Source of the DNA: a virus
Lineage: Duplodnaviria; Caudoviricetes
Strand: one strand, 5' to 3'
DNA length: 64,000 bases
Virus record (IMG/VR): IMGVR_UViG_3300038345_000087
Span: 42,651-106,650 of that record
In this document: positions 1-64,000 of the stretch, in pieces
Layout of the letters: each line of letters opens with the position of its first letter
How positions within the stretch are numbered: position 1 is the first letter of the stretch
The notes under the pieces: generated by a model
The model's database searches: none
Told to the model about the DNA's origin: nothing
What the model saw: only the letters and a program-made list of their open reading frames with translations
Made by a program: the position numbers and the translations under genes

Positions 1-251
1 TCTACTTATTGAATATGATTCCTAATAGCCGCCCTGCATGTTGCGATTCTATCGAAACTCTCTCATTGACCATTACTACCTCCGCACCTCCTAAACGTAT
101 TCCAGGGGGGGCACTTCTTCCTGTAAATACAACAGCCGACGGGCTGGCTTGCACTCTCAACACTCGTTACGAGGCTATGGCTCTTCCGCTCGACATCCTT
201 TCCCTGGCTCATTACCCCAAGACAGTTATTTTGATAGAGTGGTTCCTATAA
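1..251 (+). CDS. Probable 3' end of a gene starting upstream of the window
   Basis: Frame 3 is open from the window edge to the stop at 251; no recognisable motif. Confidence 0.3.
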   Translation, partial: YLLNMIPNSRPACCDSIETLSLTITTSAPPKRIPGGALLPVNTTADGLACTLNTRYEAMALPLDILSLAHYPKTVILIEWFL

Positions 252-374
252 TGACCATCAACTCTTCACAAGATGGCATCGTGGTTTCTCCTTGGGGCAT
301 TTCTCCTACACACACAGCCGGTCATGGTAATATGCCCAAGGTAATAGTAGAATACGACTTGTAAAGCCACTGTT

Positions 375-402
375 TCCGATGGATCTCCATCGGGTCTTTT
401 TT
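375..402 (+). terminator. Hairpin element copy with U-tract, probable intrinsic terminator
   Basis: tccgatgg-atct-ccatcggg then tctttttt, just after a stop at 364. Confidence 0.6.
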
Positions 403-447
403 GTCGTTTTTGTATGCAGCATGGTTTGCCCATGCTGTTTTTCATTT

Positions 448-481
448 GTTCCGTTCCCCTCCTCTTCCCTTTGTATCTTTG
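448..481 (+). promoter_or_regulatory. Putative phage late promoter (GTTCCG-N20-TATCTTTG)
   Basis: Bacteroidetes -7 box at 474-481 with GTTCCG exactly 20 nt upstream; precedes ORF 520. Confidence 0.7.
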
Positions 482-519
482 CCTTGTAAATAATGTAAAA
501 TCCTAAATAAATCAAAATT

Positions 520-1659
520 ATGCTTATCTCCTCCGTTGAAGAACTGCGTCTCTACGCTCCTGCCAATGCCATCGATCATATCGAAACACTGGCTGGTTTT
601 CTGGATAGTTCTGAACACGATTTCCTTGCTGAGAAATTGGGTCATCCTCTTCACGCTTCTCTCACGGAATACTATCAGAACCTACTCAACTCTGAAGATG
701 GCCTTGCTGATTATATCCAATCCATCACCAACGGTATAGAAATGCCTCCTTACGCACGCCTCTTGACTGTGGCACAGCGCATCGTGGCTTTTGATGCTCT
801 TGGTCGTGCTATTGACATGCAAGCCATCAGTGTGAATGGTGCTGGCATCAATATCTCCACGGCTGATGACTACGCAAAGGCTGATCGTGAAGCGGTGTCA
901 GCTTACAAAAGTACGTGCATCAAAGAGGCACATGCGGCTGTCAATCGCCTTTTGGTCCTTCTCGAAGAGTGGACGAAGGATGCGGTAGAAGATACGGATC
1001 CTGTGCCAGACGGCTCTTCTTCGGGTTCCGAGGAAGAGGAAGAACAGACCACTCCAGAACAGGAGAAATCAGAAATCGCCCGTCTTTGGCGTTCTTCTCG
1101 ATTTTTCTACCTTGCTGCTGGTCTCATTATTCCGTCGGCAATAGTCCTTCAAGACTATCTCAATATCTATGAGTCTCGTGAAAAATTCATCACTTTGCTT
1201 CCTGAACTTCGTACCATTCAGGAGGACATCATAGCACCCATTATTGGAGAGGATTTTATGGACTATCTTATCGCGTTCTCGCGTGATCCGAAACCTTCTT
1301 TAGAAGCCTCCGTGCAAGAAGGTGATTCCTCTGGTCTTTCAGAAGCAGACGTGCGCCTTCTTTCTCGCATCCTTCATCGACTTCGCAAGGCTGTAGCACG
1401 TCACTTGGAATCGCGTACCATGCAGATGAAGCTCACAGACCCGCGTCGCAATGCGGCCCATAATGAGGCGGTACAGTTGACAACGGATCTTGCAGACTAT
1501 ATCGCCGCTCATCAGAGCGACCTACCAACGGATGCCATCACTGCTTTCACCACCTCCCCATTGTATAAACCTACGGATGTGACCACGGAGGAAGAAGTAC
1601 CCTCTTTTGAGAACAATGCTCCCGATTCTGTCATTTTCGTTACTCCTGCTCTGTCCTAA
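520..1659 (+). CDS. Conserved phage protein, possible head-tail connector
   Basis: 379-aa ORF leading a structural operon; function inferred from context only. Confidence 0.5.
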   Translation: MLISSVEELRLYAPANAIDHIETLAGFLDSSEHDFLAEKLGHPLHASLTEYYQNLLNSEDGLADYIQSITNGIEMPPYARLLTVAQRIVAFDALGRAIDMQAISVNGAGINISTADDYAKADREAVSAYKSTCIKEAHAAVNRLLVLLEEWTKDAVEDTDPVPDGSSSGSEEEEEQTTPEQEKSEIARLWRSSRFFYLAAGLIIPSAIVLQDYLNIYESREKFITLLPELRTIQEDIIAPIIGEDFMDYLIAFSRDPKPSLEASVQEGDSSGLSEADVRLLSRILHRLRKAVARHLESRTMQMKLTDPRRNAAHNEAVQLTTDLADYIAAHQSDLPTDAITAFTTSPLYKPTDVTTEEEVPSFENNAPDSVIFVTPALS

Positions 1660-1672
1660 ATCATAAATCAAT

Positions 1673-4213
1673 ATGACTCAAGCCCGTCCAGCCGATTATT
1701 GGTTTTCCAATTCGGCTCTATATATCCAACTGAATGCCGCTGGCGACCCTAATTACATCCATGCCAACTGTTCGTCTGGCTCGGCTGTGTTGTGCTTTAT
1801 GCGCGGCATCAATGGTTTGGGCTATGATAACGGACACAACTATCGGCGATGGTCATTGATAGCGTCGCCGACGGTGTTCCACGATAATGCCGTTCGTTAT
1901 GTCTATATTGCCATCCCGAAAAGTGACGCAGTTGATGTGCCGGCACAAGTGGTGTTCCCTTCGGAGCTGATAGACCTATACGGCTGCAACGAAGGTGGTA
2001 CGCAAATTGGTTCAACGGATTACTTCTACATCTTCACTCAGGGCATCATTTCTCCTTCAGAAGTGAATGGTGTTCGCCAAAACCGCACATGGCAGCAGAA
2101 TGTGGATTGTGGCCAGTTGGCATCGGATGAAGCGATGGCGAATGGAGGCTCTGATTCATGGTGGGAATGGAACAGTGTCACGGACATGGTGAAGTTCCTG
2201 AAGGTGATTTCAGAGGCGACTTTCGATAAACTGACAGCTGCTTGGGCTTCCATCCGGCAACTTGTGTTGAACGGACACATTATCAATGGTGTTGCAGACC
2301 CAGAGACGGCTCAGGATGCCAACGCAGATGACAAGGTGGTGACTCCGGCATACGCTCAGACACAGTACCTATCTCGTACACATGATGACGCTGCGGCTGG
2401 TGATATCACCTTCAACAACTCCATCATGGTCAAAGGTGAGACCATACTGAAGCGTGCTGTCACAATCGGAGAATATGAGAAGGACATCCAAGTAGGTATA
2501 GGTTCACGCACGGGCGCAAAAATTCTTCCAGATGGTACAATCATCGCCCGTAATCTCGAATTATCCGAAAGCCTCCAAGTGCCGACTATCAAATACAACT
2601 CCATTGAGGTGTTGGCTGGCACACGATGGGATTCTGCCGGTAAGGGACGCATCAAGGAGATTATAGCAGTCGATGACAATGCTCATACATGTCAGTTTGT
2701 GCTCGATCTCAACGATGGTGAACCTGGTGAGTTTATTGTCAATGACATCCTTCGTGGCTTCTGGCATAACATGGACGGAACGAAGAATGCACAGAGTAAT
2801 TCTGATGACCGCCGTGGAAATATCACACGTGCGGGGTTCCAGTCCATCTATTGCCGTGTCATCGCCGTGGCGAATGTTGTTGAACGTACCACCGCTGACG
2901 CGACTATCTATATTGCCCAGGACAATCAGTACCTCGCTCAGGAGGGAGATAAGATATTGGCGAATGGACTTGTGACTGTGCAGATGCGTCAGTACAATAA
3001 TGGTTCCGATCCTGCAACGTGGTCGCCAACTCCTGAACAGTGGGCTGTCCTGTCTGTTTCCGGCTTCTTTGGCATCGACCATCCAGAACGTCAGAAGTTC
3101 TTTATCTACACCACGTCGTATATGGCTCGATTTGAGGGTGTCAACACGTGGGAATGGGAGGAACACTGCTTCATGGGAGGTTGGGGCGACTTGACTGGTT
3201 TTGCCATGATTCAGGAGGACGAACATGGTAATATCTCACGCAAGGAGTTTAATGGTGAAGGCTTCGTAACCAAGGATGCACATATATATGGTATTCTGGA
3301 ACAGTTCACCCGTTTCTCTGATCGCATCAACATACTTCTTTCCCGTCCAGATGGAACAATAGCGGATGGAGAGAATATGCGTGCTGACTTTGTTCTCGCA
3401 GACGTGGAGGGCAATATCATTTCGTCGGGCTACCGTCTTGACATCACCCGACAATCTGGTAATGCTCAGGCTGATGCTGCATGGAATACGGCGATGGCCA
3501 CTCGATATCCTGATGGCATACCATCGGCTCTGTATTTCCAGTTCTCCGACGTTCCCGAAAATGGTGCGGTTTATATTGTGGCGGCTTCTCGTCAGGTGCC
3601 AGATGGTACTTCTTATACAACCTATACGACATCGGCATCCTTTGTTCTTTCACGTGCCTACGCTCAGGAGGTTTTCATGGGTGAATGGAGTCCTTTGACC
3701 ACCTATACACGCAATGCTCGTACATATCCGACTGTGACCTATGGAGGTTGTAAGTGGTGGCTCGCTGTTTCAACATCCACAAACGACGAACCGCATCCGC
3801 TTTCTACGAAGTGGAAGATGGTTTATGGCATTAACGACCTCGAAATTCGCTTCTATAATGAGGCGGGCAATCGGATCACCTCTGCTGCTGCCTATCCTGG
3901 CTCTGTCAACATCTATCTGGAACCACGCCTTTTGTGTGGCCTCTATGACATCACGGAATATCTGACGGACTCCGATTGGTCGTGGGATCGTTATACGGGC
4001 AACTATGGCGAACAGACGGACACAAGAACTCCAGCTGATAAGCAGTCAGACCAGGGATGGCGCAATGCTCATTGGCCGTCACAACCAACCACACGCATTC
4101 TCCGTATCACCAACACTGACATGCCTCCTACATGGGGGTCTGGTGTAATGGTAAACTTCATCATAACTTGTAATTATGATGGTCTGATTATTTCTAATTC
4201 TGTCACCTTCTAA
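1673..4213 (+). CDS. Tail/baseplate structural protein
   Basis: 846 aa, beta-rich; YLSRTHDDAAAGDITF resembles a motif in Bacteroidales phage tail proteins; adjacent to tape measure. Confidence 0.6.
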   Translation: MTQARPADYWFSNSALYIQLNAAGDPNYIHANCSSGSAVLCFMRGINGLGYDNGHNYRRWSLIASPTVFHDNAVRYVYIAIPKSDAVDVPAQVVFPSELIDLYGCNEGGTQIGSTDYFYIFTQGIISPSEVNGVRQNRTWQQNVDCGQLASDEAMANGGSDSWWEWNSVTDMVKFLKVISEATFDKLTAAWASIRQLVLNGHIINGVADPETAQDANADDKVVTPAYAQTQYLSRTHDDAAAGDITFNNSIMVKGETILKRAVTIGEYEKDIQVGIGSRTGAKILPDGTIIARNLELSESLQVPTIKYNSIEVLAGTRWDSAGKGRIKEIIAVDDNAHTCQFVLDLNDGEPGEFIVNDILRGFWHNMDGTKNAQSNSDDRRGNITRAGFQSIYCRVIAVANVVERTTADATIYIAQDNQYLAQEGDKILANGLVTVQMRQYNNGSDPATWSPTPEQWAVLSVSGFFGIDHPERQKFFIYTTSYMARFEGVNTWEWEEHCFMGGWGDLTGFAMIQEDEHGNISRKEFNGEGFVTKDAHIYGILEQFTRFSDRINILLSRPDGTIADGENMRADFVLADVEGNIISSGYRLDITRQSGNAQADAAWNTAMATRYPDGIPSALYFQFSDVPENGAVYIVAASRQVPDGTSYTTYTTSASFVLSRAYAQEVFMGEWSPLTTYTRNARTYPTVTYGGCKWWLAVSTSTNDEPHPLSTKWKMVYGINDLEIRFYNEAGNRITSAAAYPGSVNIYLEPRLLCGLYDITEYLTDSDWSWDRYTGNYGEQTDTRTPADKQSDQGWRNAHWPSQPTTRILRITNTDMPPTWGSGVMVNFIITCNYDGLIISNSVTF

Positions 4214-4225
4214 CATCCCGATAAT

Positions 4226-7200
4226 ATGGATAAAAAGACCGAAGTTGTCATCACATGTAATTCCAAGCAACCTGTCGCCGCTGTGCGTGCGATGGAAACG
4301 GAATTGAAAAAACTGCAAGGCACTTACCAGCAGCTCGTACAGGCTGGCAAGGCTGGAACAGAACGTGCTAAGACGATGGCGCACGAGATCAAGGAACTCT
4401 CTATTGCTATCAAAGAGGGAAAGGCGAACATGGATAAAATCGTGTCCGTTACGAATAACCTTTCCCAATCTTCACTCTCTCAGTTGCAGCGTGCCCTTCG
4501 TCAGGTGAAGAAGGAAATGTCGCGTGTAAGTACGGATAGCCCGAAACTGGATGATTTGCGTATGAAGTATAAGGCTATCACGGACCAGATTAAGATTCTG
4601 AGTGGTGAAATGCTGAATATAAAGAAGCATATTGGCAACCTCTCTGGAGTGACGGATTCTTGGCTTCAGAAAGCCGTCCAGCAACAGAAAGCCCTGGTGC
4701 AACAGACACGTCAGGGAACATCTGAGTATAACAAGCAGATGAGCGTGCTGTCTCAGCTCTCGACTGAACAGGCACGTCGCGCTGTATCTACCATATCATC
4801 GGGTACTGCCAGTGCAGAACAACTACGTTCTGCCCGTGCTGCCCTCGTTTCTCATCGTGATATGATAGGCTCTGGTGGTATTCAAGTACAGGGCAATCAG
4901 GCAACGGAAATAGCTAAAATCAATGAGGAACTGAAGAAGGCTGATGCACAACTTGATACGATTGCTGGCAAGGAACAGAAATTGGTGTATTCAACACAGG
5001 AAATTGCAGATAAGGCGAATCAGATTATCATGGATCCCAAAAAGTTCACACCAAAGGAGATTGAAACGGCTCTGACTAATGTGAACAATAAATTGAAGGA
5101 AATTCCACTCAATGACCCGTTCCGAAAGCAGCTAAAACAGTCTGCAACACAGTTGAAGGCCATCCTCGATGGCGTGGATAAGGAACTTATCGACATCAAA
5201 AACTTGCTCCAACCGCAAAACCTCAAGAAAGCCTCTCTTGAACAGTTGAAGAATGCGGCTACTCAGTTGGAGAAGGAAATGGCGAAACTCAACCGTGATA
5301 CACAAGAGTATATCAATAAGAAAAGCCAACTGGCTACCATTCGCGGGGAGATAGATAAGGCTACGGGTTCTGTGCATAAACAATCGTCAGCATGGCAGAC
5401 TACACTTCGCAATATGTCGGCATACTTTGGTGCCTTCCAACTGTTCTCTATGGCTATCCAGAAGGTTCAGGCGTTTTTCCGTCTTAACCTCAAATTCTCG
5501 GATCAGTTGGCCGACATTCGTAAGGTGTCCGGCCTCGCTATGCAGGACATCAATAACCTTGCTAATTCTCTTGCAAAACTTGATACTCGCACTACCATTC
5601 AGGAACTTAACGAGATTGCTTATGCGGGTGCCAAATTGGGTATGGGTAAGTATGGCACCGCCGGATTGGAGCAATTCGTTCGTGCGGCTAACCAGGTGAA
5701 TGTGGCACTGAAAGAGGACTTGGGACAGGATGCACTCACGGCTCTCTCTAAGATTACGGAGGTCATGGGACTTATCCCGAAGATGGGCGTGGAGAAATCC
5801 ATGCTGGCTGTAGGTTCTGCCATGTTCCAGTTGTCTGCCACATCTACGGCGACATCGAACAATATCGTAGAGTTCTCAAAACGTCTCACGGGTATGGCTC
5901 GTACAGCCGGTATCACCACGGATCAGCTGCTTGCACTTGGTTCTGCTTCTGATGCTATGTACCTCATGCCCGAAGTCGCCAGTACTGCATTTAATAAACT
6001 TATCACCTCTCTTCAGACGAAGCACAACCTCATTGAACAAGAACTTCAGATTGAACCTGGTACCATCAACAACCTCTATTCTGCTGGCAAGACAATGGAT
6101 GCCATCGTTCTCATCCTCGAAAAGATGAAGGCGAAGGGTAACATGAATGCCCTGCAAGGTGTGTTCAAAGACCTCGGTTCTGAAGGTGCTCGTCTCGTCA
6201 ATGTCATGGTGACGATGAGCAAGAATGTAGATATGCTCAAAGATCACCTCGCTACATCTGAGGAAGCATTCTCAGAGGCGACGGCTGTCACTCAAGAGTA
6301 TGCTATACAGCAAGAAACGGCTAATGCTCTGATGGAGCGTGCTTCAAATATATGGGAAAAATCTTTTATCAATCCGAAGGGCGTAGATAATGTAAAGGAG
6401 TTAGCGCAACAATGGTATAACTTAACAAGGACTCTGACAGAATCTACATTTTTTATGGCACAGGCTAAGGCTGCTATTTGGCTTCTTATTAGTAGCATTA
6501 AAATTTTGATAGCATTACTTCCTGTGTTGATAGAGTTTTTCTTGTTTAGAGGAGCTTATGCTGCTATTATGGCCGTGGTTCGTGGTTTTGTCGCTCTTCG
6601 TACAGCAATTCAGGCGGCTACTGTGGCACAACATGGTTTGAATGCTGCTCAGAAGGCAAATCTATTTGGATTGATAGCGACCCTTATTGCTGCTGCTGTT
6701 AGTTGGTTTATCACGTATCGCGAAAAAGCAGAGGATGCAGCCGAAGCACAGCAAACCGTAAATCATGCTCTTGCTGATGCTCAAGCAGAGTATATGAAAA
6801 CTAAAAAGAAACTTGACGATTATGTTAAGGCTCTTGATGATGCTAATATATCTGAGGACACCCGTCAGAGATTGCTTCGTTCCTTTAATAAGGATTATAG
6901 GATTTATCTGGATAAGTTGGGTATAGAAGTCAATAGCGTAAATGATTTGAAAACGGCTTATGCCAAGTTGAATGATGAGATAAAGAAAAAGGCGTATTAC
7001 GAACTGCGTGAAAGAACGCTCCAATCATACGTTGGTGATGCACAGACGGAACAGGCTAACGCCATGATAGAGTTCCAGAAGGTGATGAAAAAGTATGGAC
7101 TGGATGTTAATGCTGATTATGTGGTGAACAATCAGCATTTGGGTATGGTTGGAGCCACGCGGAAACTTTTAGAAGAACATGCTGGCGCAAAGTTCGTTGG

Positions 7201-9952
7201 TAGGTATAGTAATGGTACGGGTTATAAAGATAATGTTATCTATAGAAATGGCAATTATGCTCAGATAGCTAAAAGTTCGCCTTGGGTGGTTAATACTCCG
7301 TGGATGGATGAGGTGGAAGAGATTTCAACAGCAGTTAATAATATAATAGCTGCTTATCGCGATGTTCGCAGTAAAGAAAAAGAGGTACATGACGCATTTG
7401 ATGGTTTGGTGGGTGATTGGGATGCAGATTTCAGATCTTTAACTGGTGATGAACCGCCTGGATCACTTGATAACAACGCCCCTGACAAAGACGCTCTTCG
7501 TCGTGCCAAAGAAGAAGCTGCTCGCCAGAAGAAACAATGGCGTGATGATCTCAAAGAGGCTCAGGACCGCGCACGCGCCATCATTGATAACATCAAGAAT
7601 TTCTACCAGCGTCAGATTAACGAGGTACTTCGTACTGCCAACGAACAGAATTGGGACACCTCACTCACGGATGCTGCCGTCCGTGCCGTGGAAGGTCGCA
7701 TGAACCTCGCCCTCTCCAATGCTCGCAAGGCGATTGCCGGTGTGCAAAACGATTGGGGCACATTCAAGACGGAAATGGCCGCTGATATGCGGGAAATGGC
7801 GGATGAAACGGGTTATAATGAGTCTCAGCTGTTGTTGAACAGCATTCAAGAGGCTGATCCAGATGCCATCCGTAACCTGATTATGCAACTGTCCTCTAAC
7901 CTCGAATTGCCTCAGAATGCAGCCATCGATGCCATCTGGAAGAATGCTTCGCACAATGAGACGAACATCGAGACAGCTGAACAGAAACGACGCAGGGAGG
8001 TACAGAAGCGACTCCTGGATGACAACTTCACTGGTAAGGTGGATAACGAATACACTAATTCGATGGAAACTCTCGGTTTCTTCGACCTCTCTTCCGAACA
8101 GGCTAACACGTTGCTTGCGGGAGGGGAGGATGCTGAAGCCTTGCTCCAACGTCGTGCTCAGGAAATAGGACAAGTGTTGCAACGTGCCCGTGAGACGAAC
8201 TTGTTTGCAATCCAAGATAAATACGGATTGATGGAGGCTTTGTTTGGTAAGGATTGGCAGTCACAACCGACCGAATTGGCACATGTGCTTGAACTGACTG
8301 GCGATGACCTTCAAGTGTTCTATCGCGAACTGATTAAATACTCTGACTCTTATACTGAAGCCCTCAAACGCTCCCGTGAACGCCAGAAGAAAATCCTTGA
8401 TGAGCAATGGATGAAAACTACCACATTCCATGCTAATGAGGATGCTCAGAAACAGACACAAATGCTTGCTTCTGGTGTGGGACAGTTTTCGGCGAATGTG
8501 CAACAGCAACAGGAGGCGGGCGAAAGCGTACCGCGTAAGGACACCTATGGCACGGCATCGTTTATCTCTTCGATGGGACATGACCCAGAGATAGATTCTT
8601 ACCGTTTGAAGATGGAGGCTGCTGCTGCTTATTATGACTTCCTCAAAGCGCATCAAGCGGATGCTGAAACACTCCGTGACGCAGAACAGGCAATCCTTCA
8701 GTCAGAAATGGAGTATGCTAAATCGGTGGCAGAACAGATGAAGCAGCGCATCAATGACATCTACGAACTTGCTGCTCCTATCGAGGACTTTGGTACAGAG
8801 GTGGGCGAAGCGTTCGCTACGATGACCGAGGATGCAGAAGAGGGACGTAAGGCCATGAAGAAGGCCATCGGCTCCATGATTAAAGCCTTTATGAAGCAGA
8901 CCGTGGAAATGTCAAAGGAGTACATCAAGCGTCGCATGATGCAGAAGATGAACGACAAACTGACATCCAAGGCCATGAAGAAGTCTATCAAACTGGAGAC
9001 TGGACTCGAACAGGATAAGCAAGATGCCGTTCTGGATGTGGCAAAGCAAGGCGGACAAGCTCGTACCTTCCTGAATGAAGAGGTGGAGGGCGATGTACTT
9101 CAGGCAAAGAAGGAAATCGGCAACGAGACTTTGATCACGCAACAGACACAGACGCAACAGGAGGTGCAGACCGAATCATCCAAGACTCAGGCGAACACCA
9201 CAATGGGTATTGCCAGTGGTGCGTCTAAGATCATCGGCTCGCTTGGTTGGTGGGGCATTCCGCTTATCGCCGTTATCACTGCCTTGCTGAATGGCCTCCT
9301 GTCTTTTGCCATGAGCAAGGTGTCCTCGCTTTTTGGTGGAGGCAAGGAGGCTGGTGGCGATGAAGGTCCTAACGTCAAACTGGCTTCTGGTATGTTGACA
9401 TACGACTCTGGTAACGTCCAAGCCTACGCGGGTGTTATCGATGGCAAGACTTACCCCGTTGTGGGTTCCGACGGCAAGGTGTATGCAGCAAAGGATGGCG
9501 GCGAACTTTCTACGGGCCTTGTGAAAGACCCCATCACAACGCTCATCAATGGTCAACCGGCTCTCGTAGCAGAAAAAGGCCCTGAAATGGTGATCGGTAG
9601 AGAAACAACAGCCGCAATGATGATGGCTCGGCCTGATATTATCGCTGAGATAGTGAAGTTCGATAAGAACCGCTCTGGCCAAACGTACCGTGCTTACGAT
9701 GCTGGTAATATCGCGGAACTGATAGCCAATGGTACTGTGCCAAACGGTTTACCCGTTGGGGAAAATGGCCTCACTCCCGAAGATATTGCCTCTCTCCGTT
9801 CTTCTCTGGATGGCTTTGCCGCTGTCATGGCTCTTATACAGAAGAATGGCTTGCACGTCAACAAGTTTGGTCGCGGGTCTGTCACAGAGGCTTCCGCATC
9901 CGGCGCAAAATTCATGCGTCAGAACTCCGGCGATCGTCTTTGGCGTGGGTAA
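4226..9952 (+). CDS. Tail tape measure protein
   Basis: 1908 aa, helical and Ala/Lys/Gln-rich; TP901-type core (FSDQLADIRKVSGL...NIVEFSKRL); hydrophobic segments. Confidence 0.9.
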   Translation: MDKKTEVVITCNSKQPVAAVRAMETELKKLQGTYQQLVQAGKAGTERAKTMAHEIKELSIAIKEGKANMDKIVSVTNNLSQSSLSQLQRALRQVKKEMSRVSTDSPKLDDLRMKYKAITDQIKILSGEMLNIKKHIGNLSGVTDSWLQKAVQQQKALVQQTRQGTSEYNKQMSVLSQLSTEQARRAVSTISSGTASAEQLRSARAALVSHRDMIGSGGIQVQGNQATEIAKINEELKKADAQLDTIAGKEQKLVYSTQEIADKANQIIMDPKKFTPKEIETALTNVNNKLKEIPLNDPFRKQLKQSATQLKAILDGVDKELIDIKNLLQPQNLKKASLEQLKNAATQLEKEMAKLNRDTQEYINKKSQLATIRGEIDKATGSVHKQSSAWQTTLRNMSAYFGAFQLFSMAIQKVQAFFRLNLKFSDQLADIRKVSGLAMQDINNLANSLAKLDTRTTIQELNEIAYAGAKLGMGKYGTAGLEQFVRAANQVNVALKEDLGQDALTALSKITEVMGLIPKMGVEKSMLAVGSAMFQLSATSTATSNNIVEFSKRLTGMARTAGITTDQLLALGSASDAMYLMPEVASTAFNKLITSLQTKHNLIEQELQIEPGTINNLYSAGKTMDAIVLILEKMKAKGNMNALQGVFKDLGSEGARLVNVMVTMSKNVDMLKDHLATSEEAFSEATAVTQEYAIQQETANALMERASNIWEKSFINPKGVDNVKELAQQWYNLTRTLTESTFFMAQAKAAIWLLISSIKILIALLPVLIEFFLFRGAYAAIMAVVRGFVALRTAIQAATVAQHGLNAAQKANLFGLIATLIAAAVSWFITYREKAEDAAEAQQTVNHALADAQAEYMKTKKKLDDYVKALDDANISEDTRQRLLRSFNKDYRIYLDKLGIEVNSVNDLKTAYAKLNDEIKKKAYYELRERTLQSYVGDAQTEQANAMIEFQKVMKKYGLDVNADYVVNNQHLGMVGATRKLLEEHAGAKFVGRYSNGTGYKDNVIYRNGNYAQIAKSSPWVVNTPWMDEVEEISTAVNNIIAAYRDVRSKEKEVHDAFDGLVGDWDADFRSLTGDEPPGSLDNNAPDKDALRRAKEEAARQKKQWRDDLKEAQDRARAIIDNIKNFYQRQINEVLRTANEQNWDTSLTDAAVRAVEGRMNLALSNARKAIAGVQNDWGTFKTEMAADMREMADETGYNESQLLLNSIQEADPDAIRNLIMQLSSNLELPQNAAIDAIWKNASHNETNIETAEQKRRREVQKRLLDDNFTGKVDNEYTNSMETLGFFDLSSEQANTLLAGGEDAEALLQRRAQEIGQVLQRARETNLFAIQDKYGLMEALFGKDWQSQPTELAHVLELTGDDLQVFYRELIKYSDSYTEALKRSRERQKKILDEQWMKTTTFHANEDAQKQTQMLASGVGQFSANVQQQQEAGESVPRKDTYGTASFISSMGHDPEIDSYRLKMEAAAAYYDFLKAHQADAETLRDAEQAILQSEMEYAKSVAEQMKQRINDIYELAAPIEDFGTEVGEAFATMTEDAEEGRKAMKKAIGSMIKAFMKQTVEMSKEYIKRRMMQKMNDKLTSKAMKKSIKLETGLEQDKQDAVLDVAKQGGQARTFLNEEVEGDVLQAKKEIGNETLITQQTQTQQEVQTESSKTQANTTMGIASGASKIIGSLGWWGIPLIAVITALLNGLLSFAMSKVSSLFGGGKEAGGDEGPNVKLASGMLTYDSGNVQAYAGVIDGKTYPVVGSDGKVYAAKDGGELSTGLVKDPITTLINGQPALVAEKGPEMVIGRETTAAMMMARPDIIAEIVKFDKNRSGQTYRAYDAGNIAELIANGTVPNGLPVGENGLTPEDIASLRSSLDGFAAVMALIQKNGLHVNKFGRGSVTEASASGAKFMRQNSGDRLWRG

Positions 9953-10036
9953 TTCGCAAGGAGTCGCCAAAGGCTCCCACATTGGGTTCTTTTCAATAAA
10001 AGTTCGGTATGGTTTTCCCATACCGTTCTTTTTTTT

Positions 10037-10070
10037 GTTCCGTTTACTTCCCCTGTTTCCCCTATCTTTG
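10037..10070 (+). promoter_or_regulatory. Putative phage late promoter
   Basis: GTTCCG-N20-TATCTTTG upstream of the 10093-ACP-KS genes. Confidence 0.7.
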
Positions 10071-10092
10071 CTTTTGAAATTTGAAATCTATT

Positions 10093-11220
10093 ATGGCCGT
10101 ACATATCAATCTTCACCTTCCGACTTCCTATAACCGCTGTTCTCTACCAGAACTGCGTGCTATCGCTGCTGTTATGAGTGACTGTGCCCTTCGTGCTTCC
10201 CGTTTCCATCCGTTTGACATGATGGAAGTGAAGGTGGCCGTGTTTCTCAGACTGACAAACCTCGAAATAGTAGAACCGCTTAATCCACGTGTTCCTGTTG
10301 AGGAACAGTACTACGTTGTGCGCACGCTTCCCTATACTGTCAATGATGAAGAAAGAAGGTGGTTCCGTGTGTTTCGATGGCATCGCAACTTAAAAGCGTG
10401 GTGCCGTCGCCATATCCTCGGACATGATGATTCCTTTTCGCTGTATCTCTGGCAAATACACTCCTGGTTATCTTCATCTAAGAGTCGTGTGACGGGAAAG
10501 GTTACGCCTGGCCTTTTGGACTGGCTGGATGCCGACAACCCAGATTCGTTACTTATATTCCCGTTATCTTCCATTCGTCGAAGTCACCGTGCCAGATGGT
10601 TTCCCTTCGGGTCTAAAGTTACTTTCGCTGGCCCCGCACCCCTGATGGATGGATTTAGTTGGCAACGCTATCGCTTTGCTCAGGACTATATGCAGAATTA
10701 TATCAACGCATCCAATCGCCTTCTCCAGTTGCAAAAGATGGGTAATCGCGCTTCTGCTGCCGACATCCTCCGCGCCTCCAAGAATCTTGACCTCGCAAAG
10801 GCTTTGTTCCTGGCTACCATTTTTTGTCGTCGCATCACTTATGTGGATGAAGAAACGGGGCGTACTAAGACGGATTATCGCTACCAATCTAACCAACATA
10901 TAGACAATGCGCCATATTTCCGAAACTTCCCTGATACGGACTGGCAACTGGTCTTGTTGTGGTGGCAGGGTATGATGCACTACTTACAAAAGACGTACCC
11001 TAAAGTTTTTAAGAAACAAAAGGTATCGAAGGATCAGAAGGCGGCTAATCCGCTTGAACTCTATACTCGCACAACGGCCACAATGGAGAAATACATATCT
11101 GCCACGGCTTCTGAGGTGGATCACGAACCTTATACGACAATTCTTCAACATATCGAAGATATCATCAAGAATAACGAGGAAATGGAACGCATCAATGCTT
11201 CCATGAAACGTAAATCATAA
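10093..11220 (+). CDS. Hypothetical phage protein
   Basis: Long ORF; ATG at 10093 preferred over TTG at 10081 given the promoter position. Confidence 0.6.
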   Translation: MAVHINLHLPTSYNRCSLPELRAIAAVMSDCALRASRFHPFDMMEVKVAVFLRLTNLEIVEPLNPRVPVEEQYYVVRTLPYTVNDEERRWFRVFRWHRNLKAWCRRHILGHDDSFSLYLWQIHSWLSSSKSRVTGKVTPGLLDWLDADNPDSLLIFPLSSIRRSHRARWFPFGSKVTFAGPAPLMDGFSWQRYRFAQDYMQNYINASNRLLQLQKMGNRASAADILRASKNLDLAKALFLATIFCRRITYVDEETGRTKTDYRYQSNQHIDNAPYFRNFPDTDWQLVLLWWQGMMHYLQKTYPKVFKKQKVSKDQKAANPLELYTRTTATMEKYISATASEVDHEPYTTILQHIEDIIKNNEEMERINASMKRKS

Positions 11221-11248
11221 ATTCATCAAATCATCAATTCATTAAATT

Positions 11249-11521
11249 ATGAATACAGAAAAACTTTATTCTCGCGTCCTCGAAATTCTTATGGCGCGTT
11301 ATGACTCTCCATCCATGCCTCCGGCTTCGGAGATAACGATTGACAGTTCTCTTTCTGAGGATTTGGGTATGGAATCGCTCGACATCGTAGATTTCATCAT
11401 CGGCTGTGAGACGGCTTTCGACATCAAATTGGATATGGCCGACGCGAAGAATGTTCATACCATTCGTGATCTTATTGACTTTATTCTGGAAGTGAAGCCT
11501 TCGTTATGCAACCAACTTTAA
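11249..11521 (+). CDS. acpP: Acyl carrier protein
   Basis: 90 aa, acidic; LSEDLGMESLDIVDFI matches the phosphopantetheine-Ser motif; FDI and TIRDLIDFI. Confidence 0.9.
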   Translation: MNTEKLYSRVLEILMARYDSPSMPPASEITIDSSLSEDLGMESLDIVDFIIGCETAFDIKLDMADAKNVHTIRDLIDFILEVKPSLCNQL

Positions 11522-12876
11522 TCACAGGCATTGGCATCTGGTCCTGCATAGGGGAGAATCGTCAGATTGTGGAGCAATCATTACGTGCCGGACGTTCTGG
11601 CATTGGTACGGATTATCGGCGCACGGAATATGGCTATCAGTCGCCGCTCACGGGGGTTGTCCCAGAACCAGACCTGTCACATGAACCACTGCGTAATAGC
11701 CAACGCCGTTGCTTGGCTGAACAATCAGCTTATGCTTACTTTGCTGTGAAGGAGGCTATTGCTCAAGCGGGTCTCACACCTGAACAACTACGCCATGCCG
11801 CGCTTATCGTGAGTAATGACAGTTGTGCCGCTGCTGCCTCCGAAACGGAGGAGGTAATGGCCTTGCACCATGATAGCCGACGTTTGGGTGGTTTCCATGT
11901 GTTCAAGTCACTCAATAGTACAACGTCGATGTCATTGGCTTCGATCTTCGGAATTGGCGGATTGTCCCTCTCCCTCTCTGCCGCTTGTGCTGGTGGTGGC
12001 CATGCTATTGGTCTTGCACACTCTCTTATCAATGCCGGCGTGATAGATACGGCTATTGTTGTGGGTGCTCAGGAGGTGGGGCTTCATTCCTACACCGCCT
12101 TTGATGCACTTGGCGTATTCAGTAAAAACGTGGAAAATCCGTCGGGGGCTTCACGCCCATTTGATGTGCATCGTGACGGTCTTGTGCCTTCTGGTGGTGC
12201 TGCGTGTATCATATTGGAGTCCCGTGCGTCTTTCTCGTTTCGCCTTCCCCAAGTGGATTCTCCCTGTGCGCTCGCTGCTGTTGTTGGCTATGGTTTCTCG
12301 ACATCGCCCAATGTGGTATCTCCATCTTCAGAAAGCATCCTCGCGGCTATGAAGATGGCTATGGGATGTCACCACTTATCTGTCGCGGCTCACCTCTCTA
12401 CAATCTTTCCGCACGCAACATCTACACGCGATGGGGACCGTGCCGAAGCAGAAGCCATCACATCACTTCTTCAGTCCGTTCCAGATAATCCTCTCAGCAT
12501 CTATGCTTGTCTTGGAAATCAGCTTGTAGATCCTCATGCCTCATATAGCATGAATCCGTCAGAGATAGATGGTGTTTCTTCGTGTGGTGGTTTCATAAAA
12601 AAACCGTTAGTGATTCCAACTAAGGCTCTAACAGGCCATGAATGTTGGATGGCTGGTGTATCTCAGATAGTGTATGCTATAATCCAGTCGCAAGGCGGCT
12701 TCGCTACCCCGCACCCCAATTTATCAGAGAAAGACTTGGCAGCATCATCCTTGCACATTCCTACGGATTTGCAACAGTATGACCATACGCTCTTCCTTTG
12801 TAACGCATTTGGATTCGGAGGCACGAACTCTTCCCTCTTGCTTGCTGCACCATCCATGATACCATCTTTGGAATAG
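11506..12876 (+). CDS. Beta-ketoacyl-ACP synthase (FabB/FabF family)
   Basis: ITGIGI, catalytic Cys in SAACAGG, SRPFDVHRDG, His in HATST, His in KALTGHECW, NAFGFGGTN. Confidence 0.92.
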   Translation: MQPTLITGIGIWSCIGENRQIVEQSLRAGRSGIGTDYRRTEYGYQSPLTGVVPEPDLSHEPLRNSQRRCLAEQSAYAYFAVKEAIAQAGLTPEQLRHAALIVSNDSCAAAASETEEVMALHHDSRRLGGFHVFKSLNSTTSMSLASIFGIGGLSLSLSAACAGGGHAIGLAHSLINAGVIDTAIVVGAQEVGLHSYTAFDALGVFSKNVENPSGASRPFDVHRDGLVPSGGAACIILESRASFSFRLPQVDSPCALAAVVGYGFSTSPNVVSPSSESILAAMKMAMGCHHLSVAAHLSTIFPHATSTRDGDRAEAEAITSLLQSVPDNPLSIYACLGNQLVDPHASYSMNPSEIDGVSSCGGFIKKPLVIPTKALTGHECWMAGVSQIVYAIIQSQGGFATPHPNLSEKDLAASSLHIPTDLQQYDHTLFLCNAFGFGGTNSSLLLAAPSMIPSLE

Positions 12877-12912
12877 GGTAGTGCGCATATATGGTGTTTC
12901 TCTGTCTTGTAT

Positions 12913-12944
12913 GCCGCCGTAACGCGGCGGCTGGTATCTTTTTT
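12913..12944 (+). terminator. Intrinsic terminator after KS
   Basis: gccgccg-taacg-cggcggc stem, T-run begins 7 nt later. Confidence 0.55.
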
Positions 12945-13816
12945 CAATCTTCTTATTCGTCGGATTTCATTCGGAGGCTGCCGTCAGGCACGCCTCCGCC
13001 AAAGGTATCTAAACCCACATCGCGCCAGCCTAAACATAAGAGACGCGCTTTTCTTTCTCTTGTATAGAGAAAGGCGCATAATACCCCAATTTAATTCGGG
13101 TACAAAATTACAATTATTTTTTCGCCCCGCCAAACATTTCTGGAGAAATCTTCTGTTTGGACTTCATTTTGTGTTCTTTTTCCCCGAAAAGACGCTAAAA
13201 GTCCCCAAAAGGATGGTATCATTGTCGCTGAAAATCCCTCAGATAACGCTTTTTCCGCATGATTTCGCCCGTCAAAAGGAGAAAATGATGGATTTTTCCA
13301 TACCTCCCAAATTATTTTGCGTCAGAATCTTCTTAGGGGAACGGGGAAACCCCGTACCTCAAAAGTAATTGAGCAATAATGCGAAAGCTCTGCTTTCTTC
13401 TTTGTTGTTCAGTAAGTTATGTGGAGGAAATATGAAAGCAACAATGTGGGCGAATTTGGTTTTTTGTGCCTTTTTCCTCTAATTCATTTTTTCTCATGTA
13501 TGCGTAATGTTATTGAAAAAGAGGGTAAAATAACTTTTTACCTATAAATATAGTTGTATTCCAGATAGTTTCCATAATTTAATTTTCTCTTTTCTCCGAC
13601 TTTTCCCATCTTTTTACAACTTTACACTTGGTAAAAATCATCACCGAAATCGGTTGTAGTCATAGTTGCAAGGAAAAAAGAAGAGTCAAGGGATAAATCT
13701 GTTTCTGATGAATGGTGAAATAACTTTCTTTCCCCGAAAATGGATGCCAAAACCCGAAAATAAAGCTCTGAAGTGTTAAAAATTAGCCATAAATCAGAAT
13801 AAAACCGCGAAATTGT

Positions 13817-13847
13817 TTTGTAAATCCAAATAAAACCTTTATTTTTG
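13817..13847 (+). promoter_or_regulatory. Host-type Bacteroidetes promoter for the early block
   Basis: TTTG (13817-20), 19-nt spacer, TATTTTTG (13840-47): canonical -33/-7 arrangement. Confidence 0.75.
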
Positions 13848-13881
13848 CACTTGAAATCAGTAATTCAAACAGATTAAAACA

Positions 13882-14271
13882 ATGTATAAGTATTTTTTCG
13901 TCCTAAATTGGCTAATACTTGGAATGGTCGTGCTTATCTATAATCAGATCGTTCCCTTGTTGCATGGGTATAGTGTACTCGCAGGATCCATATTCGCGGC
14001 GATGCTTTCTGGTGGATTGGTGTCGTGGCAGTTCTTCCGTGACAGTGATTCCGAAAAGGAGTGGAAATGGCGTAAACGCTATTTCCAAAAGGACTACGGA
14101 ATCGAAGTGTCCGTTCAGGCGATTATAGCTGTTATCGGACTTGGGCTTTGTTGCTTGATATGGTCGAAGCTGCATGTCATTACTGGATTTGCCGTCACCT
14201 ATTGTTTTAATGTCCTTATAGAATGGGGTTGGGCTAAGGCTCATCATTGGGGTAAATACGCCCGTCACTGA
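13882..14271 (+). CDS. Membrane protein, about 4 TM segments
   Basis: Four hydrophobic stretches; first gene after the early promoter. Confidence 0.65.
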   Translation: MYKYFFVLNWLILGMVVLIYNQIVPLLHGYSVLAGSIFAAMLSGGLVSWQFFRDSDSEKEWKWRKRYFQKDYGIEVSVQAIIAVIGLGLCCLIWSKLHVITGFAVTYCFNVLIEWGWAKAHHWGKYARH

Positions 14272-14292
14272 TATACATATATATAATAAGGT

Positions 14293-15303
14293 ATGTTCAA
14301 CGTCCTTTGTTCCATATATACAGATGCCCATGACAACAGTGGTCGCTTTGTTGACCGCGAGACGGGCGAGGTCATTCAGCAGATGACCATACACGACTTC
14401 TGCCTCACAGACAGATGGAAGCCGGTGGTGGACCAGCTGCGTGGGATGGTGGCGCAATATGGGGCAAAGGCAGCGAAGGCCCGTGATGAATACAAACAGA
14501 CTAAAACGCTACTCCCTGGGGCTACGTTATCTGGTCTCTTTGAACTGCGTGAGGTGGAAACGGAGAAGGTGAATAAGCGTACAGGGGAGGTATTCATGGC
14601 GAAGGAATGGGTGTCACGTCGCACGGCACATCTACTCCAGCATACAGGCTTCCTTTGTATAGACATTGACCTTCAGGACAATCAGAGTCTTGCGGATATG
14701 AAGATTATCCTACGTACACTTCGACATCGGCCAGAAGTGGCTCTTTTGATGCAGTCGTGCTCTGGTACAGGTTATTTCGCTCTTATTCCATTGGCTTATC
14801 CGCAATATCATAAAGAACATTTCCGTGCTCTCCTTCGTGATTATGCCGCTCTTGGCATCAAAATAGACAAACAATGTGGTGATGTTACCCGCATTCGATT
14901 TGCCTCTTATGATGCAGATCCTTATATAAACAGCAATGCGATTCCATACTCAGGTATAGACCTCGGACAACAGATGTTGGCACCAAAGGCAGCGGTCTAT
15001 TCGCCTCGTTCTGAAAGTACGGATGACCTGGTGAATAAGGTGGGTATTCTTGTGGAGAAACTGGAACGGCATCATGTAGATATCACTAACGATTACGGCG
15101 ACTGGTTTCGGGTAGGTTTCTCGCTGGCGAACCTTCCAGAACCTTGGGGCCGTCAATTCTTTCATCGGGTTTCGGCCATCTGTGAGAAATACAATCCATC
15201 CATTTGTGATCAGAAGTTTAATACGCTTCAGCAACCAGATCGTATAGGCATTGGTACGTTTTTCTCCATCTGCGCTGACTATGGCATAACACTTAAAAGT
15301 TAA
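14293..15303 (+). CDS. Primase-like protein (BT4734/VirE N-terminal domain plus PriCT-2)
   Basis: KTLLPGATLSG, HTGFLCIDID, SCSGTG, DVTRIRFASYD; C-terminal YGDWFRVGFSLA...FHRVS...KY. Confidence 0.8.
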   Translation: MFNVLCSIYTDAHDNSGRFVDRETGEVIQQMTIHDFCLTDRWKPVVDQLRGMVAQYGAKAAKARDEYKQTKTLLPGATLSGLFELREVETEKVNKRTGEVFMAKEWVSRRTAHLLQHTGFLCIDIDLQDNQSLADMKIILRTLRHRPEVALLMQSCSGTGYFALIPLAYPQYHKEHFRALLRDYAALGIKIDKQCGDVTRIRFASYDADPYINSNAIPYSGIDLGQQMLAPKAAVYSPRSESTDDLVNKVGILVEKLERHHVDITNDYGDWFRVGFSLANLPEPWGRQFFHRVSAICEKYNPSICDQKFNTLQQPDRIGIGTFFSICADYGITLKS

Positions 15304-15323
15304 TTATAACTCTCAATTTATAT

Positions 15324-16208
15324 ATGAAAACAATTACACCATCTGCCGAATTATGGCAACAACCTGAAGATTGGCATGAACATGTGGCTCGCTGTGCTCG
15401 TGTTTGCTATGCTTCTGAAACAGGCTCTCTCACACCTGAAGTGTTCTGTGACTCACTCATCAAGAAAGTCCACCTTTCAATGTTTCGTCATGCCAGTCGA
15501 TATTTTGTGTTCATGGTGGAGAATGTTGAACCGAAGTTCCCACAATGGATTTGTAATGTACTCACTAATTCTCCATTCGTCGCTTGTGTCTATAAGAAGA
15601 TAAAGCACCAAGGACGTATTTATTTCGTATCGACTAATGAACAGTTCCTTATGGAGCACCCGAAGTATTTTGAGGAACTTCGGGGCTATGAGGTAACGGT
15701 AAGTGATTTCGTACAGAAGGTAGAGGAACATAGTTTTCCTATGGCTCTTAACGTACTTCGTTATACAGTCTGTGTGACAACACAGATATCTACTTCTCGC
15801 GAATTGAATCGTACTTCACCAAACAACATCGCGGAACAGTCAACGCGCTTCGTGAACTTCGGTAAGAAGGGTGGTATCACCATTTGTACGCCGCATTGGT
15901 TCCAGTGTGCTCATTGGTCTAAAAGACTGTTGGCACATGTCACATGGAAACTCGGCGAATGTGCCTATAATTTTGCTATTCGTCTCGGATTGCCGGCACA
16001 AGATGCCCGTGGATTCCTGCCGCTTGATACGGCTACACGTGTGGTATATACTTATTCAGTTTTTGAGTGGAAGCACATTATGGGACTTCGCCTCGTTGGT
16101 TCGACGGGCAAACCACATCCAAACGCTCAAATAGCTGCACAACTGATACACGATGCGATAATTCCCGTAATGCGTATCTATGGAGGAGAAAAGGCCAAAT
16201 TAGTATAA
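15324..16208 (+). CDS. thyX: FAD-dependent thymidylate synthase
   Basis: ARVCYAS, HLSMFRH, SRELNR...EQSTRF, QDARGFLP, EWKHIMGLR...HP. Confidence 0.82.
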   Translation: MKTITPSAELWQQPEDWHEHVARCARVCYASETGSLTPEVFCDSLIKKVHLSMFRHASRYFVFMVENVEPKFPQWICNVLTNSPFVACVYKKIKHQGRIYFVSTNEQFLMEHPKYFEELRGYEVTVSDFVQKVEEHSFPMALNVLRYTVCVTTQISTSRELNRTSPNNIAEQSTRFVNFGKKGGITICTPHWFQCAHWSKRLLAHVTWKLGECAYNFAIRLGLPAQDARGFLPLDTATRVVYTYSVFEWKHIMGLRLVGSTGKPHPNAQIAAQLIHDAIIPVMRIYGGEKAKLV

Positions 16209-16227
16209 CTTTTAATTCAATAAACAA

Positions 16228-16782
16228 ATGAAAACATTTCTCTACATTCTAAAATCTCTGCTTATTGCAGTTGTTGTGATCGTCGCTGTGATGGTCTCTG
16301 AACATTTCCTTGGTCACATGTGGACGGAAGCCATTTTGTTGATTCTCTTGTTGACGATGATTGTATTTGATGTAACCCGTAAAAAGGAGAAACATAATTT
16401 ATCCATTACGATTCACAAGCAGGAGGTGACAACAGAAGGGATTTTGGCTTTTCTTGAAGAGATAGGCAATGATAAAGCCATATCTATTCTTGACAAAGTG
16501 GATAGTTGTATTCAACCTCCATTCGCTGAACTCAATCCAGAACAACAGGTGATGAAGTCTGAGGAGAATGCTATCCGCACTCGACTTCGTGAAACGCTGA
16601 AATTCCTGTCCTCTGACACCTTCAAGTCTTGGTCTGATGAAAAGCAGATGGCACTACGCCGTCAGGTGGGTGCTATGATTTTGTATCATGGCACGCTGTA
16701 TAATCGCTGCACCGACGAAGGGGTACTTATTGAAAGAAAAGAAGAAACTACCGTATCTGCTGATGCGGATAAAGAAGAGTAG
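16228..16782 (+). CDS. Membrane-anchored hypothetical protein
   Basis: Two N-terminal TM segments; helical C-terminus (LRRQVGAMILYHGTLYNR) resembling small conserved phage domains. Confidence 0.6.
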   Translation: MKTFLYILKSLLIAVVVIVAVMVSEHFLGHMWTEAILLILLLTMIVFDVTRKKEKHNLSITIHKQEVTTEGILAFLEEIGNDKAISILDKVDSCIQPPFAELNPEQQVMKSEENAIRTRLRETLKFLSSDTFKSWSDEKQMALRRQVGAMILYHGTLYNRCTDEGVLIERKEETTVSADADKEE

Positions 16783-16786
16783 TAGA

Positions 16787-17362
16787 ATGATTACCATGTG
16801 TCTTGATTGGCGCGATTTCCTCTGCGCCGTGGAGGGTTTCGCGGGCGGTTCTCACCTTCGTCAACACATCTGGCATGAGATAGTAGTTCGTTATATCAAA
16901 CAGATGGATGACTTGGAGCGTGATACGTTATGGTTCTTCTTCCGGCGTGACATTTGGCCTCTTTATTTTGAGAGTGAATTTCACTCGTGTGGTGACAAAG
17001 ATTTCCTTCAATGTATGGCGGCGATGCACCGTGGCAATTATCGCACTATTCGTTTCTGTGAAAACGGAAAGAAAAATGGTAAAAGACATGATCAGAGGTG
17101 CTATCGATTTCAGAATGAATGGCGCGTGGAAAACTCGTTCACGGGTTTCATTCCTGAGAGTTGGATAGTGAAGGTTTCTGACCCTAATCCTGTGCTTGAG
17201 CCGTTGTATATTGAACAGGGTAAAGAGCATTGGTGGAGGGATCTCGAAGTGTATAATACCAACCCTGATGACGTGCGAATACAGACGATGATGGAGGTGA
17301 AAAGACATCATCAATCAAGATTGAACAACTATGTCAAAGAGGTTGATTCTAAAGGCATCTGA
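16787..17362 (+). CDS. Hypothetical protein
   Basis: Tightly packed ORF, ATG at 16787. Confidence 0.6.
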   Translation: MITMCLDWRDFLCAVEGFAGGSHLRQHIWHEIVVRYIKQMDDLERDTLWFFFRRDIWPLYFESEFHSCGDKDFLQCMAAMHRGNYRTIRFCENGKKNGKRHDQRCYRFQNEWRVENSFTGFIPESWIVKVSDPNPVLEPLYIEQGKEHWWRDLEVYNTNPDDVRIQTMMEVKRHHQSRLNNYVKEVDSKGI

Positions 17363-17558
17363 ATGTAAATGCTGCATTTGTGGTAACGCGGCTGTGGCGT
17401 TTTGGCCGAATATCGACCCCGACATTCCATCACATCCGTATTGCCGCAAATGCCTCGATGAGCAACAAATCCAGATGCTTACAGCTACATTTTGCGAAGG
17501 TGACGAAAAAGCAGCTCGCGCAATGCACAAAGCCTTACAAAAAGACAAACAACGATAA
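17331..17558 (+). CDS. Small Zn-finger-like protein
   Basis: CCICG...YCRKC. Confidence 0.55.
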   Translation: MSKRLILKASECKCCICGNAAVAFWPNIDPDIPSHPYCRKCLDEQQIQMLTATFCEGDEKAARAMHKALQKDKQR

Positions 17559-18421
17559 TGACTGTTATTAAGACTACAACACCCATCGCACGCAATGATT
17601 ACACTTGTGATCTGTGCCATCAACAAATTCCGCATGGCACACGATATAAGTGTGTTATTCTGCGTGCAGATGGCCGTCTCGTAACTCAGCACGTTCATCA
17701 GACATGTCCTGCCACGGTGTCAGAAGCATCATCTTCTGGTGTCGTTTCTAATAATCCGCGTCAAACAGCTCCTCTGTTTATCCAGGGGGGGCATACTCCA
17801 GAAGATATTTTTCGCCAACAAATACACGCAGACGTTCAGGCACGCCTCCATAAGTTTACCCGTGAGGAGAACTTACTGATAGCGTATGCGCCACTGGTTA
17901 TTACTGAACTCTCTTGGAGGTTCGCTTTTAAGACTGTTGAATTGGCAGCTCACTATCGTATCTCTGAATTGAAAAAACTGTCACGTACCGTCAAGATGAT
18001 GTTCGAGAAACAGAGGGGGCAATATCTTAAAGACCTCAAACCGTCACATATCAAGCAAATAGAGACACAGACGGACAGATTCATGCAACTGTCATCCTCA
18101 GATCTTACCATCCTATATTTCTCTATCAATAACGAACTTAAAAAGAAGTTTCCAGATCTCTCTTACCTCGATCTGAGAACGGAGGCATGTCGAGCGATGG
18201 TGATGCTGAAGTTTCATAAAGAACATCAGAGAAAAATGGATGCGCTCATTAAGGAGCGTATGGGATATGTCAATCACTATGCAACACCCATACATGATGC
18301 TCTTTATGATGCAATGGATGCCTACGCCGATCCTGCTACTGTTGATTTCTCTGGCCATGTGGCCACATCTATGAAAATCTTACAGAAAAATATAGGTCAA
18401 ATGGACTTTAAGACGTTCTGA
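17558..18421 (+). CDS. Hypothetical protein with N-terminal Cys/His motif
   Basis: ARNDYTCDLC...HQTC; overlapping start/stop with upstream ORF. Confidence 0.6.
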   Translation: MTVIKTTTPIARNDYTCDLCHQQIPHGTRYKCVILRADGRLVTQHVHQTCPATVSEASSSGVVSNNPRQTAPLFIQGGHTPEDIFRQQIHADVQARLHKFTREENLLIAYAPLVITELSWRFAFKTVELAAHYRISELKKLSRTVKMMFEKQRGQYLKDLKPSHIKQIETQTDRFMQLSSSDLTILYFSINNELKKKFPDLSYLDLRTEACRAMVMLKFHKEHQRKMDALIKERMGYVNHYATPIHDALYDAMDAYADPATVDFSGHVATSMKILQKNIGQMDFKTF

Positions 18422-18464
18422 CACTATCGCATGATAATAATAGTTATGTTTAATAGGACGAAAA

Positions 18465-19283
18465 ATGAGTAAAAAGAAAGGTATTATATATCGGCCTGAT
18501 GGCCCTGCCCTCGAATACTCTCCGTGGGGATGCAATCTCTATCGAGGTTGTTCGCATGGTTGCACCTACTGTTATCTTAAACGTGGCTTCCTGAAGAAGT
18601 CTCTTGGTGGCAATACTCCGATTTTGGAAAAGAAGGCAGGACGTACACCGGCTGAAGCATTCCAGAACTTCCGAAAGGAATTGGACGCTAATCGCGTCTC
18701 TATCATCGCTGATGGTGGCATTTTCTTCTCTTTTGCTACTGATCCCATGTTACACGAGACGATCGACCTCACGCTTCAATGTGCATCTTATGCGATGTCT
18801 CATGGCGTGCCTGTTCAAATACTCACGAAGGCTACTTGGTGGGCTAAGGATCACATGCTTTTGAGCAATCTCTTTATCTATCGCCATCTGCTTCGTATTG
18901 GCTTCACGCTGACAGGCCATGATGAAAAGGAACCTGGTGCTCCATCAAACCGCGAGCGCATTGAGGTTATGCGTAAGTTGCATGATATTAAAATCACCAC
19001 CTTCGCATCCATTGAGCCGGTCATAGACTTCGTGGCTTCTCTCGAAATGATTTTTGCCATTAAGGATATTTGCCCTGAAATCCGTATCGGATTACTTTCT
19101 CCATACTCTCCTAAACGCTACGATTGGAACCAATGTGACCGTTTTGTGGATAAGGTGACAGAGGTGGCCAACTATGAAGGGATTACTGTTCATTGGAAGG
19201 AATCTATTAACCGCTTCTATCGTGAAGCAAATCCTGAACATCTACATGCAGATAAAAGTATTACATCTGGTTCTACGATATAA
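18465..19283 (+). CDS. Radical SAM protein (SPL-like family)
   Basis: CSHGCTYC CxxxCxxC motif, FATDP, ILTK, EPGAPS..ERI, SIEPVI. Confidence 0.85.
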   Translation: MSKKKGIIYRPDGPALEYSPWGCNLYRGCSHGCTYCYLKRGFLKKSLGGNTPILEKKAGRTPAEAFQNFRKELDANRVSIIADGGIFFSFATDPMLHETIDLTLQCASYAMSHGVPVQILTKATWWAKDHMLLSNLFIYRHLLRIGFTLTGHDEKEPGAPSNRERIEVMRKLHDIKITTFASIEPVIDFVASLEMIFAIKDICPEIRIGLLSPYSPKRYDWNQCDRFVDKVTEVANYEGITVHWKESINRFYREANPEHLHADKSITSGSTI

Positions 19284-19578
19284 GTGGTATGATATGATAG
19301 CCGATGGCATCAAGAAAGAGGAATACCGCCGCATGACTCCTTATTGGATAAAGCGTTTGGTACAAAATGCCACGATTGAAGGTGATACCAATGTCATTAC
19401 TTTTAAGCCATACACACATGTCTGCTTCCATCGGGCTTATACCTCTACAACGATGTTATTTGAACTGGATGGATTGGGCGTAGGTTATGGAAAGCCGGAA
19501 TGGGGAGCGAAAGACGAACGTACTTTCATCTTACGACTCGGAAAACAAGAACATTGTATTTGGAAATACATAAAATGA
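19246..19578 (+). CDS. ASCH/PUA-like domain protein
   Basis: LHLVLRYKWYDMIADGIKKEEYR...PYWIKRL...GKPEWGA. Confidence 0.7.
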   Translation: MQIKVLHLVLRYKWYDMIADGIKKEEYRRMTPYWIKRLVQNATIEGDTNVITFKPYTHVCFHRAYTSTTMLFELDGLGVGYGKPEWGAKDERTFILRLGKQEHCIWKYIK

Positions 19579-19985
19579 AACAACCACGTATCTACATATC
19601 AGGTCCTATCACAGGACACAGTGACTATAAAGAACGCTTTGCTGAAGCAGCTGATACGTTACGTAAGGCTGGATGGGTGAAACCTGTCAATCCTACGACG
19701 ATGTTCGGCTGGTTCCAACCTGTTTTCAACAGACTACCTTATCGGCTTCAGGTGTTCATTGATTGTATGGTGCTCTCTACGTGTAAAGGCATCTATTTGA
19801 TGTCGGATTACAATTTGTCTCGTGGTGCCCGTCTTGAAAAGGCTGTGGCAGAGTTCTTGCAACTATCCATATATGAGCAAAGGCTTAATAATCCTTTCTC
19901 GCCTCTAATCAAGTCTTTTGTTGATATGGGAGAGCAAATGTCACGATTTAGTTCAATCTGTTGCGGTGCATTCGCAACCAAATAA
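19575..19985 (+). CDS. DUF4406-like protein (nucleoside deoxyribosyltransferase-like fold)
   Basis: IYISGPITG...F..AA..L...VNP...IYLM..Y..SRGARLEKAVA. Confidence 0.75.
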   Translation: MKQPRIYISGPITGHSDYKERFAEAADTLRKAGWVKPVNPTTMFGWFQPVFNRLPYRLQVFIDCMVLSTCKGIYLMSDYNLSRGARLEKAVAEFLQLSIYEQRLNNPFSPLIKSFVDMGEQMSRFSSICCGAFATK

Positions 19986-20007
19986 TAAATAAACAAAATT
20001 TCAAATT

Positions 20008-20514
20008 ATGGGTAAACAAAATCTTTCCATCATGGACCGCATCAAGACTTTCGAGGATGCTGTCAAGGAATTGGGTGAAAAGCACCCCGCCGTATGTGAG
20101 TACAATGCCATCGTTTCCGCCGGTCTTGAAACGTCTATGTCTCCTGACATTCTCGCATACTTCAAACTTCGTATCATCACCGCCGCACTCAATGATGGCT
20201 GGGAGCCTCAGTTTACGGTGGGTGAATATCGCTATTGGCCGTGGTTCTGGCTCTATACACAAGAGGAAGTGGATGCTATGACCGAAGCGGAGCGTTCTGA
20301 GCTGCTGTACGTCGGGGGTTACGCGTCTGACGGTGCGCTATGCGGTATTTCGTATGCGAACTCGATTTACGCTTTCTCGCTCTCGGACGCGGTCATCGGT
20401 GCTCGTCTGGCCTTCAAATCTCAGGAACTCGCGAAGTACGCTGGTCGCCAGTTCATAGAACTGTGGTCTGATTTTTCGTTCAAACCTGTTGACGGGCATG
20501 GCAAAGAAGAATAA
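20008..20514 (+). CDS. Remote DGR target protein 2 (168 aa)
   Basis: Contains VR2 in frame near the C-terminus, ending IGARLAF. Confidence 0.9.
   Translation: MGKQNLSIMDRIKTFEDAVKELGEKHPAVCEYNAIVSAGLETSMSPDILAYFKLRIITAALNDGWEPQFTVGEYRYWPWFWLYTQEEVDAMTEAERSELLYVGGYASDGALCGISYANSIYAFSLSDAVIGARLAFKSQELAKYAGRQFIELWSDFSFKPVDGHGKEE
20299..20409 (+). repeat. DGR variable repeat VR2
   Basis: 111 nt ungapped match to TR; 14 mismatches, all at TR adenines. Confidence 0.95.
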
Positions 20515-20758
20515 CAATAAGCCGCTTGACCAGAAGGCAATTCTCTTACGAGAAATATCAGAGGTTTTCAAACGCCATCAGGCAGATCCTAATATGTCTG
20601 TTGAGGTTTTGGGAGAAATGATGATGCACGTGTTCGTCGCGATGCAAACTTTCACTCCTGATGACATCACTCCTCATATCCTGGCCTTCTTTGACACCAT
20701 GAAGGATAAAGCCTCAGAGGTGTTATCACAAGTTCTGGCGGATAGAAACAAGAATTGA
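20498..20758 (+). CDS. Hypothetical protein
   Basis: Packed ORF. Confidence 0.55.
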   Translation: MAKKNNNKPLDQKAILLREISEVFKRHQADPNMSVEVLGEMMMHVFVAMQTFTPDDITPHILAFFDTMKDKASEVLSQVLADRNKN

Positions 20759-20760
20759 CT

Positions 20761-21087
20761 ATGCCTTACGGAGTTTGTAAAATTTGTGGTTGTACGGATA
20801 ATGATCCGTGTCATAATCCGCTCCACGGTAACTGTTGGTGGGTTGATGAAACCCATGAGCTGTGTAGTCATTGTGCAGATAAATCCATCGCTGATGATCC
20901 AGCAACACAGCACTGTATTAACAGCAAAGGCTTTGACCCCTATCCTGGCATTAAGCGCAAAGACCTTGCTTCTCTTGGTTGTCCTTTTCCTGATGATACT
21001 GGTGATATGTGTGCTGAATGTTCGCACATGAGTTTTACAAGCGTATTTACAGGTGAATGTGATTTAGGTATAAGAATTGATAATTAA
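20761..21087 (+). CDS. Cys-rich putative Zn-binding protein
   Basis: CKICGCTDNDPC...CWWVD...LCSHC. Confidence 0.65.
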   Translation: MPYGVCKICGCTDNDPCHNPLHGNCWWVDETHELCSHCADKSIADDPATQHCINSKGFDPYPGIKRKDLASLGCPFPDDTGDMCAECSHMSFTSVFTGECDLGIRIDN

Positions 21088-21100
21088 AGAATATCAAGTA

Positions 21101-21916
21101 ATGAATAGATATATTTGTCGTGCAAAGGCCGTTGAAGATGGCCGTTGGGTACAGGGTGAGCCACATACTATGTCCTCACATCCGCACATACATATTTCTG
21201 CATTGGAATCTGTTAGAATCAATCCCAATACACTTGGAAGGTTTACGGGCTGGCGTGATAAGAACGGTAATCCCATTTTTGAGGATGATATTCTGGCATT
21301 GACTATTCCTGATGGTACTACTCGACTATTCATTGTAGAGTGGCAACGTCAGGTAAGACATTTGAAGTCTCTGAAAGATTTTGTTCCAGATGGCAATCCA
21401 GTAGAGGTTAGTGGATGGTGCTTTACTTGGGGGCAAAACTGTCTATTACCATCGGTTATAGGACATGTGCCAGACTATTATCGTATGGAAATTGTCGGAA
21501 ATGTATATGACAATATAGATCTGCTTGAACCTGGTGCTGAAGAACAGTTCAAAAGCCATCGTGAACTAATCGGTAATACTTGCTGTCTGTCAAACAAACC
21601 AGGTGTGCAAGTGTTTATGTATGATCTAAAGAATGATAATGGCAGTTGGTTGGCTCGCTGTTTCCTTACTTCTGATGGCGTTTATATGTCCTACTCTGAA
21701 TGGGGAAATTTCTTCCATTACTTTAATGCACCTGGTAAGGATGGTATTCGTAAGTTTATGCTTGGTATTAGCGAAGGCTACTTTGCCAACAAACTCTGTG
21801 AGGTGGAATGGAATACAGCACCGACCAAAGTAGCCGCTGCTGCAAAACGTCATGCAAAGCATGTCTTGCCAGTACTTCAGCAGACTATTCGTGAACAGTT
21901 GGAAAAGGAGGGGTAG
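21101..21916 (+). CDS. YopX-family protein with extra C-terminal domain
   Basis: GRFTGWRDKNGNPIFEDDIL...EIVGNVYDN, then about 120 unrelated residues. Confidence 0.75.
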   Translation: MNRYICRAKAVEDGRWVQGEPHTMSSHPHIHISALESVRINPNTLGRFTGWRDKNGNPIFEDDILALTIPDGTTRLFIVEWQRQVRHLKSLKDFVPDGNPVEVSGWCFTWGQNCLLPSVIGHVPDYYRMEIVGNVYDNIDLLEPGAEEQFKSHRELIGNTCCLSNKPGVQVFMYDLKNDNGSWLARCFLTSDGVYMSYSEWGNFFHYFNAPGKDGIRKFMLGISEGYFANKLCEVEWNTAPTKVAAAAKRHAKHVLPVLQQTIREQLEKEG

Positions 21917-21918
21917 TT

Positions 21919-22164
21919 ATGGCTCATTCAACAATGCTTTATGCTGCTGAAATCGGTTTGTGTCTGAAGGAAATCAATATCCCAAAGATGTTTCTGGAAG
22001 ATACACTTCGCAAGATGGCTTCAGAACTCAAGTCTATGGATCCTCAATCAGAGGACTGTAAGCAGTTATCTTACTATGCGCAGATACTCCATGCCGCTCT
22101 CCTCTCAATCAATGCTGCTGAAGATGCTGTATCAGGTCTATCTCTATTGATGCTTAAACAGTAA
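21919..22164 (+). CDS. Hypothetical protein
   Basis: Packed ORF. Confidence 0.5.
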   Translation: MAHSTMLYAAEIGLCLKEINIPKMFLEDTLRKMASELKSMDPQSEDCKQLSYYAQILHAALLSINAAEDAVSGLSLLMLKQ

Positions 22165-22470
22165 TGGTATGACAGAAATTGAAAAGGTACTTCAAGTGTT
22201 TGCTGATAGTGTAGAAAAATTGAGTTATCCTGAACCAACGGGTGATCCCAATAAAGACTACGCTGGTTTCTGGCCTATCATCGAGAAAGAAGAAGCATAT
22301 CATAAGCAATGTGAAATGACTCCAATTTGGTATTAAATTCTTATGAAGAATAACTTAACAATCTCCTTCCGACACTGCTCCACCTGTGGTTATTTCTGTG
22401 ATATGGGATAAAGAAGGTTGGTGTTCATGGCTCGGCACAATGCGCAAAGCAAGACAGCAAGAATGTGAGG

Positions 22471-22950
22471 ATGGGTATAAGGAAAAAGATTAGCACAATG
22501 ATACATCGTCCAATAGAAGAAATAAAGAATGAACTGAAGGCTTCTGGTTTTCAGGTTCCAGAGCATTTCCCTTACGCCGTCGAATACTATCCGAATGCGA
22601 AGGACATGCGGGATGCTCTGCCATTGTTGCATGATGAACTACAACAATGGTATTTGTATGCTTATAAAATGATGACGGTTCAAATTCCATATCATTCAAG
22701 GATGGATGTTTGGGTCTATCTGAGACTCGGTTCTAAATATGGCGGATGTTCTCGTGTAGAAGCGGTCCTGAAATATGAAGAACGCGAATATAAGTATGAC
22801 CTTTTATTGTCTGAAACTACCATCGCTCATGCTGTTAGTCCAGTAGGTGTTGTACGTACATGTATTAAAGACACACTGGCAAGAGTGTTCCGCCTTGTTT
22901 CCGCTTTTTTTGCAACTGGTGTTATACCCAAGGATGAATTTGATATTTAA
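22471..22950 (+). CDS. Hypothetical protein
   Basis: About 160-aa ORF in operon orientation. Confidence 0.55.
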   Translation: MGIRKKISTMIHRPIEEIKNELKASGFQVPEHFPYAVEYYPNAKDMRDALPLLHDELQQWYLYAYKMMTVQIPYHSRMDVWVYLRLGSKYGGCSRVEAVLKYEEREYKYDLLLSETTIAHAVSPVGVVRTCIKDTLARVFRLVSAFFATGVIPKDEFDI

Positions 22951-23015
22951 TCGTCATGTATGCTGCTATATCATAGCAGCCAATTTTAATCAATAATTTA
23001 TAAAAAGCAAACATT

Positions 23016-23465
23016 ATGAATTTAGATGAAATGGCCCATAAGTACATTGGGCTGCTGGAAAACAAATCTGGCGTATTTAATGAAGGCGACATGGAAACAT
23101 GTTACGTTACTGGAGCACAACAGGCTTCTGAATTACAGGAAGGACAATCTGGCAATTTCGGACAGGCTATTGGTTCACTGAAGTTCGGAAAACTTGTTCG
23201 TCGTGCCGGATGGAATGGAAAGGGAATGTTTCTCTTTATGCGTCCTTTCGATGTTTTGTCTGACAGCTTCATTGTTGATACTGTGAAGTCTCTTCCACAC
23301 AACTTTAAGGAATGGGTAAAGAACCATCCTAATGAGCGTAAGGAACGCTTTTTCGCTCAGTATATTTGTATGAAAGCTGCCGACGGTTCCGTTGTCAATG
23401 GATGGCTTGCTTCTCAGACGGACATGCTGGCTGACGATTGGGAACTGGTAAACCCTGAAGAATAG
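23016..23465 (+). CDS. DUF2829 / Tad2-like anti-defence protein
   Basis: NFGQAIGSLKFGKLVRRAGWNGKGMFL...GWLASQTDMLADDWELV. Confidence 0.8.
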   Translation: MNLDEMAHKYIGLLENKSGVFNEGDMETCYVTGAQQASELQEGQSGNFGQAIGSLKFGKLVRRAGWNGKGMFLFMRPFDVLSDSFIVDTVKSLPHNFKEWVKNHPNERKERFFAQYICMKAADGSVVNGWLASQTDMLADDWELVNPEE

Positions 23466-23469
23466 ACCT

Positions 23470-23676
23470 ATGACACATCCAATCGGTTTTCAGTTCAAAC
23501 CTACTTTCCCCTCTAACCTCGATCACTTCGAGGTTAGAGGTTTCGATGAAGAGAAAAAACATGTACTTACTATCGTCTATCCCAAGAATGGATCACCGTT
23601 CAATGATAGTATAGAAGAAGAGTACTACGAAGCTGCTTTTGCTATTGGTGACTATGTACCGTTAAATCTTGATTGA
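23470..23676 (+). CDS. Small hypothetical protein
   Basis: Packed ORF. Confidence 0.5.
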   Translation: MTHPIGFQFKPTFPSNLDHFEVRGFDEEKKHVLTIVYPKNGSPFNDSIEEEYYEAAFAIGDYVPLNLD

Positions 23677-23678
23677 TT

Positions 23679-23969
23679 ATGGCTGGCCCTAAATGCGACA
23701 TATTTGAGTATATCAGAGATACCGTTCATATCTACGATAAGATGACAGAGACCAACAAGAATCTCCGTTATCTTTTCAAAGACTATGAAGAGAAGGTTGT
23801 TCCCGTCAAAGAGTGTATTCGTAAAGTCATGGCTGCTCAGAAGAAAGATGTCCTTCCTGCTACCATTGACTTGATGACAGCGGCAATGGAAAAAGATAAT
23901 GCAGTTCATGCCATGTGGTTTATGTCAGCTGCCGTAGATATCTGTAATGAAAAGCAAATCAAACAATGA
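23679..23969 (+). CDS. Hypothetical protein
   Basis: Packed ORF. Confidence 0.55.
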   Translation: MAGPKCDIFEYIRDTVHIYDKMTETNKNLRYLFKDYEEKVVPVKECIRKVMAAQKKDVLPATIDLMTAAMEKDNAVHAMWFMSAAVDICNEKQIKQ

Positions 23970-24019
23970 AAAAATTACATCGAATAATCCTATTCCGTGG
24001 CTACAATGCCAAAAACAAA
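23963..24019 (+). repeat. 57-bp direct repeat, left copy
   Basis: Identical to 26120-26176; encodes the first 18 codons of the YopX gene. Confidence 0.95.
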
Positions 24020-24154
24020 CCGCACCTCGTACATGTCGGCTCAGGCTTGGAGCGCGGCTGTCCCTTCCTCGTCGCTGATGATACAAACAAACATATCGTC
24101 ACCTGTAACTTTATGCCAGACTTCTTCCCTGGCCTCGTTTATGACTCAAAATAA
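23966..24154 (+). pseudogene. Chimeric ORF: YopX N-terminus fused to unrelated sequence
   Basis: MKKLHRIILFRGYNAKNK is identical to the start of ORF 26123, then diverges. Confidence 0.6.
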
Positions 24155-24168
24155 CCCTAACACTCCCT

Positions 24169-24801
24169 ATGAAAGTATATGTGTTCGATACAAATGACTT
24201 GGCAGAACCTTTGAAGAGGGATGACAATGTTTATTCGCTTCCTATTTTCAAGAAAGGGAGTGGAATGTATGGACTGAATGATGTCAGTGTATTCGTTTCA
24301 GATCCTATCATGGAAGGTGTGCATCGCCCATTCTGTCTCATTGTAAACATGAAATTTGGGAAATCCGTTTATGATGTATTGAAAGATCTGCCCATCGAAA
24401 GATGTGTGTTCGCAATTCCTCAGCATCATGTAACGAAAGAATGCGTAAGAATCTTCGGTTGTTCTTATGAAATGAACTATGAGCTGAAGCCAACATCGTT
24501 GTCTATGACATTCTTGGTGCCATTCTCGCATTGTTACATCTTTAACTCTTTATCTGTATTTGAGGATTTATGTGTTAAAAACTCTGACAGTAAGACGATG
24601 TTCCCATCTTCTGATTTTGTTCGATGTGTGGTCACAAAGGATGGCATTTTCTTCAAGAATGAGGCCATCTTTGATTTCTATAATAAGACGAAAAACTATG
24701 TCCCAGAGAATTATGAGGATGCCATCAGAAAAGAAACCATCCTCTCACTTTGCCAGGACGTTTTGTGTCATATATCTCTCGTGAAAAATAAAAGTAAATA
24801 A
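24169..24801 (+). CDS. Hypothetical protein (cassette cargo)
   Basis: 210-aa ORF. Confidence 0.6.
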   Translation: MKVYVFDTNDLAEPLKRDDNVYSLPIFKKGSGMYGLNDVSVFVSDPIMEGVHRPFCLIVNMKFGKSVYDVLKDLPIERCVFAIPQHHVTKECVRIFGCSYEMNYELKPTSLSMTFLVPFSHCYIFNSLSVFEDLCVKNSDSKTMFPSSDFVRCVVTKDGIFFKNEAIFDFYNKTKNYVPENYEDAIRKETILSLCQDVLCHISLVKNKSK

Positions 24802-24852
24802 TAGCTTCGTTAATTGCATTGTGATCCCATCACAATACTTAAAACTCCTCGT

Positions 24853-25524
24853 ATGATTGACCAAAAAATGTTTTTCTCCAACCGCACCATCATGGAATAT
24901 CGGGATATGGTGCTCGATGACATCCTGAAGGAGTACCTTCTTTTCAAAGGTACATGGGATGCGGATGACAATGCCATCAATAAAGAAGTTCAGATCAAGG
25001 ACATTGTGCGCTCTGGACTCTTTATCTATGGCCTGAAAGATAATGCCACCAACAAGTCGGCTGTCAGCTACTATTGTGAACGTGAGGCACAGAGAAGGCT
25101 AATCATCCATGATGGACTTATCACCGTGCCAGAAAAACTCTGGAAGGAATGCGATGAGTATAACCGCGCTCACTGCGTAAAAAAAGCCTTTGACCTCGAC
25201 TGCGACGATTACGAACACGGCACGCCTGAAGGCGGTTGTGACGGCATGGGACATTACCTCTGCAATGAGTGCAAATGGCGTTCACAAGAATCTCTCCGTC
25301 GAATCCATGAGGATGAATTGCACGGTAAGACCATCCGCAAGCGTTCCAAAACCAACCAGTACATCCGTGCCCGTGTCATCGAATCCGATGAAGAGGTATT
25401 GGTAGATGACTTCGATATCGATGGCATCTATAACATGTGGCACAACACTGAGTCCGGCATAATCTACCACGATGACGAACTGGAGTTCCTGGACCCACGC
25501 CTCCAATCTATCCCCAATAAATAA
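24853..25524 (+). CDS. Hypothetical protein with Cys cluster (cassette cargo)
   Basis: CDDYEHGTPEGGCDGMGHYLCNECKW. Confidence 0.6.
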   Translation: MIDQKMFFSNRTIMEYRDMVLDDILKEYLLFKGTWDADDNAINKEVQIKDIVRSGLFIYGLKDNATNKSAVSYYCEREAQRRLIIHDGLITVPEKLWKECDEYNRAHCVKKAFDLDCDDYEHGTPEGGCDGMGHYLCNECKWRSQESLRRIHEDELHGKTIRKRSKTNQYIRARVIESDEEVLVDDFDIDGIYNMWHNTESGIIYHDDELEFLDPRLQSIPNK

Positions 25525-25568
25525 TTAGTGTGCTCGGTGGTTTCCTCACCGAGAAAAATCCAAACGAT

Positions 25569-26119
25569 ATGAATAAATCCCCAATGCCTTCCATCCTTGA
25601 TGCCTGTTGTGGCGGTAAGATGTTCTGGTTTGATAAGAATGACCCTCGTGTTCTCTTTCAGGACATCCGTTGCATAGAAACGACTCTCAAAGATCGTGAT
25701 AAGCTACGACATTTTTCGGTTAAGCCGGATGTGATGGCTGATTTCACCTCTATGCCTTACCCAGACAATAGTTTTCGCATGGTTGTATTTGACCCACCAC
25801 ATTTGAAATATACTGGATCCAAGAAAGAACCTCAGAACTGGCAGATGAAAAAGTATGGATGGCTGCCCGCTCATGGATGGCAGGACATCATTCGCAAGGG
25901 GTTCTCGGAGTGCTTTCGTGTTCTTATGCCTGGTGGGTTTCTTATCTTCAAATGGAACGAAACAGACATACGTGTATCGGAAATTCTGAAACTTACCCCC
26001 CCACTACTCCACCTCTTTTCGGGCATATCTCTGGCAAACGGGCTAATACCCATTGGATATGTTTTATGAAAGAGGATGACGAACCAATTAACGCTGTGTT
26101 TCCAGATATAAAGCAATAG
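25569..26119 (+). pseudogene. SAM-dependent (probably DNA) methyltransferase, frameshifted near a C7 tract
   Basis: ILDACCGGKMFWFDK, VVFDPPH, LIFKWNE in one frame; expected tail PLFGHISGKRANTHWICFMK in another frame after 25996-26002. Confidence 0.8.
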
Positions 26120-26176
26120 ACAATGAAAAAATTACATCGAATAATCCTATTCCGTGGCTACAATGCCAAAAACAAA
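26120..26176 (+). repeat. 57-bp direct repeat, right copy
   Basis: Identical to 23963-24019. Confidence 0.95.
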
Positions 26177-26575
26177 ACGTGGCTTCATGGCTACTATATC
26201 CAGAATCGGCTTGGTCATTTCGTTACTCCCAATGAGTTTGCACGAGGTAAAGATTGGGATGATTACGAAGTAGATCCTGATACTGTCGGACAGTTTACTG
26301 GTACATACGATAAAACGGGCGCGATGGTTTATGAAGGTGACATCGTGGATGCCTGGAGTGCTGGCTCACATATTAGTCATGGAATTGTAAAATTTGCTTC
26401 TCCTCGTTTCTTCATTCTCGTCAATCATTCAGAGAAGGGGACACCTATTGACTGTTGGAGTCTTGCACCAAGCCAGTTTGATGGTAACGATGAGCATTTG
26501 AAGGTAGTTGGCAATATCCATGATAACCCAGAACTCGTAAAAGCATATTTGGAATATCAAAAGCATCATGTATGA
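26123..26575 (+). CDS. YopX-family protein
   Basis: ILFRG, VDPDTVGQFTG..DK.G..VYEGDIV, VVGNIHDNPEL. Confidence 0.85.
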   Translation: MKKLHRIILFRGYNAKNKTWLHGYYIQNRLGHFVTPNEFARGKDWDDYEVDPDTVGQFTGTYDKTGAMVYEGDIVDAWSAGSHISHGIVKFASPRFFILVNHSEKGTPIDCWSLAPSQFDGNDEHLKVVGNIHDNPELVKAYLEYQKHHV

Positions 26576-26805
26576 ATAAGAATTGTATATCTTGTATCCA
26601 TTCAAAGTTTGACTCGGACATCAAGCAGTTCGTGTGTCAGCTGAATGATATGACTGTCAACAATCGTATGATTTGTGAAGAGTATTCTCCTTGCAGGGTG
26701 CTGATAGCTGCTAAAAGAGCGAAGGAATTTAGGGATGTTGGAACGATGACGAAAGATGACGTGTTGAAAGCCTGTCAATCCGTGACATCTATGATGAACT
26801 CTTAG
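26572..26805 (+). CDS. Small Cys-containing protein
   Basis: CISCIH...C...CEEY. Confidence 0.5.
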   Translation: MNKNCISCIHSKFDSDIKQFVCQLNDMTVNNRMICEEYSPCRVLIAAKRAKEFRDVGTMTKDDVLKACQSVTSMMNS

Positions 26806-26868
26806 CATAATAACAGTTATTTTACCGTTTTTGATACAGACAACGACCACCTAAAACGTATCTTTGCA

Positions 26869-27627
26869 ATGAGAAATAAAAACTCTATGGCAAATATATA
26901 TCTACGCATATCGCGTTATGTAGCGGCATTCATGCGTTCCACGGGCGACGGGCAATCCATGCCTTATAACTCGCCAGTGGAGTTTTCTCCATATACTCCT
27001 GAGTATGTAGTCCTCACGAATGGCCTTCGTGTGATTCCAGAAGCACAACAGCATCGGGCCTCGTGTTACTCTCAGTCTGCATGGAAGAATATGTCACGTG
27101 GATGTCTGCCGCAAGGTGGTAAACCTATTCTCTTGCGCGATCCGAAGGATTATCTCACCTATGCCGAGATCTGTACGCTGGAGCATCTGCCGAATAAAAC
27201 AAAAACTGATGCTTATGAGTTTCTTTGCATCAATATACCGCGTGAAATAATTGTCGATGGACGGGTGCAAAGAACAACAGCATCACATACTCTTGATACC
27301 CGTGCGGCTCAACAACTGCGTAAGATGTTGCGTGAGTCATTCATCCGTACATTTTTGGACTTCGAGACAAGAAACAACCTATTTGCCAAATCGCAAGGCA
27401 TTCATCGCTCTGGTGTGGAAATCCTCGAACGCTTCTTTATGGAGTACGACCTTCCAGTGTCTCATTCTCAGAAAGAACGTGAGTCGTTGCGTCACCTCGT
27501 ACAAAGATGGAGAAAGGAAGCGGAATACCTGGTGCAATCTCCTCGTATTATCAACGATGACTTGGTAACTCGCATCGATGAGCACGAATATACTGGCGGA
27601 CCTCCAAAGTATGACGATAATGATTGA
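26869..27627 (+). CDS. Hypothetical protein, candidate late-gene regulator
   Basis: Basic helical C-terminus; position at the early/late boundary; function is inference. Confidence 0.5.
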   Translation: MRNKNSMANIYLRISRYVAAFMRSTGDGQSMPYNSPVEFSPYTPEYVVLTNGLRVIPEAQQHRASCYSQSAWKNMSRGCLPQGGKPILLRDPKDYLTYAEICTLEHLPNKTKTDAYEFLCINIPREIIVDGRVQRTTASHTLDTRAAQQLRKMLRESFIRTFLDFETRNNLFAKSQGIHRSGVEILERFFMEYDLPVSHSQKERESLRHLVQRWRKEAEYLVQSPRIINDDLVTRIDEHEYTGGPPKYDDND

Positions 27628-27769
27628 TTTTTAACGATGTTAAACAAATCAAATTTGGCTCTTAATAAATGTTAAATAATAGCAATTTTCGTGATTTTTA
27701 TATTTACAGCGTGTTCCATATCGTTTCAACCCCCTTGTAACTCGGTTTTCACTAAAAAGAAATCTCCAC

Positions 27770-28252
27770 ATGAACTGCTCTGAACTCCGCCTATCTGAAA
27801 TTGTCCGCATAGCCATCTTTCTGGCTTCTGCATCCAATATCTCCGTTCCTCGAAATGTGTGTTGCAATTCTGTCGCAACGGCTACTCCATTCTCAGGATC
27901 GCCAGTATTATCCTTTGCGCTTACTCCTGATACGGAGAATGAAGTGCGTCTGTCGTTGGTGCCAACTCGTAAAATTACGAACGCACGTCAGGCTGGTGGC
28001 ACTATATATACACACGACTTGCAAATGTCCGTGGAAAACCCGCCAATATCGGTGTCTGAGGCTCTTAATGCCCTTGCTGGTAAGGACTTTCACGTGTTAT
28101 ACACTCATGCGGATGGCTCAAAGTCTGTGTCTTACTCTCTTCCTAATGCCTCCAATATCGACATAGAAGCAAATCTTTCTTCGGTATGCGCGATGACGCT
28201 CAAGGCAAAACTCTTATCCATGAGCGATGCTATAACGATTACTACGCCATAA
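27770..28252 (+). CDS. Hypothetical protein
   Basis: 160-aa beta-rich ORF. Confidence 0.55.
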   Translation: MNCSELRLSEIVRIAIFLASASNISVPRNVCCNSVATATPFSGSPVLSFALTPDTENEVRLSLVPTRKITNARQAGGTIYTHDLQMSVENPPISVSEALNALAGKDFHVLYTHADGSKSVSYSLPNASNIDIEANLSSVCAMTLKAKLLSMSDAITITTP

Positions 28253-28326
28253 TATATATATAATAAGGTATAAGGTATAGCTCATAGTTTTTGGTTATTG
28301 ATTGATTAGTCTTTAAGGTTAGTGCG

Positions 28327-28358
28327 CCCGCTGGTTCCTTCCAGCGGGTTTCTTTTTT
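28327..28358 (+). terminator. Hairpin element copy with U-tract
   Basis: cccgctgg-ttcctt-ccagcggg then tttctttttt. Confidence 0.7.
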
Positions 28359-28392
28359 CCATCCCTAAACGCGAATCTATCAACCTTAAACC

Positions 28393-28426
28393 GTTCCTTT
28401 ACCCCTTCCGCACATGCGTACCTTTG
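28393..28426 (+). promoter_or_regulatory. Putative phage late promoter, variant GTTCCT
   Basis: GTTCCT-N20-TACCTTTG upstream of ATG 28451. Confidence 0.6.
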
Positions 28427-28450
28427 CGTCGTAATCAATTCGCATTTCGC

Positions 28451-30070
28451 ATGAACGGACTACTCGAAATACTCACTAATAAGGAATGGATGATCTCGCC
28501 AGAGTTCGTCCACGCCTCTCGCACGCTGTTCGAGCACAACTTGAACACGCATACACCATTTGCAAAGGAGAAGAAACTTCCATACGCTGCCCGTGTGGGA
28601 GCTGCAACTTCTTCGGAAGAGTCCCAAGAGTCTGCTGGTTCTACCATCGATATTCAGCAATATCAAGTTGGCGAGAATGGTAACGTCGTTGGCTATTATT
28701 ATCAACTCGGTAATATGGAACAGCCGTTCGTCAACATCATGCCGGTGGATGGCCCTATCACTCGAAACGGAGGTGCATGTTCTTATGGATCCGTGGAATT
28801 GCGTGATTGGCTCATTCGTGCAGCCAATGACCCAATGTGTCGCGGACATGTTTTCTATGTTGACACTCCTGGAGGTTCGGCATGGGCTAAAAACGATTTC
28901 CAACAGGCTATCGATTATGCACATTCCATGAACCAGAAGGTTATCGCCTTCATTGACGGACAATGTGCTTCCGCTGGTATGTACCTGGCTTCGCTCTGTG
29001 ATGAAGTGTATTACATGCACCCGAAAAACCAATTTGGATGTATCGGTGTCATGGCTGCATTCTACACAGAAAAGCCGGACACAACCAACAAGTTCACAAA
29101 CGAGACCTATCGCGAATACTATGACCCTGAATCATACGAGAAGAATCAGTGGTACCGCGAGATTGAGAAGGATGGCGATGCCACCTTGCTCATTGAAGAA
29201 CTGAAGGAGTTGGGTGTGGAGTTCCGCGCAGACGTACAAAAGGCTTTCCCTGCTGCTACCGATGAATATATCCACGGTAAGATTTTCGATGCTGAGAAAG
29301 TTGTTGGCATCCTCTGTGACGGACAATCCACCTTTGGCGAAGTCGTTGCACGCGCTTTCGCACTTTACGATGGTGCAGAACCGGTCAAGCGCAAAGAGGC
29401 AACACCTCCCGCATCTTCTGAAGGTTCTTCTGATGGTGATGCCTCAGAAGGTAATGCTACAGTTCCCGCCGCTTCTGCGGAGGGTTCCAAAGAGAACAAC
29501 CAAAATAGTAATAACCCCCAAAATCAAGAAAACATGAAGAAGTACGAATCTATCGCTGCTGCTTGTGGCGTGGACGAACTGGTCGTGACGGAGGAAGGTT
29601 CACACTTCGTTCCTGAAATGCTCGACCAACTCGAAGCATCACTGGCTACGGCTTCTACTGAAAAGCAGAACGCCGAAAAGCGTGCCGATGACCTTCAGGC
29701 TAAACTTGATGCTGCTGCAACCGAACAGACGGAGGCGGTCAACAACAAGGAGAAAGAACTGAACGAGGCACATGAGACTGTCGTAAACAACCTGAACACC
29801 GAGAAGGCTCAGTTGGAAAAAGATCTTGCTGACGCTCGCAAGGCGAAAGAGGATGCTGAGAAGGCTCTTGAAACAGCCAATCAGACCATCAAAGACCAGA
29901 CGGCTCAGATTGAATCGCTCACTACCGCCGCCGCTGCAATGCACGACGAAGGCGCAAAGAACAACGGTCAAGGTGCTGCTGCCGAGGAGCCTAAGTGTGC
30001 CATGCCTGAGTATGACCACACAAAGTCTCCGCTCGAAAACGCTCGCATCCGTAAGGCTGCTGGCTTCTAA
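28451..30070 (+). CDS. S49-family prohead protease with C-terminal scaffold-like coiled coil
   Basis: VDTPGGS, CASAGMYLASLCD, GCIGV, GKIFDA; long coiled-coil tail. Confidence 0.85.
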   Translation: MNGLLEILTNKEWMISPEFVHASRTLFEHNLNTHTPFAKEKKLPYAARVGAATSSEESQESAGSTIDIQQYQVGENGNVVGYYYQLGNMEQPFVNIMPVDGPITRNGGACSYGSVELRDWLIRAANDPMCRGHVFYVDTPGGSAWAKNDFQQAIDYAHSMNQKVIAFIDGQCASAGMYLASLCDEVYYMHPKNQFGCIGVMAAFYTEKPDTTNKFTNETYREYYDPESYEKNQWYREIEKDGDATLLIEELKELGVEFRADVQKAFPAATDEYIHGKIFDAEKVVGILCDGQSTFGEVVARAFALYDGAEPVKRKEATPPASSEGSSDGDASEGNATVPAASAEGSKENNQNSNNPQNQENMKKYESIAAACGVDELVVTEEGSHFVPEMLDQLEASLATASTEKQNAEKRADDLQAKLDAAATEQTEAVNNKEKELNEAHETVVNNLNTEKAQLEKDLADARKAKEDAEKALETANQTIKDQTAQIESLTTAAAAMHDEGAKNNGQGAAAEEPKCAMPEYDHTKSPLENARIRKAAGF

Positions 30071-30116
30071 GCTAAACCAAACGTAAGTTAGTAATAAACC
30101 CAAAATCTCAAACATT

Positions 30117-31391
30117 ATGCCAAATCAAGCTCCCGTTTTCATCGGCAAAGAGGCTCTTACGCACGTTGCCGAGACTGTAGGCAAACAGATCATCATGGGT
30201 CCTGCCTACAACGACCCTGAACTGCTCGACCGCTTGGGCATTCAGGTGATTTCTGGTGTGCAGTTTAAGAAAACTGACCACCTGCTCGTTCGCAAGGGTG
30301 GCACCACACGCCGTAAGGTGGTTGGTACTCCCGTAGAGAACAAGATTGGCTTCCTCAAGGAACGCACGCTCGTCGCAAAGCTGACCTGGAACCGTTACAA
30401 GGACAACATCGACAACTATGTTGAGACTGTCTTTGGTACGGACGGTAAGCCTGGTGGCGACTACCCATTCTCTACGATTGCGGCTACCGCTATTCTGGCT
30501 TCCTATGCCGAGGATCTTCAGGCATGTCTCTTCTTCGGCGACATGTCATTGGAGAATGACCCCGACGAGGCAAAGCAGAAGCTCTCTCTCTACGATGGTT
30601 TCCACACCGACATGGCAAAGGACATGGAGGAGGGTATCATCAGTGCCGAGAACAAGAACCTCATCCCTTGCGACGCTATCGCTGCTCCTACCAACGCTCA
30701 CGACTCCACTCCGTTCGACACGGTGCTGGAATGGTACACCAAGTGGGATGCTCGTCTGCGCCAGCAGAAGGATGTGCGTCTCGTCTGCGACATCTTGCGC
30801 GGTATCTATATCGCACAGGGCTATGCCAACAAGTACCACGGCAACAGCAAGGTGAAGTACCTCGACAATGGCAACTTCACTGTGCCTGAAATGCCTCGCG
30901 TGCAGTTCGTTCCTACCGACGCTTGGGGTGTTGGAACTCGCCTCGCTGCTTGGATCCCCAACAACCTCCAGTATGGTGTTGACTCTGAGAGCAACCAGAG
31001 CTTCGTCAAGACGCAGTTCGGCTCCGATGACGATGCTCAGGACGTAATCTTCCAGATTCAGTCCATCCAGGGCACTCGTCTGATGAACCCGCTCTCCAGC
31101 GCATTCGTGATGACGAACGGCTCTATCGCTGAGAACGTCATCAACGGCGACTACACCAACTCCAAGTTGGTTGTCAACGTAGATCCTAATGCTGGTGGCA
31201 CCGTGACTGTCAACGGCGAAGCCTACACCGAACCCGTAGAGTTCGCTGCTAACGACATCATCACACTCGTGGCTACTCCTGCCGAGGGCAAGCACTTCAA
31301 GTCTTGGTCTAATGGCAAGACTACTGCGACCATCACAGTAACGGCTACGGGTCTGCCTATGGCTCTCACTGCGTTCTTCGAGAACAACTAA
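30117..31391 (+). CDS. Major capsid protein with C-terminal Ig-like domain
   Basis: Follows the protease; strongly biased codon use; tail GGTVTV...ITLVATPAEGKHFKSWS. Confidence 0.75.
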   Translation: MPNQAPVFIGKEALTHVAETVGKQIIMGPAYNDPELLDRLGIQVISGVQFKKTDHLLVRKGGTTRRKVVGTPVENKIGFLKERTLVAKLTWNRYKDNIDNYVETVFGTDGKPGGDYPFSTIAATAILASYAEDLQACLFFGDMSLENDPDEAKQKLSLYDGFHTDMAKDMEEGIISAENKNLIPCDAIAAPTNAHDSTPFDTVLEWYTKWDARLRQQKDVRLVCDILRGIYIAQGYANKYHGNSKVKYLDNGNFTVPEMPRVQFVPTDAWGVGTRLAAWIPNNLQYGVDSESNQSFVKTQFGSDDDAQDVIFQIQSIQGTRLMNPLSSAFVMTNGSIAENVINGDYTNSKLVVNVDPNAGGTVTVNGEAYTEPVEFAANDIITLVATPAEGKHFKSWSNGKTTATITVTATGLPMALTAFFENN

Positions 31392-31483
31392 ACCCTTGGG
31401 GAGTGTGCGGCGTGGTTATGCCACGCCGACCTCCTCCCCATGATTCTGTAATCGAAATTATCAACTCGTAAATTTATAAGATT

Positions 31484-32044
31484 ATGCCTACACCTACTGT
31501 TACATGTCCCACGCTGACTGACTTCCTCAATGAGGAACAGTGCTTGGAGAACATCGCTGGTACAAGTGCTATCGCATATTACTTTGTCAAGAGCGATTTG
31601 GCTGCGCCTCTCACTCGTTCTGGCTGCGTATATTCGACTCCCACTTTCAAGACTGGCAAGGGTCTCTACAAGTTCGACCTCAAGGACGGCTCACAGAAGA
31701 TCGAAGGCGAGAGCCAGGGCAACAACAAGGGTTTCAACCTGACTTACGACGCTGTGCTTGACGCAGTGAACAAGAAGGCTGCTGAACTCTCTCGTGCGCT
31801 CAACAATCTCGACATCGGTATCATCGTGCCTGACAACGAGGACACACAGATCATGTATGACCCCAACCATCGTGTGAAATGCGATACCGGCGGTATCAAA
31901 TCGACCACGGGTGCCGCTCCTGGCGATGAGCGCAACACGACGTTGCAGTTCAAGCTCGAAGGTGTCCACTACGACAACCTGTATGTCACTCCTCCTTCTG
32001 CTGAAGGTGGTTGGGATTCTCTGCTCGCATCCGCTGGTTCTTAA
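31484..32044 (+). CDS. Structural protein, probable major tail tube
   Basis: 186 aa, beta-rich, codon bias like the capsid gene. Confidence 0.55.
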   Translation: MPTPTVTCPTLTDFLNEEQCLENIAGTSAIAYYFVKSDLAAPLTRSGCVYSTPTFKTGKGLYKFDLKDGSQKIEGESQGNNKGFNLTYDAVLDAVNKKAAELSRALNNLDIGIIVPDNEDTQIMYDPNHRVKCDTGGIKSTTGAAPGDERNTTLQFKLEGVHYDNLYVTPPSAEGGWDSLLASAGS

Positions 32045-32110
32045 TTCGCGTTCGACCAAAGAAACGCTTGTACTCGTTACCCCCTCGGCTTTCTGCCGCT
32101 CCTATCAATG

Positions 32111-32140
32111 CCCGCTGGTTCATACCAGCGGGTTTTCTTT
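32111..32140 (+). terminator. Hairpin element copy with U-tract
   Basis: cccgctgg-ttcata-ccagcggg then ttttcttt. Confidence 0.7.
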
Positions 32141-32179
32141 TGTAACCGTATTCATTTTCGGGGAAAATCCCCTAAAATT

Positions 32180-32213
32180 GTTCCGCTACACAAAATCCCC
32201 CGTTTTACCTTTG
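32180..32213 (+). promoter_or_regulatory. Putative phage late promoter
   Basis: GTTCCG-N20-TACCTTTG upstream of ATG 32258. Confidence 0.7.
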
Positions 32214-32257
32214 CGTCAGTAATTCATAAATTCATTAAATCATTCATTCATCATTTC

Positions 32258-33445
32258 ATGGAAACAAAACTTTTTACCCAACTTTCGGCTACCGAGAAAC
32301 AGACGTGGCTCGAAAACTATCAGACATGGCTCACTAAACTTCCAGCCATTGAAAAGGCGACTAACATCACCTCTACTCTTCGTGCTGACATCGAAGAAGG
32401 TTTAACCCTCCTGGCTGCATTTCCTTACTGCCGTTCGTTTGTGGCTGAAGCATTCCGTTTCAAGGATTACAAGTACCGCCTCAAACTGATTCGTCGCTAT
32501 GCCGACCAAGTAACGGCTGACGCAAAAGAAATCATGCAGAAAACCATTGACCTTTCTGATCCATCCCTGCTTGTGCCTCATGTTGGCCGTCCCACCAAGG
32601 AGGAAGCCGCTGCTCGTGCCATGAAAGCAGAACAGGAACGTATCGAGAAGGAGGCGAACGAAGAAACGCTATTCGGTAAGAAGGCTGACATCCCAACCGT
32701 GGAACCAGCGGCTCCCGCTACGGTGTCTGGTTCACTCATCGGCGATGCCCGTCTGCATCTGGATCAGTTGAAGTGGTTGCTCTCCCCTACTCTGCAAGAG
32801 GCTGTGGATAGTGTTCACGAACTCCGCACCAAAGCCGCCGAAGCAGCTACCATCGCAAAGCAGATGGCAACGGACGGCAAACCTGAGAAGGATATAGAAC
32901 CGTTTGCTCAGGAGGCGGCTGAAAAGACTGAGGCGTATGAAAACATCTATGCTCGTGTAGATGACGAAATGGCTCGCGTTTATGTCCGTTTGAAGGAGGA
33001 TAAGACTTTCATCGCATCTATTCAGGCAAAGAAGATTGACCCGTCTGAACTGCGTACCATGTTGCGCCCATATTGGGACAAACTGGAAGATGGAGATAAG
33101 GAGAAGGTGAAGAATGAGGTCATAGACTTCATCAAGGCTAACGACCCCGAACAGGCTGCTATCCGCGAGAAGGAGGAGAAGAAGAAAAAGGCTGCTGCCG
33201 ATATCATCAAATACCTCCAGCGCAAGGATAAGGTGAATACGGAAAAACGTATTGCTGGAATGAAGGCAAAATTCGAGGAACTGAAGGCTCTCATTGGTGA
33301 GGAAGAAGCGAACATTTATCTTCCAGTGCTCAATGCGGCCATTGAGGATTACGAAAAGAACGTGAAGCCGAAGAAGGAGGCTGATAAGGCCGAGAAGGAG
33401 GCTAAAAAGGCCGCAAAGACAGCGGAAAAGAAAGATAAAAAGTAG
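32258..33445 (+). CDS. Helical Lys/Glu-rich hypothetical protein
   Basis: Start moved to ATG 32258, downstream of the promoter. Confidence 0.65.
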   Translation: METKLFTQLSATEKQTWLENYQTWLTKLPAIEKATNITSTLRADIEEGLTLLAAFPYCRSFVAEAFRFKDYKYRLKLIRRYADQVTADAKEIMQKTIDLSDPSLLVPHVGRPTKEEAAARAMKAEQERIEKEANEETLFGKKADIPTVEPAAPATVSGSLIGDARLHLDQLKWLLSPTLQEAVDSVHELRTKAAEAATIAKQMATDGKPEKDIEPFAQEAAEKTEAYENIYARVDDEMARVYVRLKEDKTFIASIQAKKIDPSELRTMLRPYWDKLEDGDKEKVKNEVIDFIKANDPEQAAIREKEEKKKKAAADIIKYLQRKDKVNTEKRIAGMKAKFEELKALIGEEEANIYLPVLNAAIEDYEKNVKPKKEADKAEKEAKKAAKTAEKKDKK

Positions 33446-33450
33446 TGCTC

Positions 33451-34182
33451 ATGTCTAAGCCTTCACCTCAATACTTCGACCTCGTGGAACGCTGGATATT
33501 GGGCGGTGTGACCATCGAAAAGGTGATCATGTCGCCCGACCAGCGGTACCGCGCTCTTGCTGCCTACGAAGCATACCAGATTTGGCTTCAGGACAAACAA
33601 ATCCGTCCGACGGACATCATGCGTCGCATCGCAGCTCGCGAATACCCTATCATTCTCAAAAAAGCGGAATCCGGCGACCCGACGGCTCAGGAGTATGTGC
33701 GTGCCTTAAATCTTGTACCAGGCAAACAACGTACCATTACGGAGATATCCAATGACGTGGCTCTCTTTAATCACCTCATTGGCGTTTTTGACACGCCAAC
33801 GGAGAATATCGAGAAGGCAAAGGTGATGGATGCCTCAGACTGGCTTATTCGGGAAGGGATGAAAATGGGTGATGCCCGCGCCGTAAAGTCTGGTGCGGAC
33901 ATCAAAATGCAGATGAACAATAACTTCCAAGAGAAGGAATCACCGACCGACCAAATGCCGAACGTGGAAATCAATATCACTGGCGATGTATCTGTTATCA
34001 AGCGTGACCGTGTGAACTACACTGATGAGGAGAAAAAGAAGTATGCACGTCAATATGGACTCACTCAAAAACAGGTGCAGGAACTCGTACAGCAGCCAGA
34101 CGGCTCATGGGAAATTCCGTCAGACAATGCAGAACCGAATCCAGACCTAAATCCTGATATTTTCATAGCCAATGAAGAATAG
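33451..34182 (+). CDS. Candidate terminase small subunit
   Basis: Directly upstream of and overlapping TerL; positional call. Confidence 0.5.
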   Translation: MSKPSPQYFDLVERWILGGVTIEKVIMSPDQRYRALAAYEAYQIWLQDKQIRPTDIMRRIAAREYPIILKKAESGDPTAQEYVRALNLVPGKQRTITEISNDVALFNHLIGVFDTPTENIEKAKVMDASDWLIREGMKMGDARAVKSGADIKMQMNNNFQEKESPTDQMPNVEINITGDVSVIKRDRVNYTDEEKKKYARQYGLTQKQVQELVQQPDGSWEIPSDNAEPNPDLNPDIFIANEE

Positions 34183-36166
34183 CCGTCGTGATGTATATAT
34201 GAACGCGATGCAGCAACGCATCTACTATTCCAATGCCCGTGATGTGCGGTTGTTGGCTTCGCGTCGTTTTGGAAAGACAGACGGCTCTATCGGTCCTCGT
34301 ATTTACCGTGTCAGTATGTCGATGGAACGAGCAACGAACATCTGGCTTGGTAATAGTCGTAAGCAGCTCTACACTCGTACAGTCCCTGGCACTATCGCGG
34401 CCATTGAGCGTTTCTTCGGGCTTCAGGAAGGAAGGCATTTTGGATGGGGGAAACCGCCTCGATGGGTGCCAGACCCTATCATCAAACCTAAGACATGGGA
34501 TAATATAGTGTGGTTCGCAAACGGAACGATATGGCAACTTGTGTCACTCGGTGTCACAGGTTCTGCCAACTCTATTACGGCAAATTCCATCGTGGGCGAT
34601 GAGTGTAAATTCATGTCTAAGGCTAAGATTGATGGTGAGGTAATGGCGGCTTTGTCAGGTATTGTGCATCCGCTTGGAGATCCTGCATTTACCGAAAACA
34701 ATCCTCTCTTCAAATCCACCTTCTTCGCTTCTGATGCCTCGCTGACGGTCAAAGGAAACTGGCTTGAAAAGGAAGAGAAAAAATTGGAAGCACACCCCGA
34801 AAATGGTCCTTTCCAGAAGATGTCATACCGTGCCATCCAAGAGGAATTGACGGCGTATGCGGAGAAAGTGATGTTTTACAATGAACTTCTCAGAAACGCA
34901 AAACGTGATAATTGCAAGATTCAGGTGCTTCGTGCAGAACAGATAGCTGCTGTTCGGGCGAAGGCTGAAGCAATGATGAACCATGAAGGCCCGTTCCGCA
35001 TCCTTCCTAACTATGGCCGGCGCATCAATAAAGCGATGTTGGATCAGTGTATCGCATACAAACTGATTACACCCGATGAAGCGGAATTGCTATTCTGCCA
35101 TCAATATCTCATCACGCCTGAACAGGATTTTGAATTGCAGATGATAGCAAATTCAAAGTCTTATCAGAAGCGCATCCGTGAATTACAATGTAATGCTTTT
35201 ACGTTCTGGCGCGGCACAACGCTTGACAATATCGACCTCCTTGGGGATGCTTACATCGCAAAGATGAAGCGTGATCTTCCACCTATCGTCTTTGCCATTT
35301 CTATCTTGAACCTTAAACAGGCAAAATGTAACGATGGCTTCTATTCCAATCTTGATATAGAGAATGTTCATGGCTACATTCCTGAAGAATGTCCGGCCAT
35401 TGAACAGCAGATGACAAAGCGCACGGCTTCTACTATCCACGGAGGACAGCAGATAGATATGGAGTATGAGACTCCTGATTTCGGAGAACTCCAGAAGTTG
35501 AAGGATTGCACGCTGGATGGTGATGTGGTGGATGCCCTGCCGCTTTATATCGCGATGGATTATAACGCTAACATCAACTGGATTGTCACAGGACAAATGT
35601 ACCGACGTGATAATCAGGAATGCCTTAATGTCATTTCTTCCATGTTTGTAAAGAATGAACGCAAACTTCGGGAATTGGCGGGTGACTGGCACCATTATTA
35701 TAAACCGAAAATGGGTAAGTGCCGTGATGTGGTCTTTTTCTATGACTCTACGGCAAAGTTCCGTGGATATGCCATTGAAGGGGCTGAGGACTTCAAGGAT
35801 GTCATCATCAATAGTCTTACATCTTTTGGCTGGAATGTACGACCTGTTCCTATGGGTGCTCCGTTTGAACATGAAATGAAATATAAGGAAATCAACGAAG
35901 CCCTTGCTGGTCTCTCCTACCCCGCTATCCGCTTTAATCGTGATAATAATGAGGCTCTGATTGTCGCGCTTCAGACAGCAGAGGTTTCCATCGGTTATAA
36001 AGGTTTCCGCAAATCAAAAGCGGGTGAAAAACTCTCCGAGGATGCTGACGATGCGGTACGTCTTGAATACCGAACAGACGGGACGGATGCTTTTGACACA
36101 CTTTTCATCGGAGTTAAGCATTTCCTCAACTCTATGTCTGGACTGTGCCTACCTCTTGGAGATTGA
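34172..36166 (+). CDS. terL: Terminase large subunit
   Basis: Walker A ASRRFGKT, Walker B SIVGDE, nuclease motifs IAMDYN and DGTDAFD. Confidence 0.9.
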   Translation: MKNSRRDVYMNAMQQRIYYSNARDVRLLASRRFGKTDGSIGPRIYRVSMSMERATNIWLGNSRKQLYTRTVPGTIAAIERFFGLQEGRHFGWGKPPRWVPDPIIKPKTWDNIVWFANGTIWQLVSLGVTGSANSITANSIVGDECKFMSKAKIDGEVMAALSGIVHPLGDPAFTENNPLFKSTFFASDASLTVKGNWLEKEEKKLEAHPENGPFQKMSYRAIQEELTAYAEKVMFYNELLRNAKRDNCKIQVLRAEQIAAVRAKAEAMMNHEGPFRILPNYGRRINKAMLDQCIAYKLITPDEAELLFCHQYLITPEQDFELQMIANSKSYQKRIRELQCNAFTFWRGTTLDNIDLLGDAYIAKMKRDLPPIVFAISILNLKQAKCNDGFYSNLDIENVHGYIPEECPAIEQQMTKRTASTIHGGQQIDMEYETPDFGELQKLKDCTLDGDVVDALPLYIAMDYNANINWIVTGQMYRRDNQECLNVISSMFVKNERKLRELAGDWHHYYKPKMGKCRDVVFFYDSTAKFRGYAIEGAEDFKDVIINSLTSFGWNVRPVPMGAPFEHEMKYKEINEALAGLSYPAIRFNRDNNEALIVALQTAEVSIGYKGFRKSKAGEKLSEDADDAVRLEYRTDGTDAFDTLFIGVKHFLNSMSGLCLPLGD

Positions 36167-36176
36167 AAAATCATTT

Positions 36177-36210
36177 GTTCCGCTCGCCTTTCTGGTACGA
36201 TGTATCTTTG
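36177..36210 (+). promoter_or_regulatory. Putative phage late promoter
   Basis: GTTCCG-N20-TATCTTTG upstream of the tail-fibre/DGR genes. Confidence 0.7.
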
Positions 36211-36249
36211 CTTCCGTAATTAAAATAACTCCCCTAAAATGGTTTCGAC

Positions 36250-36711
36250 ATGACAGCCATCGATTTTTACTACCACACTGAAGATAGCAATTTCTATTCT
36301 TCAACACTTGAAGGTGGTGTGAACGTACAACTGACGTTTAACACTCCGAACCCTGTTCGCGTCACACTGGAAACTCGTCTTGACGAAGATTTGCCTTGGA
36401 CGTTTATGCGCACAATGATGGCTTCTGAAAGCCTCTTGTTTTCACTCTCTCGATATGCCGAAGGGCAGCAGTTCCGCGTTCGTTGTTCCGTTCGTCCGGC
36501 TACAGCAAACCATTCTCCGATTGACCCTGGTGCAGTACCTACGGATGAAGAATTTAATGAATTGACGCAGAGAGTGGTTGATCTCGAAGAGGGAAACGAA
36601 CCCCTGGTGCTTTCTATCAATCCTGAGACGGGAAATCTCGAACAGGAAGGTGTTTCTTCTGGCACATTCTCTATCGACACCGAAACAGGACACCTCTGTT
36701 TTGAAAGTTAG
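36250..36711 (+). CDS. Hypothetical structural protein
   Basis: C-terminal repeat SINPETGNL / SIDTETGHL. Confidence 0.55.
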   Translation: MTAIDFYYHTEDSNFYSSTLEGGVNVQLTFNTPNPVRVTLETRLDEDLPWTFMRTMMASESLLFSLSRYAEGQQFRVRCSVRPATANHSPIDPGAVPTDEEFNELTQRVVDLEEGNEPLVLSINPETGNLEQEGVSSGTFSIDTETGHLCFES

Positions 36712-36735
36712 TAAATCTCTAAATAGTATATCATC

Positions 36736-37113
36736 ATGCCTACAAAGAAGATTATCGGTCGAATTATTCCCTTCTCGCGTGGGGAGTATGACGCTACCTA
36801 CAATTATGACGTGTTAGACCAGGTACAATCGGCTACGGCTATTTACCAGTCTCGTAAACCAAACAATCTCGGACACCCCGTGACTGACACGGAATGGTGG
36901 ACGAAGTACTTTGACGTTGGCGCGGCTATTGAAGCGGCCACTTCACAAGAGACTCCTGAAGCTCAGTCTGGTGCGGTGGTGCGTCGTATCATGGCAATCG
37001 ATCAGAACGGACAGCCTTGTTCCATCACGCCCGCTGTTCTGGTGAACTACGTGCTTGAAAACCTCCTGTCTTACGACCTTTTGGCCATCGAGCGTAACAA
37101 CAACGACGATTAA
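36736..37113 (+). CDS. Small structural protein
   Basis: RGEYDATYNYDVLDQV...NLGHPVTDTEWW motif of phage tail accessory domains. Confidence 0.55.
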   Translation: MPTKKIIGRIIPFSRGEYDATYNYDVLDQVQSATAIYQSRKPNNLGHPVTDTEWWTKYFDVGAAIEAATSQETPEAQSGAVVRRIMAIDQNGQPCSITPAVLVNYVLENLLSYDLLAIERNNNDD

Positions 37114-37157
37114 AGTACTGTGCCCCGTGGTTTACTCACGAGGATAAAGATTAGAAT

Positions 37158-38342
37158 ATGAAAAGACTCAATAACTCTCAACCACTGGCGGTCACTACAA
37201 CATTCAGACCACTCAACACCTCTATGCACATTGAGGTGATGGGTGGTTTGTCATCGTTGCAGTTTTACCGTCAGACGTTGCAGGAGTGGGTGCCAGATCA
37301 TTCCATCGCTCCTGTCATCGATGCGCATGGTACGCAGACGGATGGAGCTATGCGATTGAGGGCTGTGTATTCTATCATCGACCCTGACAACAATTTGAAC
37401 ACCAACGACCTGGTGCCGCAAATTTTCTGGTATGTCGATGGTACACAAGTCACGTCAACGGATTCTACACAGGACTACTACATCGTTGGCAATATCCTCT
37501 ACGTCCGTAAGAACTTCACGCATTTGTTGGGCGCGAATATCTATTGTGAGTGCCGTTTCACTGACACCCGTACATCAACGCCATTCGTATTGTCAGACAC
37601 GTTGCCGCTGACAGCAATACTGCAAGCAGATGAACAATGGAGTATCAACATCTTGTGCGACCGTACACGAAAGCATTTTCCGCTTCATGCTGCAACAACC
37701 ATCTACTCTTTTGAGGCAGAAGCACGTCAGGGTAGTGCCGATAAAACGGATGCGGTGGCGTGGTTCTGGGATTATTCCATTGACAGAGGAGAGCATTGGC
37801 TGACGATTACAGACGATTGCCTCTGGTACGTTAGTGGTAAGAACGCATCCACATTATCTGTTGACATGGATTTCATCGAGAGTATCATGGTGCGCTGTCG
37901 TATCGGCACTGCAAATGGTACTTCTACGGTGGCTCCAGATCTTCCAAACGAGGCTACGGCATGTATCGCATGGCGTTTGCCTAAGATCATTCCTGTTGTG
38001 TTCTCATACGGTGGCGACCGCATATTTGCCGAAAACTCATTTATGACTTTCGGGCTGATTGTGCATGTCACCAAGCATAACGACTTGACAGAGGAACAAC
38101 AACGTCATTGGCTGATGTGCGATTGGGCTGTGCGCCGTCAAGGTAGCAACGACACGCCTGTTGCGCTCGGTGCATACGGATTGGAGGTCGTGGTGCCACA
38201 ACGCTTCATCTATGACACGTCTGGAGCGAAGTTTATCGTGGATCCTCGCTGCGCTATCCGTGGTGTATATGACATCATAGCCGACCCGTCAGGCGAAGTG
38301 TTCCAATCGGCTTCGGGCCATGAGCTTGCTATCCGTACATAG
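37158..38342 (+). CDS. Tail-associated protein with Ig-like domains
   Basis: WYVDG, W..S.D.G..W, VRCRI patterns. Confidence 0.55.
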   Translation: MKRLNNSQPLAVTTTFRPLNTSMHIEVMGGLSSLQFYRQTLQEWVPDHSIAPVIDAHGTQTDGAMRLRAVYSIIDPDNNLNTNDLVPQIFWYVDGTQVTSTDSTQDYYIVGNILYVRKNFTHLLGANIYCECRFTDTRTSTPFVLSDTLPLTAILQADEQWSINILCDRTRKHFPLHAATTIYSFEAEARQGSADKTDAVAWFWDYSIDRGEHWLTITDDCLWYVSGKNASTLSVDMDFIESIMVRCRIGTANGTSTVAPDLPNEATACIAWRLPKIIPVVFSYGGDRIFAENSFMTFGLIVHVTKHNDLTEEQQRHWLMCDWAVRRQGSNDTPVALGAYGLEVVVPQRFIYDTSGAKFIVDPRCAIRGVYDIIADPSGEVFQSASGHELAIRT

Positions 38343-38384
38343 TAGTTAATTCGTAAATAATAATAACCCTTAAAAAAAGACAAG

Positions 38385-39635
38385 ATGAAAAAAGCGAAAA
38401 CTTCTCTTGCATCTGGTGAAGGCATAGCCAAAGTGTTGTGCTTGACCAGTCTTGACAACCTCTATGAGGCTACGCCGGAAGAGGTGAACAACAGCGCGAT
38501 TCCATCCACTGTTGTAGGTGCGCTCACTTCCAGTCTCACGCTGGAACAGAACTCTAATCCTGCCATCACGGTCAAAAACCGTGGAGCGGCTGAACTCTAT
38601 CAGGGTCAAATGGGCGGATATGCCTTCTTCATCAAGGATGGCAAAGTCTATGCGGCAAAACTGAATGGAGGTGATTGGACGAAGTTTGCCGATGGCACTC
38701 CTTTCACATCTGCTCTGGAGCAAGTGTGTGAAACAATGGTACATGTGCCTGACTGCCATTTCAAAGGCGAAGGTAAGACTCTCCACTTCGGCGGTCTCGT
38801 GCCTATCGATGGAGGCCATGTGTTTGAGTCTCCTCATTGGGTAGGTGCATACAAGATCTGGCTTGATGCCAACAACAAGGCACATTCGCGCCCCGACAAG
38901 ACTCCTGCTCACTCTAAGACGATGAGCAACTTCTGGACTTATGCACAGAACCTCGGTACTGAGTTTGGTCTGGCTAACTACCAGTTCCATTGTCTCATCA
39001 ATGCGCTCTTCCAGGCACGCTATGGCAATCTCAATTCTCAGAGCGTCATCGGTGCTGGCTTCCAGACTTCTTCGTGGGAGGCTGCTCGTGATGTGCCAAT
39101 GGGTCTTACAAAGGCTCTTGGTGATGGATCTGGTAGAGTGTTCTACACAGATGGTACTATCGGCGACCAGTACCCCGTTAAACTCTTCGGCTTCGAGGAT
39201 CTTTGGGGCAAACTCTGGGAGTTCCGTCCTGGCATCCGTTTCTACATGGATGACACCGTGCGTAAGGCTGTTGTCTATTCAGGCAACAAAGTCAGCAACA
39301 CGGCTACGGGTCGTGAGTTTGTGTGCAGCCTTACTACTCAGAGCGGTAGCGGCACTTATGCCAAGTCAATGGAACTTGGTGAGTGGTGGGACATGATAGC
39401 TCAGTCTGTCAATGGCTCTGACTCTACGTACTATTGCGATGGCTTCTGGTACGCTACGACTGGAGAGCTGCTGGGCGTCGGGGGTCGCGCGGCTTACGGT
39501 GCGCTATGCGGGCTTTCGTCTGCGGGCTCGACTGGCGCTTTCTCGCGCTCGGCCTCGGACATCGGTGCTCGTCTGGCCTTCTACGGTGAGCCGGAAATCG
39601 TTAGCGGTGCGCAGCTGGTGGCCTTGACCGCCTGA
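38385..39635 (+). CDS. DGR target protein 1, probable C-type-lectin-fold receptor-binding protein
   Basis: VKLFGFEDLWGKLWEF motif; C-terminal VR1 ending IGARLAF; adjacent to TR and RT. Confidence 0.9.
   Translation: MKKAKTSLASGEGIAKVLCLTSLDNLYEATPEEVNNSAIPSTVVGALTSSLTLEQNSNPAITVKNRGAAELYQGQMGGYAFFIKDGKVYAAKLNGGDWTKFADGTPFTSALEQVCETMVHVPDCHFKGEGKTLHFGGLVPIDGGHVFESPHWVGAYKIWLDANNKAHSRPDKTPAHSKTMSNFWTYAQNLGTEFGLANYQFHCLINALFQARYGNLNSQSVIGAGFQTSSWEAARDVPMGLTKALGDGSGRVFYTDGTIGDQYPVKLFGFEDLWGKLWEFRPGIRFYMDDTVRKAVVYSGNKVSNTATGREFVCSLTTQSGSGTYAKSMELGEWWDMIAQSVNGSDSTYYCDGFWYATTGELLGVGGRAAYGALCGLSSAGSTGAFSRSASDIGARLAFYGEPEIVSGAQLVALTA
39465..39575 (+). repeat. DGR variable repeat VR1
   Basis: 111 nt ungapped match to TR; 22 mismatches, 21 at TR adenines and one T>G. 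Confidence 0.95.
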
Positions 39636-39982
39636 TAAGGCGGGTCATTGGCCAGCCGGCTTGCGTGACCGCTCCTGCTGGCCATGACCGCCTCTGTCGC
39701 GTATTTAGCAACCACTAATAATAAGTAGTAATAACCATTTAACAAAATCATCAGAGGACAGGCCGCAAGCGGCGACCATCCTAAAACAATTTGACATATT
39801 GAGACAACGACGTGGAACAGGTTGTACTTCCTGAACACACATAAACCAATAAGCATCTTTGCCGAGGAAGAGTTGAATAGTTCGAGATTCTTCTACAGCT
39901 TTCTTGGAGAACAAAGGTGTAGGGACGGAGTGATTGGTGGTTCTCCACCGAGAATTTCATCCCGAAAAGGCAATAAATCGTG

Positions 39983-40093
39983 GAGCTGCTGAACGTCGGG
40001 GGTAACGCGAATAACGGTGCGCAATGCGGTATTTCGTATGCGAACTCGAATAACGCTTTCTCGAACTCGAACACGAACATCGGTGCTCGTCTG
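39983..40093 (+). ncRNA. DGR template repeat (TR)
   Basis: Intergenic; 27 adenines, 10 AAY codons in the VR frame; followed by aaattt where both VRs have gccttc. Confidence 0.95.
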
Positions 40094-40381
40094 AAATTTT
40101 ACACTAATTATCCACTGTTTATCTCTACCGGCCTCGTGTAGGTCAACGGGGATGAGCACACGATTGAGCCTGACTCGATGGAAGGATATAGGGTGTGCAA
40201 AGCGGTTTTCCCGCTTTGACCTCCTATCCTGACAGAGCGAACACATAAAGGCGTAGGGTGTTATGAGTCCCCTCGCGCAAGTAAGCAAGGCAGTTGTACG
40301 CCTATACCGAAAGCCCGTGAGCCGAGAAGTGTAGAAGGCATAACCGTTTCCGTAATCAATTTGTCTCGTAAAAGAAGAACG

Positions 40382-41728
40382 ATGGCTGAAGAGTTGGCAT
40401 ACAAAAGAAAGGCAAGCCGTCGCGGTAAGAACCGCAAGGTGCGCATCGCCCAAGTCTATGACATGGGCAACCTACGTATGGCAGACCGTGAGGCACGAAA
40501 AGGTAAGGATGCACATAAGGGTGTTCGCATCTTTGACCGTAATCCAGAAAAGAACCTTCAGACCTTGCAGGACCAACTTCGCACAGCCACATACCATACT
40601 TCGCCAGGACATGAATGTGTGCGCCATTGTCCCTGTGGAAAAGACAGACTGCTGCATAAGCTGCCGTACTATCCAGACCACGTAGAGAACCATGCGCTCA
40701 TGCAGATCATCATGCCGATAATGATGCGGGCATATTACTATGACTCGTCGGCATCTATAAAAGGTAAAGGTATGCACTTCGCAGCACAACGCACGGAGCG
40801 TTATATCGATGCACATAAGTATGCCGGTCGTATCTATTATGCCAAACTGGACTTCGTGAAGTTCTATCACAACATCAATCAGAAGAAGATTAACCATGTC
40901 CTGAGTCGAAAGTTCGGCGATAAAGGCATACGTTATCTGATTTGGGAGATTGTTTCAGCATGTGAGGAGGGATTAGGCATAGGATTGTTCCCGATTCAAC
41001 CGATGGCGAATTTCTACACTTGTGCGCTATGCCGTCTGTTGATGGCTCTCTTCGACGTATGGGTAGAGATTTATTGTGATGATATGGTCATCATGGGTCT
41101 TGATAAGAAAGAAGTATGGCGTGCCGTGAATTTCGTCAGGAAGTATGCTGAAGAGGTGATGGAACAGCCGTTGCATGACAATATCGGTGTGCAGATTATC
41201 GACGAACATCACGGACTCGATTTTGTCGGGTATCAGTTCTTCTTTAATCATACGTTGCTCAGAAAACGTATGAAAGCCAAGTTCAAACAGAAGATGCACC
41301 GTCTGAAAGACCCTATGCGTCGCTATCAGGCTGCTACTTCATATAAGGGATGGCTCATGCACTGCAACGGATTCAACCTCTGGTGTAAGGTGATGCACAT
41401 GAAATCGTTTAAGGATCTCCAAGTTCCGAAGTTTGAGAAGAAGGATGCCGATGGTAAGCGTATGCTTGAAGGTACGAAGGTGTCAGCCTCCATGCTCTGC
41501 GGACGTGAAGTTGTCTTTACGGATGTGGAGTTGGGCGTGAAGTCTAAGTATAAGAAGAACGCGGCCATCGTACAGGTGGAGGATAACGGACAAAAGTTCA
41601 AGTTCTTTACGTGTAACCAGAAACTCATTCAGACGCTCGAATATATCAATACCCATGACGGCTTCCCGTTCACGGGCACCATCGTTCGTGCCAACAACGC
41701 GGGATTGCCTGACTACGAGATTACATAA
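40382..41728 (+). CDS. DGR reverse transcriptase with C-terminal extension
   Basis: NL..A...ARKGK, KDR, KLDFVKFY, GIG...Q..AN.Y, YCDD, GLDFVGY, LLRK; about 110 extra C-terminal residues; start may be TTG 40361. Confidence 0.95.
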   Translation: MAEELAYKRKASRRGKNRKVRIAQVYDMGNLRMADREARKGKDAHKGVRIFDRNPEKNLQTLQDQLRTATYHTSPGHECVRHCPCGKDRLLHKLPYYPDHVENHALMQIIMPIMMRAYYYDSSASIKGKGMHFAAQRTERYIDAHKYAGRIYYAKLDFVKFYHNINQKKINHVLSRKFGDKGIRYLIWEIVSACEEGLGIGLFPIQPMANFYTCALCRLLMALFDVWVEIYCDDMVIMGLDKKEVWRAVNFVRKYAEEVMEQPLHDNIGVQIIDEHHGLDFVGYQFFFNHTLLRKRMKAKFKQKMHRLKDPMRRYQAATSYKGWLMHCNGFNLWCKVMHMKSFKDLQVPKFEKKDADGKRMLEGTKVSASMLCGREVVFTDVELGVKSKYKKNAAIVQVEDNGQKFKFFTCNQKLIQTLEYINTHDGFPFTGTIVRANNAGLPDYEIT

Positions 41729-41798
41729 TCTCTGTGCCAAACGGTTCTCCCGTTTGGAAAGAAAGGACTAAGTATAAACCCTAAAATATCAGTAAAAA

Positions 41799-42461
41799 AT
41801 GAAGAAATCTGAATTTTACGAGAATCCCGCTGCTGTTACTCTCGAAGGTAACGTGCTGCGTATCTGCTTCGACAAAGAAGAAGCAGATGAAGTGATCAAC
41901 AACGAAGTGGAAGGACAGGAGCCTGAGACGCGCAAGGTCTATAAGGCGTTTGTGGTCCGTGTTAGCGAACCTTTCACCCTCGACAATGTGGCTCAGGCCG
42001 TACTGAAGGAGGGCTTCGATGAGTTCAAAGCTGTGGGCGTGGCCGCCGAAGCTCTGCTTTTGGCTACACAGCAGGGTATCGTCTCTGGCAATGCGCTGGA
42101 ACTGGCTCGTCAGATGGTCATCGCACGCATCAATGCCTACGATGCTTCTGAAAATGTCAATCAGTTCTCCTACAACGATGTCCCCATGTGGCTTGACAAA
42201 GACACACGCAATGGTCTCATCGCTCGTCTGAATGCTGAGAAGGCCGTTGGTAAAGAGACATCGACGCTTTGGCTCGGTACACAGTCATTCACCATTACTC
42301 CTGATGCCGGCCTTCAGATGTTGTCCGCGCTCGAAGTGTATGCGTCTGAGTGCTACGATAAGACTGCCGAACATAAGGCTGCTGTCGTTGCAATGAATGA
42401 CGTAGAGACTATCGTCGCCTACGACTTCACCGCCGGTTATCCCAACCACCTCGCATTTTAA
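41799..42461 (+). CDS. DUF4376-like tail-fibre-associated protein
   Basis: INAYDASENVNQF...WLDKDTRNGL...LEVYASECYDKTAEHKAAV...YDFTAGYP. Confidence 0.7.
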   Translation: MKKSEFYENPAAVTLEGNVLRICFDKEEADEVINNEVEGQEPETRKVYKAFVVRVSEPFTLDNVAQAVLKEGFDEFKAVGVAAEALLLATQQGIVSGNALELARQMVIARINAYDASENVNQFSYNDVPMWLDKDTRNGLIARLNAEKAVGKETSTLWLGTQSFTITPDAGLQMLSALEVYASECYDKTAEHKAAVVAMNDVETIVAYDFTAGYPNHLAF

Positions 42462-42553
42462 GTAGTGCGCCCGCTGGTTCTTCCAGTGGGTTCACCACTG
42501 GTGCTCGGTGGTTGCACGCCGAGGAGTTCTAAACCCGTAATAACGTATCAAAA

Positions 42554-43042
42554 ATGACTGTATTACTCCTTATCTCTATTGCCCTGGCTCTCCTCTATAC
42601 AGGAGTGACCATCTGCTTGAACCGTAAACTGCCAAACTCTATATCGCACATGGTGTTCTCGCTCAAGAGACCCTATCAGTTTGTGTGGACGCTGTTCATC
42701 TGGTCGATGGCTTTCGGTATTTGCCCTTCGTTGCTTGAGGTGATGGATGGTTCACCATTCCAGTTCCTCGGTTTCCTGACAATAGCATCCCTCGCTTTTG
42801 TAGGAGCCATGCCGCTGATCAAACACGACCCGAACACAGCACACAACATCCTGGCGATTGCTGCTGGCATAGGTTCTCAACTGTGTGTGCTGATAATCAG
42901 TCCGTGGTGGCTGCTGCTATGGCTGCTTTTCTTGCCGATTCTGCTGTTCCCCATGCGCTGTTTTGAGGGTAAGGGCATCTTTGTCCTCGAATTGTTCTGT
43001 TATATCACGTTAATAACTTCTGTCCTATGCCAAATACTATAA
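42554..43042 (+). CDS. Multi-pass membrane protein
   Basis: Five to six hydrophobic segments. Confidence 0.7.
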   Translation: MTVLLLISIALALLYTGVTICLNRKLPNSISHMVFSLKRPYQFVWTLFIWSMAFGICPSLLEVMDGSPFQFLGFLTIASLAFVGAMPLIKHDPNTAHNILAIAAGIGSQLCVLIISPWWLLLWLLFLPILLFPMRCFEGKGIFVLELFCYITLITSVLCQIL

Positions 43043-44124
43043 GTAATCATTTTGCCATCACAGCCCTTCAAGAGGGCGTGACGGTGCAAGGATCGTTGCG
43101 AATCGACGGCACGCTCTCACAGGCTTGGAACAACAACACGCAGAAGGCTATTCCGAACTGGAAGGCGACACAAGCCGACCCGAACCCAAGCCAGCCGCGT
43201 GTCTATCCTGTTGTCCGTAAAGGTGTGCAGTATATGAACAACGCTCAGTTGGTCAACACGCATTGGCTCTACAATGATGTGGTTATCACTTTTGACAACA
43301 ATGGTGATTCCACCAACTGTGTGGATGCGAACAATGATCCGTTGTTCCATGTCGGTACAACCACGGTATCGCTTGGTGGCTCCAGTTATCTTGTTCCATG
43401 TCTCACGGTCATCGCCAACCTCGCAACGGCGACGAATATCGACCTCGACACCATCGGTTATGAGGGTAGCATTGAACTGTTGGGTAAACAGCAGCCGTTC
43501 CAGTGTGCGGTAGATGTCAAAATCTCACAGATGAGCGCACAGGGCTACCTCGGTCTGCTCTCTCCTGAATCTGCCATTATCACGGAGAAAAATCAGTCCG
43601 TGAGCATCGCGGCCTCCCTCTATGCGGAGGATGGCCAGTCGCCCGCAAGTTGGTACACAAAATGGTACAACGCTGGTACGGGTGATGAATATGTTGCAGC
43701 TCGCAATGCTCGTTCGTTCACTGTCAATGAGGCTGATGTGACGGATAACCTGATTATCCGTTGTGACTTCTTCACGGACAGCAACTATGCGAACCGCGTG
43801 ACAACGGCCTTCGCTTCCATTGATGATACTCAGGATCCAGAATTTCTGTATATCTCGCTCAATGGTTCTAACAGCGATTTCAGTGGTCAACTGTCGCCTG
43901 GTGAGTCTTGCACCGTTACAGCGTGGGTGGCCGCTATGGAGGATTCTACCGACATCAATACGGGATATACCAATTTCTCGTGCAGACTGTATGACGGCCA
44001 GCAAAACGAAATCTCCAGTGGTCCGACAATGACCACATCGAACAATCGTGGCACCATGACTATACCTTATGACTTCGTGGCGCAGAATGGCTACAAGGTC
44101 AACGGTATCGTCACAGCGTCTTAG
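43027..44124 (+). CDS. Tail structural protein
   Basis: 365 aa, Thr/Ser/Asn-rich beta protein. Confidence 0.55.
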   Translation: MPNTISNHFAITALQEGVTVQGSLRIDGTLSQAWNNNTQKAIPNWKATQADPNPSQPRVYPVVRKGVQYMNNAQLVNTHWLYNDVVITFDNNGDSTNCVDANNDPLFHVGTTTVSLGGSSYLVPCLTVIANLATATNIDLDTIGYEGSIELLGKQQPFQCAVDVKISQMSAQGYLGLLSPESAIITEKNQSVSIAASLYAEDGQSPASWYTKWYNAGTGDEYVAARNARSFTVNEADVTDNLIIRCDFFTDSNYANRVTTAFASIDDTQDPEFLYISLNGSNSDFSGQLSPGESCTVTAWVAAMEDSTDINTGYTNFSCRLYDGQQNEISSGPTMTTSNNRGTMTIPYDFVAQNGYKVNGIVTAS

Positions 44125-44216
44125 TCTGTTCCGTCTAAACCACGGTGCTCGATGCGTAAGCGTCAGTGCCATCCTTCTCTCTTATGCAGCGCGGCTCATC
44201 CGCGCTGTATCTTTTT

Positions 44217-44250
44217 GTTCCGCTCCCCTACTCCACTATTACTATCTTTG
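44217..44250 (+). promoter_or_regulatory. Putative phage late promoter
   Basis: GTTCCG-N20-TATCTTTG upstream of ATG 44274. Confidence 0.7.
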
Positions 44251-44273
44251 CCCTATAAAAATATCGCGTTCAC

Positions 44274-47200
44274 ATGCAGAATCTTATATCACAGACTTTC
44301 GCAGTAACAGCTCAGAAGCCTACTGTATCGGTGGATCACATTGATAATTACTACATCACCGAGGCTTCTGGCATCATGCCGTCGGTCAATGACTCACGAT
44401 GGACGCTGGTGCCTGATGGTCAGCAAGTGCCTGTACCTACAGCATCGGCTCCATATCTGTGGCATAAATATATCACCTACCTTACGGATGGCACCGCACT
44501 GGATCCTATCGTGGAGTTTGCGGGGTCTCTCGGACAGAATGGTTTTGACTATGACCTCGTGCCGTCTAATTCGGCCATCATCAAAGATACTTCCGATAAC
44601 CTCACTCCTGCAAATGTAACTTGCTCGCTCATCAAACGTAATGCCGATGGTTCTGCTGAGACACAATCCACCGTACCTTCTGGCTACTCGGTGGTGGTAT
44701 ATCGCGACAATACCCCTTCTTCTTATACGCTTGGTGCCAATGTTTCAACGTCGGGTATTACTTCGGTTATCACTTTTGTGCTGAAGTATGGTTCTATTGA
44801 GGTGGAACGCCACGATATTCGTGTCATCGCAGAAGGTGCAGAAGGTCTTACTGGTCGTGGCATTCAGTCGCAAGATACAAGATTCAAGGCGACGGCAACC
44901 AATTCGCAGCCAGCAACACCCACCAATGATACGACGTGGAACACATGGTCTGCTCTTTCTTCTGCCGGCTACTCTCAGGACACGCCTTATCTCTGGAAGT
45001 GCATAAGAACGGTGTACCGCAATGGTAATGGCACAACTGATACAGAATACCTCGTGGAAGGCCCTACTGTATGGGGACAGAATGGTGCTGATGCTATATT
45101 TATTGATCTCGACAATGAAATGGATGCCATACCATGTGACAGCACGGGTAAGGTTACATCGAGAACGGTGCTCACTTCTTATGCCCGTTTATATCGAGGC
45201 TCTGCTATCATTAACACCGACCTTACGGCTCCCGTCGCAGCTAATTGTAAACTTGGATCTGTAACGCCAACGGTCACTTCTCAGGCTGATGGCTCCTACA
45301 AATTGGAATGGGTCTTTGCTGTAAATACACAGTTAAGTGTTGACCGTATCACGGCCAATGTCGCTATTGGTTATGGAGGAAAATCTTATGCAGCACTCTT
45401 CACAGCCAATGTCGTGAAGTCTGGTTCTCCTGGCGTTTCTCCTGCTATCTACCAACTCTTGCTCTCTCAAAACGAGGCTTCTTTTGCCCGTAACAGCAGC
45501 AATCAACTTACGCCCGCCTCTATCTCTATCCGTTGTGGTTATACCAAAAACTACAATGGCACCATCGATAAGCATGTAGGAAGTCAGGCTTCAGATCTCC
45601 AAAACATTGACTCGAAGTATAACATCTTCTACCGTCCTATCGCTTCTAATGGAAATCCTGGCTCATGGGCATGGATGAAAGATTTATCTTCAGCAAACTT
45701 TTATTTGGTCATCCCAAACTCAACTACCAATATCGCCTATGAGTTTGTCTTGAGTACGGCTTCTGGCACTGCATCGATTGAAGAATCCAACATTTTTGAC
45801 CGCGAGACACTACCCATCAACAAGGATGGCCTCAATGGTGCCCCTGGAGAGTCTGCTCTGATTATCGACCTAACCAATGAGAACGATGCTTTCGGTACGA
45901 AGGCTGACGGAAAAATCACCGCGTCTGTGTCTCGTGAAACAAGAGCCTCGATGTTCTATGGCATTACGCCATTGACGGCAACATATCAATCCACGAAAAC
46001 CTATGAGGATGGCACGAATTGTGGAAACGAGGTAGATGTGGTGATAGATTCTGAAACGGGTCTCGTTACCGTGACGATGAATAACACCAACTTTGTCTAT
46101 AACAAGACCATCTTCATCGATATAACAGGAACCGCAAGCGGTTACACGGATAAGCCTAAGACGGCTCGGTTCACCATACAACCACAAGCAGCCGGAAGTG
46201 ATGGTAAGACTCCAATCATTTACCAACTGATGCCGTCGCCGTCTCAACTTTCGTTTGCTCGAAATTCTGATGGTACGCTGAACATGGCTAATAATGTGAT
46301 AACAGGGTATGTCAAAAAGATAGAGGATGAAGATACAACGATTCTATCCTCTCTCTCTGGTTATCGCATTTATTACGGCTATGGTAATCCTACAACACCT
46401 TCCAATTATATCAGTGTTGGTGGCACGATTACCGTTTCTGCATCCAATGCGGCTTCTTATGCTTCATTGGTGTTGGAACTCTGGAAGATGAATGGCACGA
46501 CGAAGCAGAAACGACTTGACCGCGAGACTATCCCAATCAATAAAGAAGGCCAGAAGGGTGATCCAGGTGATCCAGGCGATGATGGTATAACACCGTTTAT
46601 TATCGATGTCGATAATGAAATGACCTCTGTGCCTGTCTCTCAGGAGGGTGCGGTAATTGCAGCAACTACTTTGGAGTTTAATCTTGCTGCATATTATGGT
46701 CAAACTAATGTCATCGATGATTGTACGGTTGCATGTGTTTCTGGATCTGATCAACAGGTTACAGTGGACGTGACAACAAATAAGGCAAAACCTAAGATTG
46801 TCATCGCGCAAGGTTTTACTCCTCCGACGATGATTGAATTGTGCTTCCGCGTTACACATGCCAACTATGGCTCGCGTGATGCTATTTTCTCTATTGCTTT
46901 CGTGAAAGCGGGCGGTCAAGGTTTGAATGCTATTCTCTATGAATTGCTGCCCTCTCTTTCGCAGATTGCTGTGGGACGTACAGATAATGGTGCTTATAAT
47001 CCCGCTAATGTGGCTCTGACATGCGGATATACTAAGACAGACGGACCTAATACTACGTCTGTGGCAGATTGCACCTCTTCTTTTGACGGATATGAAATAT
47101 ATTTCCGTCGCTTTTCGCGTTCGTCTAACGCATGGCAAACAACATATTACAAATATCGTACTTATAAGTCTCATTTGGCTTCTATTGTTGTTGCTACATA

Positions 47201-50200
47201 TTCCAAGGTTCAATTTATCATTTGCACGAATACATCTGGAACTATTACCAATACTAATCTTGATGATGTCAATGTTACTGGTCTCATCGATCGTGAGACC
47301 GTTCCCATTGTGGCAGATGGGCAAAAAGGAGATAAAGGCGATAATGCGTTCATTCTTGACCTCGACAACGAAATGGCGGCTGTTCCCGTCAATCAGTCTG
47401 GTGCTGTAGAAGCGCAGAAACAGCTTACTTTCGGTCTTAATGCGTATTATGGCACAACAGCTGTGCTTAATGATTGTACTGTTACCGTAGATGGTACTGT
47501 TCCATCTGGATTTTCTGTAAATCTTGATGATAAATTTAACCCTGTTGTTACAATCAGTGCAAATACTACACCGGCTGAGATAACGGAGCTTACTTTCAAG
47601 GCCGTTCATGCTACTTATGGAACTCGTTACGCGACTTTCTCCGTATGTGCGGTAAAGGCTGGTGGAAATGGTGCTGACGCTGAAATATATCAGTTGAAGC
47701 CGTACTATACTGCTATTCAGTTTGCTCGTGATGGTAATGGGGACTTGACAGGTGGCCCTTATACGCTAACGTGTCAAATCCAGAAAACAAAAGGAACGTC
47801 GGTCAATAATTATAACTCACTGTCTGGCTATTATATCTACTATGATTGGGATGGTGCAGCATCACCGGCTACTTCTCTTCCTATAGCGGGTCGTTCGGTT
47901 AGTACGTCAGATGCTTCAAGCCATACGAACATTGTACTCGAATTGTGGAAGGGTGCTCGAGATGTATCAGGATCCGTCCGACTTGACCGCGAGACTATCC
48001 CCATCTTGAAGGATGGCTCGCGTGGTGGTACGGGACCTGATGGAACAGGTATCGCGTCTATTACCTTTCATCGTATGTTCACGATGTCGTTGGATGGAGA
48101 ACCGTTACCAACGGATTCGGGTTGGATAGCATCTACATCTTCGTCTTATCCTTCTGAAAGCGGGCTGTCTGAGACGAATCGCTACCTCTGGCAGAAAAAG
48201 ACTACGACATACACGAAGAATGATGTCGCTACAACTTATGAAGTTTCCCTGTTGGCTCAATTCAATTCGGGACTTAAAGAGAATCTGCTGGAAGATACGT
48301 CGTTCTTTTCTGAGGGACAAATGGAGGCGTGGAATGTGAAGAATGGAACGATTGGCATTGGTACGGTAAGTGGGCACAATAGTTTCGGACTTACACCTGA
48401 TTTCACTGTCGAATTATCCCCGATGCTTCGCCAGATAGTCCACGATGGATCTACGCTTAAAAAACTGAAAGCTAATACTTGGTACACGCTTTCGTTCTAT
48501 GCAGCCATGCAAGCGAAGCAAAATCTGTTCTCTGGAACGGATTACAACGGAAATGGCAATACAGATTACGCTATGTTCCGCGAATCTTATCGTGAAGTAT
48601 GGCTTGGGGCTAATCAATCGATGGATGTTGAAGTGAAGGCTTACTGTGCTTCTTCCAATGTTTTTCTTCGTTACTTCGCATGGTCGTATGATACAGGGGA
48701 TAGCACAAACTGGAAGAACACAACAAAAGTGGACTTTACCGAGACTTCGGAAACGACAAAGACGATGCGTGTTACCAACACGGCTTCTTATGGCAGATTG
48801 TTCCGTATGCGTGGTTATGTCTATCTCAATGGGACCTTCACCATCAATGGTCAACAGGTGGTGAGCAATCCTACGGTTGCTTCGCCCTTGCTGAACAACT
48901 CCACTAACAATCCGAATGGGTACAACACCACAACTTATCGGTGTTACATTAAAACCATCAATGTTAATCGTGGATGCCGACTGTCAACTTATCTCTATCG
49001 TGCAGATCACGGCGCAGCTGTGCAACATTCATCATCGGCCCCTTGGTATGTGGATGGCAAAAAGTACACGGCTGCTGATCAAAGCGCAAACACCAATCTT
49101 CAATCTGGCACGCTTGTGGCATTTTCCGATGATGGTTGCGTCCATTGGCAACTGTCACCTGGCACTGTCCGACATACCGTAACATTTAAGACACCTTCTT
49201 CTCTTTCTTCATCTACGGAGTATGCTGTCCTCTTCCGAATGAATCAGTATTCTCACTATGGATGGGTGTCGATGCCAAAACTGGAAGAGAACACGATGGC
49301 TACGGAGTGGATTGAGCATACCAGCGATCGTTTCGCGGATGACATGCAGCATATCTTTGTGGGTGATTGGGTTGCAAGTACACAAGGCACCACTTCTACA
49401 TATTATCATTTTGATAACGGTGTTCGCCATGTGGTGCTTGCGAAAGAAAGTGCATCTTCTACGAAAAAAGTGTACTTCCGTATGAAGCAGCGTACAACGG
49501 CTGAAGGTTATTGCTCTACGACGCAACCTTATTCCGACACAAACCATTGGGAAAAAGCGTCTAATCTCCGTTTTATCGCTGCTGAGTTTATTCTTGCAGA
49601 CCAGGCTTTGCTCAAATTCGCACAGACGAATCGCATTCTGGTTTATAATTCTGCGGGCAACGTCGCCGCTGGAATGGGTGGTGCTGAAGGTGGATCAAAC
49701 GACTACCCTCTTTGGGTTGGTGCCGACTATGAGAATCGTGCGACTGCCGCATTTCGTGTGTCTCTGCTTGGTAAATTATATGCGACTGGTGCGGAGATCT
49801 CTGGTAAAATCACGGCAACACAAGGTACTATCGGAGGTTTTACTATTGGTACTGATAGCATTGTCTCTACTGGAAATGCTGTCCTTCGTATTGGAAACGA
49901 TAACTTCAAAACACAGTTTGGTATAACGGAATCTTCTAAAACTGTTCAAATGAATGGAAGTGAACAAGGTGTTGTTTTGGTGAACTATACTTTCAGTTAT
50001 AAGGAGAATAATCGTTTTACATTAAGGAAAACCACAACAAGTCATTATAACTGGACGAATTTTGGAGCAGCCAATGTTATAGATTTGGATTTCCATTCTG
50101 GTACGCATTCAGGTAGTGCATCTAATAATAGATACGGCTTCCAGTATGCAATGATAGGTAACGGGCACGTGATAATGAATGGAATAGTTGAAGGTGCTGC

Positions 50201-50636
50201 TTATGATAGGGTTGCTAATTGGAGTGCTGCAAATCAGATTCAGATGGTACAGATGCCGTTGTATAGTAACCGTATTGTGGTAAGCACAACCTATGACAAT
50301 GATATTCTTATCCTTCCTGATAAGTATTCTATGTTTTCCGCGTTAGGATGTGGGTTTATTAAATCTGCTACGTCTCAGTATTTTACCTTCAGACTTGACA
50401 TCATAAATACGGGTACAAAGAATGTATATGTTGCAGGATATAATTCTTTGAAAGTTGGCACATCAAGCAATTATACTCAACCATATATGAATACAAACCT
50501 CCCTTATATGAGGTATCGTAATAATTCATATTCTGGTGAAAAGGATATTTACGTTAGACCTAAAAATATACTTTCTTTGATGTTGGTCTATGACAATGGA
50601 ACTTATTACGCATTTATCATTAACGATCCAAATTAA
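44274..50636 (+). CDS. Very large tail fibre / host-specificity protein (2120 aa)
   Basis: PYLW motifs, four internal repeats, PKLEE...ATEW motif, GKITATQGTIGGFTIG fibre motif. Confidence 0.8.
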   Translation: MQNLISQTFAVTAQKPTVSVDHIDNYYITEASGIMPSVNDSRWTLVPDGQQVPVPTASAPYLWHKYITYLTDGTALDPIVEFAGSLGQNGFDYDLVPSNSAIIKDTSDNLTPANVTCSLIKRNADGSAETQSTVPSGYSVVVYRDNTPSSYTLGANVSTSGITSVITFVLKYGSIEVERHDIRVIAEGAEGLTGRGIQSQDTRFKATATNSQPATPTNDTTWNTWSALSSAGYSQDTPYLWKCIRTVYRNGNGTTDTEYLVEGPTVWGQNGADAIFIDLDNEMDAIPCDSTGKVTSRTVLTSYARLYRGSAIINTDLTAPVAANCKLGSVTPTVTSQADGSYKLEWVFAVNTQLSVDRITANVAIGYGGKSYAALFTANVVKSGSPGVSPAIYQLLLSQNEASFARNSSNQLTPASISIRCGYTKNYNGTIDKHVGSQASDLQNIDSKYNIFYRPIASNGNPGSWAWMKDLSSANFYLVIPNSTTNIAYEFVLSTASGTASIEESNIFDRETLPINKDGLNGAPGESALIIDLTNENDAFGTKADGKITASVSRETRASMFYGITPLTATYQSTKTYEDGTNCGNEVDVVIDSETGLVTVTMNNTNFVYNKTIFIDITGTASGYTDKPKTARFTIQPQAAGSDGKTPIIYQLMPSPSQLSFARNSDGTLNMANNVITGYVKKIEDEDTTILSSLSGYRIYYGYGNPTTPSNYISVGGTITVSASNAASYASLVLELWKMNGTTKQKRLDRETIPINKEGQKGDPGDPGDDGITPFIIDVDNEMTSVPVSQEGAVIAATTLEFNLAAYYGQTNVIDDCTVACVSGSDQQVTVDVTTNKAKPKIVIAQGFTPPTMIELCFRVTHANYGSRDAIFSIAFVKAGGQGLNAILYELLPSLSQIAVGRTDNGAYNPANVALTCGYTKTDGPNTTSVADCTSSFDGYEIYFRRFSRSSNAWQTTYYKYRTYKSHLASIVVATYSKVQFIICTNTSGTITNTNLDDVNVTGLIDRETVPIVADGQKGDKGDNAFILDLDNEMAAVPVNQSGAVEAQKQLTFGLNAYYGTTAVLNDCTVTVDGTVPSGFSVNLDDKFNPVVTISANTTPAEITELTFKAVHATYGTRYATFSVCAVKAGGNGADAEIYQLKPYYTAIQFARDGNGDLTGGPYTLTCQIQKTKGTSVNNYNSLSGYYIYYDWDGAASPATSLPIAGRSVSTSDASSHTNIVLELWKGARDVSGSVRLDRETIPILKDGSRGGTGPDGTGIASITFHRMFTMSLDGEPLPTDSGWIASTSSSYPSESGLSETNRYLWQKKTTTYTKNDVATTYEVSLLAQFNSGLKENLLEDTSFFSEGQMEAWNVKNGTIGIGTVSGHNSFGLTPDFTVELSPMLRQIVHDGSTLKKLKANTWYTLSFYAAMQAKQNLFSGTDYNGNGNTDYAMFRESYREVWLGANQSMDVEVKAYCASSNVFLRYFAWSYDTGDSTNWKNTTKVDFTETSETTKTMRVTNTASYGRLFRMRGYVYLNGTFTINGQQVVSNPTVASPLLNNSTNNPNGYNTTTYRCYIKTINVNRGCRLSTYLYRADHGAAVQHSSSAPWYVDGKKYTAADQSANTNLQSGTLVAFSDDGCVHWQLSPGTVRHTVTFKTPSSLSSSTEYAVLFRMNQYSHYGWVSMPKLEENTMATEWIEHTSDRFADDMQHIFVGDWVASTQGTTSTYYHFDNGVRHVVLAKESASSTKKVYFRMKQRTTAEGYCSTTQPYSDTNHWEKASNLRFIAAEFILADQALLKFAQTNRILVYNSAGNVAAGMGGAEGGSNDYPLWVGADYENRATAAFRVSLLGKLYATGAEISGKITATQGTIGGFTIGTDSIVSTGNAVLRIGNDNFKTQFGITESSKTVQMNGSEQGVVLVNYTFSYKENNRFTLRKTTTSHYNWTNFGAANVIDLDFHSGTHSGSASNNRYGFQYAMIGNGHVIMNGIVEGAAYDRVANWSAANQIQMVQMPLYSNRIVVSTTYDNDILILPDKYSMFSALGCGFIKSATSQYFTFRLDIINTGTKNVYVAGYNSLKVGTSSNYTQPYMNTNLPYMRYRNNSYSGEKDIYVRPKNILSLMLVYDNGTYYAFIINDPN

Positions 50637-50641
50637 GATTT

Positions 50642-50914
50642 ATGAAAATCAATTTTGACAAAATCGAGGTCTATACCGACCTTTCCAAAACTCACGCTGT
50701 TATCCAGAACATGCGTAAGGACTTCGCAAATTTCATCTATACGCAAGGCAATGGTATTGCAGCCCACGCCCTCGCGTTAAAGATCTTCAACGGAAATGAG
50801 GAAACTGACTATGACGAAAGGGAAGTGGCTATCATTCGTGATTTCGTGAATGGATGCACTCCTTGTGTCATAGATGCTTTCAACGCCATCTTAAACCCTC
50901 CATCCCATGAATAA
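50642..50914 (+). CDS. Small conserved phage protein
   Basis: Packed between fibre and endolysin. Confidence 0.6.
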   Translation: MKINFDKIEVYTDLSKTHAVIQNMRKDFANFIYTQGNGIAAHALALKIFNGNEETDYDEREVAIIRDFVNGCTPCVIDAFNAILNPPSHE

Positions 50915-51611
50915 ATCTCTTTTCCACATCATCCTCGGTACTGCACACCTCGACACAACGCCTGGTAAATGTGCCCCCGACCGCTCTATCCGCGAAGCGA
51001 TCTATTCCCGTGAACGTATTGTTGCCATCAATAAGGTATTGAAGGCGCAAGGCTACAACACGCATATAGACTATCCCGACCTTCAACCGAATAGCCTTAT
51101 CAAGGCTTCCTATTGGAAAACAGAGCAAACACGCGAACTCCAGTACCGTGTGAAGGTGGTCAACGACCTATGCCGTAAGTATGGTGCTGCAAACTGCCTC
51201 TATGTGTCTCTACATCTCAATGCTGCCGGCAATGGCGGACAGTGGATGAATGCAGGAGGATGGGCTGCTTACACCACCGTAGGTAAGACCAACTCAGATA
51301 TCGCCGCTGAACACCTCTATGTCGCTGCTGAATACTGCCTTGCACCATACGTAACTATCATGGCTGAAGGTAAGAAGAAGGGCATCTATTCTAAGGCGCA
51401 ACGTCCGTTCCGCACGGACACTACAGATGGTGATCGTGACCTCGAAAGCAATTTCTACGTCATCAAACACACATCATGTCCGGCTGTCCTCACAGAAAAC
51501 CTCTTCCAGGACAACCGTTCGGATGTGGCTTTCCTCCTTTCTGACGAAGGAAAAGCGGCTATTGAACAGCTACACATCGACGGTATCAAGACCTACATCG
51601 CCTCCCTGTAG
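50907..51611 (+). CDS. Endolysin, N-acetylmuramoyl-L-alanine amidase (Amidase_3)
   Basis: GTAH, RE, VSLHLNA, PAVLTENLFQDN. Confidence 0.9.
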   Translation: MNKSLFHIILGTAHLDTTPGKCAPDRSIREAIYSRERIVAINKVLKAQGYNTHIDYPDLQPNSLIKASYWKTEQTRELQYRVKVVNDLCRKYGAANCLYVSLHLNAAGNGGQWMNAGGWAAYTTVGKTNSDIAAEHLYVAAEYCLAPYVTIMAEGKKKGIYSKAQRPFRTDTTDGDRDLESNFYVIKHTSCPAVLTENLFQDNRSDVAFLLSDEGKAAIEQLHIDGIKTYIASL

Positions 51612-51643
51612 TGTGCCCGTTGGCTTGACCAACGGGAAAATTT

Positions 51644-51677
51644 GTTCCGCCTTTATTCTCACTCAATCGTATCTTTG
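51644..51677 (+). promoter_or_regulatory. Putative phage late promoter
   Basis: GTTCCG-N20-TATCTTTG upstream of ATG 51702. Confidence 0.7.
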
Positions 51678-51701
51678 CTTCAGAAATAAAAGTTTTCCAT
51701 C

Positions 51702-53558
51702 ATGGCTAAAAGAACAAAAACATCGCCGATTACCCACGTCCGCTCTGATCAGTTCCTCAAGAAAGCGGTGCAGATGGCACAGGATAATTTCTCAGTCCTG
51801 TCGCCTGGCGACCAGTCGTTTTATAGCGACCCGACACCCGCAACTTGGGCAGACTTCATCGGTGCCCAACTGCGTGGCGCAATAGGCTCGAATGGGGCTT
51901 ACCAACGCAAACAGGCTCCAGTACTCTATTTCTCGTCTGGAAACGAAATCAAGCAGGGTACGGAGAAGTCTGGAACGAAAGACTTGGGATTCATGGAATG
52001 GGGATTCGGCAATACGCTCCCCAATCTTGTGGCGTTTTTGACACATCTTCTTCCATACACTGCTGCTGGCATCAAGTTCAATACAGACCTCTGTGCGGGT
52101 CTTGGACCACAACCGATGTATGACACGGCTCAGTATGTAGGTGGCAATATCACCACACGCTTCATCCGTTATAAGGATGCGGGCACCTTCCTTCGTGGCC
52201 AAATCATCGACAAACAGCGTGAACTTCTCAAACTACGCTCGGAGTGGCCGTCATCCTCGCAAACTCATCCTGACGGTGGCAGTTCTGAGGGTGATGCCTC
52301 CGAGGGTAGTGTGCTCAGTGGTTTGCCCACCGAGGATGACCCTGCAAAGAAGATTTATGATGAACTCTGTGCCACACTTGAAGAACAAATCGAAGAATTG
52401 CAGACAGCCTTGGAGTCGTGGAAAACCACCAACGATGAAGTGCAGAAGTTCCTCGACCGCAATAATATCGCACAGACATGGCTTTCGCTCGTTCTCGACC
52501 ATGAATTGTTTGGTATCGCCTTCCCTGAGTTGCTGTTGAACCAACAGGATCTTGGGAAAGACGGCAAACCCGTGGAAACTGAGGTGTGGAATCCAAAGGT
52601 GACGGGCATCGCGCATCGAAGCTGCCACACCACACGTCTGGAGCGTATGGATGATGAAGGTATCATCAATTTCGTCTATTGCTCAAATCGCTGGCTCGAC
52701 CGTGTGTTTGTGGAACAGGGCAATATCAATGACCCCATCAATGCCATTCCTTCACTGAACACAAGGGAACCGCTGAACTCGCTGAATGAAAAGGTGCGAA
52801 AGGCACGCCAAAACAAGGTAAGCGTAAAAGAACGCCCGACCCATTTTGTGCTGCCATCGGTTTATCCTACTGCTGGTCGCCCCTACTACCCTACCCCTGC
52901 ATGGCATTCTATCTTTGGCGGGGATATCTACGAATATATCTCGACCATTATCAGTGACCGTCTGAATCGTAAGCGTAACAGCAATATCATTGGCCGTGTC
53001 ATATACCTTAATAATGAGTATATGCAGCAACTCTTCGTACAGAAGAAGGCTACGGGCGATGAGAATAAGCAGAAGGTTATCCGTGATAAACTATACAGCC
53101 AGATTAACACCTGGCTCGGTAATCGTAACAACGCCGGTCAATCGCTGCTGGCATTCACTTTCACTGGTGCCGACGGAAAGGAACATAAGTCTTTTGAAAT
53201 AGTCGAAATTGAGGCAGCAAAGAAATCCACTGCCGATGCCAATGAGAAGGAAACGGCTGAAATCAGTTCCATCGTGTTCATGGCGATGGGGCTTGATGGT
53301 CGCCTTATGGGTTCCTCCCCGCTCTCACTCGTAGGATCAAATGGCGGCACGGATATTCGCGAACGCTATCTCTTGCGCCTCCTGATGAAGTCACCGGCAC
53401 AGAACATCCTCCTTAAACCGTTTGAGGTGCTGTCTCGCTTCAATGAATGGGATAAACACCTCGTTTGGCAAGTGCAACGTGAGGTGATGACTACACTCGA
53501 CCGCTCAAAGTCTGGAGTGACCTCTCAAAACACCGAAAATGAGAGTCAGCAAAAGTAG
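51702..53558 (+). CDS. Probable portal protein
   Basis: 618 aa; WGFGNTLP, YYPTPAW, NAGQS, GGTDIRE motifs recalled from Bacteroidales phage portals; no other portal candidate. Confidence 0.65.
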   Translation: MAKRTKTSPITHVRSDQFLKKAVQMAQDNFSVLSPGDQSFYSDPTPATWADFIGAQLRGAIGSNGAYQRKQAPVLYFSSGNEIKQGTEKSGTKDLGFMEWGFGNTLPNLVAFLTHLLPYTAAGIKFNTDLCAGLGPQPMYDTAQYVGGNITTRFIRYKDAGTFLRGQIIDKQRELLKLRSEWPSSSQTHPDGGSSEGDASEGSVLSGLPTEDDPAKKIYDELCATLEEQIEELQTALESWKTTNDEVQKFLDRNNIAQTWLSLVLDHELFGIAFPELLLNQQDLGKDGKPVETEVWNPKVTGIAHRSCHTTRLERMDDEGIINFVYCSNRWLDRVFVEQGNINDPINAIPSLNTREPLNSLNEKVRKARQNKVSVKERPTHFVLPSVYPTAGRPYYPTPAWHSIFGGDIYEYISTIISDRLNRKRNSNIIGRVIYLNNEYMQQLFVQKKATGDENKQKVIRDKLYSQINTWLGNRNNAGQSLLAFTFTGADGKEHKSFEIVEIEAAKKSTADANEKETAEISSIVFMAMGLDGRLMGSSPLSLVGSNGGTDIRERYLLRLLMKSPAQNILLKPFEVLSRFNEWDKHLVWQVQREVMTTLDRSKSGVTSQNTENESQQK

Positions 53559-53622
53559 TGTGCTCGGTGGTTCGCCACCGAGAATAAATAGTAATTGGTA
53601 AATCGTCAAATAGTAAATAAAC

Positions 53623-54657
53623 ATGGCTTCCGGCTTGAACATAGAAGGTGCTTCGCCTCTCATCGGCTCACCAATCACTTATAAGGTACGCGCTGCTACT
53701 ATCAGTGGCTCGGTGGCTTTCCATCGCGTCAAACTGACAGTACACGCGGCTTTGGATGGTGATACGGCTTATACCGACCTCACGCTTTCCTCTCCTGCTG
53801 AAAGTGGCGAATGGCTGCATTTCGACATCAGTTCCGCCTTGCGTGCTGTGGCCGATCGCTATGAATATACCTATACTCCTCCGGCTTCATATCCGCGTGT
53901 CCGTTACACATTATCTGCGTGTGATGAATACATGCAGAATGGTGAAGTGCATGACAACGTAGGTCCCACAAGTATTGATACACCTCAGTATTGTCTTATG
54001 GGGGCATACTCTGATCTTGAAAGGCTGTTGGCGACTTCTGGCTCTAAGTCAGCACAGCACTTCACACGCAAACCTAACACCTCTCCTGAAGTGGTGGCCA
54101 TCGGCGAAATAATGGTGTGTCCGCAATCTTTCGTCTCTCCTGTTACTTCTGGTTTGGCGACTGTCGGGCCTACGTCTCAGGAGGTGACTATCACTACGGC
54201 TGGATTACAGACCGTCAATGGCCGTCAGGTGTTCGCCGTACCCGCTCAGGATGACCGCTATGAGTTCCGTTTTGTCAATGGCCTTGGTTGTCTCGAAAGC
54301 GTGTCTGTGCGCTCGTATCGTACCACGGAAATGAATGTGTTATCTGAGTCTTATATTCGTTCCGTTCAAGAGACATTTGGCTCTTTCTCTCGTGGACTTG
54401 TGACGAAGAAAAACGATTATGAGACTTGGAAACTCTCTTCTGGTCCGCTTGATGCTGCATGGGATTCTTGGTTCCTGCATGAGTTCCTGATGGCGAAGTT
54501 CGTATGGGTGAAGATTGATGGGAATTGGATAGGGTGCCATATCGTTCCTGATGAGACGGTAAATGGACCAGACCGCACACAAGTTGGATTCTTTGAAGTC
54601 CTCTTCTCTGTACGTCTCGATATCAATGGCAGTCCCTTCGCTGCCCTCGCAATATAG
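53623..54657 (+). CDS. Structural protein (tail/baseplate)
   Basis: FDISSALRA and FRFVNGLGCLES motifs. Confidence 0.55.
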   Translation: MASGLNIEGASPLIGSPITYKVRAATISGSVAFHRVKLTVHAALDGDTAYTDLTLSSPAESGEWLHFDISSALRAVADRYEYTYTPPASYPRVRYTLSACDEYMQNGEVHDNVGPTSIDTPQYCLMGAYSDLERLLATSGSKSAQHFTRKPNTSPEVVAIGEIMVCPQSFVSPVTSGLATVGPTSQEVTITTAGLQTVNGRQVFAVPAQDDRYEFRFVNGLGCLESVSVRSYRTTEMNVLSESYIRSVQETFGSFSRGLVTKKNDYETWKLSSGPLDAAWDSWFLHEFLMAKFVWVKIDGNWIGCHIVPDETVNGPDRTQVGFFEVLFSVRLDINGSPFAALAI

Positions 54658-54702
54658 TCACTGTGCCTCACGGTTCCCCCGTGAGGATAAATGTAGTAAG
54701 GT

Positions 54703-55305
54703 ATGAAAGCTAATTTAAGTCGCATCCTCGAAACATGGGCAAAACTTTACACACCCATCGCGCACAACCCTAAAAAAGGCTCGAAAGATAAAGCCTTCTA
54801 CCGCATAAAGACCATCAATGAGCAATCGGAATTTATGCGTAATCAGAACACGGCTAAATCGCCGTGTATGGCTTATTCTATCCTCGTGGATGCTGAAGCA
54901 TCTGGAACAAAGGAAATCAGTTATGCTCATACCATCTACTTCCTTTCGAGGGCAAAAACAAACTCTCTTGCAAAATCGGCTAAACAGGATGATGATTTGG
55001 GTGAGAACATGCAGATGGAAATGGATGACTTCGTGCAAGATCTTCTCGCCTATCTTAAAGAACTGCGTCACAATGGCAAATGCCCTATCACGGGTGACAC
55101 TTACGACGAATATACGATGAAGGCCCTACGTGGCATCAACCTCGAAAAAGCGGAATGGGCTTCTATTCCCGTCAAATATGGGGAGTGGCACATACTTGGC
55201 CTACAACTGGAACAGTTCGCCCCGCGCCTTCTTTGCATCAATCGTGAAAAGTACGCCACCGTGTCAGACAGTTCCCCGTCGGACGAATCAACAGACAATC
55301 CGTAA
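54703..55305 (+). CDS. Hypothetical, possible tail completion protein
   Basis: 200 aa in the structural block. Confidence 0.5.
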   Translation: MKANLSRILETWAKLYTPIAHNPKKGSKDKAFYRIKTINEQSEFMRNQNTAKSPCMAYSILVDAEASGTKEISYAHTIYFLSRAKTNSLAKSAKQDDDLGENMQMEMDDFVQDLLAYLKELRHNGKCPITGDTYDEYTMKALRGINLEKAEWASIPVKYGEWHILGLQLEQFAPRLLCINREKYATVSDSSPSDESTDNP

Positions 55306-55319
55306 AAACGTAATACAAA

Positions 55320-55814
55320 ATGAATACAACTCTTCCTCGACTCATCGCCGCTTTCTTGGGCGTTATTTGGGCATACCTGGAGCCAACTATCCCGTATGCC
55401 GTCTTGTGTGTGTTTGCTGTGCTCATCGACTGCCTCACGGCATGGAGATTGAACCGACGTATTAAACAGAAGTACCCGAAAGCCAAAACGGACGGGAAAC
55501 TGAAATCTGCTCGCATGACGAAGATGATTTCAGACCTCGCTATCGTATGGCTCTGCATCCTGCTCGCTACGGGCGTGGATGAACACTTGCTCGGACACTT
55601 CGGAGGCTTGCACCTCGGACAGTATGTAGCTGCTATCTTTGTGCTGTGTACTGCCGTGAGCATACTCGAAAATGAGTCATCTTGCAATGGCTCTGCATGG
55701 GCACGTGCCGTACAGAAGATAGTAACCTCAAAAGTGTCCCGTCACCTCGATATTGATGAAGAGGAACTGAAAGAGATTATCCATCAGGATTCTAAAAAGA
55801 AATCAAAAAAGTAA
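55320..55814 (+). CDS. Holin
   Basis: TM segments, IDCLTA, SILEN, basic C-terminus. Confidence 0.8.
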   Translation: MNTTLPRLIAAFLGVIWAYLEPTIPYAVLCVFAVLIDCLTAWRLNRRIKQKYPKAKTDGKLKSARMTKMISDLAIVWLCILLATGVDEHLLGHFGGLHLGQYVAAIFVLCTAVSILENESSCNGSAWARAVQKIVTSKVSRHLDIDEEELKEIIHQDSKKKSKK

Positions 55815-55817
55815 GTT

Positions 55818-56390
55818 ATGGAAAACTTCAACTATCAGGAACCATGCTGCATCGAACGTAGCCTACCTATTCTCATCCGTCAGTACGGATGGTTGCCTTG
55901 GCAGTCGAATGGTGATATCACTATCGACAAAATCCTCAAGGCGGTAAGTCACCTCGCGGGAAATAGCATCGCCATTTCCTTGTGTATTCCAGTCATTGAC
56001 ATCGACGTTTTACGCATCCTTTCATGGTACCACAAACGTGGATGGCTCACAAGCCTGGAAATTGTCACGTCGGAGGATCAGACTGAACTCATCCGTGCAG
56101 AACTGCCAAAAGAATTGTCCGTGAACATCATTTCGCACGCATCGGTTAAAGAGACCTCTCCGCTGCTGGTGATTAAAGGTGAAAAGCAGACGGTCATCGT
56201 GCAAGGCCCGTTGCATACGACCATCGCATCTACTCCGATTCGTGAGAGCTTCATAACCTATGCGGGCAATGACCAGGAACGTATCGCACAGTTCACGGCG
56301 ACGCTCTCCTCTCTCATCCATGTTGCTACTCGCAAGAAAACGAACAAAAAGAAAGCCACCGTGTCCGATGGTTCTCCGTCGGATGAATAA
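55818..56390 (+). CDS. Hypothetical protein
   Basis: Packed ORF ending in an in-frame hairpin copy. Confidence 0.6.
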   Translation: MENFNYQEPCCIERSLPILIRQYGWLPWQSNGDITIDKILKAVSHLAGNSIAISLCIPVIDIDVLRILSWYHKRGWLTSLEIVTSEDQTELIRAELPKELSVNIISHASVKETSPLLVIKGEKQTVIVQGPLHTTIASTPIRESFITYAGNDQERIAQFTATLSSLIHVATRKKTNKKKATVSDGSPSDE

Positions 56391-56401
56391 CTCTGTTCAT
56401 T

Positions 56402-56977
56402 ATGAATATCTTTGCTAAAATACGCGAAAAGCGTGCTCAGAAAGCACAACTCCGACGCTTCGGACAGTTTGCAAACGTATTCGCTTCTCTCCAGCGTCTT
56501 GAAAAGAGTGGACTCCTGGCATGGGAAGCGAAGTCGCGCCGTCTCTTTATTGCACAACCGCTTGCTGTGGTGATGTTGGCACAAGGGTATGACCGCTGGC
56601 GTAACTTCCTCAATAATGTGTTCCTATACCACATGTATAACCTCCAAAACCGTCAGTGGCAGGATCACATTATCAATGAACAGGCGAAGGCCGTCCGTCA
56701 ACGCAAAAAGGAGGTGGTGGTCTTGACGAAAGCAGAAACAGAACGCATCCGTCGTGCTGTGCGTGACAATATCCCTGCTGAAGCAGTTGAATTGCCTCCT
56801 ATCAAACCTTTTGAGTTCTTCATTATCGCTGATACCGCCACTGTGACCGACGCTTCTCCGTCGGAGCAACCCAAGGCTGAAATCACATGGGTGGGCGAAT
56901 ATGACCCAGATACCGGCACACTTGATATGGCCGAATGGAAAGACATCAAACATGTCATCAAAGATGGAAACAAATAA
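56402..56977 (+). CDS. Hypothetical protein
   Basis: Packed ORF. Confidence 0.6.
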   Translation: MNIFAKIREKRAQKAQLRRFGQFANVFASLQRLEKSGLLAWEAKSRRLFIAQPLAVVMLAQGYDRWRNFLNNVFLYHMYNLQNRQWQDHIINEQAKAVRQRKKEVVVLTKAETERIRRAVRDNIPAEAVELPPIKPFEFFIIADTATVTDASPSEQPKAEITWVGEYDPDTGTLDMAEWKDIKHVIKDGNK

Positions 56978-57656
56978 CGATTACTTCACCCGCTTTCAGA
57001 ACCTTTGCCTCTCCATTCTTGCACAGTCTGATAACTGTCAGGAGTCGCAAGATATGTTCCGTGCCACAAAGACCATACCTGAATTGGTGTCGGCGTGGCA
57101 ACGCTATTGGGCGGGACTGCTTCACGAGGTGCCAGAACAGGTTATAAAAGCCTTCTCGCAGTTCTATCCAACGTATCGTGATGACATCATCTGTGCTGGT
57201 GTGTACTACAACGAGGCTCCTCCTATTGACCACATCACACCTTCCATCATCCTCATTGGTGATGCTCCTGAAGCCACGGTGCCAGAAGGTTCTCATTCGG
57301 GTGTCTCTCCATTGGAAGTCTTTGGCCGTCACCGCGTCTATGTGCTTGGGAATCTACCCATCATCGCACATGACAACTGCAATGTCTTGGTGAACTCTTC
57401 ACGTTCCAACGTGACACTTCACGATAACTGCCGTTGTAACCTCGAAGCTGGAAACGTCATTCTTCACGACCGCTCTATGCTCAATGGCTCAGGAAATGTC
57501 ACATGCTACGATTCCACAACCATCTTGCTCATGGGAGGAACTTTGCATGACAAAGGACACCTCGATATAACAGCCTATAATGATGCTGTCATTCACACTT
57601 TCACATCCCGCAAGATTACTCTCAATGACAAAGCAAAAATCTACTTCGATAAATGA
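56964..57656 (+). CDS. Hypothetical protein with beta-helix-like C-terminus
   Basis: Repeating AHDNCNV / LHDNCRC / LHDRS / CYDST / AYNDA. Confidence 0.6.
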   Translation: METNNDYFTRFQNLCLSILAQSDNCQESQDMFRATKTIPELVSAWQRYWAGLLHEVPEQVIKAFSQFYPTYRDDIICAGVYYNEAPPIDHITPSIILIGDAPEATVPEGSHSGVSPLEVFGRHRVYVLGNLPIIAHDNCNVLVNSSRSNVTLHDNCRCNLEAGNVILHDRSMLNGSGNVTCYDSTTILLMGGTLHDKGHLDITAYNDAVIHTFTSRKITLNDKAKIYFDK

Positions 57657-60364
57657 ATAGTCATATCGCCATAACAGCCCAGAAGAACGGTAAGCAGATT
57701 CCGCTCAACTTACCCGACGATTTCAGCATTGACATCGACGATCAGAACCCGTTGTTTAACGATAACGAAATGTTCTCATATCCCGTGCAGATGCCGATGG
57801 AGGGTAATCGTTTCTTGCTTGGTAACATCGATGACCCTAATAACATCGAACGTCCAGTAGGATTGGAGCACACGAAGATGCGTATCGTCGTGGATAACCA
57901 ACCGTTCCGCTCTGGCACGCTTGTTACTTCTGAGGATGAAGAGATTGATGGCGCACTGACGATGAACATAACGGCTTCAGAACATTCTATTGATGACCTC
58001 ATAGGACAACTGACATGCCGTGATGTGCCGGTCAAAGACAAAATACTCATTGGAGAAAAGATTGGCGATGTGATAGCATCGGTGGATTACAAATACAAAG
58101 TGACCGTAAAGTTTGATGGTAAGAAGGGCGACCGTGTGGAATATCCGACGGCAAAGGCGACTTCTAAGGCTGTGTTTACACCACAAGCTCTCGGTTTTTC
58201 ATGTCCTGGTGAATGTTACACGGAATCTGGCACGAAGGAGAAAGCTCTGAAGAAGGAAGAGGTGTCGTATGGCAATGGTAACAGAGTGGTTGTACCGCGC
58301 ATCAAGACATCTTACATCAACGTCTCTGAACCGTACCCAAACAAGCCTTATTGTAATGCCCGTATCGCGTATCTCCACCACGGCATTGATGACGATGGAA
58401 AGACTACGGACACAGCTTCGCCAAAGGATCAGAAACTCGGTCCTAACGACCATTGGCCATATTGGGTGCTGGAGGCAGACCGCCAACAGTCTGGCATCTG
58501 CTTCTATGTGCTGTATTTCCTCGACTGTCTCTTTGCTCACCTTGGCGTGTCTTTCGACAACAGCGAATTGATGGCCGTGGAGGATATGCGTCACCTCTGC
58601 TTCTTTACTACTCACTGCAAGTACGATGAAGAGTATAAGCATGACACGGGCTATTGGGATAAGGCTACGCATACACAGACTATCTCCTCTTCTGCTTTTG
58701 ATGCCCTCTCAGGACAGCAGCAAGCACAATATGAGCGAAAACCATATTTCACAACTATTGAGGAAATAAATACATGGCTTTCGTCTCGTGGATGTGGAGC
58801 ACAGTTTGAGTTTCCTGATGGCAAAGGGCTTCAGGTGAACGATGTGGACTATACCGACGTACACGGAAATCGTCAGATTGTGAGCGTCGGTAATAATGGC
58901 GTAGTGTCTATCACTGGTGAACCGATTAACGCCGTGAAGAAGGTCTCGGCTAACGTCATGCTGATGTATGCCAACTCCGATAACTTCCCAGAAGAGAGTG
59001 TGCAGACCGTTCTCGATTCGCTCTTTAACTCTTTCGGAATCAAGTTCGATTACAACTACGAACAGAAACATGTTCGTGCTTATTTTGTTCGTAATGTATT
59101 CCGCTCAACAGAGGAACCTATCGATTTCCCTGGTCGTGTGATCTCGATGCACAAAATAGCGGAGAAGATAACAGGTGTGCGCGTATGCTATTCTGAAGAG
59201 AGTTCCAGCAAGGAACAGAAGCAGAACATTAAGGAGGGTAAGCGTGACTACAACACAGATTATGACTATATCGATTATCCGAAACAGTCAACTGTGACGG
59301 ATAAAACATACGCTGAGATCTTCCGTACACCGAAACAGATAGGTGCCAGCACCAATATGACGTGTTACATTGACCTGACTACGGGCAATGCTTACCGTAT
59401 CAAAGTGAATGGTGATGCTGAAACTGCTGGTGAATGGAATCCGGCTCTCTTTGAGGTGGGACAGTTCAAAGGTGTGGAGATCGGCGACTGCTCTGAGTTG
59501 AACGAGGACTTTGTGGAAGAACTGGCTTCTGATTTCCAACCTGTGCCTTTTAATGATGTCAACTACCAGACGGAAATAACTATGGCTGAAGGCACATTGT
59601 CGGATGCTAATCTTGGTACGGTCAATGTGAATACAAAACGCGCTGAACCTATCCTTGCAGCTTATGTGGACGAAGATTTTGAGCATGAGTTTATCGAACA
59701 GCGTATCAGACAGACATTGGCGGCTGAAATTGTAGAGTACTCCATCGACCAAGTGATGAAGTTGGTGGAGAACTACGACCCATCCGACACAGACGATGGC
59801 AATAGCCCGCTTCAGTCCGTGGATTGGGGCCTTGCTATCGCCATCATGCGCGGAGGTGGTACGGATGCCACGTTGCAGACTTATGATTTCAACTACGATG
59901 GCTTCAATAACAGCAAATGGCGCACGGTGGCTGGTGTCTATGCACTCACGTCAGACTCTCTCGACATGTGGGGCAATGAGTATGACTATAACGGCGTGCA
60001 GCCTGGTATAGGTTCTGGAGAACGCTTCTCGCTCAAAATCCGTGCATGGAAACAGCCGGAATGGGCAGACGGTCCATTGGTCAATGCGGACATCATCGAT
60101 CCTCAGACGGGCGAAATTGAGAAGAAAATCAAGTCGCGTGGCCTCTTTGACACCTTCCTCTCTGAGTATGCTAATTTCCTCCTGAAGCGTCGTAAATATC
60201 GCATCTGCATCGAATGCTCTGCCGCTCAGGTAGCATCCGTTCCTGAACATTGGGCGCGTCGCTTCCGTATCAATGGTATGGTGGGATTCATCAACAAACT
60301 ATCCTATAACGTGTCTGCTGCTGAAGGTCTCAATAACCTTGAAGTGGAGTTCTTTGTCTTGTAA
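57653..60364 (+). CDS. Large tail/baseplate protein (903 aa)
   Basis: N-terminal IDIDDQNPLF...FSYP motif of Bacteroidales phage tail proteins. Confidence 0.6.
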   Translation: MNSHIAITAQKNGKQIPLNLPDDFSIDIDDQNPLFNDNEMFSYPVQMPMEGNRFLLGNIDDPNNIERPVGLEHTKMRIVVDNQPFRSGTLVTSEDEEIDGALTMNITASEHSIDDLIGQLTCRDVPVKDKILIGEKIGDVIASVDYKYKVTVKFDGKKGDRVEYPTAKATSKAVFTPQALGFSCPGECYTESGTKEKALKKEEVSYGNGNRVVVPRIKTSYINVSEPYPNKPYCNARIAYLHHGIDDDGKTTDTASPKDQKLGPNDHWPYWVLEADRQQSGICFYVLYFLDCLFAHLGVSFDNSELMAVEDMRHLCFFTTHCKYDEEYKHDTGYWDKATHTQTISSSAFDALSGQQQAQYERKPYFTTIEEINTWLSSRGCGAQFEFPDGKGLQVNDVDYTDVHGNRQIVSVGNNGVVSITGEPINAVKKVSANVMLMYANSDNFPEESVQTVLDSLFNSFGIKFDYNYEQKHVRAYFVRNVFRSTEEPIDFPGRVISMHKIAEKITGVRVCYSEESSSKEQKQNIKEGKRDYNTDYDYIDYPKQSTVTDKTYAEIFRTPKQIGASTNMTCYIDLTTGNAYRIKVNGDAETAGEWNPALFEVGQFKGVEIGDCSELNEDFVEELASDFQPVPFNDVNYQTEITMAEGTLSDANLGTVNVNTKRAEPILAAYVDEDFEHEFIEQRIRQTLAAEIVEYSIDQVMKLVENYDPSDTDDGNSPLQSVDWGLAIAIMRGGGTDATLQTYDFNYDGFNNSKWRTVAGVYALTSDSLDMWGNEYDYNGVQPGIGSGERFSLKIRAWKQPEWADGPLVNADIIDPQTGEIEKKIKSRGLFDTFLSEYANFLLKRRKYRICIECSAAQVASVPEHWARRFRINGMVGFINKLSYNVSAAEGLNNLEVEFFVL

Positions 60365-60366
60365 CT

Positions 60367-60894
60367 ATGGCTGTTCAAATAGAAAAACCTCGCCGACCTG
60401 TCAACGTCGTTCTTCGTTCCTTCGCCCGCCAGTCTGTGCAGACGTTGGAACAGAACTTCCGTACACAGCACATTTGGCCAACGGAAATTTACCCTGGCTT
60501 CGCTGCTGTCAACGAGGCACGTAAACGCCGTGGTGAATGGTTCGCAACAGGTCGTGGTGCTCGCTCGTTTACCTATGAAGTGATGTCCGCTGCTCAGGGT
60601 AACGAGACTATCCGCATCGAATATAACCACTACCTTCGTTTCGTGGATATGGGTGTCGGTGCAGGACGTTCTTTTGAACAGGTAGAACATAGCCGTAAGG
60701 CTCGTTATCGCCGTCGCTATGTCTCAATATGGGCTTCACGTGATGGCGACACTCATCGCCCTGCTATAATGATGGAAATGCGACACCTCGAAGGACGTAT
60801 GCAACGCTATCTCGAAGATTATTACGGACGCGAAATCTCCGTGCAGATCTATCGTACATTCTCTGGACTCCATGTCATCAATCTTGATATATAG
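60367..60894 (+). CDS. Basic structural protein, possible neck/tail completion
   Basis: TG.G.RS...Y.RFVDMGVG motif. Confidence 0.5.
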   Translation: MAVQIEKPRRPVNVVLRSFARQSVQTLEQNFRTQHIWPTEIYPGFAAVNEARKRRGEWFATGRGARSFTYEVMSAAQGNETIRIEYNHYLRFVDMGVGAGRSFEQVEHSRKARYRRRYVSIWASRDGDTHRPAIMMEMRHLEGRMQRYLEDYYGREISVQIYRTFSGLHVINLDI

Positions 60895-60905
60895 TGTTCC
60901 TTATT

Positions 60906-61223
60906 ATGCCCAGAATACAACCATCAACTTCTTTTCAGAACCTCCGAAATTATATGGAGAAATTCGCATGGCGCGATAAGCGTACTGGCCTAATGACTAC
61001 TGGTTACAATCCGCCTCAGAGTGCTGCCGACATCTGCCGCGTACCATTTCACGTGAAATATGTAACAGGTAAAGGCCGTCTTGAAGAAGGAAATGCCATT
61101 TCTCTCCGCGTAGATCGTCGCCGGCATCAACGTACCATCAAATTCATAGAATCGGGTGAAATCCGCATCATTCGTGATTATCTCGTCATTGAAGTAGATG
61201 GCACCCGTGTTATTACCCATTAA
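60906..61223 (+). CDS. Hypothetical protein
   Basis: Packed ORF. Confidence 0.55.
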   Translation: MPRIQPSTSFQNLRNYMEKFAWRDKRTGLMTTGYNPPQSAADICRVPFHVKYVTGKGRLEEGNAISLRVDRRRHQRTIKFIESGEIRIIRDYLVIEVDGTRVITH

Positions 61224-61244
61224 GCCACCATCAAAGCCACTGTG

Positions 61245-61273
61245 CCCGAAGGTTCTCCTTCGGGTCTCTTTTT
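61245..61273 (+). terminator. Hairpin element copy with U-tract
   Basis: cccgaagg-ttct-ccttcggg then tctcttttt. Confidence 0.65.
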
Positions 61274-61345
61274 GTCCTTCTTCCTCCTGAAATCTCTTAT
61301 CTTTGCCTCGTTTTCTCAAGAAAAGGTGATTTTTTTTCGCTTTTT

Positions 61346-61377
61346 CTTGCATTTATATCAGTTTCTTCGTACCTTTG
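61346..61377 (+). promoter_or_regulatory. Host-type promoter for the HTH gene
   Basis: CTTG-N20-TACCTTTG; a second -7 box lies at 61298-61305. Confidence 0.55.
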
Positions 61378-61402
61378 CGCCAAAATAATAGAAAGTGTAA
61401 GT

Positions 61403-61789
61403 ATGAGTAATTCACAGAAACTTCAGACAAAGGACAAAGAACTGGTGCCTGAGTGGTACATCGCAAAGCGTATCATCCGCTCAAAAGGCTTTACATACGG
61501 CCAACTCGCCGAAAAACTCGGTGTGTCCGTGACCACCATTCACGACCTCTGCAACTTCCCGCCTAACGTCGTTCGCGTCAAGCAGCTTGCAGATGCTATC
61601 GGATGCTCCTTTTTTGACTTCTTCGATTTCAACCAGGCATCAAGCACCAACGATGGTGCCACCGTTCCCGATGGATCACCATCGGGTAGTCCCGTAAGTG
61701 GCGATGCTGGTGCTGCCGAAACACCTCAGTCTGGATTTACATGTCCTCACTGTGGGCAACCCCTCTTCTTAACGACTTCCCCTGAATAG
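61403..61789 (+). CDS. XRE-family HTH regulator with C-terminal CPHCG motif
   Basis: KGFTYGQLAEKLGVSVTTI...KQLADAIGC. Confidence 0.85.
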   Translation: MSNSQKLQTKDKELVPEWYIAKRIIRSKGFTYGQLAEKLGVSVTTIHDLCNFPPNVVRVKQLADAIGCSFFDFFDFNQASSTNDGATVPDGSPSGSPVSGDAGAAETPQSGFTCPHCGQPLFLTTSPE

Positions 61790-61834
61790 TGTTCCCATCG
61801 GTTTCCCCGATGGGTTTCCCTTAATCTATCGATT

Positions 61835-62257
61835 ATGTTCTCCACTCCAGAAGCAACACCATACAGCGACCCAAACGAGCACGTAGAACCTTACATCGCT
61901 CCTTCTCTCTTTCCATCTGAGGAGAGTCCTGTATGTTGCGATGACATCGCAACTGAAGCCACCGTGTTAGAAGGTTCTCCTTCAGGTTCTTCCGTTGCTT
62001 CTGAAGAAACACCCCCTTATGTCATCCCGTATTCCGAAGTATTAAACCGCAAATATGGCTTAGAGGCCACCATGCCAGAAGGTTCTCCTTCTGCTCCTCC
62101 TTCTACATTTCGCAAGATCATCGTGAACATCTGCATCGTTCTCGCCTTCGTCGCCAACATTATCTTTTTCCTTCCTCTCTGCCTCCTCGGTCTCTTCGGT
62201 CTCTCCAAACATCCATTCCTCGGCTACTTCATGTTCCGCGACATGCTCCGCCGTTAA
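61835..62257 (+). CDS. Acidic low-complexity protein with C-terminal TM anchor
   Basis: Two in-frame hairpin copies; hydrophobic C-terminus. Confidence 0.55.
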   Translation: MFSTPEATPYSDPNEHVEPYIAPSLFPSEESPVCCDDIATEATVLEGSPSGSSVASEETPPYVIPYSEVLNRKYGLEATMPEGSPSAPPSTFRKIIVNICIVLAFVANIIFFLPLCLLGLFGLSKHPFLGYFMFRDMLRR

Positions 62258-62277
62258 TTCCCTCAAGAAACACTCTT

Positions 62278-62742
62278 ATGCGTCCTATCAAATTCCGTGG
62301 CAAATGCACTCCTGATAGCCAATATGATCGCGAATGGGTCTATGGCGGATATGTGCTATGTGAGAAAAGTAAAGATGCGCTAATCATCAGTGCCTACACC
62401 GATATATGCACATCTATACGTCATGTTATCTCTAAAACTGTTGGTCAATTTACCGGCCTCCATGACGCAGATGGTAATGATATTTATGAAGGTGACATCC
62501 TTCAGTCTCTTCCCAAGGAAGAATATCTACGTCAAATGGAGAAAGACGGCATGGTTCCAATGGAGTATATGCCTGAACAATTAAACTGGAACTATGATAC
62601 AAAAGTCATAGTAACCTACAAAGATTTCTTGTTTGACCTTATTGAGGTTTCTGAACAACCTCGTACATTTTTCCTCAACCATCCAGACTACTGGCGTGTT
62701 ATAGGAAACATCCATGACAATCCAGAACTCGTGATGAAGTGA
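62278..62742 (+). CDS. YopX-family protein
   Basis: MRPIKFRGK, TVGQFTGLHDADGNDIYEGDIL, VIGNIHDNPEL. Confidence 0.85.
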   Translation: MRPIKFRGKCTPDSQYDREWVYGGYVLCEKSKDALIISAYTDICTSIRHVISKTVGQFTGLHDADGNDIYEGDILQSLPKEEYLRQMEKDGMVPMEYMPEQLNWNYDTKVIVTYKDFLFDLIEVSEQPRTFFLNHPDYWRVIGNIHDNPELVMK

Positions 62743-62782
62743 AGAATTGCTGATCTTCTCTTACATTATGTTCATTTCTGTG

Positions 62783-62810
62783 CCCGTTGTTCACGCAACG
62801 GGTTTTTATT
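62783..62810 (+). terminator. Hairpin element copy with U-tract
   Basis: cccgttgt-tcac-gcaacggg then tttttatt. Confidence 0.65.
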
Positions 62811-63853
62811 TCTCCCCTATTCTATTGTTTGGTATAAAAATCTACTTTATTTGCGCATAATTCTATATTAAATCTGTCTGTTTTTGCTTTCTCCCACAAA
62901 ATTCCTTCATCCGTTCCAAAATCGCCGTTTCTCGTTCCAAAATTTCCAAAAACGTGATTTTTTTGCCATTTTTCGTTCTAAAATAGCCATTTCCCGTTTT
63001 TTTTCTTTCCCCTTGGTACTTAGTGCAACCCTTGGTATAAATTTGTACTAACCTCTCCTGATGCTTAGTATTTTGGAGCGTAATCTTGGTATTTTATCAT
63101 CCACACTTGGTGTTTTCACGTACTGACCAGGTATTTTACGACGTTTACGACGCTATCTACTACATCCCCTCATCGTAACTCTCCAGTTACTTTGCAGCAA
63201 CTCTCCAATTACTTCACATCTACTTAACAACAACTTAACATATACTTAATACATACTTGATATACTTGATATGTACTTGATAGAAACTCTACATACATTT
63301 GAAATAACCTGTTCCCTCTATTTATACGCCATGATTTCATTGTTTCATCAATCCATGAATTTATGAACGAATGAAAGCATGAACCAATGAACGTGTGAAT
63401 ATCCAAAGGTTACTTTCTCCTCAATTCTATCCATATTGAATGACTGATAGCCTTCTTTATGACTTTATCGGTTATCCAAATAAGCCATTTTCAACCTCCT
63501 TATTCTATACAAATCCGTCCAAATAAGCGAAAATCGCAAGAAATCCATGCTTATTTTATCAAAGGAGAAAGATGTTTTTCCATAAATTATCTTCAATTTC
63601 TTAAAATTGAATTATTTTATTTCTCCTAAAATTAAACGCTAACTATCTGTAAATTAACGCTGTTCAATAGATGCTACCAAGAAACGACCCTCCCAAAAAA
63701 TTCTCTAAACTACTGTATTTCAGAGGTCTTTTTTGTCAAACTCAATCCCAAACACCCCTTCTCGCACCGCCGACCGCCCGCCACACTGAGGTCTTTTCCT
63801 TCTCCCCTCCTTGCAAGCTGGGGGGAAATATGCCGCCGGCCTTTTGGTGCCCG

Positions 63854-64000
63854 TGGATCGTCAGGGCGTGCCATGTGTCCGCGTGCCGTCTGGTGTCCTG
63901 GATCGTCAGGGCGTGCCATGTGTCCGCGTGCCGTCTGGTGCCGTGGATCGTCAGGGCGTGCCATGTGTCCGCGTGCCGTCTGGTGTCCTGGCATCGTTCA
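63854..64000. repeat. 45-bp GC-rich tandem repeat
   Basis: Unit tggatcgtcagggcgtgccatgtgtccgcgtgccgtctggtgtcc starting at 63854, 63899, 63944; diverged fourth start at 63989. Confidence 0.95.

Follow-up and report, generated by a model that had tools for sequence, protein, structure and literature searches.

Same-strand hairpins in a rumen phage genome resemble a dispersed palindromic element and recur in unrelated phages and Prevotella-type bacteria

The window analyzed here, a 64,000-nucleotide (nt) stretch of the 106,650-bp genome of a rumen phage, carries a family of short hairpins that lie both between and within its genes. The unit spans ∼27 to 42 nt and consists of a YASTGTG leader, an 8-bp GC-rich stem, a 4- to 6-nt loop beginning TT(C/T), and a short tail. 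TAG or TAA often stands upstream of the leader, and in many copies TAG or GTAG lies 4 to 8 nt from the stem without abutting it. We built a covariance model (A1/R1) from 20 copies and scanned both strands of the genome. Within the window the model recovered 30 plus-strand matches, in agreement with the original prediction of about 30 same-strand hairpins, and 2 minus-strand matches, both mirror images of plus-strand copies; the arm sequences quoted in that prediction were present at all ten sites. Across the whole genome, all 26 matches at E < 0.1 fell on the plus strand, as did 36 of 40 at E ≤ 10, with 3 of the 4 minus-strand matches mirroring plus-strand copies. A comparison with the minus strand and with shuffled sequence had been set beforehand: a rule-based detector found 23 copies on the plus strand and 2 on the minus strand, 40 dinucleotide shuffles averaged 0.25 copies and never exceeded 2, and element-free sister phages gave 0 to 2 per strand. 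An Rfam scan of the window at gathering thresholds returned no matches, and a scan of positions 51500 to 57400 at E ≤ 1 returned nothing relevant. No tRNA genes and no near-identical phage records were found.

Most window copies (18 of 30) are intergenic or otherwise noncoding, and 10 begin 4 to 16 nt past a stop codon. Seven are followed by a U-tract (at least 8 T among the 12 nt that follow the stem), slightly more than the “about 5” first reported, and a promoter-like motif of the late type, GTTCCG-N20-TAYCTTTG, lies just downstream of four of these. The intergenic U-tract copies (all plus strand, as are all copies below, with R1 model scores in parentheses) occur at 363..398 (33.2 bits), with a promoter-like motif (position 448) following 50 nt downstream; at 405..441 (a weak copy with leader TTTGTATG; 25.4 bits), immediately before the same motif; at 9993..10029 (also weak; 20.6 bits), preceding the motif at 10037; at 28315..28352 (38.1 bits), upstream of a protease-like gene and with orthologous copies in relatives; at 32099..32136 (27.6 bits), preceding the motif at 32180; at 61233..61268 (38.9 bits; −16.2 kcal/mol); and at 62771..62806 (31.1 bits).

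Other copies sit close to gene ends, and an A-rich tail follows the stem in 7 of the 30. The stem of the copy at 25521..25557 (38.3 bits; A-rich tail) begins 8 nt past the stop of ORF 24814-25524. Further copies were found 16 nt past the stop of a 424-amino-acid (aa) capsid-like gene (31396..31432; 31.7 bits), 9 nt past that of ORF 36736-37113 (37111..37147; 27.6 bits), and 8 nt past those of the reverse transcriptase (RT) gene (41725..41761; 36.3 bits), a DUF4376 gene (42458..42494; 38.3 bits), and a 344-aa ORF (54654..54690; 39.4 bits; A-rich tail). In three copies the TAG of the leader is itself the stop codon, ending an amidase gene (51604..51640; 33.9 bits; immediately before the promoter-like motif at 51644), a 618-aa ORF (53551..53586; 40 bits; −14.8 kcal/mol; A-rich tail), and ORF 61403-61789 (61782..61818; 35.8 bits). 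Two more lie in the diversity-generating retroelement (DGR), a weak one 27 nt upstream of the template repeat (39921..39956; 17 bits) and one between the template repeat and the RT gene (40186..40222; 29.8 bits).

The remaining 12 copies lie within ORFs, and 11 of them share one frame, the exception being the copy at 10580..10615 (21 bits) in ORF 10081-11220. The in-frame copies encode NGTVPNGLPVG near the C-terminus of a 1908-aa tape-measure-like ORF (9728..9764; 28.9 bits), NATVPAASAEG in a linker of the 582-aa protease-like gene (29453..29488; 19 bits), EGSVLSGLPTE in the 618-aa ORF (52302..52338; 31.6 bits; one A-C mismatch), KATVSDGSPSDE up to the stop at the C-terminus of ORF 55818-56390 (56352..56387; 33 bits), and GATVPDGSPSG in ORF 61403-61789 (61655..61690; 28.8 bits). 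Degenerate in-frame copies encode TDPVPDGSSSG in ORF 520-1659 (994..1029; 11 bits), YATVSDSSPSDE near the C-terminus of ORF 54703-55305 (55252..55287; 11.4 bits), TATVTDASPSE in ORF 56402-56977 (56834..56869; 17 bits), EATVPEGSHSG in ORF 56901-57656 (57270..57305; 11.4 bits), and both EATVLEGSPSG (61955..61990; 16.9 bits) and EATMPEGSPSA (62063..62098; 16.5 bits) in ORF 61835-62257.

Pairing among the model copies was 99.4%, a partly circular figure because the model seeds were selected for pairing, and 7 of the 8 stem pairs covary. Folding gave hairpins of −13 to −16 kcal/mol that were equally stable on both strands. The excess of G-T pairs over A-C mismatches noted earlier did not hold up with a detector that treats both mismatch types alike: the ratio was 44:34 overall, which is not significant; four phage genomes gave 13:6, other phages 13:10, and hosts 18:18. 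The peptide after the loop varies with loop length (PDGSPSG versus PDGSAVG), and in the G002 and G003 orthologues of the protease-like gene the copy at 29453..29488 has a different stem and different residues. Based on these two observations, we conclude that the hairpin is kept and not the peptide. By eye, the element peptide does not contain the O-glycosylation motif of Bacteroidetes, D-(S/T)-(A/I/L/V/M/T). Stop-codon readthrough and frameshifting were rejected because the upstream gene stands in frame 0, +1, or +2 with respect to the element, depending on the copy.

Related phages differ sharply in whether they carry the element. G001, G002, and G003 gave 11, 34, and 29 matches, respectively, all on one strand, the gene strand, and the sisters G004, G005, G006, and G012 gave 0 or 1; on a six-protein tree this pattern requires three gains or losses. 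At orthologous junctions, spacers are ∼30 nt shorter in element-free phages, and orthologous proteins of those phages have clean gaps where element-bearing ones carry 8 to 11 residues. For example, the spacer at the 37111 site is ∼30 nt shorter and lacks a hairpin in G004, G006, and G009; the 53551 junction has no hairpin in G004, G005, G006, and G012; the protease-like linker copy is replaced by a gap in those same four phages; and the 57270 site is a clean gap in these and in G009. The site of the copy at 994..1029 varies among orthologues, the C-terminal extension that carries the copy at 56352..56387 is absent from them, and the copy at 40186..40222 is missing from the equivalent site in the G001 DGR, where the flanks are conserved. 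Between the close relatives G002 and G003 we found indels of 18 to 42 nt with conserved flanks, one of which (G003, position 78432) corresponds to a single 42-nt unit. We saw neither a target-site duplication nor a fixed target sequence. At four or more orthologous loci the stem alternates between CCCAGCGG/CCGCTGGG and CCCAGCCG/CGGCTGGG, and the dominant arm differs by genome (CCCAGCCG in 16 of 49 for G002, CCCGCTGG in 6 of 27 for the source phage). Orthologous copies are also retained across phages that are ∼50% identical in the protease-like protein and ∼80% identical in the capsid-like protein, and comparison of these diverged sequences suggests some purifying selection.

We also detected the element, with its leader and loop conserved and in multiple copies on a single strand, in phage contigs without any protein in common with the source phage, for example G185 (21 matches), L108, L144, and L161. 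The original prediction placed all copies on the coding strand, which is true of the window and fails in relatives: copies within conserved minus-strand genes of G002 and G003 remain on the plus strand. Every copy in G185 lies on the strand opposite its 6434-aa ORF, and copies in G187 are distributed 8:1 by strand though its ORFs are split about evenly between strands. In G185, G187, and G188, as in minus-strand genes of G002 and G003, copies are antisense to the local genes, and the mRNA there carries the reverse complement. No true minus-strand copies or inverted doublets were found in element-bearing phages. Measured on the element strand, GC skew is negative along the entire genome in the element-rich phages G185 (−0.126), G003 (−0.10), G002 (−0.075), and G188 (−0.074) and ranges from +0.036 to +0.052 in element-free relatives; G186 and G001 bear the element yet have positive skew.

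A pattern scan over 185,579 species genomes returned matches almost exclusively from metagenome-assembled genomes (MAGs) of Prevotella, Prevotellaceae, Bacteroidaceae, Bacteroidales, and Muribaculaceae. Four of the five such MAGs tested with the model had 10 to 26 significant matches spread across many contigs. Copies were present in 2 of 121 sampled family members and in none of the sampled complete genomes of the host genus. Some 60 to 70% of host copies lie inside ORFs, 65 of 111 being well within long ORFs and in the common frame, and the affected proteins include UvrA, GltB, GH92, ClpB, and GH97. The uvrA copy is confined to the three closest species and sits in a variable loop. Host copies follow gene sense, with both orientations mixed inside contigs and only occasional inverted pairs. 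This bears on the proviso that the hairpins might match a known host REP: the element does occur in the host lineage, and we found no published description of it in the Prevotella and Bacteroidetes literature or in Rfam.

Candidate partner enzymes had no flanking copies of the element and were rejected. The Y1 transposase (PF01797), considered as a RAYT, was absent from five phage records and present in three of five element-bearing MAGs (which are incomplete), and no R1 matches occurred within ∼1.5 kb of the MAG genes. Likewise, six loci for a DUF559 nuclease in element-bearing MAGs had no R1 match at E ≤ 5, and the palindromes that flank them are of another kind. In a profile of eight near-complete genomes, only two genes track element presence: a DNA methyltransferase with a DUF4942 domain (genome positions 7553-9181) and a small DGR-targeted gene (window positions 20008-20514). 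All that the unrelated G185 has in common here is a weak methyltransferase domain. Neither gene suggests a mechanism as a phage-encoded factor, and we treat both associations as linkage or shared host range.

The element can be compared with several known systems. Rickettsia palindromic elements (RPEs), which Ogata and colleagues reportedly described in 2000 as inserted in frame in many unrelated protein genes, are similar in kind: palindromic repeats occur in frame in unrelated genes and between genes, orthologues differ in their presence or absence, and no mobilizing enzyme is known for either. RPEs differ in being ∼100 to 150 bp and confined to Rickettsia, whereas the element here is 27 to 42 nt and found in Bacteroidales and phages; a relationship in sequence is not expected. 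Very small mobile repeated elements are said to have been found in cyanobacterial genomes by Elhai and colleagues in 2008; these hairpin repeats of ∼20 to 30 nt also seem mobile and are both genic and intergenic, but they differ in taxon and sequence, and to our knowledge neither sharing between phage and host nor genome-wide strand polarity has been reported for them. Intrinsic (Rho-independent) terminators resemble the element in being GC-rich hairpins after genes, and the seven U-tract copies stand at apparent transcription-unit ends. However, 23 of 30 copies lack a U-tract, 12 lie inside ORFs, host copies lie inside housekeeping genes, and the conserved leader and loop are not terminator features.

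The element also resembles REPs, tagged palindromes of 20 to 40 bp whose TAG is often the stop codon of the adjoining ORF and some of which lie within repair genes (Di Nocera et al. 2013, PMC3733652, which also mentions RPEs; REPIN/RAYT model, PMC3116915, which, like PMC2884548, cites the cyanobacterial work). Shared features are a palindromic unit of 20 to 40 nt and, less clearly, an asymmetric tag at one end (GTAG/CGTC in REPs), a position mostly just downstream of ORFs with TAG often supplying the stop, some intragenic copies that include repair genes, and a patchy distribution among species with lineage-specific variants. There are also differences. Here the tag reads YASTGTG and TAG stands farther from the stem, whereas the GTAG of REPs abuts it; host copies are mostly intragenic, whereas REPs are predominantly extragenic; the phages lack inverted doublets, and no RAYT was found adjoining copies; and the density in phage genomes is high, with strict one-strand polarity.

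Taken together, the evidence leads us to favor, at a probability of roughly 55%, a dispersed palindromic element of the REP/RPE kind whose action is on DNA; the family is apparently undescribed and probably mobile. The hairpins are not a phage-specific RNA signal, because they also occur in frame in Prevotella-type genes and in unrelated phages. The element is common to a subset of rumen/gut Prevotellaceae/Bacteroidales and to several unrelated phage lineages that presumably infect them. Its copies would be gained and lost quickly, each genome having its own dominant variant, and would survive where harm is small, as in spacers just past stops and in-frame protein linkers. Because phage polarity is strict and independent of gene direction, we infer a step that reads a single DNA strand, the simplest candidate being single-stranded DNA from replication. 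To judge from position, the seven U-tract copies have probably been recruited as terminators or 3′ hairpins, as has the one behind the capsid-like gene. Some observations pull the other way, among them the lack of a target-site duplication or fixed target and the signs of purifying selection noted above. No mobilizing enzyme was found, and no transposition was seen. Host copies follow gene sense and phage copies follow genome strand, for which a single mechanism is not obvious. Finally, ∼30 to 49 copies in compact phage genomes, denser than in hosts and with conserved leader and loop, could mean that the phage uses the element. More tentatively, the hairpins may represent a new class of miniature element (∼30 to 40 nt), moved as single-stranded DNA by some enzyme, that crosses between Prevotella-type hosts and phages; in phages it would insert into the strand exposed by replication, and in host genes into the sense strand. 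Alternatively, they may be a strand-specific DNA signal kept by the phage and tied to one-directional replication, with negative GC skew as a second trace.

A less probable account is that selection, not selfish spread, keeps a strand-specific DNA signal used by the phage and perhaps the host and read on single-stranded or unwound DNA. Possible roles would be lagging-strand priming or helicase loading, a Chi-like nuclease-taming site, or a nicking or packaging-polarity mark. Polarity independent of gene direction in four phage lineages, leader and loop conservation across unrelated phages, and the opposite signs of GC skew in element-rich phages and element-free relatives all fit such a signal. 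So do the lack of G-U excess, expected under DNA-level constraint, and a phage density of 0.1 to 0.5 copies per kb, several times that estimated for hosts. However, sister phages with the same gene order do without any copy, close relatives show rapid turnover, two copy-bearing phages (G186 and G001) have positive skew, and the replication-gene block of the source phage is almost devoid of copies. Moreover, a host orientation that tracks gene sense and is mixed within contigs is unexpected for a replication or Chi-like signal. We consider it unlikely that the hairpins are RNA cis-elements of late transcripts, acting in termination or attenuation, 3′-end protection, or endonucleolytic processing through an RNA-binding factor of the host or phage. 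The coding-strand placement of all window copies, the 10 that follow stops, the hairpin stability, and the U-tract copies, four of them just before promoter-like motifs, would suit this role, as would the copy after the capsid-like gene, which occupies the place of an ordinary A-tract/U-tract terminator hairpin in element-free relatives. Such RNA-level roles, among them the antitermination or pause sites and processing or stability sites offered in the original prediction, nevertheless fit poorly, because copies run antisense to genes in several phages, most host copies are translated within housekeeping genes, G-U pairs do not exceed A-C, and some related phages lack the element entirely; the 23 copies without a U-tract and the lack of an Rfam family match also count against them. 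The REP-like mobile palindrome, another option in that prediction, is the one favored here.

Two further explanations seem improbable. The element could be part of the phage DGR, serving as a hairpin for target recognition or as the boundary of an RNA, and the reverse transcriptase would spread or use it. Copies do lie on both sides of the template repeat and behind the RT gene (39921, 40186, and 41725), and wherever an element-bearing phage record extends over the relevant region it has an RT, the unrelated G185 included. The DGR was nonetheless rejected as the determinant because the RT-bearing G006 and G016 carry no copies; in addition, no copy of the family lies downstream of either variable region (VR1, 39465-39584; VR2, 20299-20409), the remaining copies are unrelated to template or variable repeat sequence, and G001 lacks the copy at 40186 in its DGR. 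Least probable of all is that a recurring peptide, ATVP-D/E-GSPSG, is the primary feature, as a linker or cleavage motif, with the hairpin a by-product of its codons. The 11 window copies and most host copies that share one frame do encode similar Gly/Pro/Ser-rich peptides, but 18 window copies are noncoding, the residues after the loop depend on its length, orthologous copies hold the stem while residues change, and antisense copies encode other peptides (e.g., PSGETTV and PAGKTSGHS).

If the reading as a REP/RPE-like element is correct, rumen and gut Bacteroidales and their phages would share a tiny, fast-turnover repeat that rewrites protein loops and supplies stop codons and gene-end hairpins. 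Such behavior is well documented in Rickettsia and among the REPs of proteobacteria, and we found no published description of it for this phylum or for phage genomes. Sharing of the element could mark the host range of uncultured phages, and the one-strand polarity in phages offers a handle on how such elements spread, a problem unsolved for RPEs and many REPs. It also counsels caution: where covarying hairpins follow genes in these phages, host genomes should be checked before the hairpins are annotated as regulatory RNAs or terminators.

The original prediction of about 30 same-strand hairpins in the window was borne out: a covariance model, built from 20 aligned copies and run over the whole genome, matched 30 times in the window, and every stem arm that had been quoted is present at its site. 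The 20-copy alignment has the consensus nnnGnTAGTGTG-CCCGnTGG-TTCnn-CCAnCGGG, with the leader in two forms, TAGTG(T/C)G and CCAC(T/C)GTG (common pattern, YASTGTG). At an E value of <0.1, the model gave 26 matches in the whole genome, all on the plus strand; the few minus-strand matches had weaker E values and were mirror images of plus-strand copies. A rule-based detector found 23 copies on the plus strand of the window and 2 on the minus strand, compared with a mean of 0.25 in 40 dinucleotide shuffles and 0 to 2 per strand in element-free sister phages. Pair statistics for the seed alignment were extreme, but the seeds had been selected for pairing, and comparisons with relatives were weighted more. 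The arms, the model, the shuffles, and the element-free sisters together confirm the window hairpins as a real observation.

Nearly every gene in the window (bases 42651 to 106650 of the 106,650-bp IMG/VR virus record) is on the plus strand. Few are annotated, among them a 1908-aa tape-measure-like protein, a protease-like gene, a 424-aa capsid-like gene, an amidase, and a primase/ThyX block. We found no close phage records for the window and no tRNA genes or Rfam families within it. A diversity-generating retroelement (DGR) was confirmed by its variable region (VR), template repeat (TR), and reverse transcriptase (RT); it is complete and spans window positions 38385 to 41728 (VR, 39465 to 39584; TR, 39983 to 40102; RT, 40361 to 41728). 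The tail-protein variable region differs from the template repeat almost solely at template adenines, which also account for 17 of 20 mismatches in a second, remote variable region (20299 to 20409, within a 168-aa ORF at 20008 to 20514). The RT was rejected as a determinant of element presence. The record, classed as linear, carries an imperfect terminal repeat, with genome positions 1 to 109 recurring at 106542 to 106650 (97/109 identity). Outside the window, a polyvalent-type protein of 1153 aa with LPD5 and LPD1 domains (genome 1521 to 4982) contains three in-frame element copies, at 3945, 4615, and 4641.

Eighteen of the 30 window copies are intergenic, and 10 of these start 4 to 16 nt past a stop codon. 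At 51604, 53551, and 61782, the TAG of the leader itself doubles as the stop. An A-rich tail follows 7 of the 30 copies, and a U-tract occurs in 7 of 30 (363, 405, 9993, 28315, 32099, 61233, and 62771). The motif GTTCCG-N20-TAYCTTTG, which we take to resemble the Bacteroidota -33/-7 promoter pattern, occurs six times on the plus strand (window 448, 10037, 32180, 36177, 44217, and 51644) and never on the minus strand. Five of the six motifs sit within 50 nt after a hairpin, one of them behind a nonfamily hairpin at 44187. Because the other four lie behind family copies, the U-tract copies probably mark the ends of transcription units. The nonfamily hairpin (window 44187 to 44207; perfect 8-bp stem CAGCGCGG ctcat CCGCGCTG, with a U-tract and without the family leader) is an ordinary terminator candidate that precedes the promoter-like motif at 44217 and a 2120-aa ORF. 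Eleven window copies lie within ORFs, all in the same frame, and encode peptides like ATVPEGSPSG; the copy at 10580 is also within an ORF but in a different frame from these 11.

We compared 28 related contigs (identities of ∼50% for the protease-like and ∼80% for the capsid-like protein) and found that 70 of 71 model matches at related loci were on the gene strand. Among whole records of the clade, the element-bearing phages G001, G002, and G003 had 11, 34, and 29 matches, respectively, each on a single strand, versus 0 to 1 in the element-poor G004, G005, G006, and G012. The tree built from six conserved proteins, all of whose branches are well supported, requires three changes in element presence: it groups G002 with G003 (both bearing), G000 (bearing) with G012 (free), and G001 (bearing) with the element-free pair G004 and G006, alongside the element-free G005. 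In element-free phages, spacers at orthologous junctions are ∼30 nt shorter, orthologous proteins have clean 8- to 11-residue gaps, and an ordinary terminator hairpin follows the capsid-like gene, where element-bearing phages have a family copy. The protease-like gene's copy has orthologous counterparts in G002 and G003 whose stem and residues are different (LGGSATE versus PAASAEG in this phage); what is conserved there is the hairpin rather than the peptide.

G002 and G003 are close (branch lengths, 0.02 to 0.03) and yet differ by many 18- to 42-nt indels with conserved flanks, the clearest being a 42-nt unit of GTAACCACTACTGTG, the hairpin, and AATAAA; no target-site duplication was seen in these indel comparisons. 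The stem alternates between CCCAGCGG/CCGCTGGG and CCCAGCCG/CGGCTGGG at at least four orthologous loci, and the dominant arm and leader are particular to each genome. Judged from these alignments, the turnover looks like copy replacement or master-copy bursts, not independent compensatory mutation.

Viral contigs were scanned first by pattern and then with the covariance model, which recovered multicopy, single-strand occurrences on contigs sharing no protein with this phage. In a pattern scan of 185,579 species genomes, matches came almost only from Prevotella, Prevotellaceae, Bacteroidaceae, Bacteroidales, and Muribaculaceae MAGs from rumen and gut. For five MAGs, 150 of 600 to 800 candidates per genome were scored, and four of the five had 10 to 26 significant matches across many contigs; in a family-wide sample, 2 of 121 genomes had any match. 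There are 111 distinct host copies. Sixty-five sit well within open frames of 150 or more codons, sense to the frame and sharing the reading frame used in the phage; 11 more are near an ORF end, and at most 9 are antisense only. The host ORFs encode UvrA, glutamate synthase, GH92, aminotransferase, fucokinase, ClpB, GH97, and similar proteins (Pfam). In uvrA, the element is present in the three closest species only and occupies a loop that is variable in the other 29. The residues past the hairpin loop vary with loop length, which again marks the nucleotide palindrome as the unit.

Whether the element acts at the RNA or DNA level is decided chiefly by its polarity. The wobble argument originally made for RNA, that G-T pairs outnumber A-C mismatches, failed under a detector treating both alike (13:6, 13:10, and 18:18; 44:34 overall), and the two element strands fold equally well. 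In G002, two conserved minus-strand genes contain copies that sit on the plus strand and whose antisense reading frame is benign (PSGETTV and PSQERQGTV); G003 and G000 have more such plus-strand copies within minus-strand genes. All 21 copies in G185, a 61,878-bp record sharing no protein with this phage, are on one strand, and two thirds of its ORF bases are on the other, including an uninterrupted 6434-aa ORF (oriented 37953 to 57254; about one third of the genome). That ORF has a methyltransferase-like domain and six antisense element copies. Two further element-bearing records have copies at 8:1 by strand with ORFs of 38 kb versus 34 kb (G187) and at 6:1 with most ORFs on the opposite strand (G188). 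The phage element therefore marks the genome strand, not the transcript, and the proposed phage RNA signal is not supported. Whole-genome GC skew on the element strand was compared in G000 to G006, G012, and G185 to G188. Element-rich phages have a negative skew from end to end (-0.07 to -0.13), and sisters that share the gene order but lack the element have a positive one (+0.04 to +0.05); the exceptions are G186 and G001. This contrast fits a link between the element and replication.

Among described kinds, the REP element comes closest; these 20- to 40-bp tagged palindromes are found mostly downstream of ORFs, their TAG often provides a stop codon, and some copies occur inside repair genes (PMC3733652). 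Unlike REPs, the element has a different leader, mostly intragenic host copies, no inverted doublets, and no RAYT; its in-frame habit is common to Rickettsia palindromic elements, and it differs from known kinds in its very small size and dense one-strand presence in phages. No description of the family was found in the papers searched or in Rfam. We found no partner enzyme: the phages lack PF01797 (Y1 transposase/RAYT), which in hosts does not adjoin copies, and DUF559 genes are not flanked by copies. A DNA methyltransferase of 542 aa, with a DUF4942 domain at its C terminus (genome 7553 to 9181, outside the window), occurs in all element-bearing near-complete relatives and in none of the four element-free ones; it tracks the element but suggests no mechanism. 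Of the options originally raised, a REP-like palindrome is the best-supported reading, with a probability of roughly 0.55. Its main rival, in which the strand-marking copies are a DNA-strand signal in actual use, we consider rather unlikely.

In host MAGs, copies are oriented with the sense of the gene, so that both orientations occur within a contig; one mechanism does not readily account for both this pattern and the genome-strand polarity in phages. We conjecture that the REP-like element may enter whichever strand is single-stranded: in phages this would be the strand displaced during replication, and in host genes the nontemplate strand.

Follow-up and report, generated by a model that had tools for sequence, protein, structure and literature searches.

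A 64-kb stretch (the window) of a 106.6-kb rumen phage genome from IMG/VR carries a short hairpin that recurs in frame within unrelated proteins as well as between genes, which raises the question of whether a peptide, an RNA signal or the repeat as such is the conserved object. The evidence assembled below makes it fairly probable that the hairpins are REP/RPE-like tagged palindromic repeats of about 30 nt, common to rumen Prevotella-group bacteria and their phages. In its behaviour the repeat resembles the 'selfish' Rickettsia palindromic repeats rather than a protein motif, and its coding copies would represent tolerated insertions.

The repeat unit and its distribution

Each unit of about 30 nt consists of a leader, an 8-bp stem and a loop. 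The leader reads CACNGTG, or AGTGTG where it overlaps a TAG stop codon, and the loop is TTCT or TTTCC. The G+C-rich stem varies in sequence, its pairing being kept by covariation (88% and 97% of stem cells are paired, with compensatory changes). About 31 copies were found in the window and about 35 in the genome, roughly half of them in frame within unrelated proteins.

A strict 29-nt consensus with at most 3 mismatches yielded nine matches, all on the plus strand, against an expectation of 0.00 from 100 shuffles. Two covariance models, R1 for type A and R2 for type B copies, likewise matched the plus strand only when applied to the whole 106.6-kb genome at a threshold of E<0.05, while a scan combining a position weight matrix (PWM) with pairing returned 35 matches on the plus strand and one on the minus strand of the phage genome at scores of at least 12. 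In 24 related loci, 187 copies are located on the plus strand and one on the minus strand, and all covariance-model matches in relatives are on the plus strand. Every phage copy found shares the strand of the surrounding genes, with no antisense copy among about 220. Moreover, the copies are limited to one contiguous block of the phage genome, and neither the covariance models nor the PWM scan detected any element at genome positions 5-39 kb, the plus-strand genes of that region included.

Copies within open reading frames

Fourteen copies in the window lie within ORFs, of which 13 are read as xTVPxGSPx'G:

997-1025 (+): type A, degenerate; GTG at 1003; ORF 520-1659; PVPDGSSSG in an acidic linker; indel versus sister phages
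1306-1334 (+): degenerate; GTG at 1312; ORF 520-1659; SVQEGDSSG; 18-aa indel versus element-free G047
9731-9760 (+): type B; GTG at 9737; near the C-terminus of tape measure protein 4226-9952; TVPNGLPVG (GTVPNGLPVG)
10583-10611 (+): other frame; conserved ORF 10081-11220; SHRARWFPFG in an Arg-rich loop
17711-17739 (+): GTG at 17717; ORF 17558-18421; ATVSEASSSG
29456-29484 (+): GTG at 29462; head maturation protease-like ORF 28322-30070; ATVPAASAEG; indel versus G048
52305-52334 (+): type B; GTG at 52311; ORF 51702-53558; GSVLSGLPTE in a variable linker
55255-55283 (+): GTG at 55261; C-terminal tail of ORF 54703-55305; ATVSDSSPSD
56355-56383 (+): GTG at 56361; C-terminus of ORF 55818-56390; ATVSDGSPSD
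56837-56865 (+): GTG at 56843; ORF 56402-56977; ATVTDASPSE
57273-57301 (+): GTG at 57279; ORF 56964-57656; ATVPEGSHSG, residues 104-113, disordered in the AlphaFold model
61658-61686 (+): GTG at 61664; ORF 61403-61789; ATVPDGSPSG
61958-61986 (+): GTG at 61964; ORF 61835-62257; ATVLEGSPSG
62066-62094 (+): GTG at 62072; ORF 61835-62257; ATMPEGSPSA

The sequence-only reading that first drew attention to the element had listed 13 peptides, all of which are present where it placed them, and had described the leader GTG as always read in the same frame. This holds for 17 of the 19 coding copies of the genome, in which the GTG forms a codon; the exceptions are the previously unlisted copy at 10589, which is one frame off, and a weakly matching copy beyond the window whose small ORF is doubtful. 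All five sister phages searched share the ORF that carries the former, and the fit of its Arg-rich loop to the peptide of that frame counts for a tolerance filter. The reported placement of copies in linkers or C-terminal tails agrees with orthologue alignments and with an AlphaFold2 model of 56964-57653 (pLDDT 86.7), where the sole stretch below 50, residues 105-112, falls inside the element peptide. The label 'portal' for ORF 51702-53558 found no confirmation, since PHROGs gave no match and Pfam a single weak match below the cut-off.

Alignment with orthologues from element-free sister phages resolved the element peptides as clean indels. The sister phages G047-G049, which are 94-96% complete, contain no copies, G045 contains 13 and G046 29, and sister phages of the same gene order have either no copies or unrelated hairpins at the same junctions.

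Pairing beneath the peptide

Coding copies are more degenerate than intergenic ones, as the earlier reading had noted: they form on average 6.8 of 8 pairs and are perfect in 4 of 17 cases, compared with 7.6 of 8 pairs and 13 perfect copies out of 16 between genes. Pairing at synonymous sites is nonetheless far beyond the expectation from codon usage, given that synonymous-codon resampling produced 338 ± 8 pairs versus 428 observed, and 99 ± 4 versus 117 when copies were picked by leader and loop only. Orthologous coding copies show 90% pairing with compensatory flips from U-A to A-U and from G-C to C-G, and they stay paired between lineages that share only about 60% protein identity, a pattern closer to maintenance than to neutral decay. 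Stem similarity within lineages is only modestly above that between lineages. The residue pairs x/x' of xTVPxGSPx'G (D-S, E-S, A-A, S-L, V-T, C-Q and I-M) are dictated by complementarity; hence, the conserved object is a nucleic-acid hairpin and not a peptide.

Copies at gene ends

The intergenic copies of the window are the following:

366-394 (+): type A; T-tract; then a second hairpin at 408-437 and a promoter-like motif at 445-490
9996-10025 (+): type B; long T-tract; 3' of the tape measure gene; then a promoter-like motif at 10034-10079
25524-25553 (+): type B; GTG 6 nt past the stop of ORF 24814-25524
28318-28351 (+): hairpin with stem CCCGCTGG/CCAGCGGG; T-tract; upstream of the protease gene
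31399-31428 (+): type B; 14 nt past the stop of ORF 30117-31391
32102-32135 (+): hairpin; T-tract; stem as in 28318-28351
37114-37143 (+): type B; 7 nt past the stop of ORF 36736-37113
40189-40218 (+): type B; between the DGR template repeat and the reverse transcriptase gene
41728-41757 (+): type B; GTG 6 nt past the stop of the reverse transcriptase gene
42461-42490 (+): leader AGTGCG; 6 nt past the stop of ORF 41799-42461
51607-51636 (+): type B; TAG-T-GTG, 2 nt past the stop; then a promoter-like motif at 51641-51686
53554-53582 (+): TTCG loop; TAG-T-GTG, 2 nt past the stop of ORF 51702-53558
54657-54686 (+): type B; GTG 6 nt past the stop of ORF 53623-54657
61236-61264 (+): type A; exact consensus match; T-tract
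61785-61814 (+): type B; 2 nt past the stop of ORF 61403-61789
62774-62803 (+): hairpin; T-tract; after ORF 62278-62742

The distance from stop codon to GTG is 6 nt in 4 and 2 nt in 3 of the 16 intergenic copies of the phage genome, and exactly 6 nt in 28 of 40 intergenic copies of relatives. Hairpins with T-tracts took the top ranks in a terminator scan, and four of five promoter-like motifs have a hairpin directly 5'. The intergenic copies are co-oriented with transcription, and some have T-tracts and are followed by promoter-like motifs; at these gene ends they probably serve as RNA hairpins that terminate or protect transcripts.

Copies in rumen Prevotella-group hosts

Searching about 185,000 species for the exact pattern gave 118 matches; 63 of the 80 stretches listed stem from rumen Prevotella, Prevotellaceae or Bacteroidales MAGs, and the remainder fits the chance expectation. 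Among strong host copies, 42 of 70 are situated in long open frames in frame 0, and the carrier genes include housekeeping genes and glycosidases (UvrA, ClpB, AlaRS, TrpD, GH2 and GH10). A clean 33-nt insertion in TrpD distinguishes three species from 22 relatives aligned across the site, while the insertion in UvrA is found within a variable loop, although the alignments do not define exact insertion boundaries or target-site duplications. Host genomes carry 3-21 copies each with a genome-specific dominant stem, and they also harbour antisense in-frame copies reading PxGEPx'GTVA. Y1/RAYT-type transposase domains occur in two of four host MAGs, where the element does not flank them, and are absent from the phage; no mobilising enzyme for the element was found.

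Probable tolerance of insertions and alternative explanations

Since sister phages with the same genes lack copies and each genome has its own dominant stem, copies appear to be made and lost within lineages. A copy landing in an ORF would add about ten codons and would persist only where the resulting peptide is harmless, namely in disordered linkers, surface loops and C-terminal tails. The predominant reading, xTVPxGSPx'G, yields a small, polar peptide rich in proline, which may account for the frame bias, while an Arg-rich loop could accommodate the reading HRARxFSxG and certain host genes the antisense one. The earlier proposal that the element inserts and survives in tolerated frames, as Rickettsia palindromic elements do, gains support from the indels, the pairing and the host insertions, and further from the off-frame copy and the antisense in-frame copies of hosts. 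The absolute strand bias of the phages, however, exceeds what pure insertion and filtering predict, because hosts tolerate antisense in-frame copies; it would reflect either strand-specific insertion or selection of copies for a role at the RNA level.

The latter leads to the alternative of selection on every copy, including the coding ones, as a cis-acting signal at the RNA or transcription level that some host or phage factor recognises. Leader and hairpin together would then terminate, attenuate or pause transcription or mark a processing site, coupling transcription to translation, and copies would be placed in ORFs to subdivide long late transcripts wherever the protein tolerates them. 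Such a signal would explain the absolute strand bias towards the gene-bearing strand, the confinement to one genome block, the conserved leader and loop, the pairing kept at synonymous sites and by compensatory changes, and the fixed hairpin start 2 or 6 nt from the stop, a spacing inside the footprint of a terminating ribosome. As a general account it is nevertheless unlikely: the lack of copies, or the unrelated hairpins, in syntenic sister phages renders the signal dispensable, host copies are found in frame in housekeeping genes and partly antisense, coding copies are less well paired and mostly devoid of a T-tract, and no candidate factor was found. The earlier suggestion that selection installs the signal keeps some probability, strand bias and stop spacing favouring it for the intergenic copies.

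Less likely still, and rather improbable, is the derivation of some coding copies from former intergenic gene-end hairpins by stop loss or gene fusion instead of insertion. Several copies do come 10-20 codons or less before the end of a short ORF (55261, 56361), tails C-terminal to the element vary freely among orthologues, and the copy at 52311 divides a 618-aa protein into two parts and retains the GGTAGTGTG leader, which holds the TAG stop at intergenic sites. Yet the full length (594-673 aa) of every one of the 20 orthologues of 51702-53558 makes any fusion an old event; the mid-protein copies of the tape measure protein and the protease show no stop-codon remnant; and fusion is impossible for the host copies internal to the single-domain or multidomain housekeeping proteins TrpD, UvrA, AlaRS and ClpB. 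Finally, a conserved peptide (a cleavage, modification or docking tag, or a linker module) with the hairpin as a codon by-product, a role also raised by the sequence-only reading, would fit the near-constant frame and the Pro/Ser/Gly-rich, linker-like composition but is highly implausible and already contradicted, as changes in the variable residues are coupled by Watson-Crick pairing (D-S, V-T, C-Q, I-M, S-L) and not by chemistry, identical units occur between genes, real genes use other readings of the same DNA, pairing exceeds the expectation from synonymous codon choice, and the peptide is missing from orthologues of sister phages and related bacteria.

Comparison with known systems

Among the closest known parallels to the repeat family are the Rickettsia palindromic elements (RPEs), which Ogata et al. 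in 2000 reportedly termed 'selfish DNA in protein-coding genes'. Both are palindromic repeats residing between genes and in frame in many unrelated genes, housekeeping genes included, and in both the insert is missing from orthologues and situated in loops away from the fold core (RPEs summarised in PMC3733652). RPEs, however, comprise about 100-150 bp (30-50 aa) and are restricted to Rickettsia, whereas the present unit of about 30 nt (10 aa) bears no sequence relation to them, occurs in Bacteroidota and their phages, and is strictly one-stranded and tied to stop codons in the latter. REPs, too, are hairpins that carry a tag; they measure 20-40 nt, fall into several subfamilies, are present many times per genome, and mostly follow closely after ORFs and are co-transcribed (PMC3733652). 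Intragenic REPs are reported as well, in particular within genes for excinuclease and tRNA synthetases (Di Nocera et al. 2013, PMC3733652), the same gene classes that are hit here (UvrA, AlaRS). In contrast to REPs, whose GTAG or CGTC tag abuts the stem, the unit carries its CACNGTG or AGTGTG tag 0-1 nt from the stem, consists of single units and not inverted dimers, has no RAYT link found, and belongs to a family that is also viral.

PeSL promoter-terminator cassettes of T4-type phages share the repeated stem-loops at phage gene boundaries, some paired with promoters, corresponding here to the TTTGTTCCG...TATCTTTGC motif after the hairpin at four sites, as well as the turnover among related phages; they are, however, composite motifs situated between genes, with a proposed role in the recombinational shuffling of modules, and have not been reported from host genes or as in-frame parts of proteins (PMC2839356, PMC4122927). 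About seven copies resemble intrinsic (Rho-independent) terminators in combining a G+C-rich hairpin with a T-tract at the ends of gene groups, though most copies have no T-tract, and the shared leader and loop as well as the in-frame coding copies are atypical of terminators. A last comparison concerns the stoperators of cluster A mycobacteriophages, which also number in the dozens, are short and asymmetric, point one way with respect to transcription, and frequently coincide with or adjoin stop codons, with an occasional site within a gene. Each stoperator, however, is a duplex of 13 bp and fixed sequence to which a repressor binds, whereas the hairpin stem varies in sequence under conserved pairing.

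Genome context and further repeats

The 106,650-bp IMG/VR virus record, of which the window comprises positions 42651-106650, was judged complete. Nearly all window genes reside on the + strand, and their products include a 1908-aa tape measure protein, a head-maturation-protease-like protein, tail proteins and a reverse transcriptase; ligase, methyltransferases and a sliding clamp are encoded in the remainder of the genome. The GenBank phage collection yielded no megablast match to window positions 54,000-63,000, and IMG/VR contains 24 related loci, with a 903-aa protein that shares 59-82% identity with its window counterpart.

In addition to the hairpin, the window carries several other repeats. 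A diversity-generating retroelement (DGR) extends over 38385-41728 and 20008-20514. It comprises a reverse transcriptase gene (40361-41728, phrog_1423) together with three repeats, each of 117 nt and 85% identical. The probable template is located at 39983-40099; of the variable repeats, one occupies 39465-39581, at the 3' end of the tail protein gene 38385-39635, and a remote one 20299-20415 in the small ORF 20008-20514. Runs of an 8-nt periodic repeat, (A/T)(A/T)TTCAT(N), are found at 11210-11276, 32203-32269 and 63324-63382, just upstream of start codons and within the gene-poor region at 62.8-63.6 kb, and could constitute a leader or protein-binding array. Three tandem 45-nt repeats (63851-63991, 92-100% identical) lie inside the open-ended ORF at the window end, and a similar repeat in the related locus L020 reads VLDVCPSVCLKG. 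Furthermore, the gene for a 2120-aa protein (44274-50636) contains internal repeats of about 56 nt at 45792, 46512 and 47979; its orthologues span 725-2038 aa, a variation suggestive of a modular tail fibre-like protein.

The repeat unit, its copy number and strand

The unit is 29-36 nt long and occurs in two types. Type A consists of GCCACNGTG, then CCNGANGG, the loop TTCT and CCNTCNGG, and type B of a leader (C/T)A(C/G)TGTG, a free-sequence 8-bp stem and a 5-nt loop such as TTTCC. None of the 4227 Rfam families matched the window at its gathering threshold. Allowing up to 3 mismatches, a scan for the strict type A consensus found nine occurrences, all of them on the + strand, and 100 shuffles produced none. 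Covariance models derived from 22 type A and 11 type B copies gave matches at E<0.05 exclusively on the + strand of the whole genome, and a combined scan for position weight matrix and pairing detected 35 copies on the + and one on the - strand of the 106.6 kb. Apart from a copy at 39.7 kb and a single weak match, the element is confined to the window and the initial 5 kb of the record; the stretch from 5 to 39 kb of the genome, which includes a block of - strand genes, contains none. A 1153-aa ORF outside the window (genome 1521-4982, locus L033) holds four more in-frame copies at genome positions 3900-4680, with the peptides PATVSAAPVPAD, SDSVPAGSASGE, ENPAPSGSPAGS and SATVPAGSASGK, so that the element-rich block continues across the record ends.

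Sister phages differ widely in copy number: G045 and G046 possess 13 and 29 type A copies, respectively, on a single strand each, and three others (G047-G049, 94-96% complete and with the same gene set) possess no type A copy. When relatives are included, about 220 phage copies lie on the strand of the surrounding genes versus 2 on the opposite one. Other rumen phages contribute 27 IMG/VR stretches that bear the pattern; in all but one odd locus, the copies of a locus share one strand, although with 1-5 copies each these provide no strand test. An integrative element (L166, IMGVR_UViG_3300031998_003402), which has integrase, primase-like and AAA genes and is located beside a host Mfa2 gene, carries related hairpins with the leader CAG-N-GCG (CAGNGCG) and a TTCCC loop antisense to verified genes. 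Its genes run both ways, but it was discarded as an orientation test, since a different subfamily in an integrative element is uninformative on the phage copies.

Conservation of pairing

All thirteen peptides listed in the sequence-only reading were recovered at their genes, and a single repeated DNA unit encodes them all. The conserved object is the hairpin. Stem cells are paired in 88% (type A) and 97% (type B) of cases, with many double changes, and neither shuffles nor slid registers approach this pairing. In frame, the unit reads V-P-x-G-S-P-x'-G, and the combinations of x and x' encountered (D-S, E-S, S-L, A-A, V-T, C-Q and I-M) are exactly those predicted by base complementarity, while making no chemical sense as a protein motif. 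The check proposed for synonymous sites gave the same picture: resampling of synonymous codons according to the phage's own usage, with amino acids fixed, yielded 338 +/- 8 pairs versus 428 observed in 62 coding copies, and 99 +/- 4 versus 117 when, as a guard against circularity, copies were chosen by leader and loop alone. At one orthologous site, within the gene family of 56964-57656, pairing stays at 90% in nine phages, with a U-A to A-U flip (affecting an E/D and a Pro codon) and another from G-C to C-G between lineages.

A peptide-level role, for instance as a cleavage or modification tag, had been offered as one explanation of the recurring residues. It was rejected, because the variable residues follow base pairing, other-frame and antisense readings exist, and orthologues lack the peptide. 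Peptides of the ATVPxGSPxG type should not be annotated as a protein motif. Coding copies are indeed more degenerate than intergenic ones, as had been noticed, with a mean of 6.8 versus 7.6 pairs out of 8 and perfect stems in 4/17 versus 13/16.

Insertion into coding sequences

The leader GTG was thought to be read always in the same frame, which holds for 17 of the 19 coding copies of the genome. Among the exceptions is ORF 10081-11220, which was conserved throughout the five sister phages searched and in which the unit reads SHRARWFPFG; one relative has RRCARCFSSG at this site, and in insert-free phages the loop around it is rich in Arg. In relatives, 77 coding copies are in the GTG frame versus 18 in other frames, several of the latter being artefacts of crude ORF calling.

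Alignments of orthologues place every coding copy in a gap-rich, low-complexity linker or C-terminal tail, in agreement with the original impression. Placement was modelled for one protein, the other cases being deduced from gap-rich alignment columns. For the 230-aa protein encoded at 56964-57653, AlphaFold2 (17-sequence alignment, mean pLDDT 86.7, pTM 0.82) predicts a helical domain followed by strand-rich repeats, and the sole segment with pLDDT <50, residues 105-112, falls within the element-encoded residues 104-113. According to this model, the insert is accommodated in a surface loop or linker and leaves the predicted fold undisrupted, as RPE inserts do.

Comparison with orthologues, likewise suggested beforehand, revealed the peptide to be an indel: in element-free phages (G047-G049) it is replaced by a gap of 9-18 residues at each site tested, i.e. 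two sites in ORF 520, the protease, ORF 10081 and genes 51702, 54703, 55818, 56402, 56964, 61403 and 61835. Element-rich phages often feature a copy with another stem at the same site. Since element-free phages lack the peptide and other-stem copies occupy the same sites, neither of the two outcomes named as contrary to the sequence-only reading was encountered, namely an absence of both indels and pairing conservation, or a peptide kept while synonymous changes break its pairing.

Intergenic copies and gene ends

The distance from the stop codon to GTG is exactly 6 nt in 28/40 intergenic copies of relatives (TAA/TAG-[C/T]CAC-N-GTG). Among the 16 intergenic copies of this genome, four show a spacing of 6 nt and three of 2 nt (TAG-T-GTG), and 8/16 lie within 7 nt of a stop; the stem thus starts 9 or 5 nt past the stop at the two preferred spacings. 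The layout of an intrinsic terminator, a G+C-rich hairpin with a T-tract directly behind it, occurs in about seven copies (372, 414, 10002, 28326, 32110, 61242 and 62780), which rank at the top of a terminator scan, and is missing from most others, e.g. 25530, 31405, 37120, 53560 and 54663 as well as all coding copies. Moreover, a 46-nt motif consisting of TTTGTTCCG, about 21 nt and TATCTTTGC occurs five times, each directly upstream of a gene group. These motifs resemble Bacteroidota-type promoters with a phage-specific upstream element.

445-490: promoter-like motif, hairpin within ~45 nt upstream
10034-10079: promoter-like motif, hairpin within ~45 nt upstream
36174-36219: promoter-like motif
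44214-44259: promoter-like motif, hairpin within ~45 nt upstream
51641-51686: promoter-like motif, hairpin within ~45 nt upstream

The fixed stop-codon spacing, the T-tracts and the pairing with promoters (4/5) argue that the intergenic copies, at least, may well be functional gene-end hairpins. REPs may induce ribosome stalling near stop codons.

Depending on the lineage, one and the same gene junction carries either a type A or a type B hairpin, one belonging to another family (TATG-TCGCTGT-nnn-ACAGCGA), or none at all, and one 18-kb locus contains the identical 20-nt hairpin CCCAGCCG-TTCT-CGGCTGGG at four or more non-orthologous junctions, which indicates that units are copied and replaced rather than inherited site by site. 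Stem identity within and between lineages, intended as a test of concerted evolution, gave only a modest excess within lineages, confounded by near-duplicate loci.

A second hairpin family, T(G/A)TG, TTGCGAT, 3 nt, ATCGCAA, was observed in the window at the following positions.

33-59: second-family hairpin
10362-10393: second-family hairpin
19951-19982: second-family hairpin
27854-27880: second-family hairpin
61928-61954: second-family hairpin

It is situated just after stop codons in the related loci L013 and L020-L026, directly after stops in sister phages at places occupied by type A or B in this phage, and also in frame in window ORFs (VCCDDIAT, VCCNSVAT).

Occurrence in Prevotella-group hosts

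When one genome per species was searched for exact matches to CACNGTGCC-N4-GGTTCTCC-N4-GG, 118 stretches were retrieved among about 185,000 species, compared with about 17 expected by chance according to our own estimate (18 fixed bases, 1.2 x 10^12 positions). Among the 80 stretches listed, 63 stem from rumen Prevotella, Prevotellaceae, Bacteroidaceae or Bacteroidales MAGs and have stems that are mostly paired fully or nearly fully, and 17 derive from unrelated high-GC taxa with mostly unpaired 'stems'. Host MAGs hold 3-21 copies each (narrow pattern, up to 2 mismatches) versus 0-1 for a control pattern, and the dominant stem differs genome by genome. Tandem arrays were noted in three MAGs: L114 (2082-2154) and L115 (531-555) contain 24-nt partial repeats of leader, 5' arm and loop, reading PATVPDGSPATVPDGSP..., and L096 (3922-3986) contains three full units with a 32-nt period. 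Such partial and full arrays suggest slippage at the hairpin.

Long open frames contain 42/70 strong host copies, in the ATVPxGSPxG frame; several others are antisense in real genes, reading PxGEPx'GTVA. The carriers include UvrA, two ClpB-type ATPases, alanyl-tRNA synthetase, two anthranilate phosphoribosyltransferases (TrpD), GH2 and GH10 glycosidases and a rhamnosidase. In TrpD, an 11-residue insert is present in three species and absent from the 22 relatives (identity up to 94%) whose alignment covers the site; it corresponds to a clean 33-nt gap in the DNA, and the stems of two carriers differ by a compensatory C-G to U-A change. The UvrA insert resides in a length-variable loop. The one-strand distribution in phages versus the tolerance of antisense copies in hosts points either to strand-specific insertion or to copies kept for an RNA-level function.

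Implications

In-frame palindromic repeats are textbook selfish DNA shaping proteins and are known from a few bacterial lineages; the literature searched contained neither in-frame palindromic repeats in phage genomes nor REP elements in Prevotella. Here, one small hairpin family connects a rumen phage clade and its likely host clade, adds ten-residue loops to structural phage proteins as well as essential host enzymes (UvrA, ClpB, AlaRS, TrpD), and marks phage gene ends with single-nucleotide regularity. It therefore offers a tractable system for how such repeats are copied, shows how proteins absorb such insertions, allows phage domestication of repeats as expression signals to be tested, and provides a simple sequence marker that could help to assign rumen phages to Prevotella-group hosts. 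A bolder proposal, which we regard as rather improbable, is that the hairpin would be an actively copied, strand-specific mini-element moving between phage and Prevotella-group host and co-opted as the standard phage gene-end signal, with a stem so near the stop codon (5-9 nt) that a terminating ribosome would control its folding. If so, a translation-coupled terminator or stabiliser system would have been built from a selfish repeat, and phages would be vectors seeding ten-residue insertions into host housekeeping proteins.

Comparison with known systems

The element resembles REPs, which are imperfect palindromes of 20-40 nt, as a short palindrome with many dispersed copies (about 35 in the phage, 13-29 in two relatives, 3-21 in host MAGs) located just downstream of ORFs and co-oriented with transcription. 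Di Nocera et al. (PMC3733652) reported REPs immediately after ORFs as well as within genes for excinuclease and tRNA synthetases, a placement that appears closely analogous. On the other hand, the GTAG or CGTC tetranucleotide tag of REPs (Di Nocera et al., PMC3733652) abuts the stem, whereas the element has the leader CACNGTG or AGTGTG, and GTAG arises in it solely where a TAG stop precedes TGTG, never abutting the stem. REPs can flank a RAYT (Y1 transposase) gene, forming a REPtron. As a candidate mobiliser of the element, its domain PF01797 was detected in two of four host MAGs, at loci without an element copy in both cases, and not in the phage genome, a tentative negative given that these MAGs are incomplete. 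With RPEs the element shares its in-frame presence in unrelated genes and its absence from orthologues (phage genes, host TrpD, UvrA), but RPE-1 to RPE-8 measure about 100-150 bp as opposed to 29-36 nt.

For the intergenic copies, the nearest phage precedent comes from T4-type phages, whose PeSL promoter-terminator cassettes (PMC2839356, PMC4122927) join a conserved stem-loop to a conserved promoter and flank variable genes. An RfaH/UpxY ops-like site was considered, given the resemblance of the leader GGTAGTGTG to ops GGCGGTAGCGTG, and dropped on account of layout and copy number: Bacteroides opsX sites are single leader-region sites with a pause hairpin upstream of the ops element (PMC11685472). 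The element, by contrast, forms dozens of gene-end sites with the hairpin downstream of the leader. A link to the DGR of the window was also considered, since DGR targets use a downstream hairpin, but the copies do not follow variable repeats and are far too numerous.

Taken together, the element is a REP/RPE-like family, i.e. a short tagged palindrome that multiplies, turns over and marks gene ends, and whose in-frame copies survive occasionally, where ten small polar residues are harmless. Given the lack of a GTAG/CGTC tag, the failure to find a RAYT link in the phage and four host MAGs, and the mismatch in size with RPEs, it represents a variant of this kind of repeat rather than a member of either family.

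Follow-up and report, generated by a model that had tools for sequence, protein, structure and literature searches.

The genome carries what reads as a conserved phage auxiliary cassette, in which a private acyl carrier protein (ACP) is paired with a working, elongating beta-ketoacyl synthase (KS) of old Bacteroidota flexirubin/aryl-polyene-type (flxC-position) ancestry; we favour this reading with modest confidence. The ACP and KS are metabolic genes of cellular type that lie in a genuine phage genome and have been kept among related phages. The window, that is the whole 64,000-nucleotide stretch that was analysed, belongs to a gut phage genome of 106,650 bp with a terminal repeat of ~110 bp, which CheckV rated as 100% complete. 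The features discussed below lie in the window as follows.

4226..9952, + strand: tape measure gene (1908 aa; PHROG tape-measure families, best 1.7e-30; Pfam PhageMin_Tail, 1.3e-9)
10005..10034, + strand: terminator-like hairpin and T-run 3′ of the tape measure gene (consensus scan, 8-bp stem; consensus match only)
10035..10071, + strand: putative late-type promoter motif TTGTTCCG-N20-TATCTTTGC (five exact copies in the genome)
10093..11220 from ATG, or 10081 from TTG (379 aa), + strand: 375-aa gene, first of the unit (no Pfam, NCBIfam, or PHROG match)
11249..11521, + strand: ACP gene (90 aa; PF00550, 4e-9; phrog_5934)
11506..12876, + strand: KS gene (456 aa; PF00109, 1.6e-27, and PF02801, 1.7e-8, both above cut-offs)
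12466..12600, + strand: variable KS insertion (~45 aa, residues ~321–365, before KALTGHE)
12913..12945, + strand: terminator-like hairpin GCCGCCG-loop-CGGCGGC and T-run, 37 nt past the KS stop codon

The sequence-only reading had described a 375-aa gene of no recognised family followed by overlapping ACP and KS genes, right after the tape measure and behind a late motif, and this layout was reproduced. All three reading frames were open on the + strand, the end of the ACP gene overlapped the start of the KS gene by 16 nt, and the upstream 1908-aa product matched tape measure profiles. In the consensus scan, terminator-like hairpins were present on both sides of the unit. The motif TTGTTCCG-N20-TATCTTTGC was seen five times in the 106.6-kb genome against zero expected, always on the + strand, and its copies preceded the genes at 520, 10093, 36250, 44274, and 51702. 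Each copy was 5′ of an operon in the structural half of the genome, and the 3′ part of the motif matched the Bacteroidetes −7 box TAnnTTTG. We take it as a putative late-type promoter, the late timing being read from the genes downstream of its copies. In 14 relative loci, no copy of the motif with the spelling of this phage lay near the KS. A shorter motif, TTTGCNNTTGAAAT, upstream of both the 375-aa gene and orf129, gave three matches, which were equalled by 5 of 100 shuffles, and it was dropped. Rfam showed no match in the non-coding stretch 3′ of the KS, and neither an integrase nor a tRNA was found in the genome. A Pfam scan detected a Tad2-like domain (counter-defence) encoded in the genome.

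An ACP and a KS form a textbook pair. The predicted phosphopantetheine serine of the ACP was located within LGMESLD, at the start of helix II of the PP-binding domain. The unusual ESL site noted earlier is ESLD here and DSLD or DSID in relatives, with the serine kept throughout. Scores against the NCBIfam ACP models were under their cut-offs. The ACP scored almost equally in local comparisons with E. coli AcpP, ApeE/F, cluster ACPs, and MAG AcpP, and slightly higher with housekeeping AcpP than with cluster ACPs; this absence of a clear affinity to the cluster ACPs counts against the favoured reading.

Cys161, His303, Lys373, His378, and the GFGGTN motif of the KS were invariant in all 15 phage homologs aligned, which bears out the intact Cys-His-His triad (Cys161, His303, and His378) of the sequence-only reading. 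The four catalytic residues and F437 aligned with C163, H298, K328, H333, and F392 of FabB. The AF2 model of the KS had a pLDDT of 86.5, and its top Foldseek matches were FabB (TM 0.92, E 1e-39). Judged by its residues and predicted fold, the KS is a catalytically intact, elongating KAS I/II-type enzyme of the thiolase fold. The dN/dS ratios were 0.05–0.2 for the KS and 0.03–0.04 for the ACP (pairs with unsaturated dS); by this comparison both genes are under purifying selection, within the clade of this phage as well as in a second, distantly related group. The insertion before KALTGH, first put at about 40 aa, measured ~45 aa relative to FabB. It is missing from FabB, FabF, and flx KS, and its length differs between close phage relatives. 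Within it, the pLDDT fell below 50 at residues 348–363, and the insertion is probably a flexible surface loop.

The nearest cellular relatives of the KS (40–48% identity) belong to Bacteroidales flexirubin/aryl-polyene-type clusters, in which the gene order is tyrosine ammonia-lyase (TAL), SDR ketoreductase, KS, ACP, LpxL-type acyltransferase, O-methyltransferase, and further KS. The motifs GNDS, HATST, and TGHE[CM]WM were common to the phage KS and the flx-type KS and absent from FabB, FabF, ApeR, and ApeO. Because these nearest relatives share the motifs, the earlier hunch that GHECWMAG recalls a pigment-cluster rather than a housekeeping KS holds. Trees were built with FastTree and in a smaller LG+G4 run, with FabF as the outgroup. 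In these trees the phage KS formed a single clade of moderate support (SH-aLRT 88–91), sister to the bacterial flx-type clade and not nested inside it. The branch uniting phage and flx-type KS had a support of 98–99 and left FabB, ApeR, and FabF outside; E. coli FabB was found in a separate well-supported clade and ApeR in another (support 99). The phylogeny against Fab and pigment KS, which the sequence-only reading had proposed, thus places the phage KS beside the flx-type. Among the 301 Bacteroidales genomes sampled, the best bacterial identity was 48%, and a homolog was carried by 61, a restricted distribution that weighs against the favoured reading. Since the phage KS is far diverged from the bacterial KS, its substrate may have changed.

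The order of the Bacteroidales clusters agrees with that of Chitinophaga pinensis, where flxA (TAL), flxB (reductase), and flxC (KS) follow one another (PMC3992019). By analogy, the phage KS may be classed as FlxC-position type, FlxC (Cpin_1855) being linked to it through the gene order described in that paper. No pathway step was assigned to FlxC in the literature found. The assignment of the KS as an ApeR-type initiating enzyme was rejected (24.6% identity, with ApeR in its separate clade).

Assignment as FabB (KAS I) was rejected at 232 bits against a cut-off of 630 for NF005935 and a position outside the FabB clade, and assignment as FabF (KAS II) at 173 bits against a cut-off of 494 for TIGR03150 and 23–27% identity to E. 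coli and Bacteroidales FabF. These values bear on a rather unlikely alternative, in which the KS and ACP would replace host FabF and AcpP and keep or redirect membrane fatty-acid synthesis. The closest solved structures by sequence and fold are FabB of fatty-acid synthesis, the ACP of the window leans slightly towards housekeeping AcpP in its scores, PHROGs file ACP genes as auxiliary, and fabG-acpP-fabF sets have been reported in predicted Rhodobacteraceae prophages (PMC8224337). The KS, however, is far under both cut-offs, its low identity to FabF goes with a grouping among pigment-cluster KS, and next to the active site it has GHECWM in place of GHSLGAAG and GHLLGAAG.

The KS is widespread among phages. 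More than 120 KS clusters (formed at 90% identity) were 54–70% identical to the KS of the window, on contigs up to ~100–107 kb, and a cluster of 42 sequences was 99% identical to it. A scan of viral contigs showed KS relatives encoded in 185 stretches, from which 80 loci were kept. Two lineages were observed among them: in one the ACP precedes the KS after the tape measure, and in the other, made up of distantly related phage contigs of 55–110 kb, the KS precedes the ACP between two presumed structural genes. The ACP and KS were together in every locus read, always among presumed structural genes. All four complete relatives had the cassette, as did many further viral contigs. The order tape measure, ACP, KS was found in G001–G004, and in most relatives the tape measure gene is immediately 5′ of the ACP-KS pair. 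No near-identical DNA was found in GenBank phages, where tblastn returned matches of at most 37% identity, mostly short fragments or records named for E. coli, Listeria, and Staphylococcus phages; several of these matches were annotated fabB or fabF. The literature searched on phage ketosynthase/ACP cassettes, LoVEphage, and Quimbyviridae contained no account of the pair.

It is extremely improbable that the unit is an assembly chimera or a host gene captured recently and without a phage role. A block rearrangement in this genome compared with the four complete relatives would fit such an artefact, but the order seen here (tape measure, 375-aa gene, ACP, KS, orf129, primase, and ThyX) recurs in L070, an independent contig of 90 kb, and the 99%-identical KS cluster is accompanied by clusters 98% identical to the 375-aa protein on contigs up to 101 kb. 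Near-identity to host genes was likewise not seen, no homolog in the sampled Bacteroidales genomes exceeding 48%. The GC and GC3 of the unit are similar to those of the adjacent phage genes, and dN/dS is well under 1. On these comparisons of sequence and gene order, the unit is neither a chimera nor a recent host capture.

The claim of a three-gene unit did not survive the synteny comparison. In the four complete relatives the 375-aa gene is located ~44 kb from the ACP-KS pair, within another presumed structural block, and it adjoins the pair, 5′ or 3′, only in a subclade that includes this phage. It is also far commoner than the KS and mostly unlinked to it. Being next to the ACP-KS pair only in some phages, the 375-aa gene does not belong to the module as a constant member. 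Its protein had 228 homolog clusters, none with a Pfam domain, and the few source names were ‘hypothetical protein’; Atlas matches were viral hypothetical clusters only. The AF2 model had a pLDDT of 90.9. Foldseek against the PDB gave nothing at E ≤ 0.001, and VIA-align wide gave only helical-hairpin matches with Z ~5, under the tool’s stated noise level.

The placement of the cassette bears on another explanation, which we regard as unlikely: lipid chemistry linked to the virion or its assembly. In this scenario a virion component (for instance a tail protein, the tape measure, or the 375-aa protein) would receive the acyl chain or be packaged together with it, or else the particle itself would contain the KS and ACP, which would act at entry. 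In both lineages the cassette is found inside or at the end of presumed virion blocks, though position and gene order differ. In group 3 it sits between homologs of a 903-aa and a 344-aa gene, the slot of the 375-aa gene in G001, and in the present subclade the 375-aa gene is adjacent. The late-type promoter motif is common to the unit and the structural operons. However, the Pfam scan of the genome showed neither an acyltransferase nor a lipoprotein-type transferase, and the structural role of the neighbours is taken from position, PHROGs giving no function for most of the presumed structural genes around the cassette. Accessory genes of any function are common at the ends and gaps of late operons, and the 375-aa gene has a far broader distribution than the KS, with which it is seldom linked. 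A more specific form is quite unlikely: the private ACP and KS would build a lipid or polyene chain that the particle needs. A tail or ejection component (the 375-aa protein and the tape measure being candidates) would bear or accompany this chain, whose purpose would be assembly or entry and not the metabolism of the host. A virion-related role would account equally well for the cassette’s constant position among virion genes, and to that extent this position counts against the auxiliary-cassette reading.

A Pfam scan of the 114 predicted proteins of the genome (E ≤ 1e-4) detected no acyltransferase, reductase, dehydratase, thioesterase, AMP-ligase, FabD, or PPTase, in agreement with the minimal ACP and KS module proposed earlier, with room for an enzyme that Pfam did not recognise among the many proteins left unannotated, such as the 375-aa protein. 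Partner genes of the flx cluster were found neither near the KS in any phage locus read nor in the whole genome. This absence would suit a counter-defence or decoy role, in which the ACP, the KS, or both soak up a host factor (for example, an ACP-sensing or ACP-using defence or toxin) and make no product. The genome also holds other counter-defence genes, as the Tad2-like domain illustrates, yet nothing in the evidence is decoy-specific. We consider such a role very unlikely: the full KS catalytic set is invariant and under purifying selection in two lineages, which would be needless for pure binding, and the ACP and KS are always retained together.

Under the auxiliary-cassette reading, the ACP-KS pair would be transcribed with the virion genes, as the shared promoter motif and the placement suggest. 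As the phage is without both enzymes, a host PPTase would convert the ACP to holo-ACP and host FabD would load malonate. A KS dimer would then join an acyl or aryl-acyl primer on Cys161 with malonyl-ACP, via His303, His378, and Lys373, and leave a beta-ketoacyl chain on the phage carrier; we infer this condensation from the intact residues and the fold. Host FAS II, or enzymes of a host pigment cluster, would have to reduce and dehydrate the chain and transfer it to a lipid acceptor. As a result, host malonyl/acyl flux would be diverted, late in infection, into a phage-specified chain, whose end point would most likely be an envelope lipid or a pigment-like lipid.

Most of the lipid-synthesis auxiliary genes known from phages are scattered genes of housekeeping type. 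In the present case, selection has kept a condensing enzyme of pigment-cluster type, together with its carrier, in hundreds of abundant phage genomes (gut and rumen-type, up to ~110 kb). The constant placement in presumed late-virion blocks, the selection, and the absence of any other pathway enzyme together suggest a defined chemistry that Bacteroidales phages would force on the host cell or employ in their own particles. Such chemistry would tie the aryl polyenes/flexirubins, the most widespread Gram-negative biosynthetic cluster family, to phage infection. The system is tractable, with two small genes, clear catalytic residues, and an ACP cargo readable by mass spectrometry.

Among known systems, the flx-type clusters (Bacteroidales MAG loci L036 and L038) hold the closest cellular sequences and share TGHE[CM]WM[AS]G and an ACP beside the KS. 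The phage differs from them in having no TAL, ketoreductase, dehydratase, second KS/chain-length factor, LpxL-type acyltransferase, or methyltransferase, and its KS stands among virion genes, is long diverged, and has the variable ~45-aa loop. E. coli FabB (solved structures 1dd8 and 4xox, among others) has the same fold, the Cys-His-His-Lys set, GFGG, and ~31–35% identity, whereas it carries GHSLGAAG after the second His where the phage KS carries GHECWM; the phage KS also has no FabA partner and does not stand in a fatty-acid synthesis context.

The aryl-polyene pathway of E. coli and Xenorhabdus is presented in PMC8253772, citing Grammbitter et al., as a type II, fatty-acid-like polyketide system with the dedicated ACPs ApeE and ApeF, and its products as outer-membrane pigment lipids protective against oxidative stress. 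ApeR follows the ketoreductase ApeQ, as the flx-type KS follows its own ketoreductase. In contrast, the phage KS is 23–25% identical to ApeR and ApeO, both of which fall in separate clades, and a functional likeness to the initiating KS ApeR may be drawn by analogy from gene order alone. The fabG-acpP-fabF sets of predicted Rhodobacteraceae prophages (PMC8224337), and acpP alone (phrog_5934), resemble the present case in placing carrier or condensing genes on phage genomes with an incomplete pathway. The prophage sets are of housekeeping type, keep the host operon order, and occur in few predicted prophages, whereas the ACP-KS pair described here is of pigment-cluster type, is selected across hundreds of contigs of up to ~110 kb, and is located in a presumed structural block.

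The IMG/VR phage genome of 106,650 bp, of which the window covers bases 42651-106650, is complete (100% by CheckV) and carries a terminal direct repeat of ~110 bp. The three co-oriented ORFs were located where the sequence-only reading had placed them, and the 1908-aa gene upstream of the unit is, as claimed there, a tape measure. The ACP stop and the KS start overlap by 16 nt.

Features of the acyl carrier protein (ACP) and beta-ketoacyl synthase (KS) region
10005-10025; hairpin with T-run after the tape measure gene
3' of the first hairpin and 5' of the 375-aa gene; + strand; promoter motif TTGTTCCG-N20-TATCTTTGC
10093 (ATG) to 11220; same orientation as ACP and KS; ORF of 375 aa (379 aa if read from TTG 10081)
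11249-11521; same orientation as KS; 90-aa ORF, ACP gene
11506-12876; same orientation as ACP; 456-aa ORF, KS gene
12913-12931; hairpin with T-run after KS

The 90-aa ORF encodes an acyl carrier protein, which matches PF00550 (4e-9) and phrog_5934; NCBIfam's ACP models gave scores under their cut-offs. The predicted carrier serine of the protein lies in LGMESLD, and four relatives have DSLD or DSID at this place; the ESL noticed earlier instead of DSL is therefore peculiar to this phage, with the serine retained. In the 456-aa protein both the N- and C-terminal ketoacyl-synthase domains were found. Alignment with FabB gave Cys161, His303, Lys373, His378, and GFGGTN, all invariant in 15 of 15 phage homologs, so the Cys-His-His triad is intact as proposed. 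The insertion described previously was also observed: residues ~321-365 have no counterpart in FabB, FabF, or the bacterial relatives. Its length differs, shorter or longer, among close phage relatives, and residues 348-363 fell below pLDDT 50 in an AF2 model with overall scores of pLDDT 86.5 and pTM 0.90. The simplest reading of the insertion is a variable loop on the surface. The dN/dS values were 0.03-0.04 for ACP (pairs with unsaturated dS) and 0.05-0.2 for KS, and therefore selection maintains both genes.

A recent host fragment was rejected as the source of the unit, since the KS homologs present in 61 of 301 sampled Bacteroidales genomes (E<=1e-60) never exceeded 48% identity, and GC and GC3 of the unit agree with the neighbouring phage genes. 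Near-identity to host genes was thus not observed in this sample, and the genes are conserved in related phages. An assembly chimera was rejected because the succession of tape measure, 375-aa gene, ACP, KS, orf129, primase, and ThyX recurs in L070, an independent viral contig of 90 kb. A cluster of 42 KS sequences shows 99% identity to the window KS, and contigs as long as 101 kb carry members of clusters with 98% identity to the 375-aa protein.

The best NCBIfam model for KS was FabB (232 bits, cut-off 630), the FabF model giving 173 bits (cut-off 494), and FabB enzymes were the nearest solved structures both by sequence and by fold. Among cellular relatives, sought in one genome per prokaryote species, the nearest KS were those of four Bacteroidales MAG loci (39-41% identity). 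Two of the four held KS within one cluster type of somewhat variable gene order, with an aromatic amino-acid (tyrosine-type) ammonia-lyase, SDR ketoreductase, KS, ACP, LpxL-type acyltransferase, O-methyltransferase, further KS genes, and a second ACP. This is a flexirubin/aryl-polyene-type cluster, and its lyase-reductase-KS order is the same as that of flxA-flxB-flxC described in Chitinophaga pinensis (PMC3992019). GNDS, HATST, and TGHE[CM]WM[AS]G are common to the phage KS, the MAG KS, and the wider clade, whereas FabB and FabF have GHSLGAAG and GHLLGAAG, respectively, at the position of the last motif. Trees of 132 sequences (FastTree) and 65 sequences (IQ-TREE, LG+G4) both placed all phage KS in a single clade (SH-aLRT 88-91) next to the flx-type clade of bacteria (support 98). 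Both fall within a branch (support 98-99) that leaves out E. coli FabB, ApeR, ApeO, and FabF as well as Bacteroidales FabF. The earlier suggestion that GHECWMAG resembles Bacteroidetes pigment-cluster KS more than FabF is therefore borne out, and ACP-KS is an intact, selected pair of pigment-cluster ancestry.

More than 120 KS clusters (90% identity) were 54-70% identical to the window KS, on contigs up to about 100-107 kb. In all of four nearly complete relatives (95-98% complete, CheckV) the tape measure is followed by ACP, KS, ~1 kb of non-coding DNA, orf129, primase, and ThyX; no KS was seen in a further, more distantly related phage (80% complete). Profile searching of IMG/VR gave 185 stretches encoding KS relatives, and 80 loci were kept. 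Besides this phage's clade, these loci comprise three sets. The first is a single more distant relative, L075, with ACP, KS, orf129, and primase in order. A second ACP gene, 53% identical to E. coli AcpP, lies there ~5 kb downstream of the pair (L075:11963-12184). A large second phage group (~59 contigs, 55-110 kb; KS at 37-41% identity) shows the order KS, then ACP. Its pair sits between homologs (38-47% identical) of the window's 903-aa and 344-aa genes, the slot taken in the relative G001 by the 375-aa gene (then the 618-aa gene). A few weaker KS matches (26-33% identity) were also kept, one with FabG- and AcpP-like genes beside it. Two others of these weaker matches, L135 and L136 (IMG/VR 2545824709_000007 and 2802429224_000007), are identical or nearly so to E. 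coli FabB, so these 'viral' contigs probably include host DNA, via prophage flank or mis-binning. No lyase, reductase, acyltransferase, methyltransferase, or FabD/G/H was found near KS in any phage-type locus.

Synteny of the three genes across phages, suggested earlier as a check, was seen only in some of them. The 375-aa gene lies ~44 kb from ACP-KS in the four nearly complete relatives, between 903-aa and 618-aa genes; it is 5' of ACP in L070 and this phage, and 3' of KS in the viral contig L069. As it only sometimes neighbours ACP-KS, it is no fixed third member of the module; its recurrent closeness is noteworthy but proves nothing. The protein gave no family match, and its 228 homolog clusters contained no Pfam domain, the few source-given names being 'hypothetical protein'. 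Its AF2 model was confident (pLDDT 90.9) and had no convincing PDB neighbour. It is a conserved phage gene, probably structural by position. Presumed structural gene blocks of this phage and L070 are reshuffled relative to the four relatives (window 520-4213, 10093-11220, and 55818-60364 against the G001 parts L023-L028): 379-aa and 846-aa genes precede the tape measure, the 375-aa gene follows it, and the 190-, 251-, and 903-aa genes are shifted to the opposite end of the block.

The motif TTGTTCCG-N20-TATCTTTGC, whose 3' half matches the Bacteroidetes -7 box, occurs exactly five times genome-wide against 0 expected, always on the + strand and ahead of genes (520, 10093, 36250, 44274, and 51702). 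The late motif reported ahead of the unit is therefore real; we infer its lateness from the identity of the genes downstream. ACP-KS sits amid presumed virion genes, and the promoter motif ahead of it is common to other structural-half operons. Another box, TTTGCnnTTGAAAT, lies just 5' of the 375-aa gene (10067-10080) and of orf129 (13844-13857), which opens the primase-ThyX unit; these are its only exact copies, not clearly over chance. A non-coding kilobase of low GC (12877-13881, GC 0.38) separates the KS terminator from the replication genes and has no conserved ORF or Rfam match. About 280 nt of it (~13263-13543) are 70-74% identical in DNA to four relatives, whose flanking proteins reach only 55-70%, and short segments of ~24-35 nt around 13070-13110 show 92-96% identity. 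This stretch may serve as a replication origin or in early control, or it may encode an unknown RNA.

Scanned against Pfam, 114 predicted proteins (E<=1e-4; ORFs of 60 aa or more, except two that span locus borders) yielded DNA methylases, ligase, sliding clamp, ParA-like ATPases, reverse transcriptase, a Tad2-like domain, amidase, and holin. The scan found no integrase, so the lifestyle may be virulent or plasmid-like. The rest of the genome (1-42650) and window 16228-28252 hold the ParA-like ATPases, a HicA-like toxin domain, the Tad2-like anti-Thoeris domain, YopX proteins, the reverse transcriptase, and several DNA methylases. In agreement with the sequence-only reading, the scan gave no PPTase, reductase, or acyltransferase, nor any FabD, dehydratase, thioesterase, or AMP-ligase; host enzymes are therefore needed for activation, loading, and all post-condensation steps. 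The ACP would be charged by host PPTase and FabD, and KS would join a primer to malonyl-ACP by condensation. Completing the chain and placing it, probably in an envelope lipid, would then fall to host fatty-acid or pigment-cluster enzymes. One rival reading is a lipid role linked to the virion or its assembly, sustained by the constant placement of the cassette among virion genes. Plain support of fatty-acid synthesis remains another, as does a decoy role, which has no specific support.

Our literature search found no paper describing this KS-ACP cassette; the closest published cases are predicted Rhodobacteraceae prophages that carry acpP or fabG-acpP-fabF (PMC8224337). The aryl polyenes of E. 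coli, which are lipids of the outer membrane, guard against oxidative stress and promote biofilm, and ApeR, the KS after the ketoreductase, is needed for initiation in vitro (PMC8253772). As ApeR falls in another clade, its likeness to the phage-type KS is an analogy of gene order only.

Follow-up and report, generated by a model that had tools for sequence, protein, structure and literature searches.

A remote DGR variable repeat in a small PHROG 11581 protein of a large gut phage, with a probable role inside the infected cell

The gene at positions 20008–20514 (plus strand) of the analysed DNA, coding for a 168-aa protein of the PHROG 11581 family, is almost certainly a genuine DGR target: its 3' part carries a remote variable repeat (VR2, 20299–20409, plus strand), identified both by repeat comparison and by population hypervariation at the codons that contain template adenines. 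As judged from variation among relatives, this remote target is active in nature, and we consider it fairly probable that it encodes a hypervariable intracellular binding protein engaged in phage–host or phage–phage conflict. The window, i.e., the whole stretch that was analysed, comprises the final 64 kb of a 106,650-bp IMG/VR virus record rated complete by CheckV; all genes in it lie on the plus strand. DGRs are usually read as host-range devices acting on tail fibres. Several unrelated lineages of gut phages also keep a very large family of small, soluble, apparently non-virion proteins hypervariable, which suggests that targeted hypermutation has a second use, probably within infected cells. 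With this window, the family gains a clean example with clear natural variation, as well as a sister clade whose target carries a fused Tad2-like domain.

The repeat finder returned one three-copy family (20299–20415, 39465–39581, and 39983–40099), and a search of the whole 106,650-bp record yielded only these three copies, with an E-value of 3.6e-35 for the VR2 match. With one exception in VR1, the mismatches of VR1 and VR2 fall at adenines of the copy at 39983, hence this copy is the template (TR, 39983–40099, plus strand). In an ungapped comparison with TR positions 39983–40093, VR2 shows 14 mismatches over 111 nt, all 14 at TR adenines; the coordinates and counts given in the earlier note are correct. 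The substitutions relative to TR are A to T (8), A to G (4), and A to C (2). As TR has 27 adenines in these 111 nt, the chance that all 14 mismatches fall at A is, by simple arithmetic, (27/111)^14, or about 2.5e-9. In the same type of comparison VR1 (39465–39575) shows 22 mismatches, 21 of them at TR adenines. VR2 lies on the same strand as TR; the distance between them is 19.6 kb, as had been claimed.

VR2 corresponds to codons 98–134 of the 168-aa ORF, that is, to its C-terminal part, and the ORF is intact. The 27 adenines of TR are found mainly in AAC and AAT codons, and A-to-N changes in the template yield no stop codon; the theoretical repertoire of VR2 is about 3e15 proteins, with a stop codon impossible from template changes. 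The repeats and their adenine specificity bear out the claim that a single TR supplies both a tail-region protein and a small, soluble accessory one.

Past position 111 of the alignment, VR1 and VR2 both continue with GGCCTTC, and TR with GAAATTT. The GCCTTC flank of VR2 (20410–20415, plus strand), which the earlier note had described as common to VR1 and VR2, is indeed found in both by repeat comparison, TR having AAATTT instead. This difference is presumed to be the 3' element that separates targets from template, with an IMH-like role. At positions 40079–40164 of the window, the 3' end of TR and a stretch lying some 65 nt further downstream are able to pair (ATCGGTGCTC and GAGCACACGAT; z -2.26 versus shuffles), and this pairing may be part of the DGR RNA structure between TR and RT.

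Natural variation at VR2 was assessed in 12 same-length relatives of the protein (86–92% identity). Two relatives with an indel or frameshift inside the VR were set aside, and the counts refer to the ten in-frame relatives plus the window protein (11 sequences), these being assembled relatives and not reads within one sample. Outside the VR, the 11 sequences are about 99% identical, with 15 of 129 positions varying. Within the VR, 16 of the 17 codons with a TR adenine vary, with a mean of 4.9 different residues each, versus 2 of the 22 codons without a TR adenine; adenine-specific variation in populations, on which the earlier note had made its reading depend, is therefore present. Nearly all VR residue cells (404 of 407) are reachable from the window TR by A-to-N changes alone. 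The reading frame is kept through the VR in 10 of the 12 close relatives. An IMG/VR contig that is 97% identical (L025) shows the same adenine pattern at the DNA level in a gapped comparison; relative to the window, it has a 1-nt deletion in a G-run inside the VR.

Codon 135 (AAA in TR, GCC in VR2) is invariant across the 11 natural variants; therefore, the 3' limit of information transfer is placed at 20409/20410, and the invariance fits GGCCTTC as the target mark. As judged from sequence comparison, the variation among relatives supports a VR2 target that is active in nature, and indicates diversification in the lineage rather than in this particular genome copy.

The local target of the DGR is a 416-aa tail-type protein (38385–39635, plus strand; PHROG match to phrog_5302), with VR1 and its flank, which extends to 39581, at the end of the ORF. 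Next comes TR, inside a non-coding gap, and then the gene of the DGR reverse transcriptase (40361–41728, plus strand, 455 aa), which starts 262 nt downstream of TR; no ORF of at least 60 aa is found on the plus strand between VR1 and RT. Homologues of the VR1 protein (120 among the matches listed) are all near-identical VR variants with 80–95% identity. The VR1 protein gives 1466 clusters at 90% identity; among the matches listed, most are singletons that are about 81% identical. Hypervariable VRs appear to inflate such cluster counts, which matters when the number of clusters is taken as the size of a family. Downstream of the DGR, at 44274–50636, the window has a 2120-aa ORF with several internal direct repeats (families D8, D9, and D11), which may be a giant modular fibre.

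The RT matches phrog_1423 (E 7e-67) and the PADLOC RT model, and weakly the Pfam RVT_1 model. Its core spans approximately residues 1–345, and the C-terminal extension (approximately 348–442) matches phrog_19665 (E 8.5e-8). The catalytic motif YCDD is present. Motif 4, which in DGR RTs usually has the form [LIV]GxxxSQ, reads IGLFPIQ, with Q kept and S not. The phrog_19665 part is a separate, overlapping ORF in LoVEphage (MW660583, 47609–48109) and in a group of phages with genomes of 60–70 kb (5461–5862 in locus L063); programmed frameshifts have been suggested to join such a split RT (Benler et al., 2021; PMC8008677), and the single 455-aa ORF observed here bears on that suggestion. No match to the Avd family PF05635 was found anywhere in the 106.6-kb record, and no hairpin or cruciform 3' of VR1 or VR2 beats shuffled sequence (z about -0.3).

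The remote target protein is acidic (pI 4.69). With a 19-residue window its maximum Kyte–Doolittle value is only 1.0, hence it has no transmembrane or signal-like segment, in agreement with the earlier note. Its match to phrog_11581 (E 5.8e-53; residues 3–159) covers nearly the full length; the PHROG has no annotated function. The family is very large, with 1199 clusters when grouped at 90% identity and, at E<=1e-10, 623 representatives when grouped at 50%. A typical member is about 200 aa long, with some 35 extra N-terminal residues that are absent from the window protein.

Two AlphaFold (AF2) runs, with 40 and 131 sequences, yielded models with pLDDT 77–80 and pTM 0.71–0.75. The models agree on a confident helical scaffold, with helices in residues 8–62 and 139–157, and in both of them the VR (approximately residues 101–128) is below pLDDT 50, i.e., unmodelled; for that reason, even the VR as a "binding surface" is something we infer. 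The model has no match in the PDB by Foldseek, the wide VIA-align search gives unrelated helical matches only (best Z 4.1), and a profile search of PDB sequences with the target protein returned nothing; only uncharacterised phage proteins are matched in BFVD, and only hypothetical viral clusters in the ESM Atlas. Pfam, NCBIfam, and PADLOC searches with the target protein gave no match. A CLec domain was assigned by HHpred to the Quimbyvirus homologue (Benler et al., 2021; PMC8008677); our Pfam scan of 40 PHROG 11581 members found no lectin-type match. As a secondary, tentative reading, the VR may be displayed on a helical, non-lectin scaffold.

The target gene lies in a non-structural block of nucleotide-metabolism and accessory genes. 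It is surrounded by primase-like, ThyX-like, radical SAM, DUF4406 (nucleoside-deoxyribosyltransferase-like), YopX, and Tad2-like genes, so that the earlier placement among accessory rather than structural genes is correct; the first recognised head gene starts at 28322, approximately 8 kb downstream. An 89-aa gene without a family match (20489–20758, plus strand, from the ORF list) overlaps the target gene on its downstream side, and in the sister clade a similar ORF of 88 aa comes after the target gene (4482–4748 in locus L029), the likeness being judged by eye, unaligned. A megablast search of the region against GenBank phages gave no match. The phage is apparently a large, virulent gut phage of the Bacteroides type. 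A tyrosine integrase was not found in the genome; this speaks for the target acting during lytic infection.

In the promoter and terminator scan, sigma-70-type promoter sites occur at chance level only; the Bacteroidetes-type promoter motif has 5 matches versus 1.85 expected, none of them adjoining the target gene. Several repeat families were also observed. Family D5, with the motif TTTGTTCCG...TATCTTTGC, occurs in the window at 445–490, 10034, 36174, 44214, and 51641, a short way ahead of long ORFs, and probably represents a class of phage promoters of the Bacteroidetes type; no copy is near the VR2 gene. Families D2 and D7 make up an element of about 40 nt, GCCACNGTG followed by a short hairpin, which is scattered over the genome; the repeat finder places its copies in the window at 363–402, 10580, 17708, 56352, 57270, 61233, 61655, 61955, and 62063. 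Family D10 is a 60-nt direct repeat, 98% identical between 23963–24022 and 26120–26179, at the starts of two small genes 2.2 kb apart.

The Tad2-like gene that had been reported 2.5 kb away is found at 23016–23465 (plus strand; PF11195, E 3.4e-22), downstream of the target gene. It is the sole Tad2-like match in the genome, stands alone, and is context rather than part of the DGR. In the sister clade, the target itself is a 299-aa ORF in which an acidic linker connects an N-terminal Tad2-like domain (PF11195, 33 bits versus a cut-off of 25) to the VR-bearing PHROG 11581 domain; this ORF carries the remote VR of that clade, with adenine-only mismatches. The fusion is seen in seven IMG/VR loci (L029, positions 3605–4504, from record G002; L026–L028; L030; L031; and L033), and in two further database clusters, one of which has 36 members. 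The window protein starts at the PHROG 11581 domain, and PF11195 has no match in its 168 aa.

The link to Tad2 (Thoeris anti-defence 2, DUF2829/PF11195) thus consists of a Tad2-like gene 2.5 kb off and a Tad2-like N-terminal domain in the sister orthologue, a likeness known from sequence, with the difference that the window protein has no such domain. Given the fusion in sister phages, the comparison suggests a link stronger than mere proximity, which is still guilt by association. Our literature search found no publication linking DGR targets with Tad2. The Tad2-like fusion is the only functional handle on the PHROG 11581 family so far.

Targets of the same family are found in several other phages. 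In the sister clade (records G002 and G003), RT is 88% and the target 60% identical to those of the window, with the same remote layout and adenine-only mismatches; each of the two RT matches there (loci L105 and L104, respectively) contains one in-frame TAA. LoVEphage-type phages of Bacteroides and Phocaeicola have a homologue that is 45–47% identical and lies among recombination, methyltransferase, and replication genes; in LoVEphage and Versailles, the C-terminal segment of the homologue matches two copies adjoining RT, with mismatches to the A-rich copy at adenines. The group with genomes of 60–70 kb has two tandem family genes, each with a VR, located directly upstream of TR and RT and between HTH and exonuclease genes; the VR mismatches in this group fall at adenines in 10 of 10 and 12 of 13 cases. 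The cassette order VR, VR, TR, RT is observed at positions 3320–5862 of locus L063 (IMG/VR record G025, 70 kb) and in about 20 similar records, and the DGR cassette there appears to serve only the two tandem PHROG 11581 genes.

No RT, even by the general Pfam RT model, is found in 12 of the 31 family-bearing records rated at least 90% complete, hence ongoing diversification is not needed for the family to work. The RT-less loci of the 60–70-kb group that were examined keep both family genes and have no TR copy. Taken together, these comparisons point to PHROG 11581 as a recurrent, dedicated DGR target that also exists without ongoing diversification.

If, by analogy with Bordetella phage BPP-1, the DGR of the window homes in the usual manner, TR would be transcribed, and RT would copy it into cDNA with misincorporation at adenines. 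The cDNA would then replace the homologous segment of either VR1, beside the cassette, or VR2, 19.6 kb off, the two targets being distinguished from the template by their 3' mark (GGCCTTC versus GAAATTT in TR). Rewriting in VR2 would cover 15–16 codons (residues 98–130) and would leave the invariant scaffold untouched. The acidic, soluble 168-aa product would most likely be a hypervariable binder inside the infected cell; we infer such a soluble, non-virion binder from the position of the gene, the behaviour of the family, and one recurrent fusion. Its presumed cytoplasmic location, binding function, and part in counter-defence are conditional to the same degree. As sister phages have this domain joined to a Tad2-like one, the most specific guess is that the target may be a specificity module of counter-defence.

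A wider proposal, which we regard as tentative and rather doubtful, is that PHROG 11581 is a modular, DGR-programmable intracellular recognition domain for counter-defence, used alone, in tandem with its own DGR, or fused to Tad2. If this is true, DGRs diversify anti-defence proteins besides receptor-binding proteins.

Three other readings of the gene have to be weighed. The small protein might be a virion component, e.g., a minor tail or decoration protein, in which VR2 diversifies binding to the host or to mucus as VR1 does: phage DGRs canonically target receptor-binding proteins (PMC8144416), the homologue in Versailles carries the annotation "tail protein," and the VR segment has a match at the end of the tail family phrog_5302. 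However, the similarity to tail proteins is confined to the VR imposed by TR (residues 94–152), as is, by BLASTP, the similarity to the VR1 protein, and the sister-clade copies carry a fused Tad2-like domain. The position of the genes also argues against a structural role, with the window copy surrounded by nucleotide-metabolism and accessory genes, some 8 kb ahead of the first head gene, and the copies in LoVEphage, Versailles, and the 60–70-kb group among recombination, replication, and HTH genes; a virion protein is therefore very unlikely. Somewhat less improbable, but still unlikely, is a role in defence or superinfection exclusion instead of counter-defence, with the hypervariable protein sensing rival phages or mobile elements. 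Bacteria are known to have putative antigen sensors diversified by DGRs (cited in PMC12629997), the LoVEphage-type relatives are temperate, and the neighbourhood has been called "defense-related" (Benler et al., 2021; PMC8008677). Yet no effector domain is seen in the window protein, PADLOC defence models do not match it, no tyrosine integrase is found in the phage genome, and the sole recognisable fused partner in relatives is Tad2-like, a member of an anti-defence family.

The sequence of the VR is dictated by a TR that also serves VR1, and twelve near-complete related genomes retain family genes without any RT; both facts would agree with VR2 as a fossil or accidental homing site without selected function, in an ORF that merely tolerates the insert. 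On the other hand, the scaffold is strongly conserved and variation is confined to adenine-coded codons, the frame through the VR survives in most of the close relatives (10 of 12), DGRs with different TRs target the family in four or more divergent lineages of phages, and in one lineage the whole cassette appears to serve this family only. These observations largely refute a fossil site, which we regard as extremely improbable.

The comparison with known systems concerns Bordetella phage BPP-1 (Mtd, TR, Brt, and Avd), on the one hand, and distal DGR targets of gut phages, on the other. In BPP-1, the DGR acts on one neighbouring virion protein, whose C-type lectin fold has been solved, and it depends on Avd and on a hairpin downstream. 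Common to BPP-1 and the window are adenine-specific transfer from TR to VR, a VR near the 3' end of the target, template codons rich in AAY, and a VR whose 3' sequence is not that of TR. Unlike in BPP-1, the VR2 target of the window is remote and non-structural, and neither Avd nor a hairpin after either VR was detected, so that the details of homing may differ from the BPP-1 model.

Related gut phages had already been reported, in 2021 and 2025, to carry a second DGR target of this distal, non-structural kind, and this protein family as well; the novelty claimed in the earlier note was overstated. Of the two VRs of Quimbyvirus, one lies in a non-structural protein whose gene is surrounded by nuclease, methyltransferase, and tRNA-ligase genes, a neighbourhood termed "defense-related," and a role in phage–host conflict was proposed (Benler et al., 2021; PMC8008677); the LoVEphage homologues are such targets. 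Later, four prophage species were described in which a second, distal VR lies close to counter-defence genes (Dahlman et al., 2025; PMC12629997). In the study of Roux et al. (2021), remote targets were explicitly beyond detection.

The distal target of Quimbyvirus and LoVEphage belongs to the same family as that of the window (46% identity to the LoVEphage homologue, with a match to PHROG 11581 for both), and there, too, one TR serves a tail-region target and a remote small non-structural target, with adenine-only mismatches. The RT of LoVEphage likewise has the phrog_19665 module, although it is split across frames, whereas the RT of the window is a single 455-aa ORF. Further differences are that VR2 of the window is on the TR strand and that its protein is without the N-terminal extension of about 35 aa typical of the family; the neighbours are nucleotide-metabolism and Tad2-like genes here, and methyltransferase and tRNA-ligase genes in the reports on Quimbyvirus and LoVEphage. 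The genome of LoVEphage is 71 kb long, compared with 106.6 kb for the window phage, in which no integrase was found. What is new here is thus another member of the distal-target kind, in a different, larger, and apparently virulent phage.
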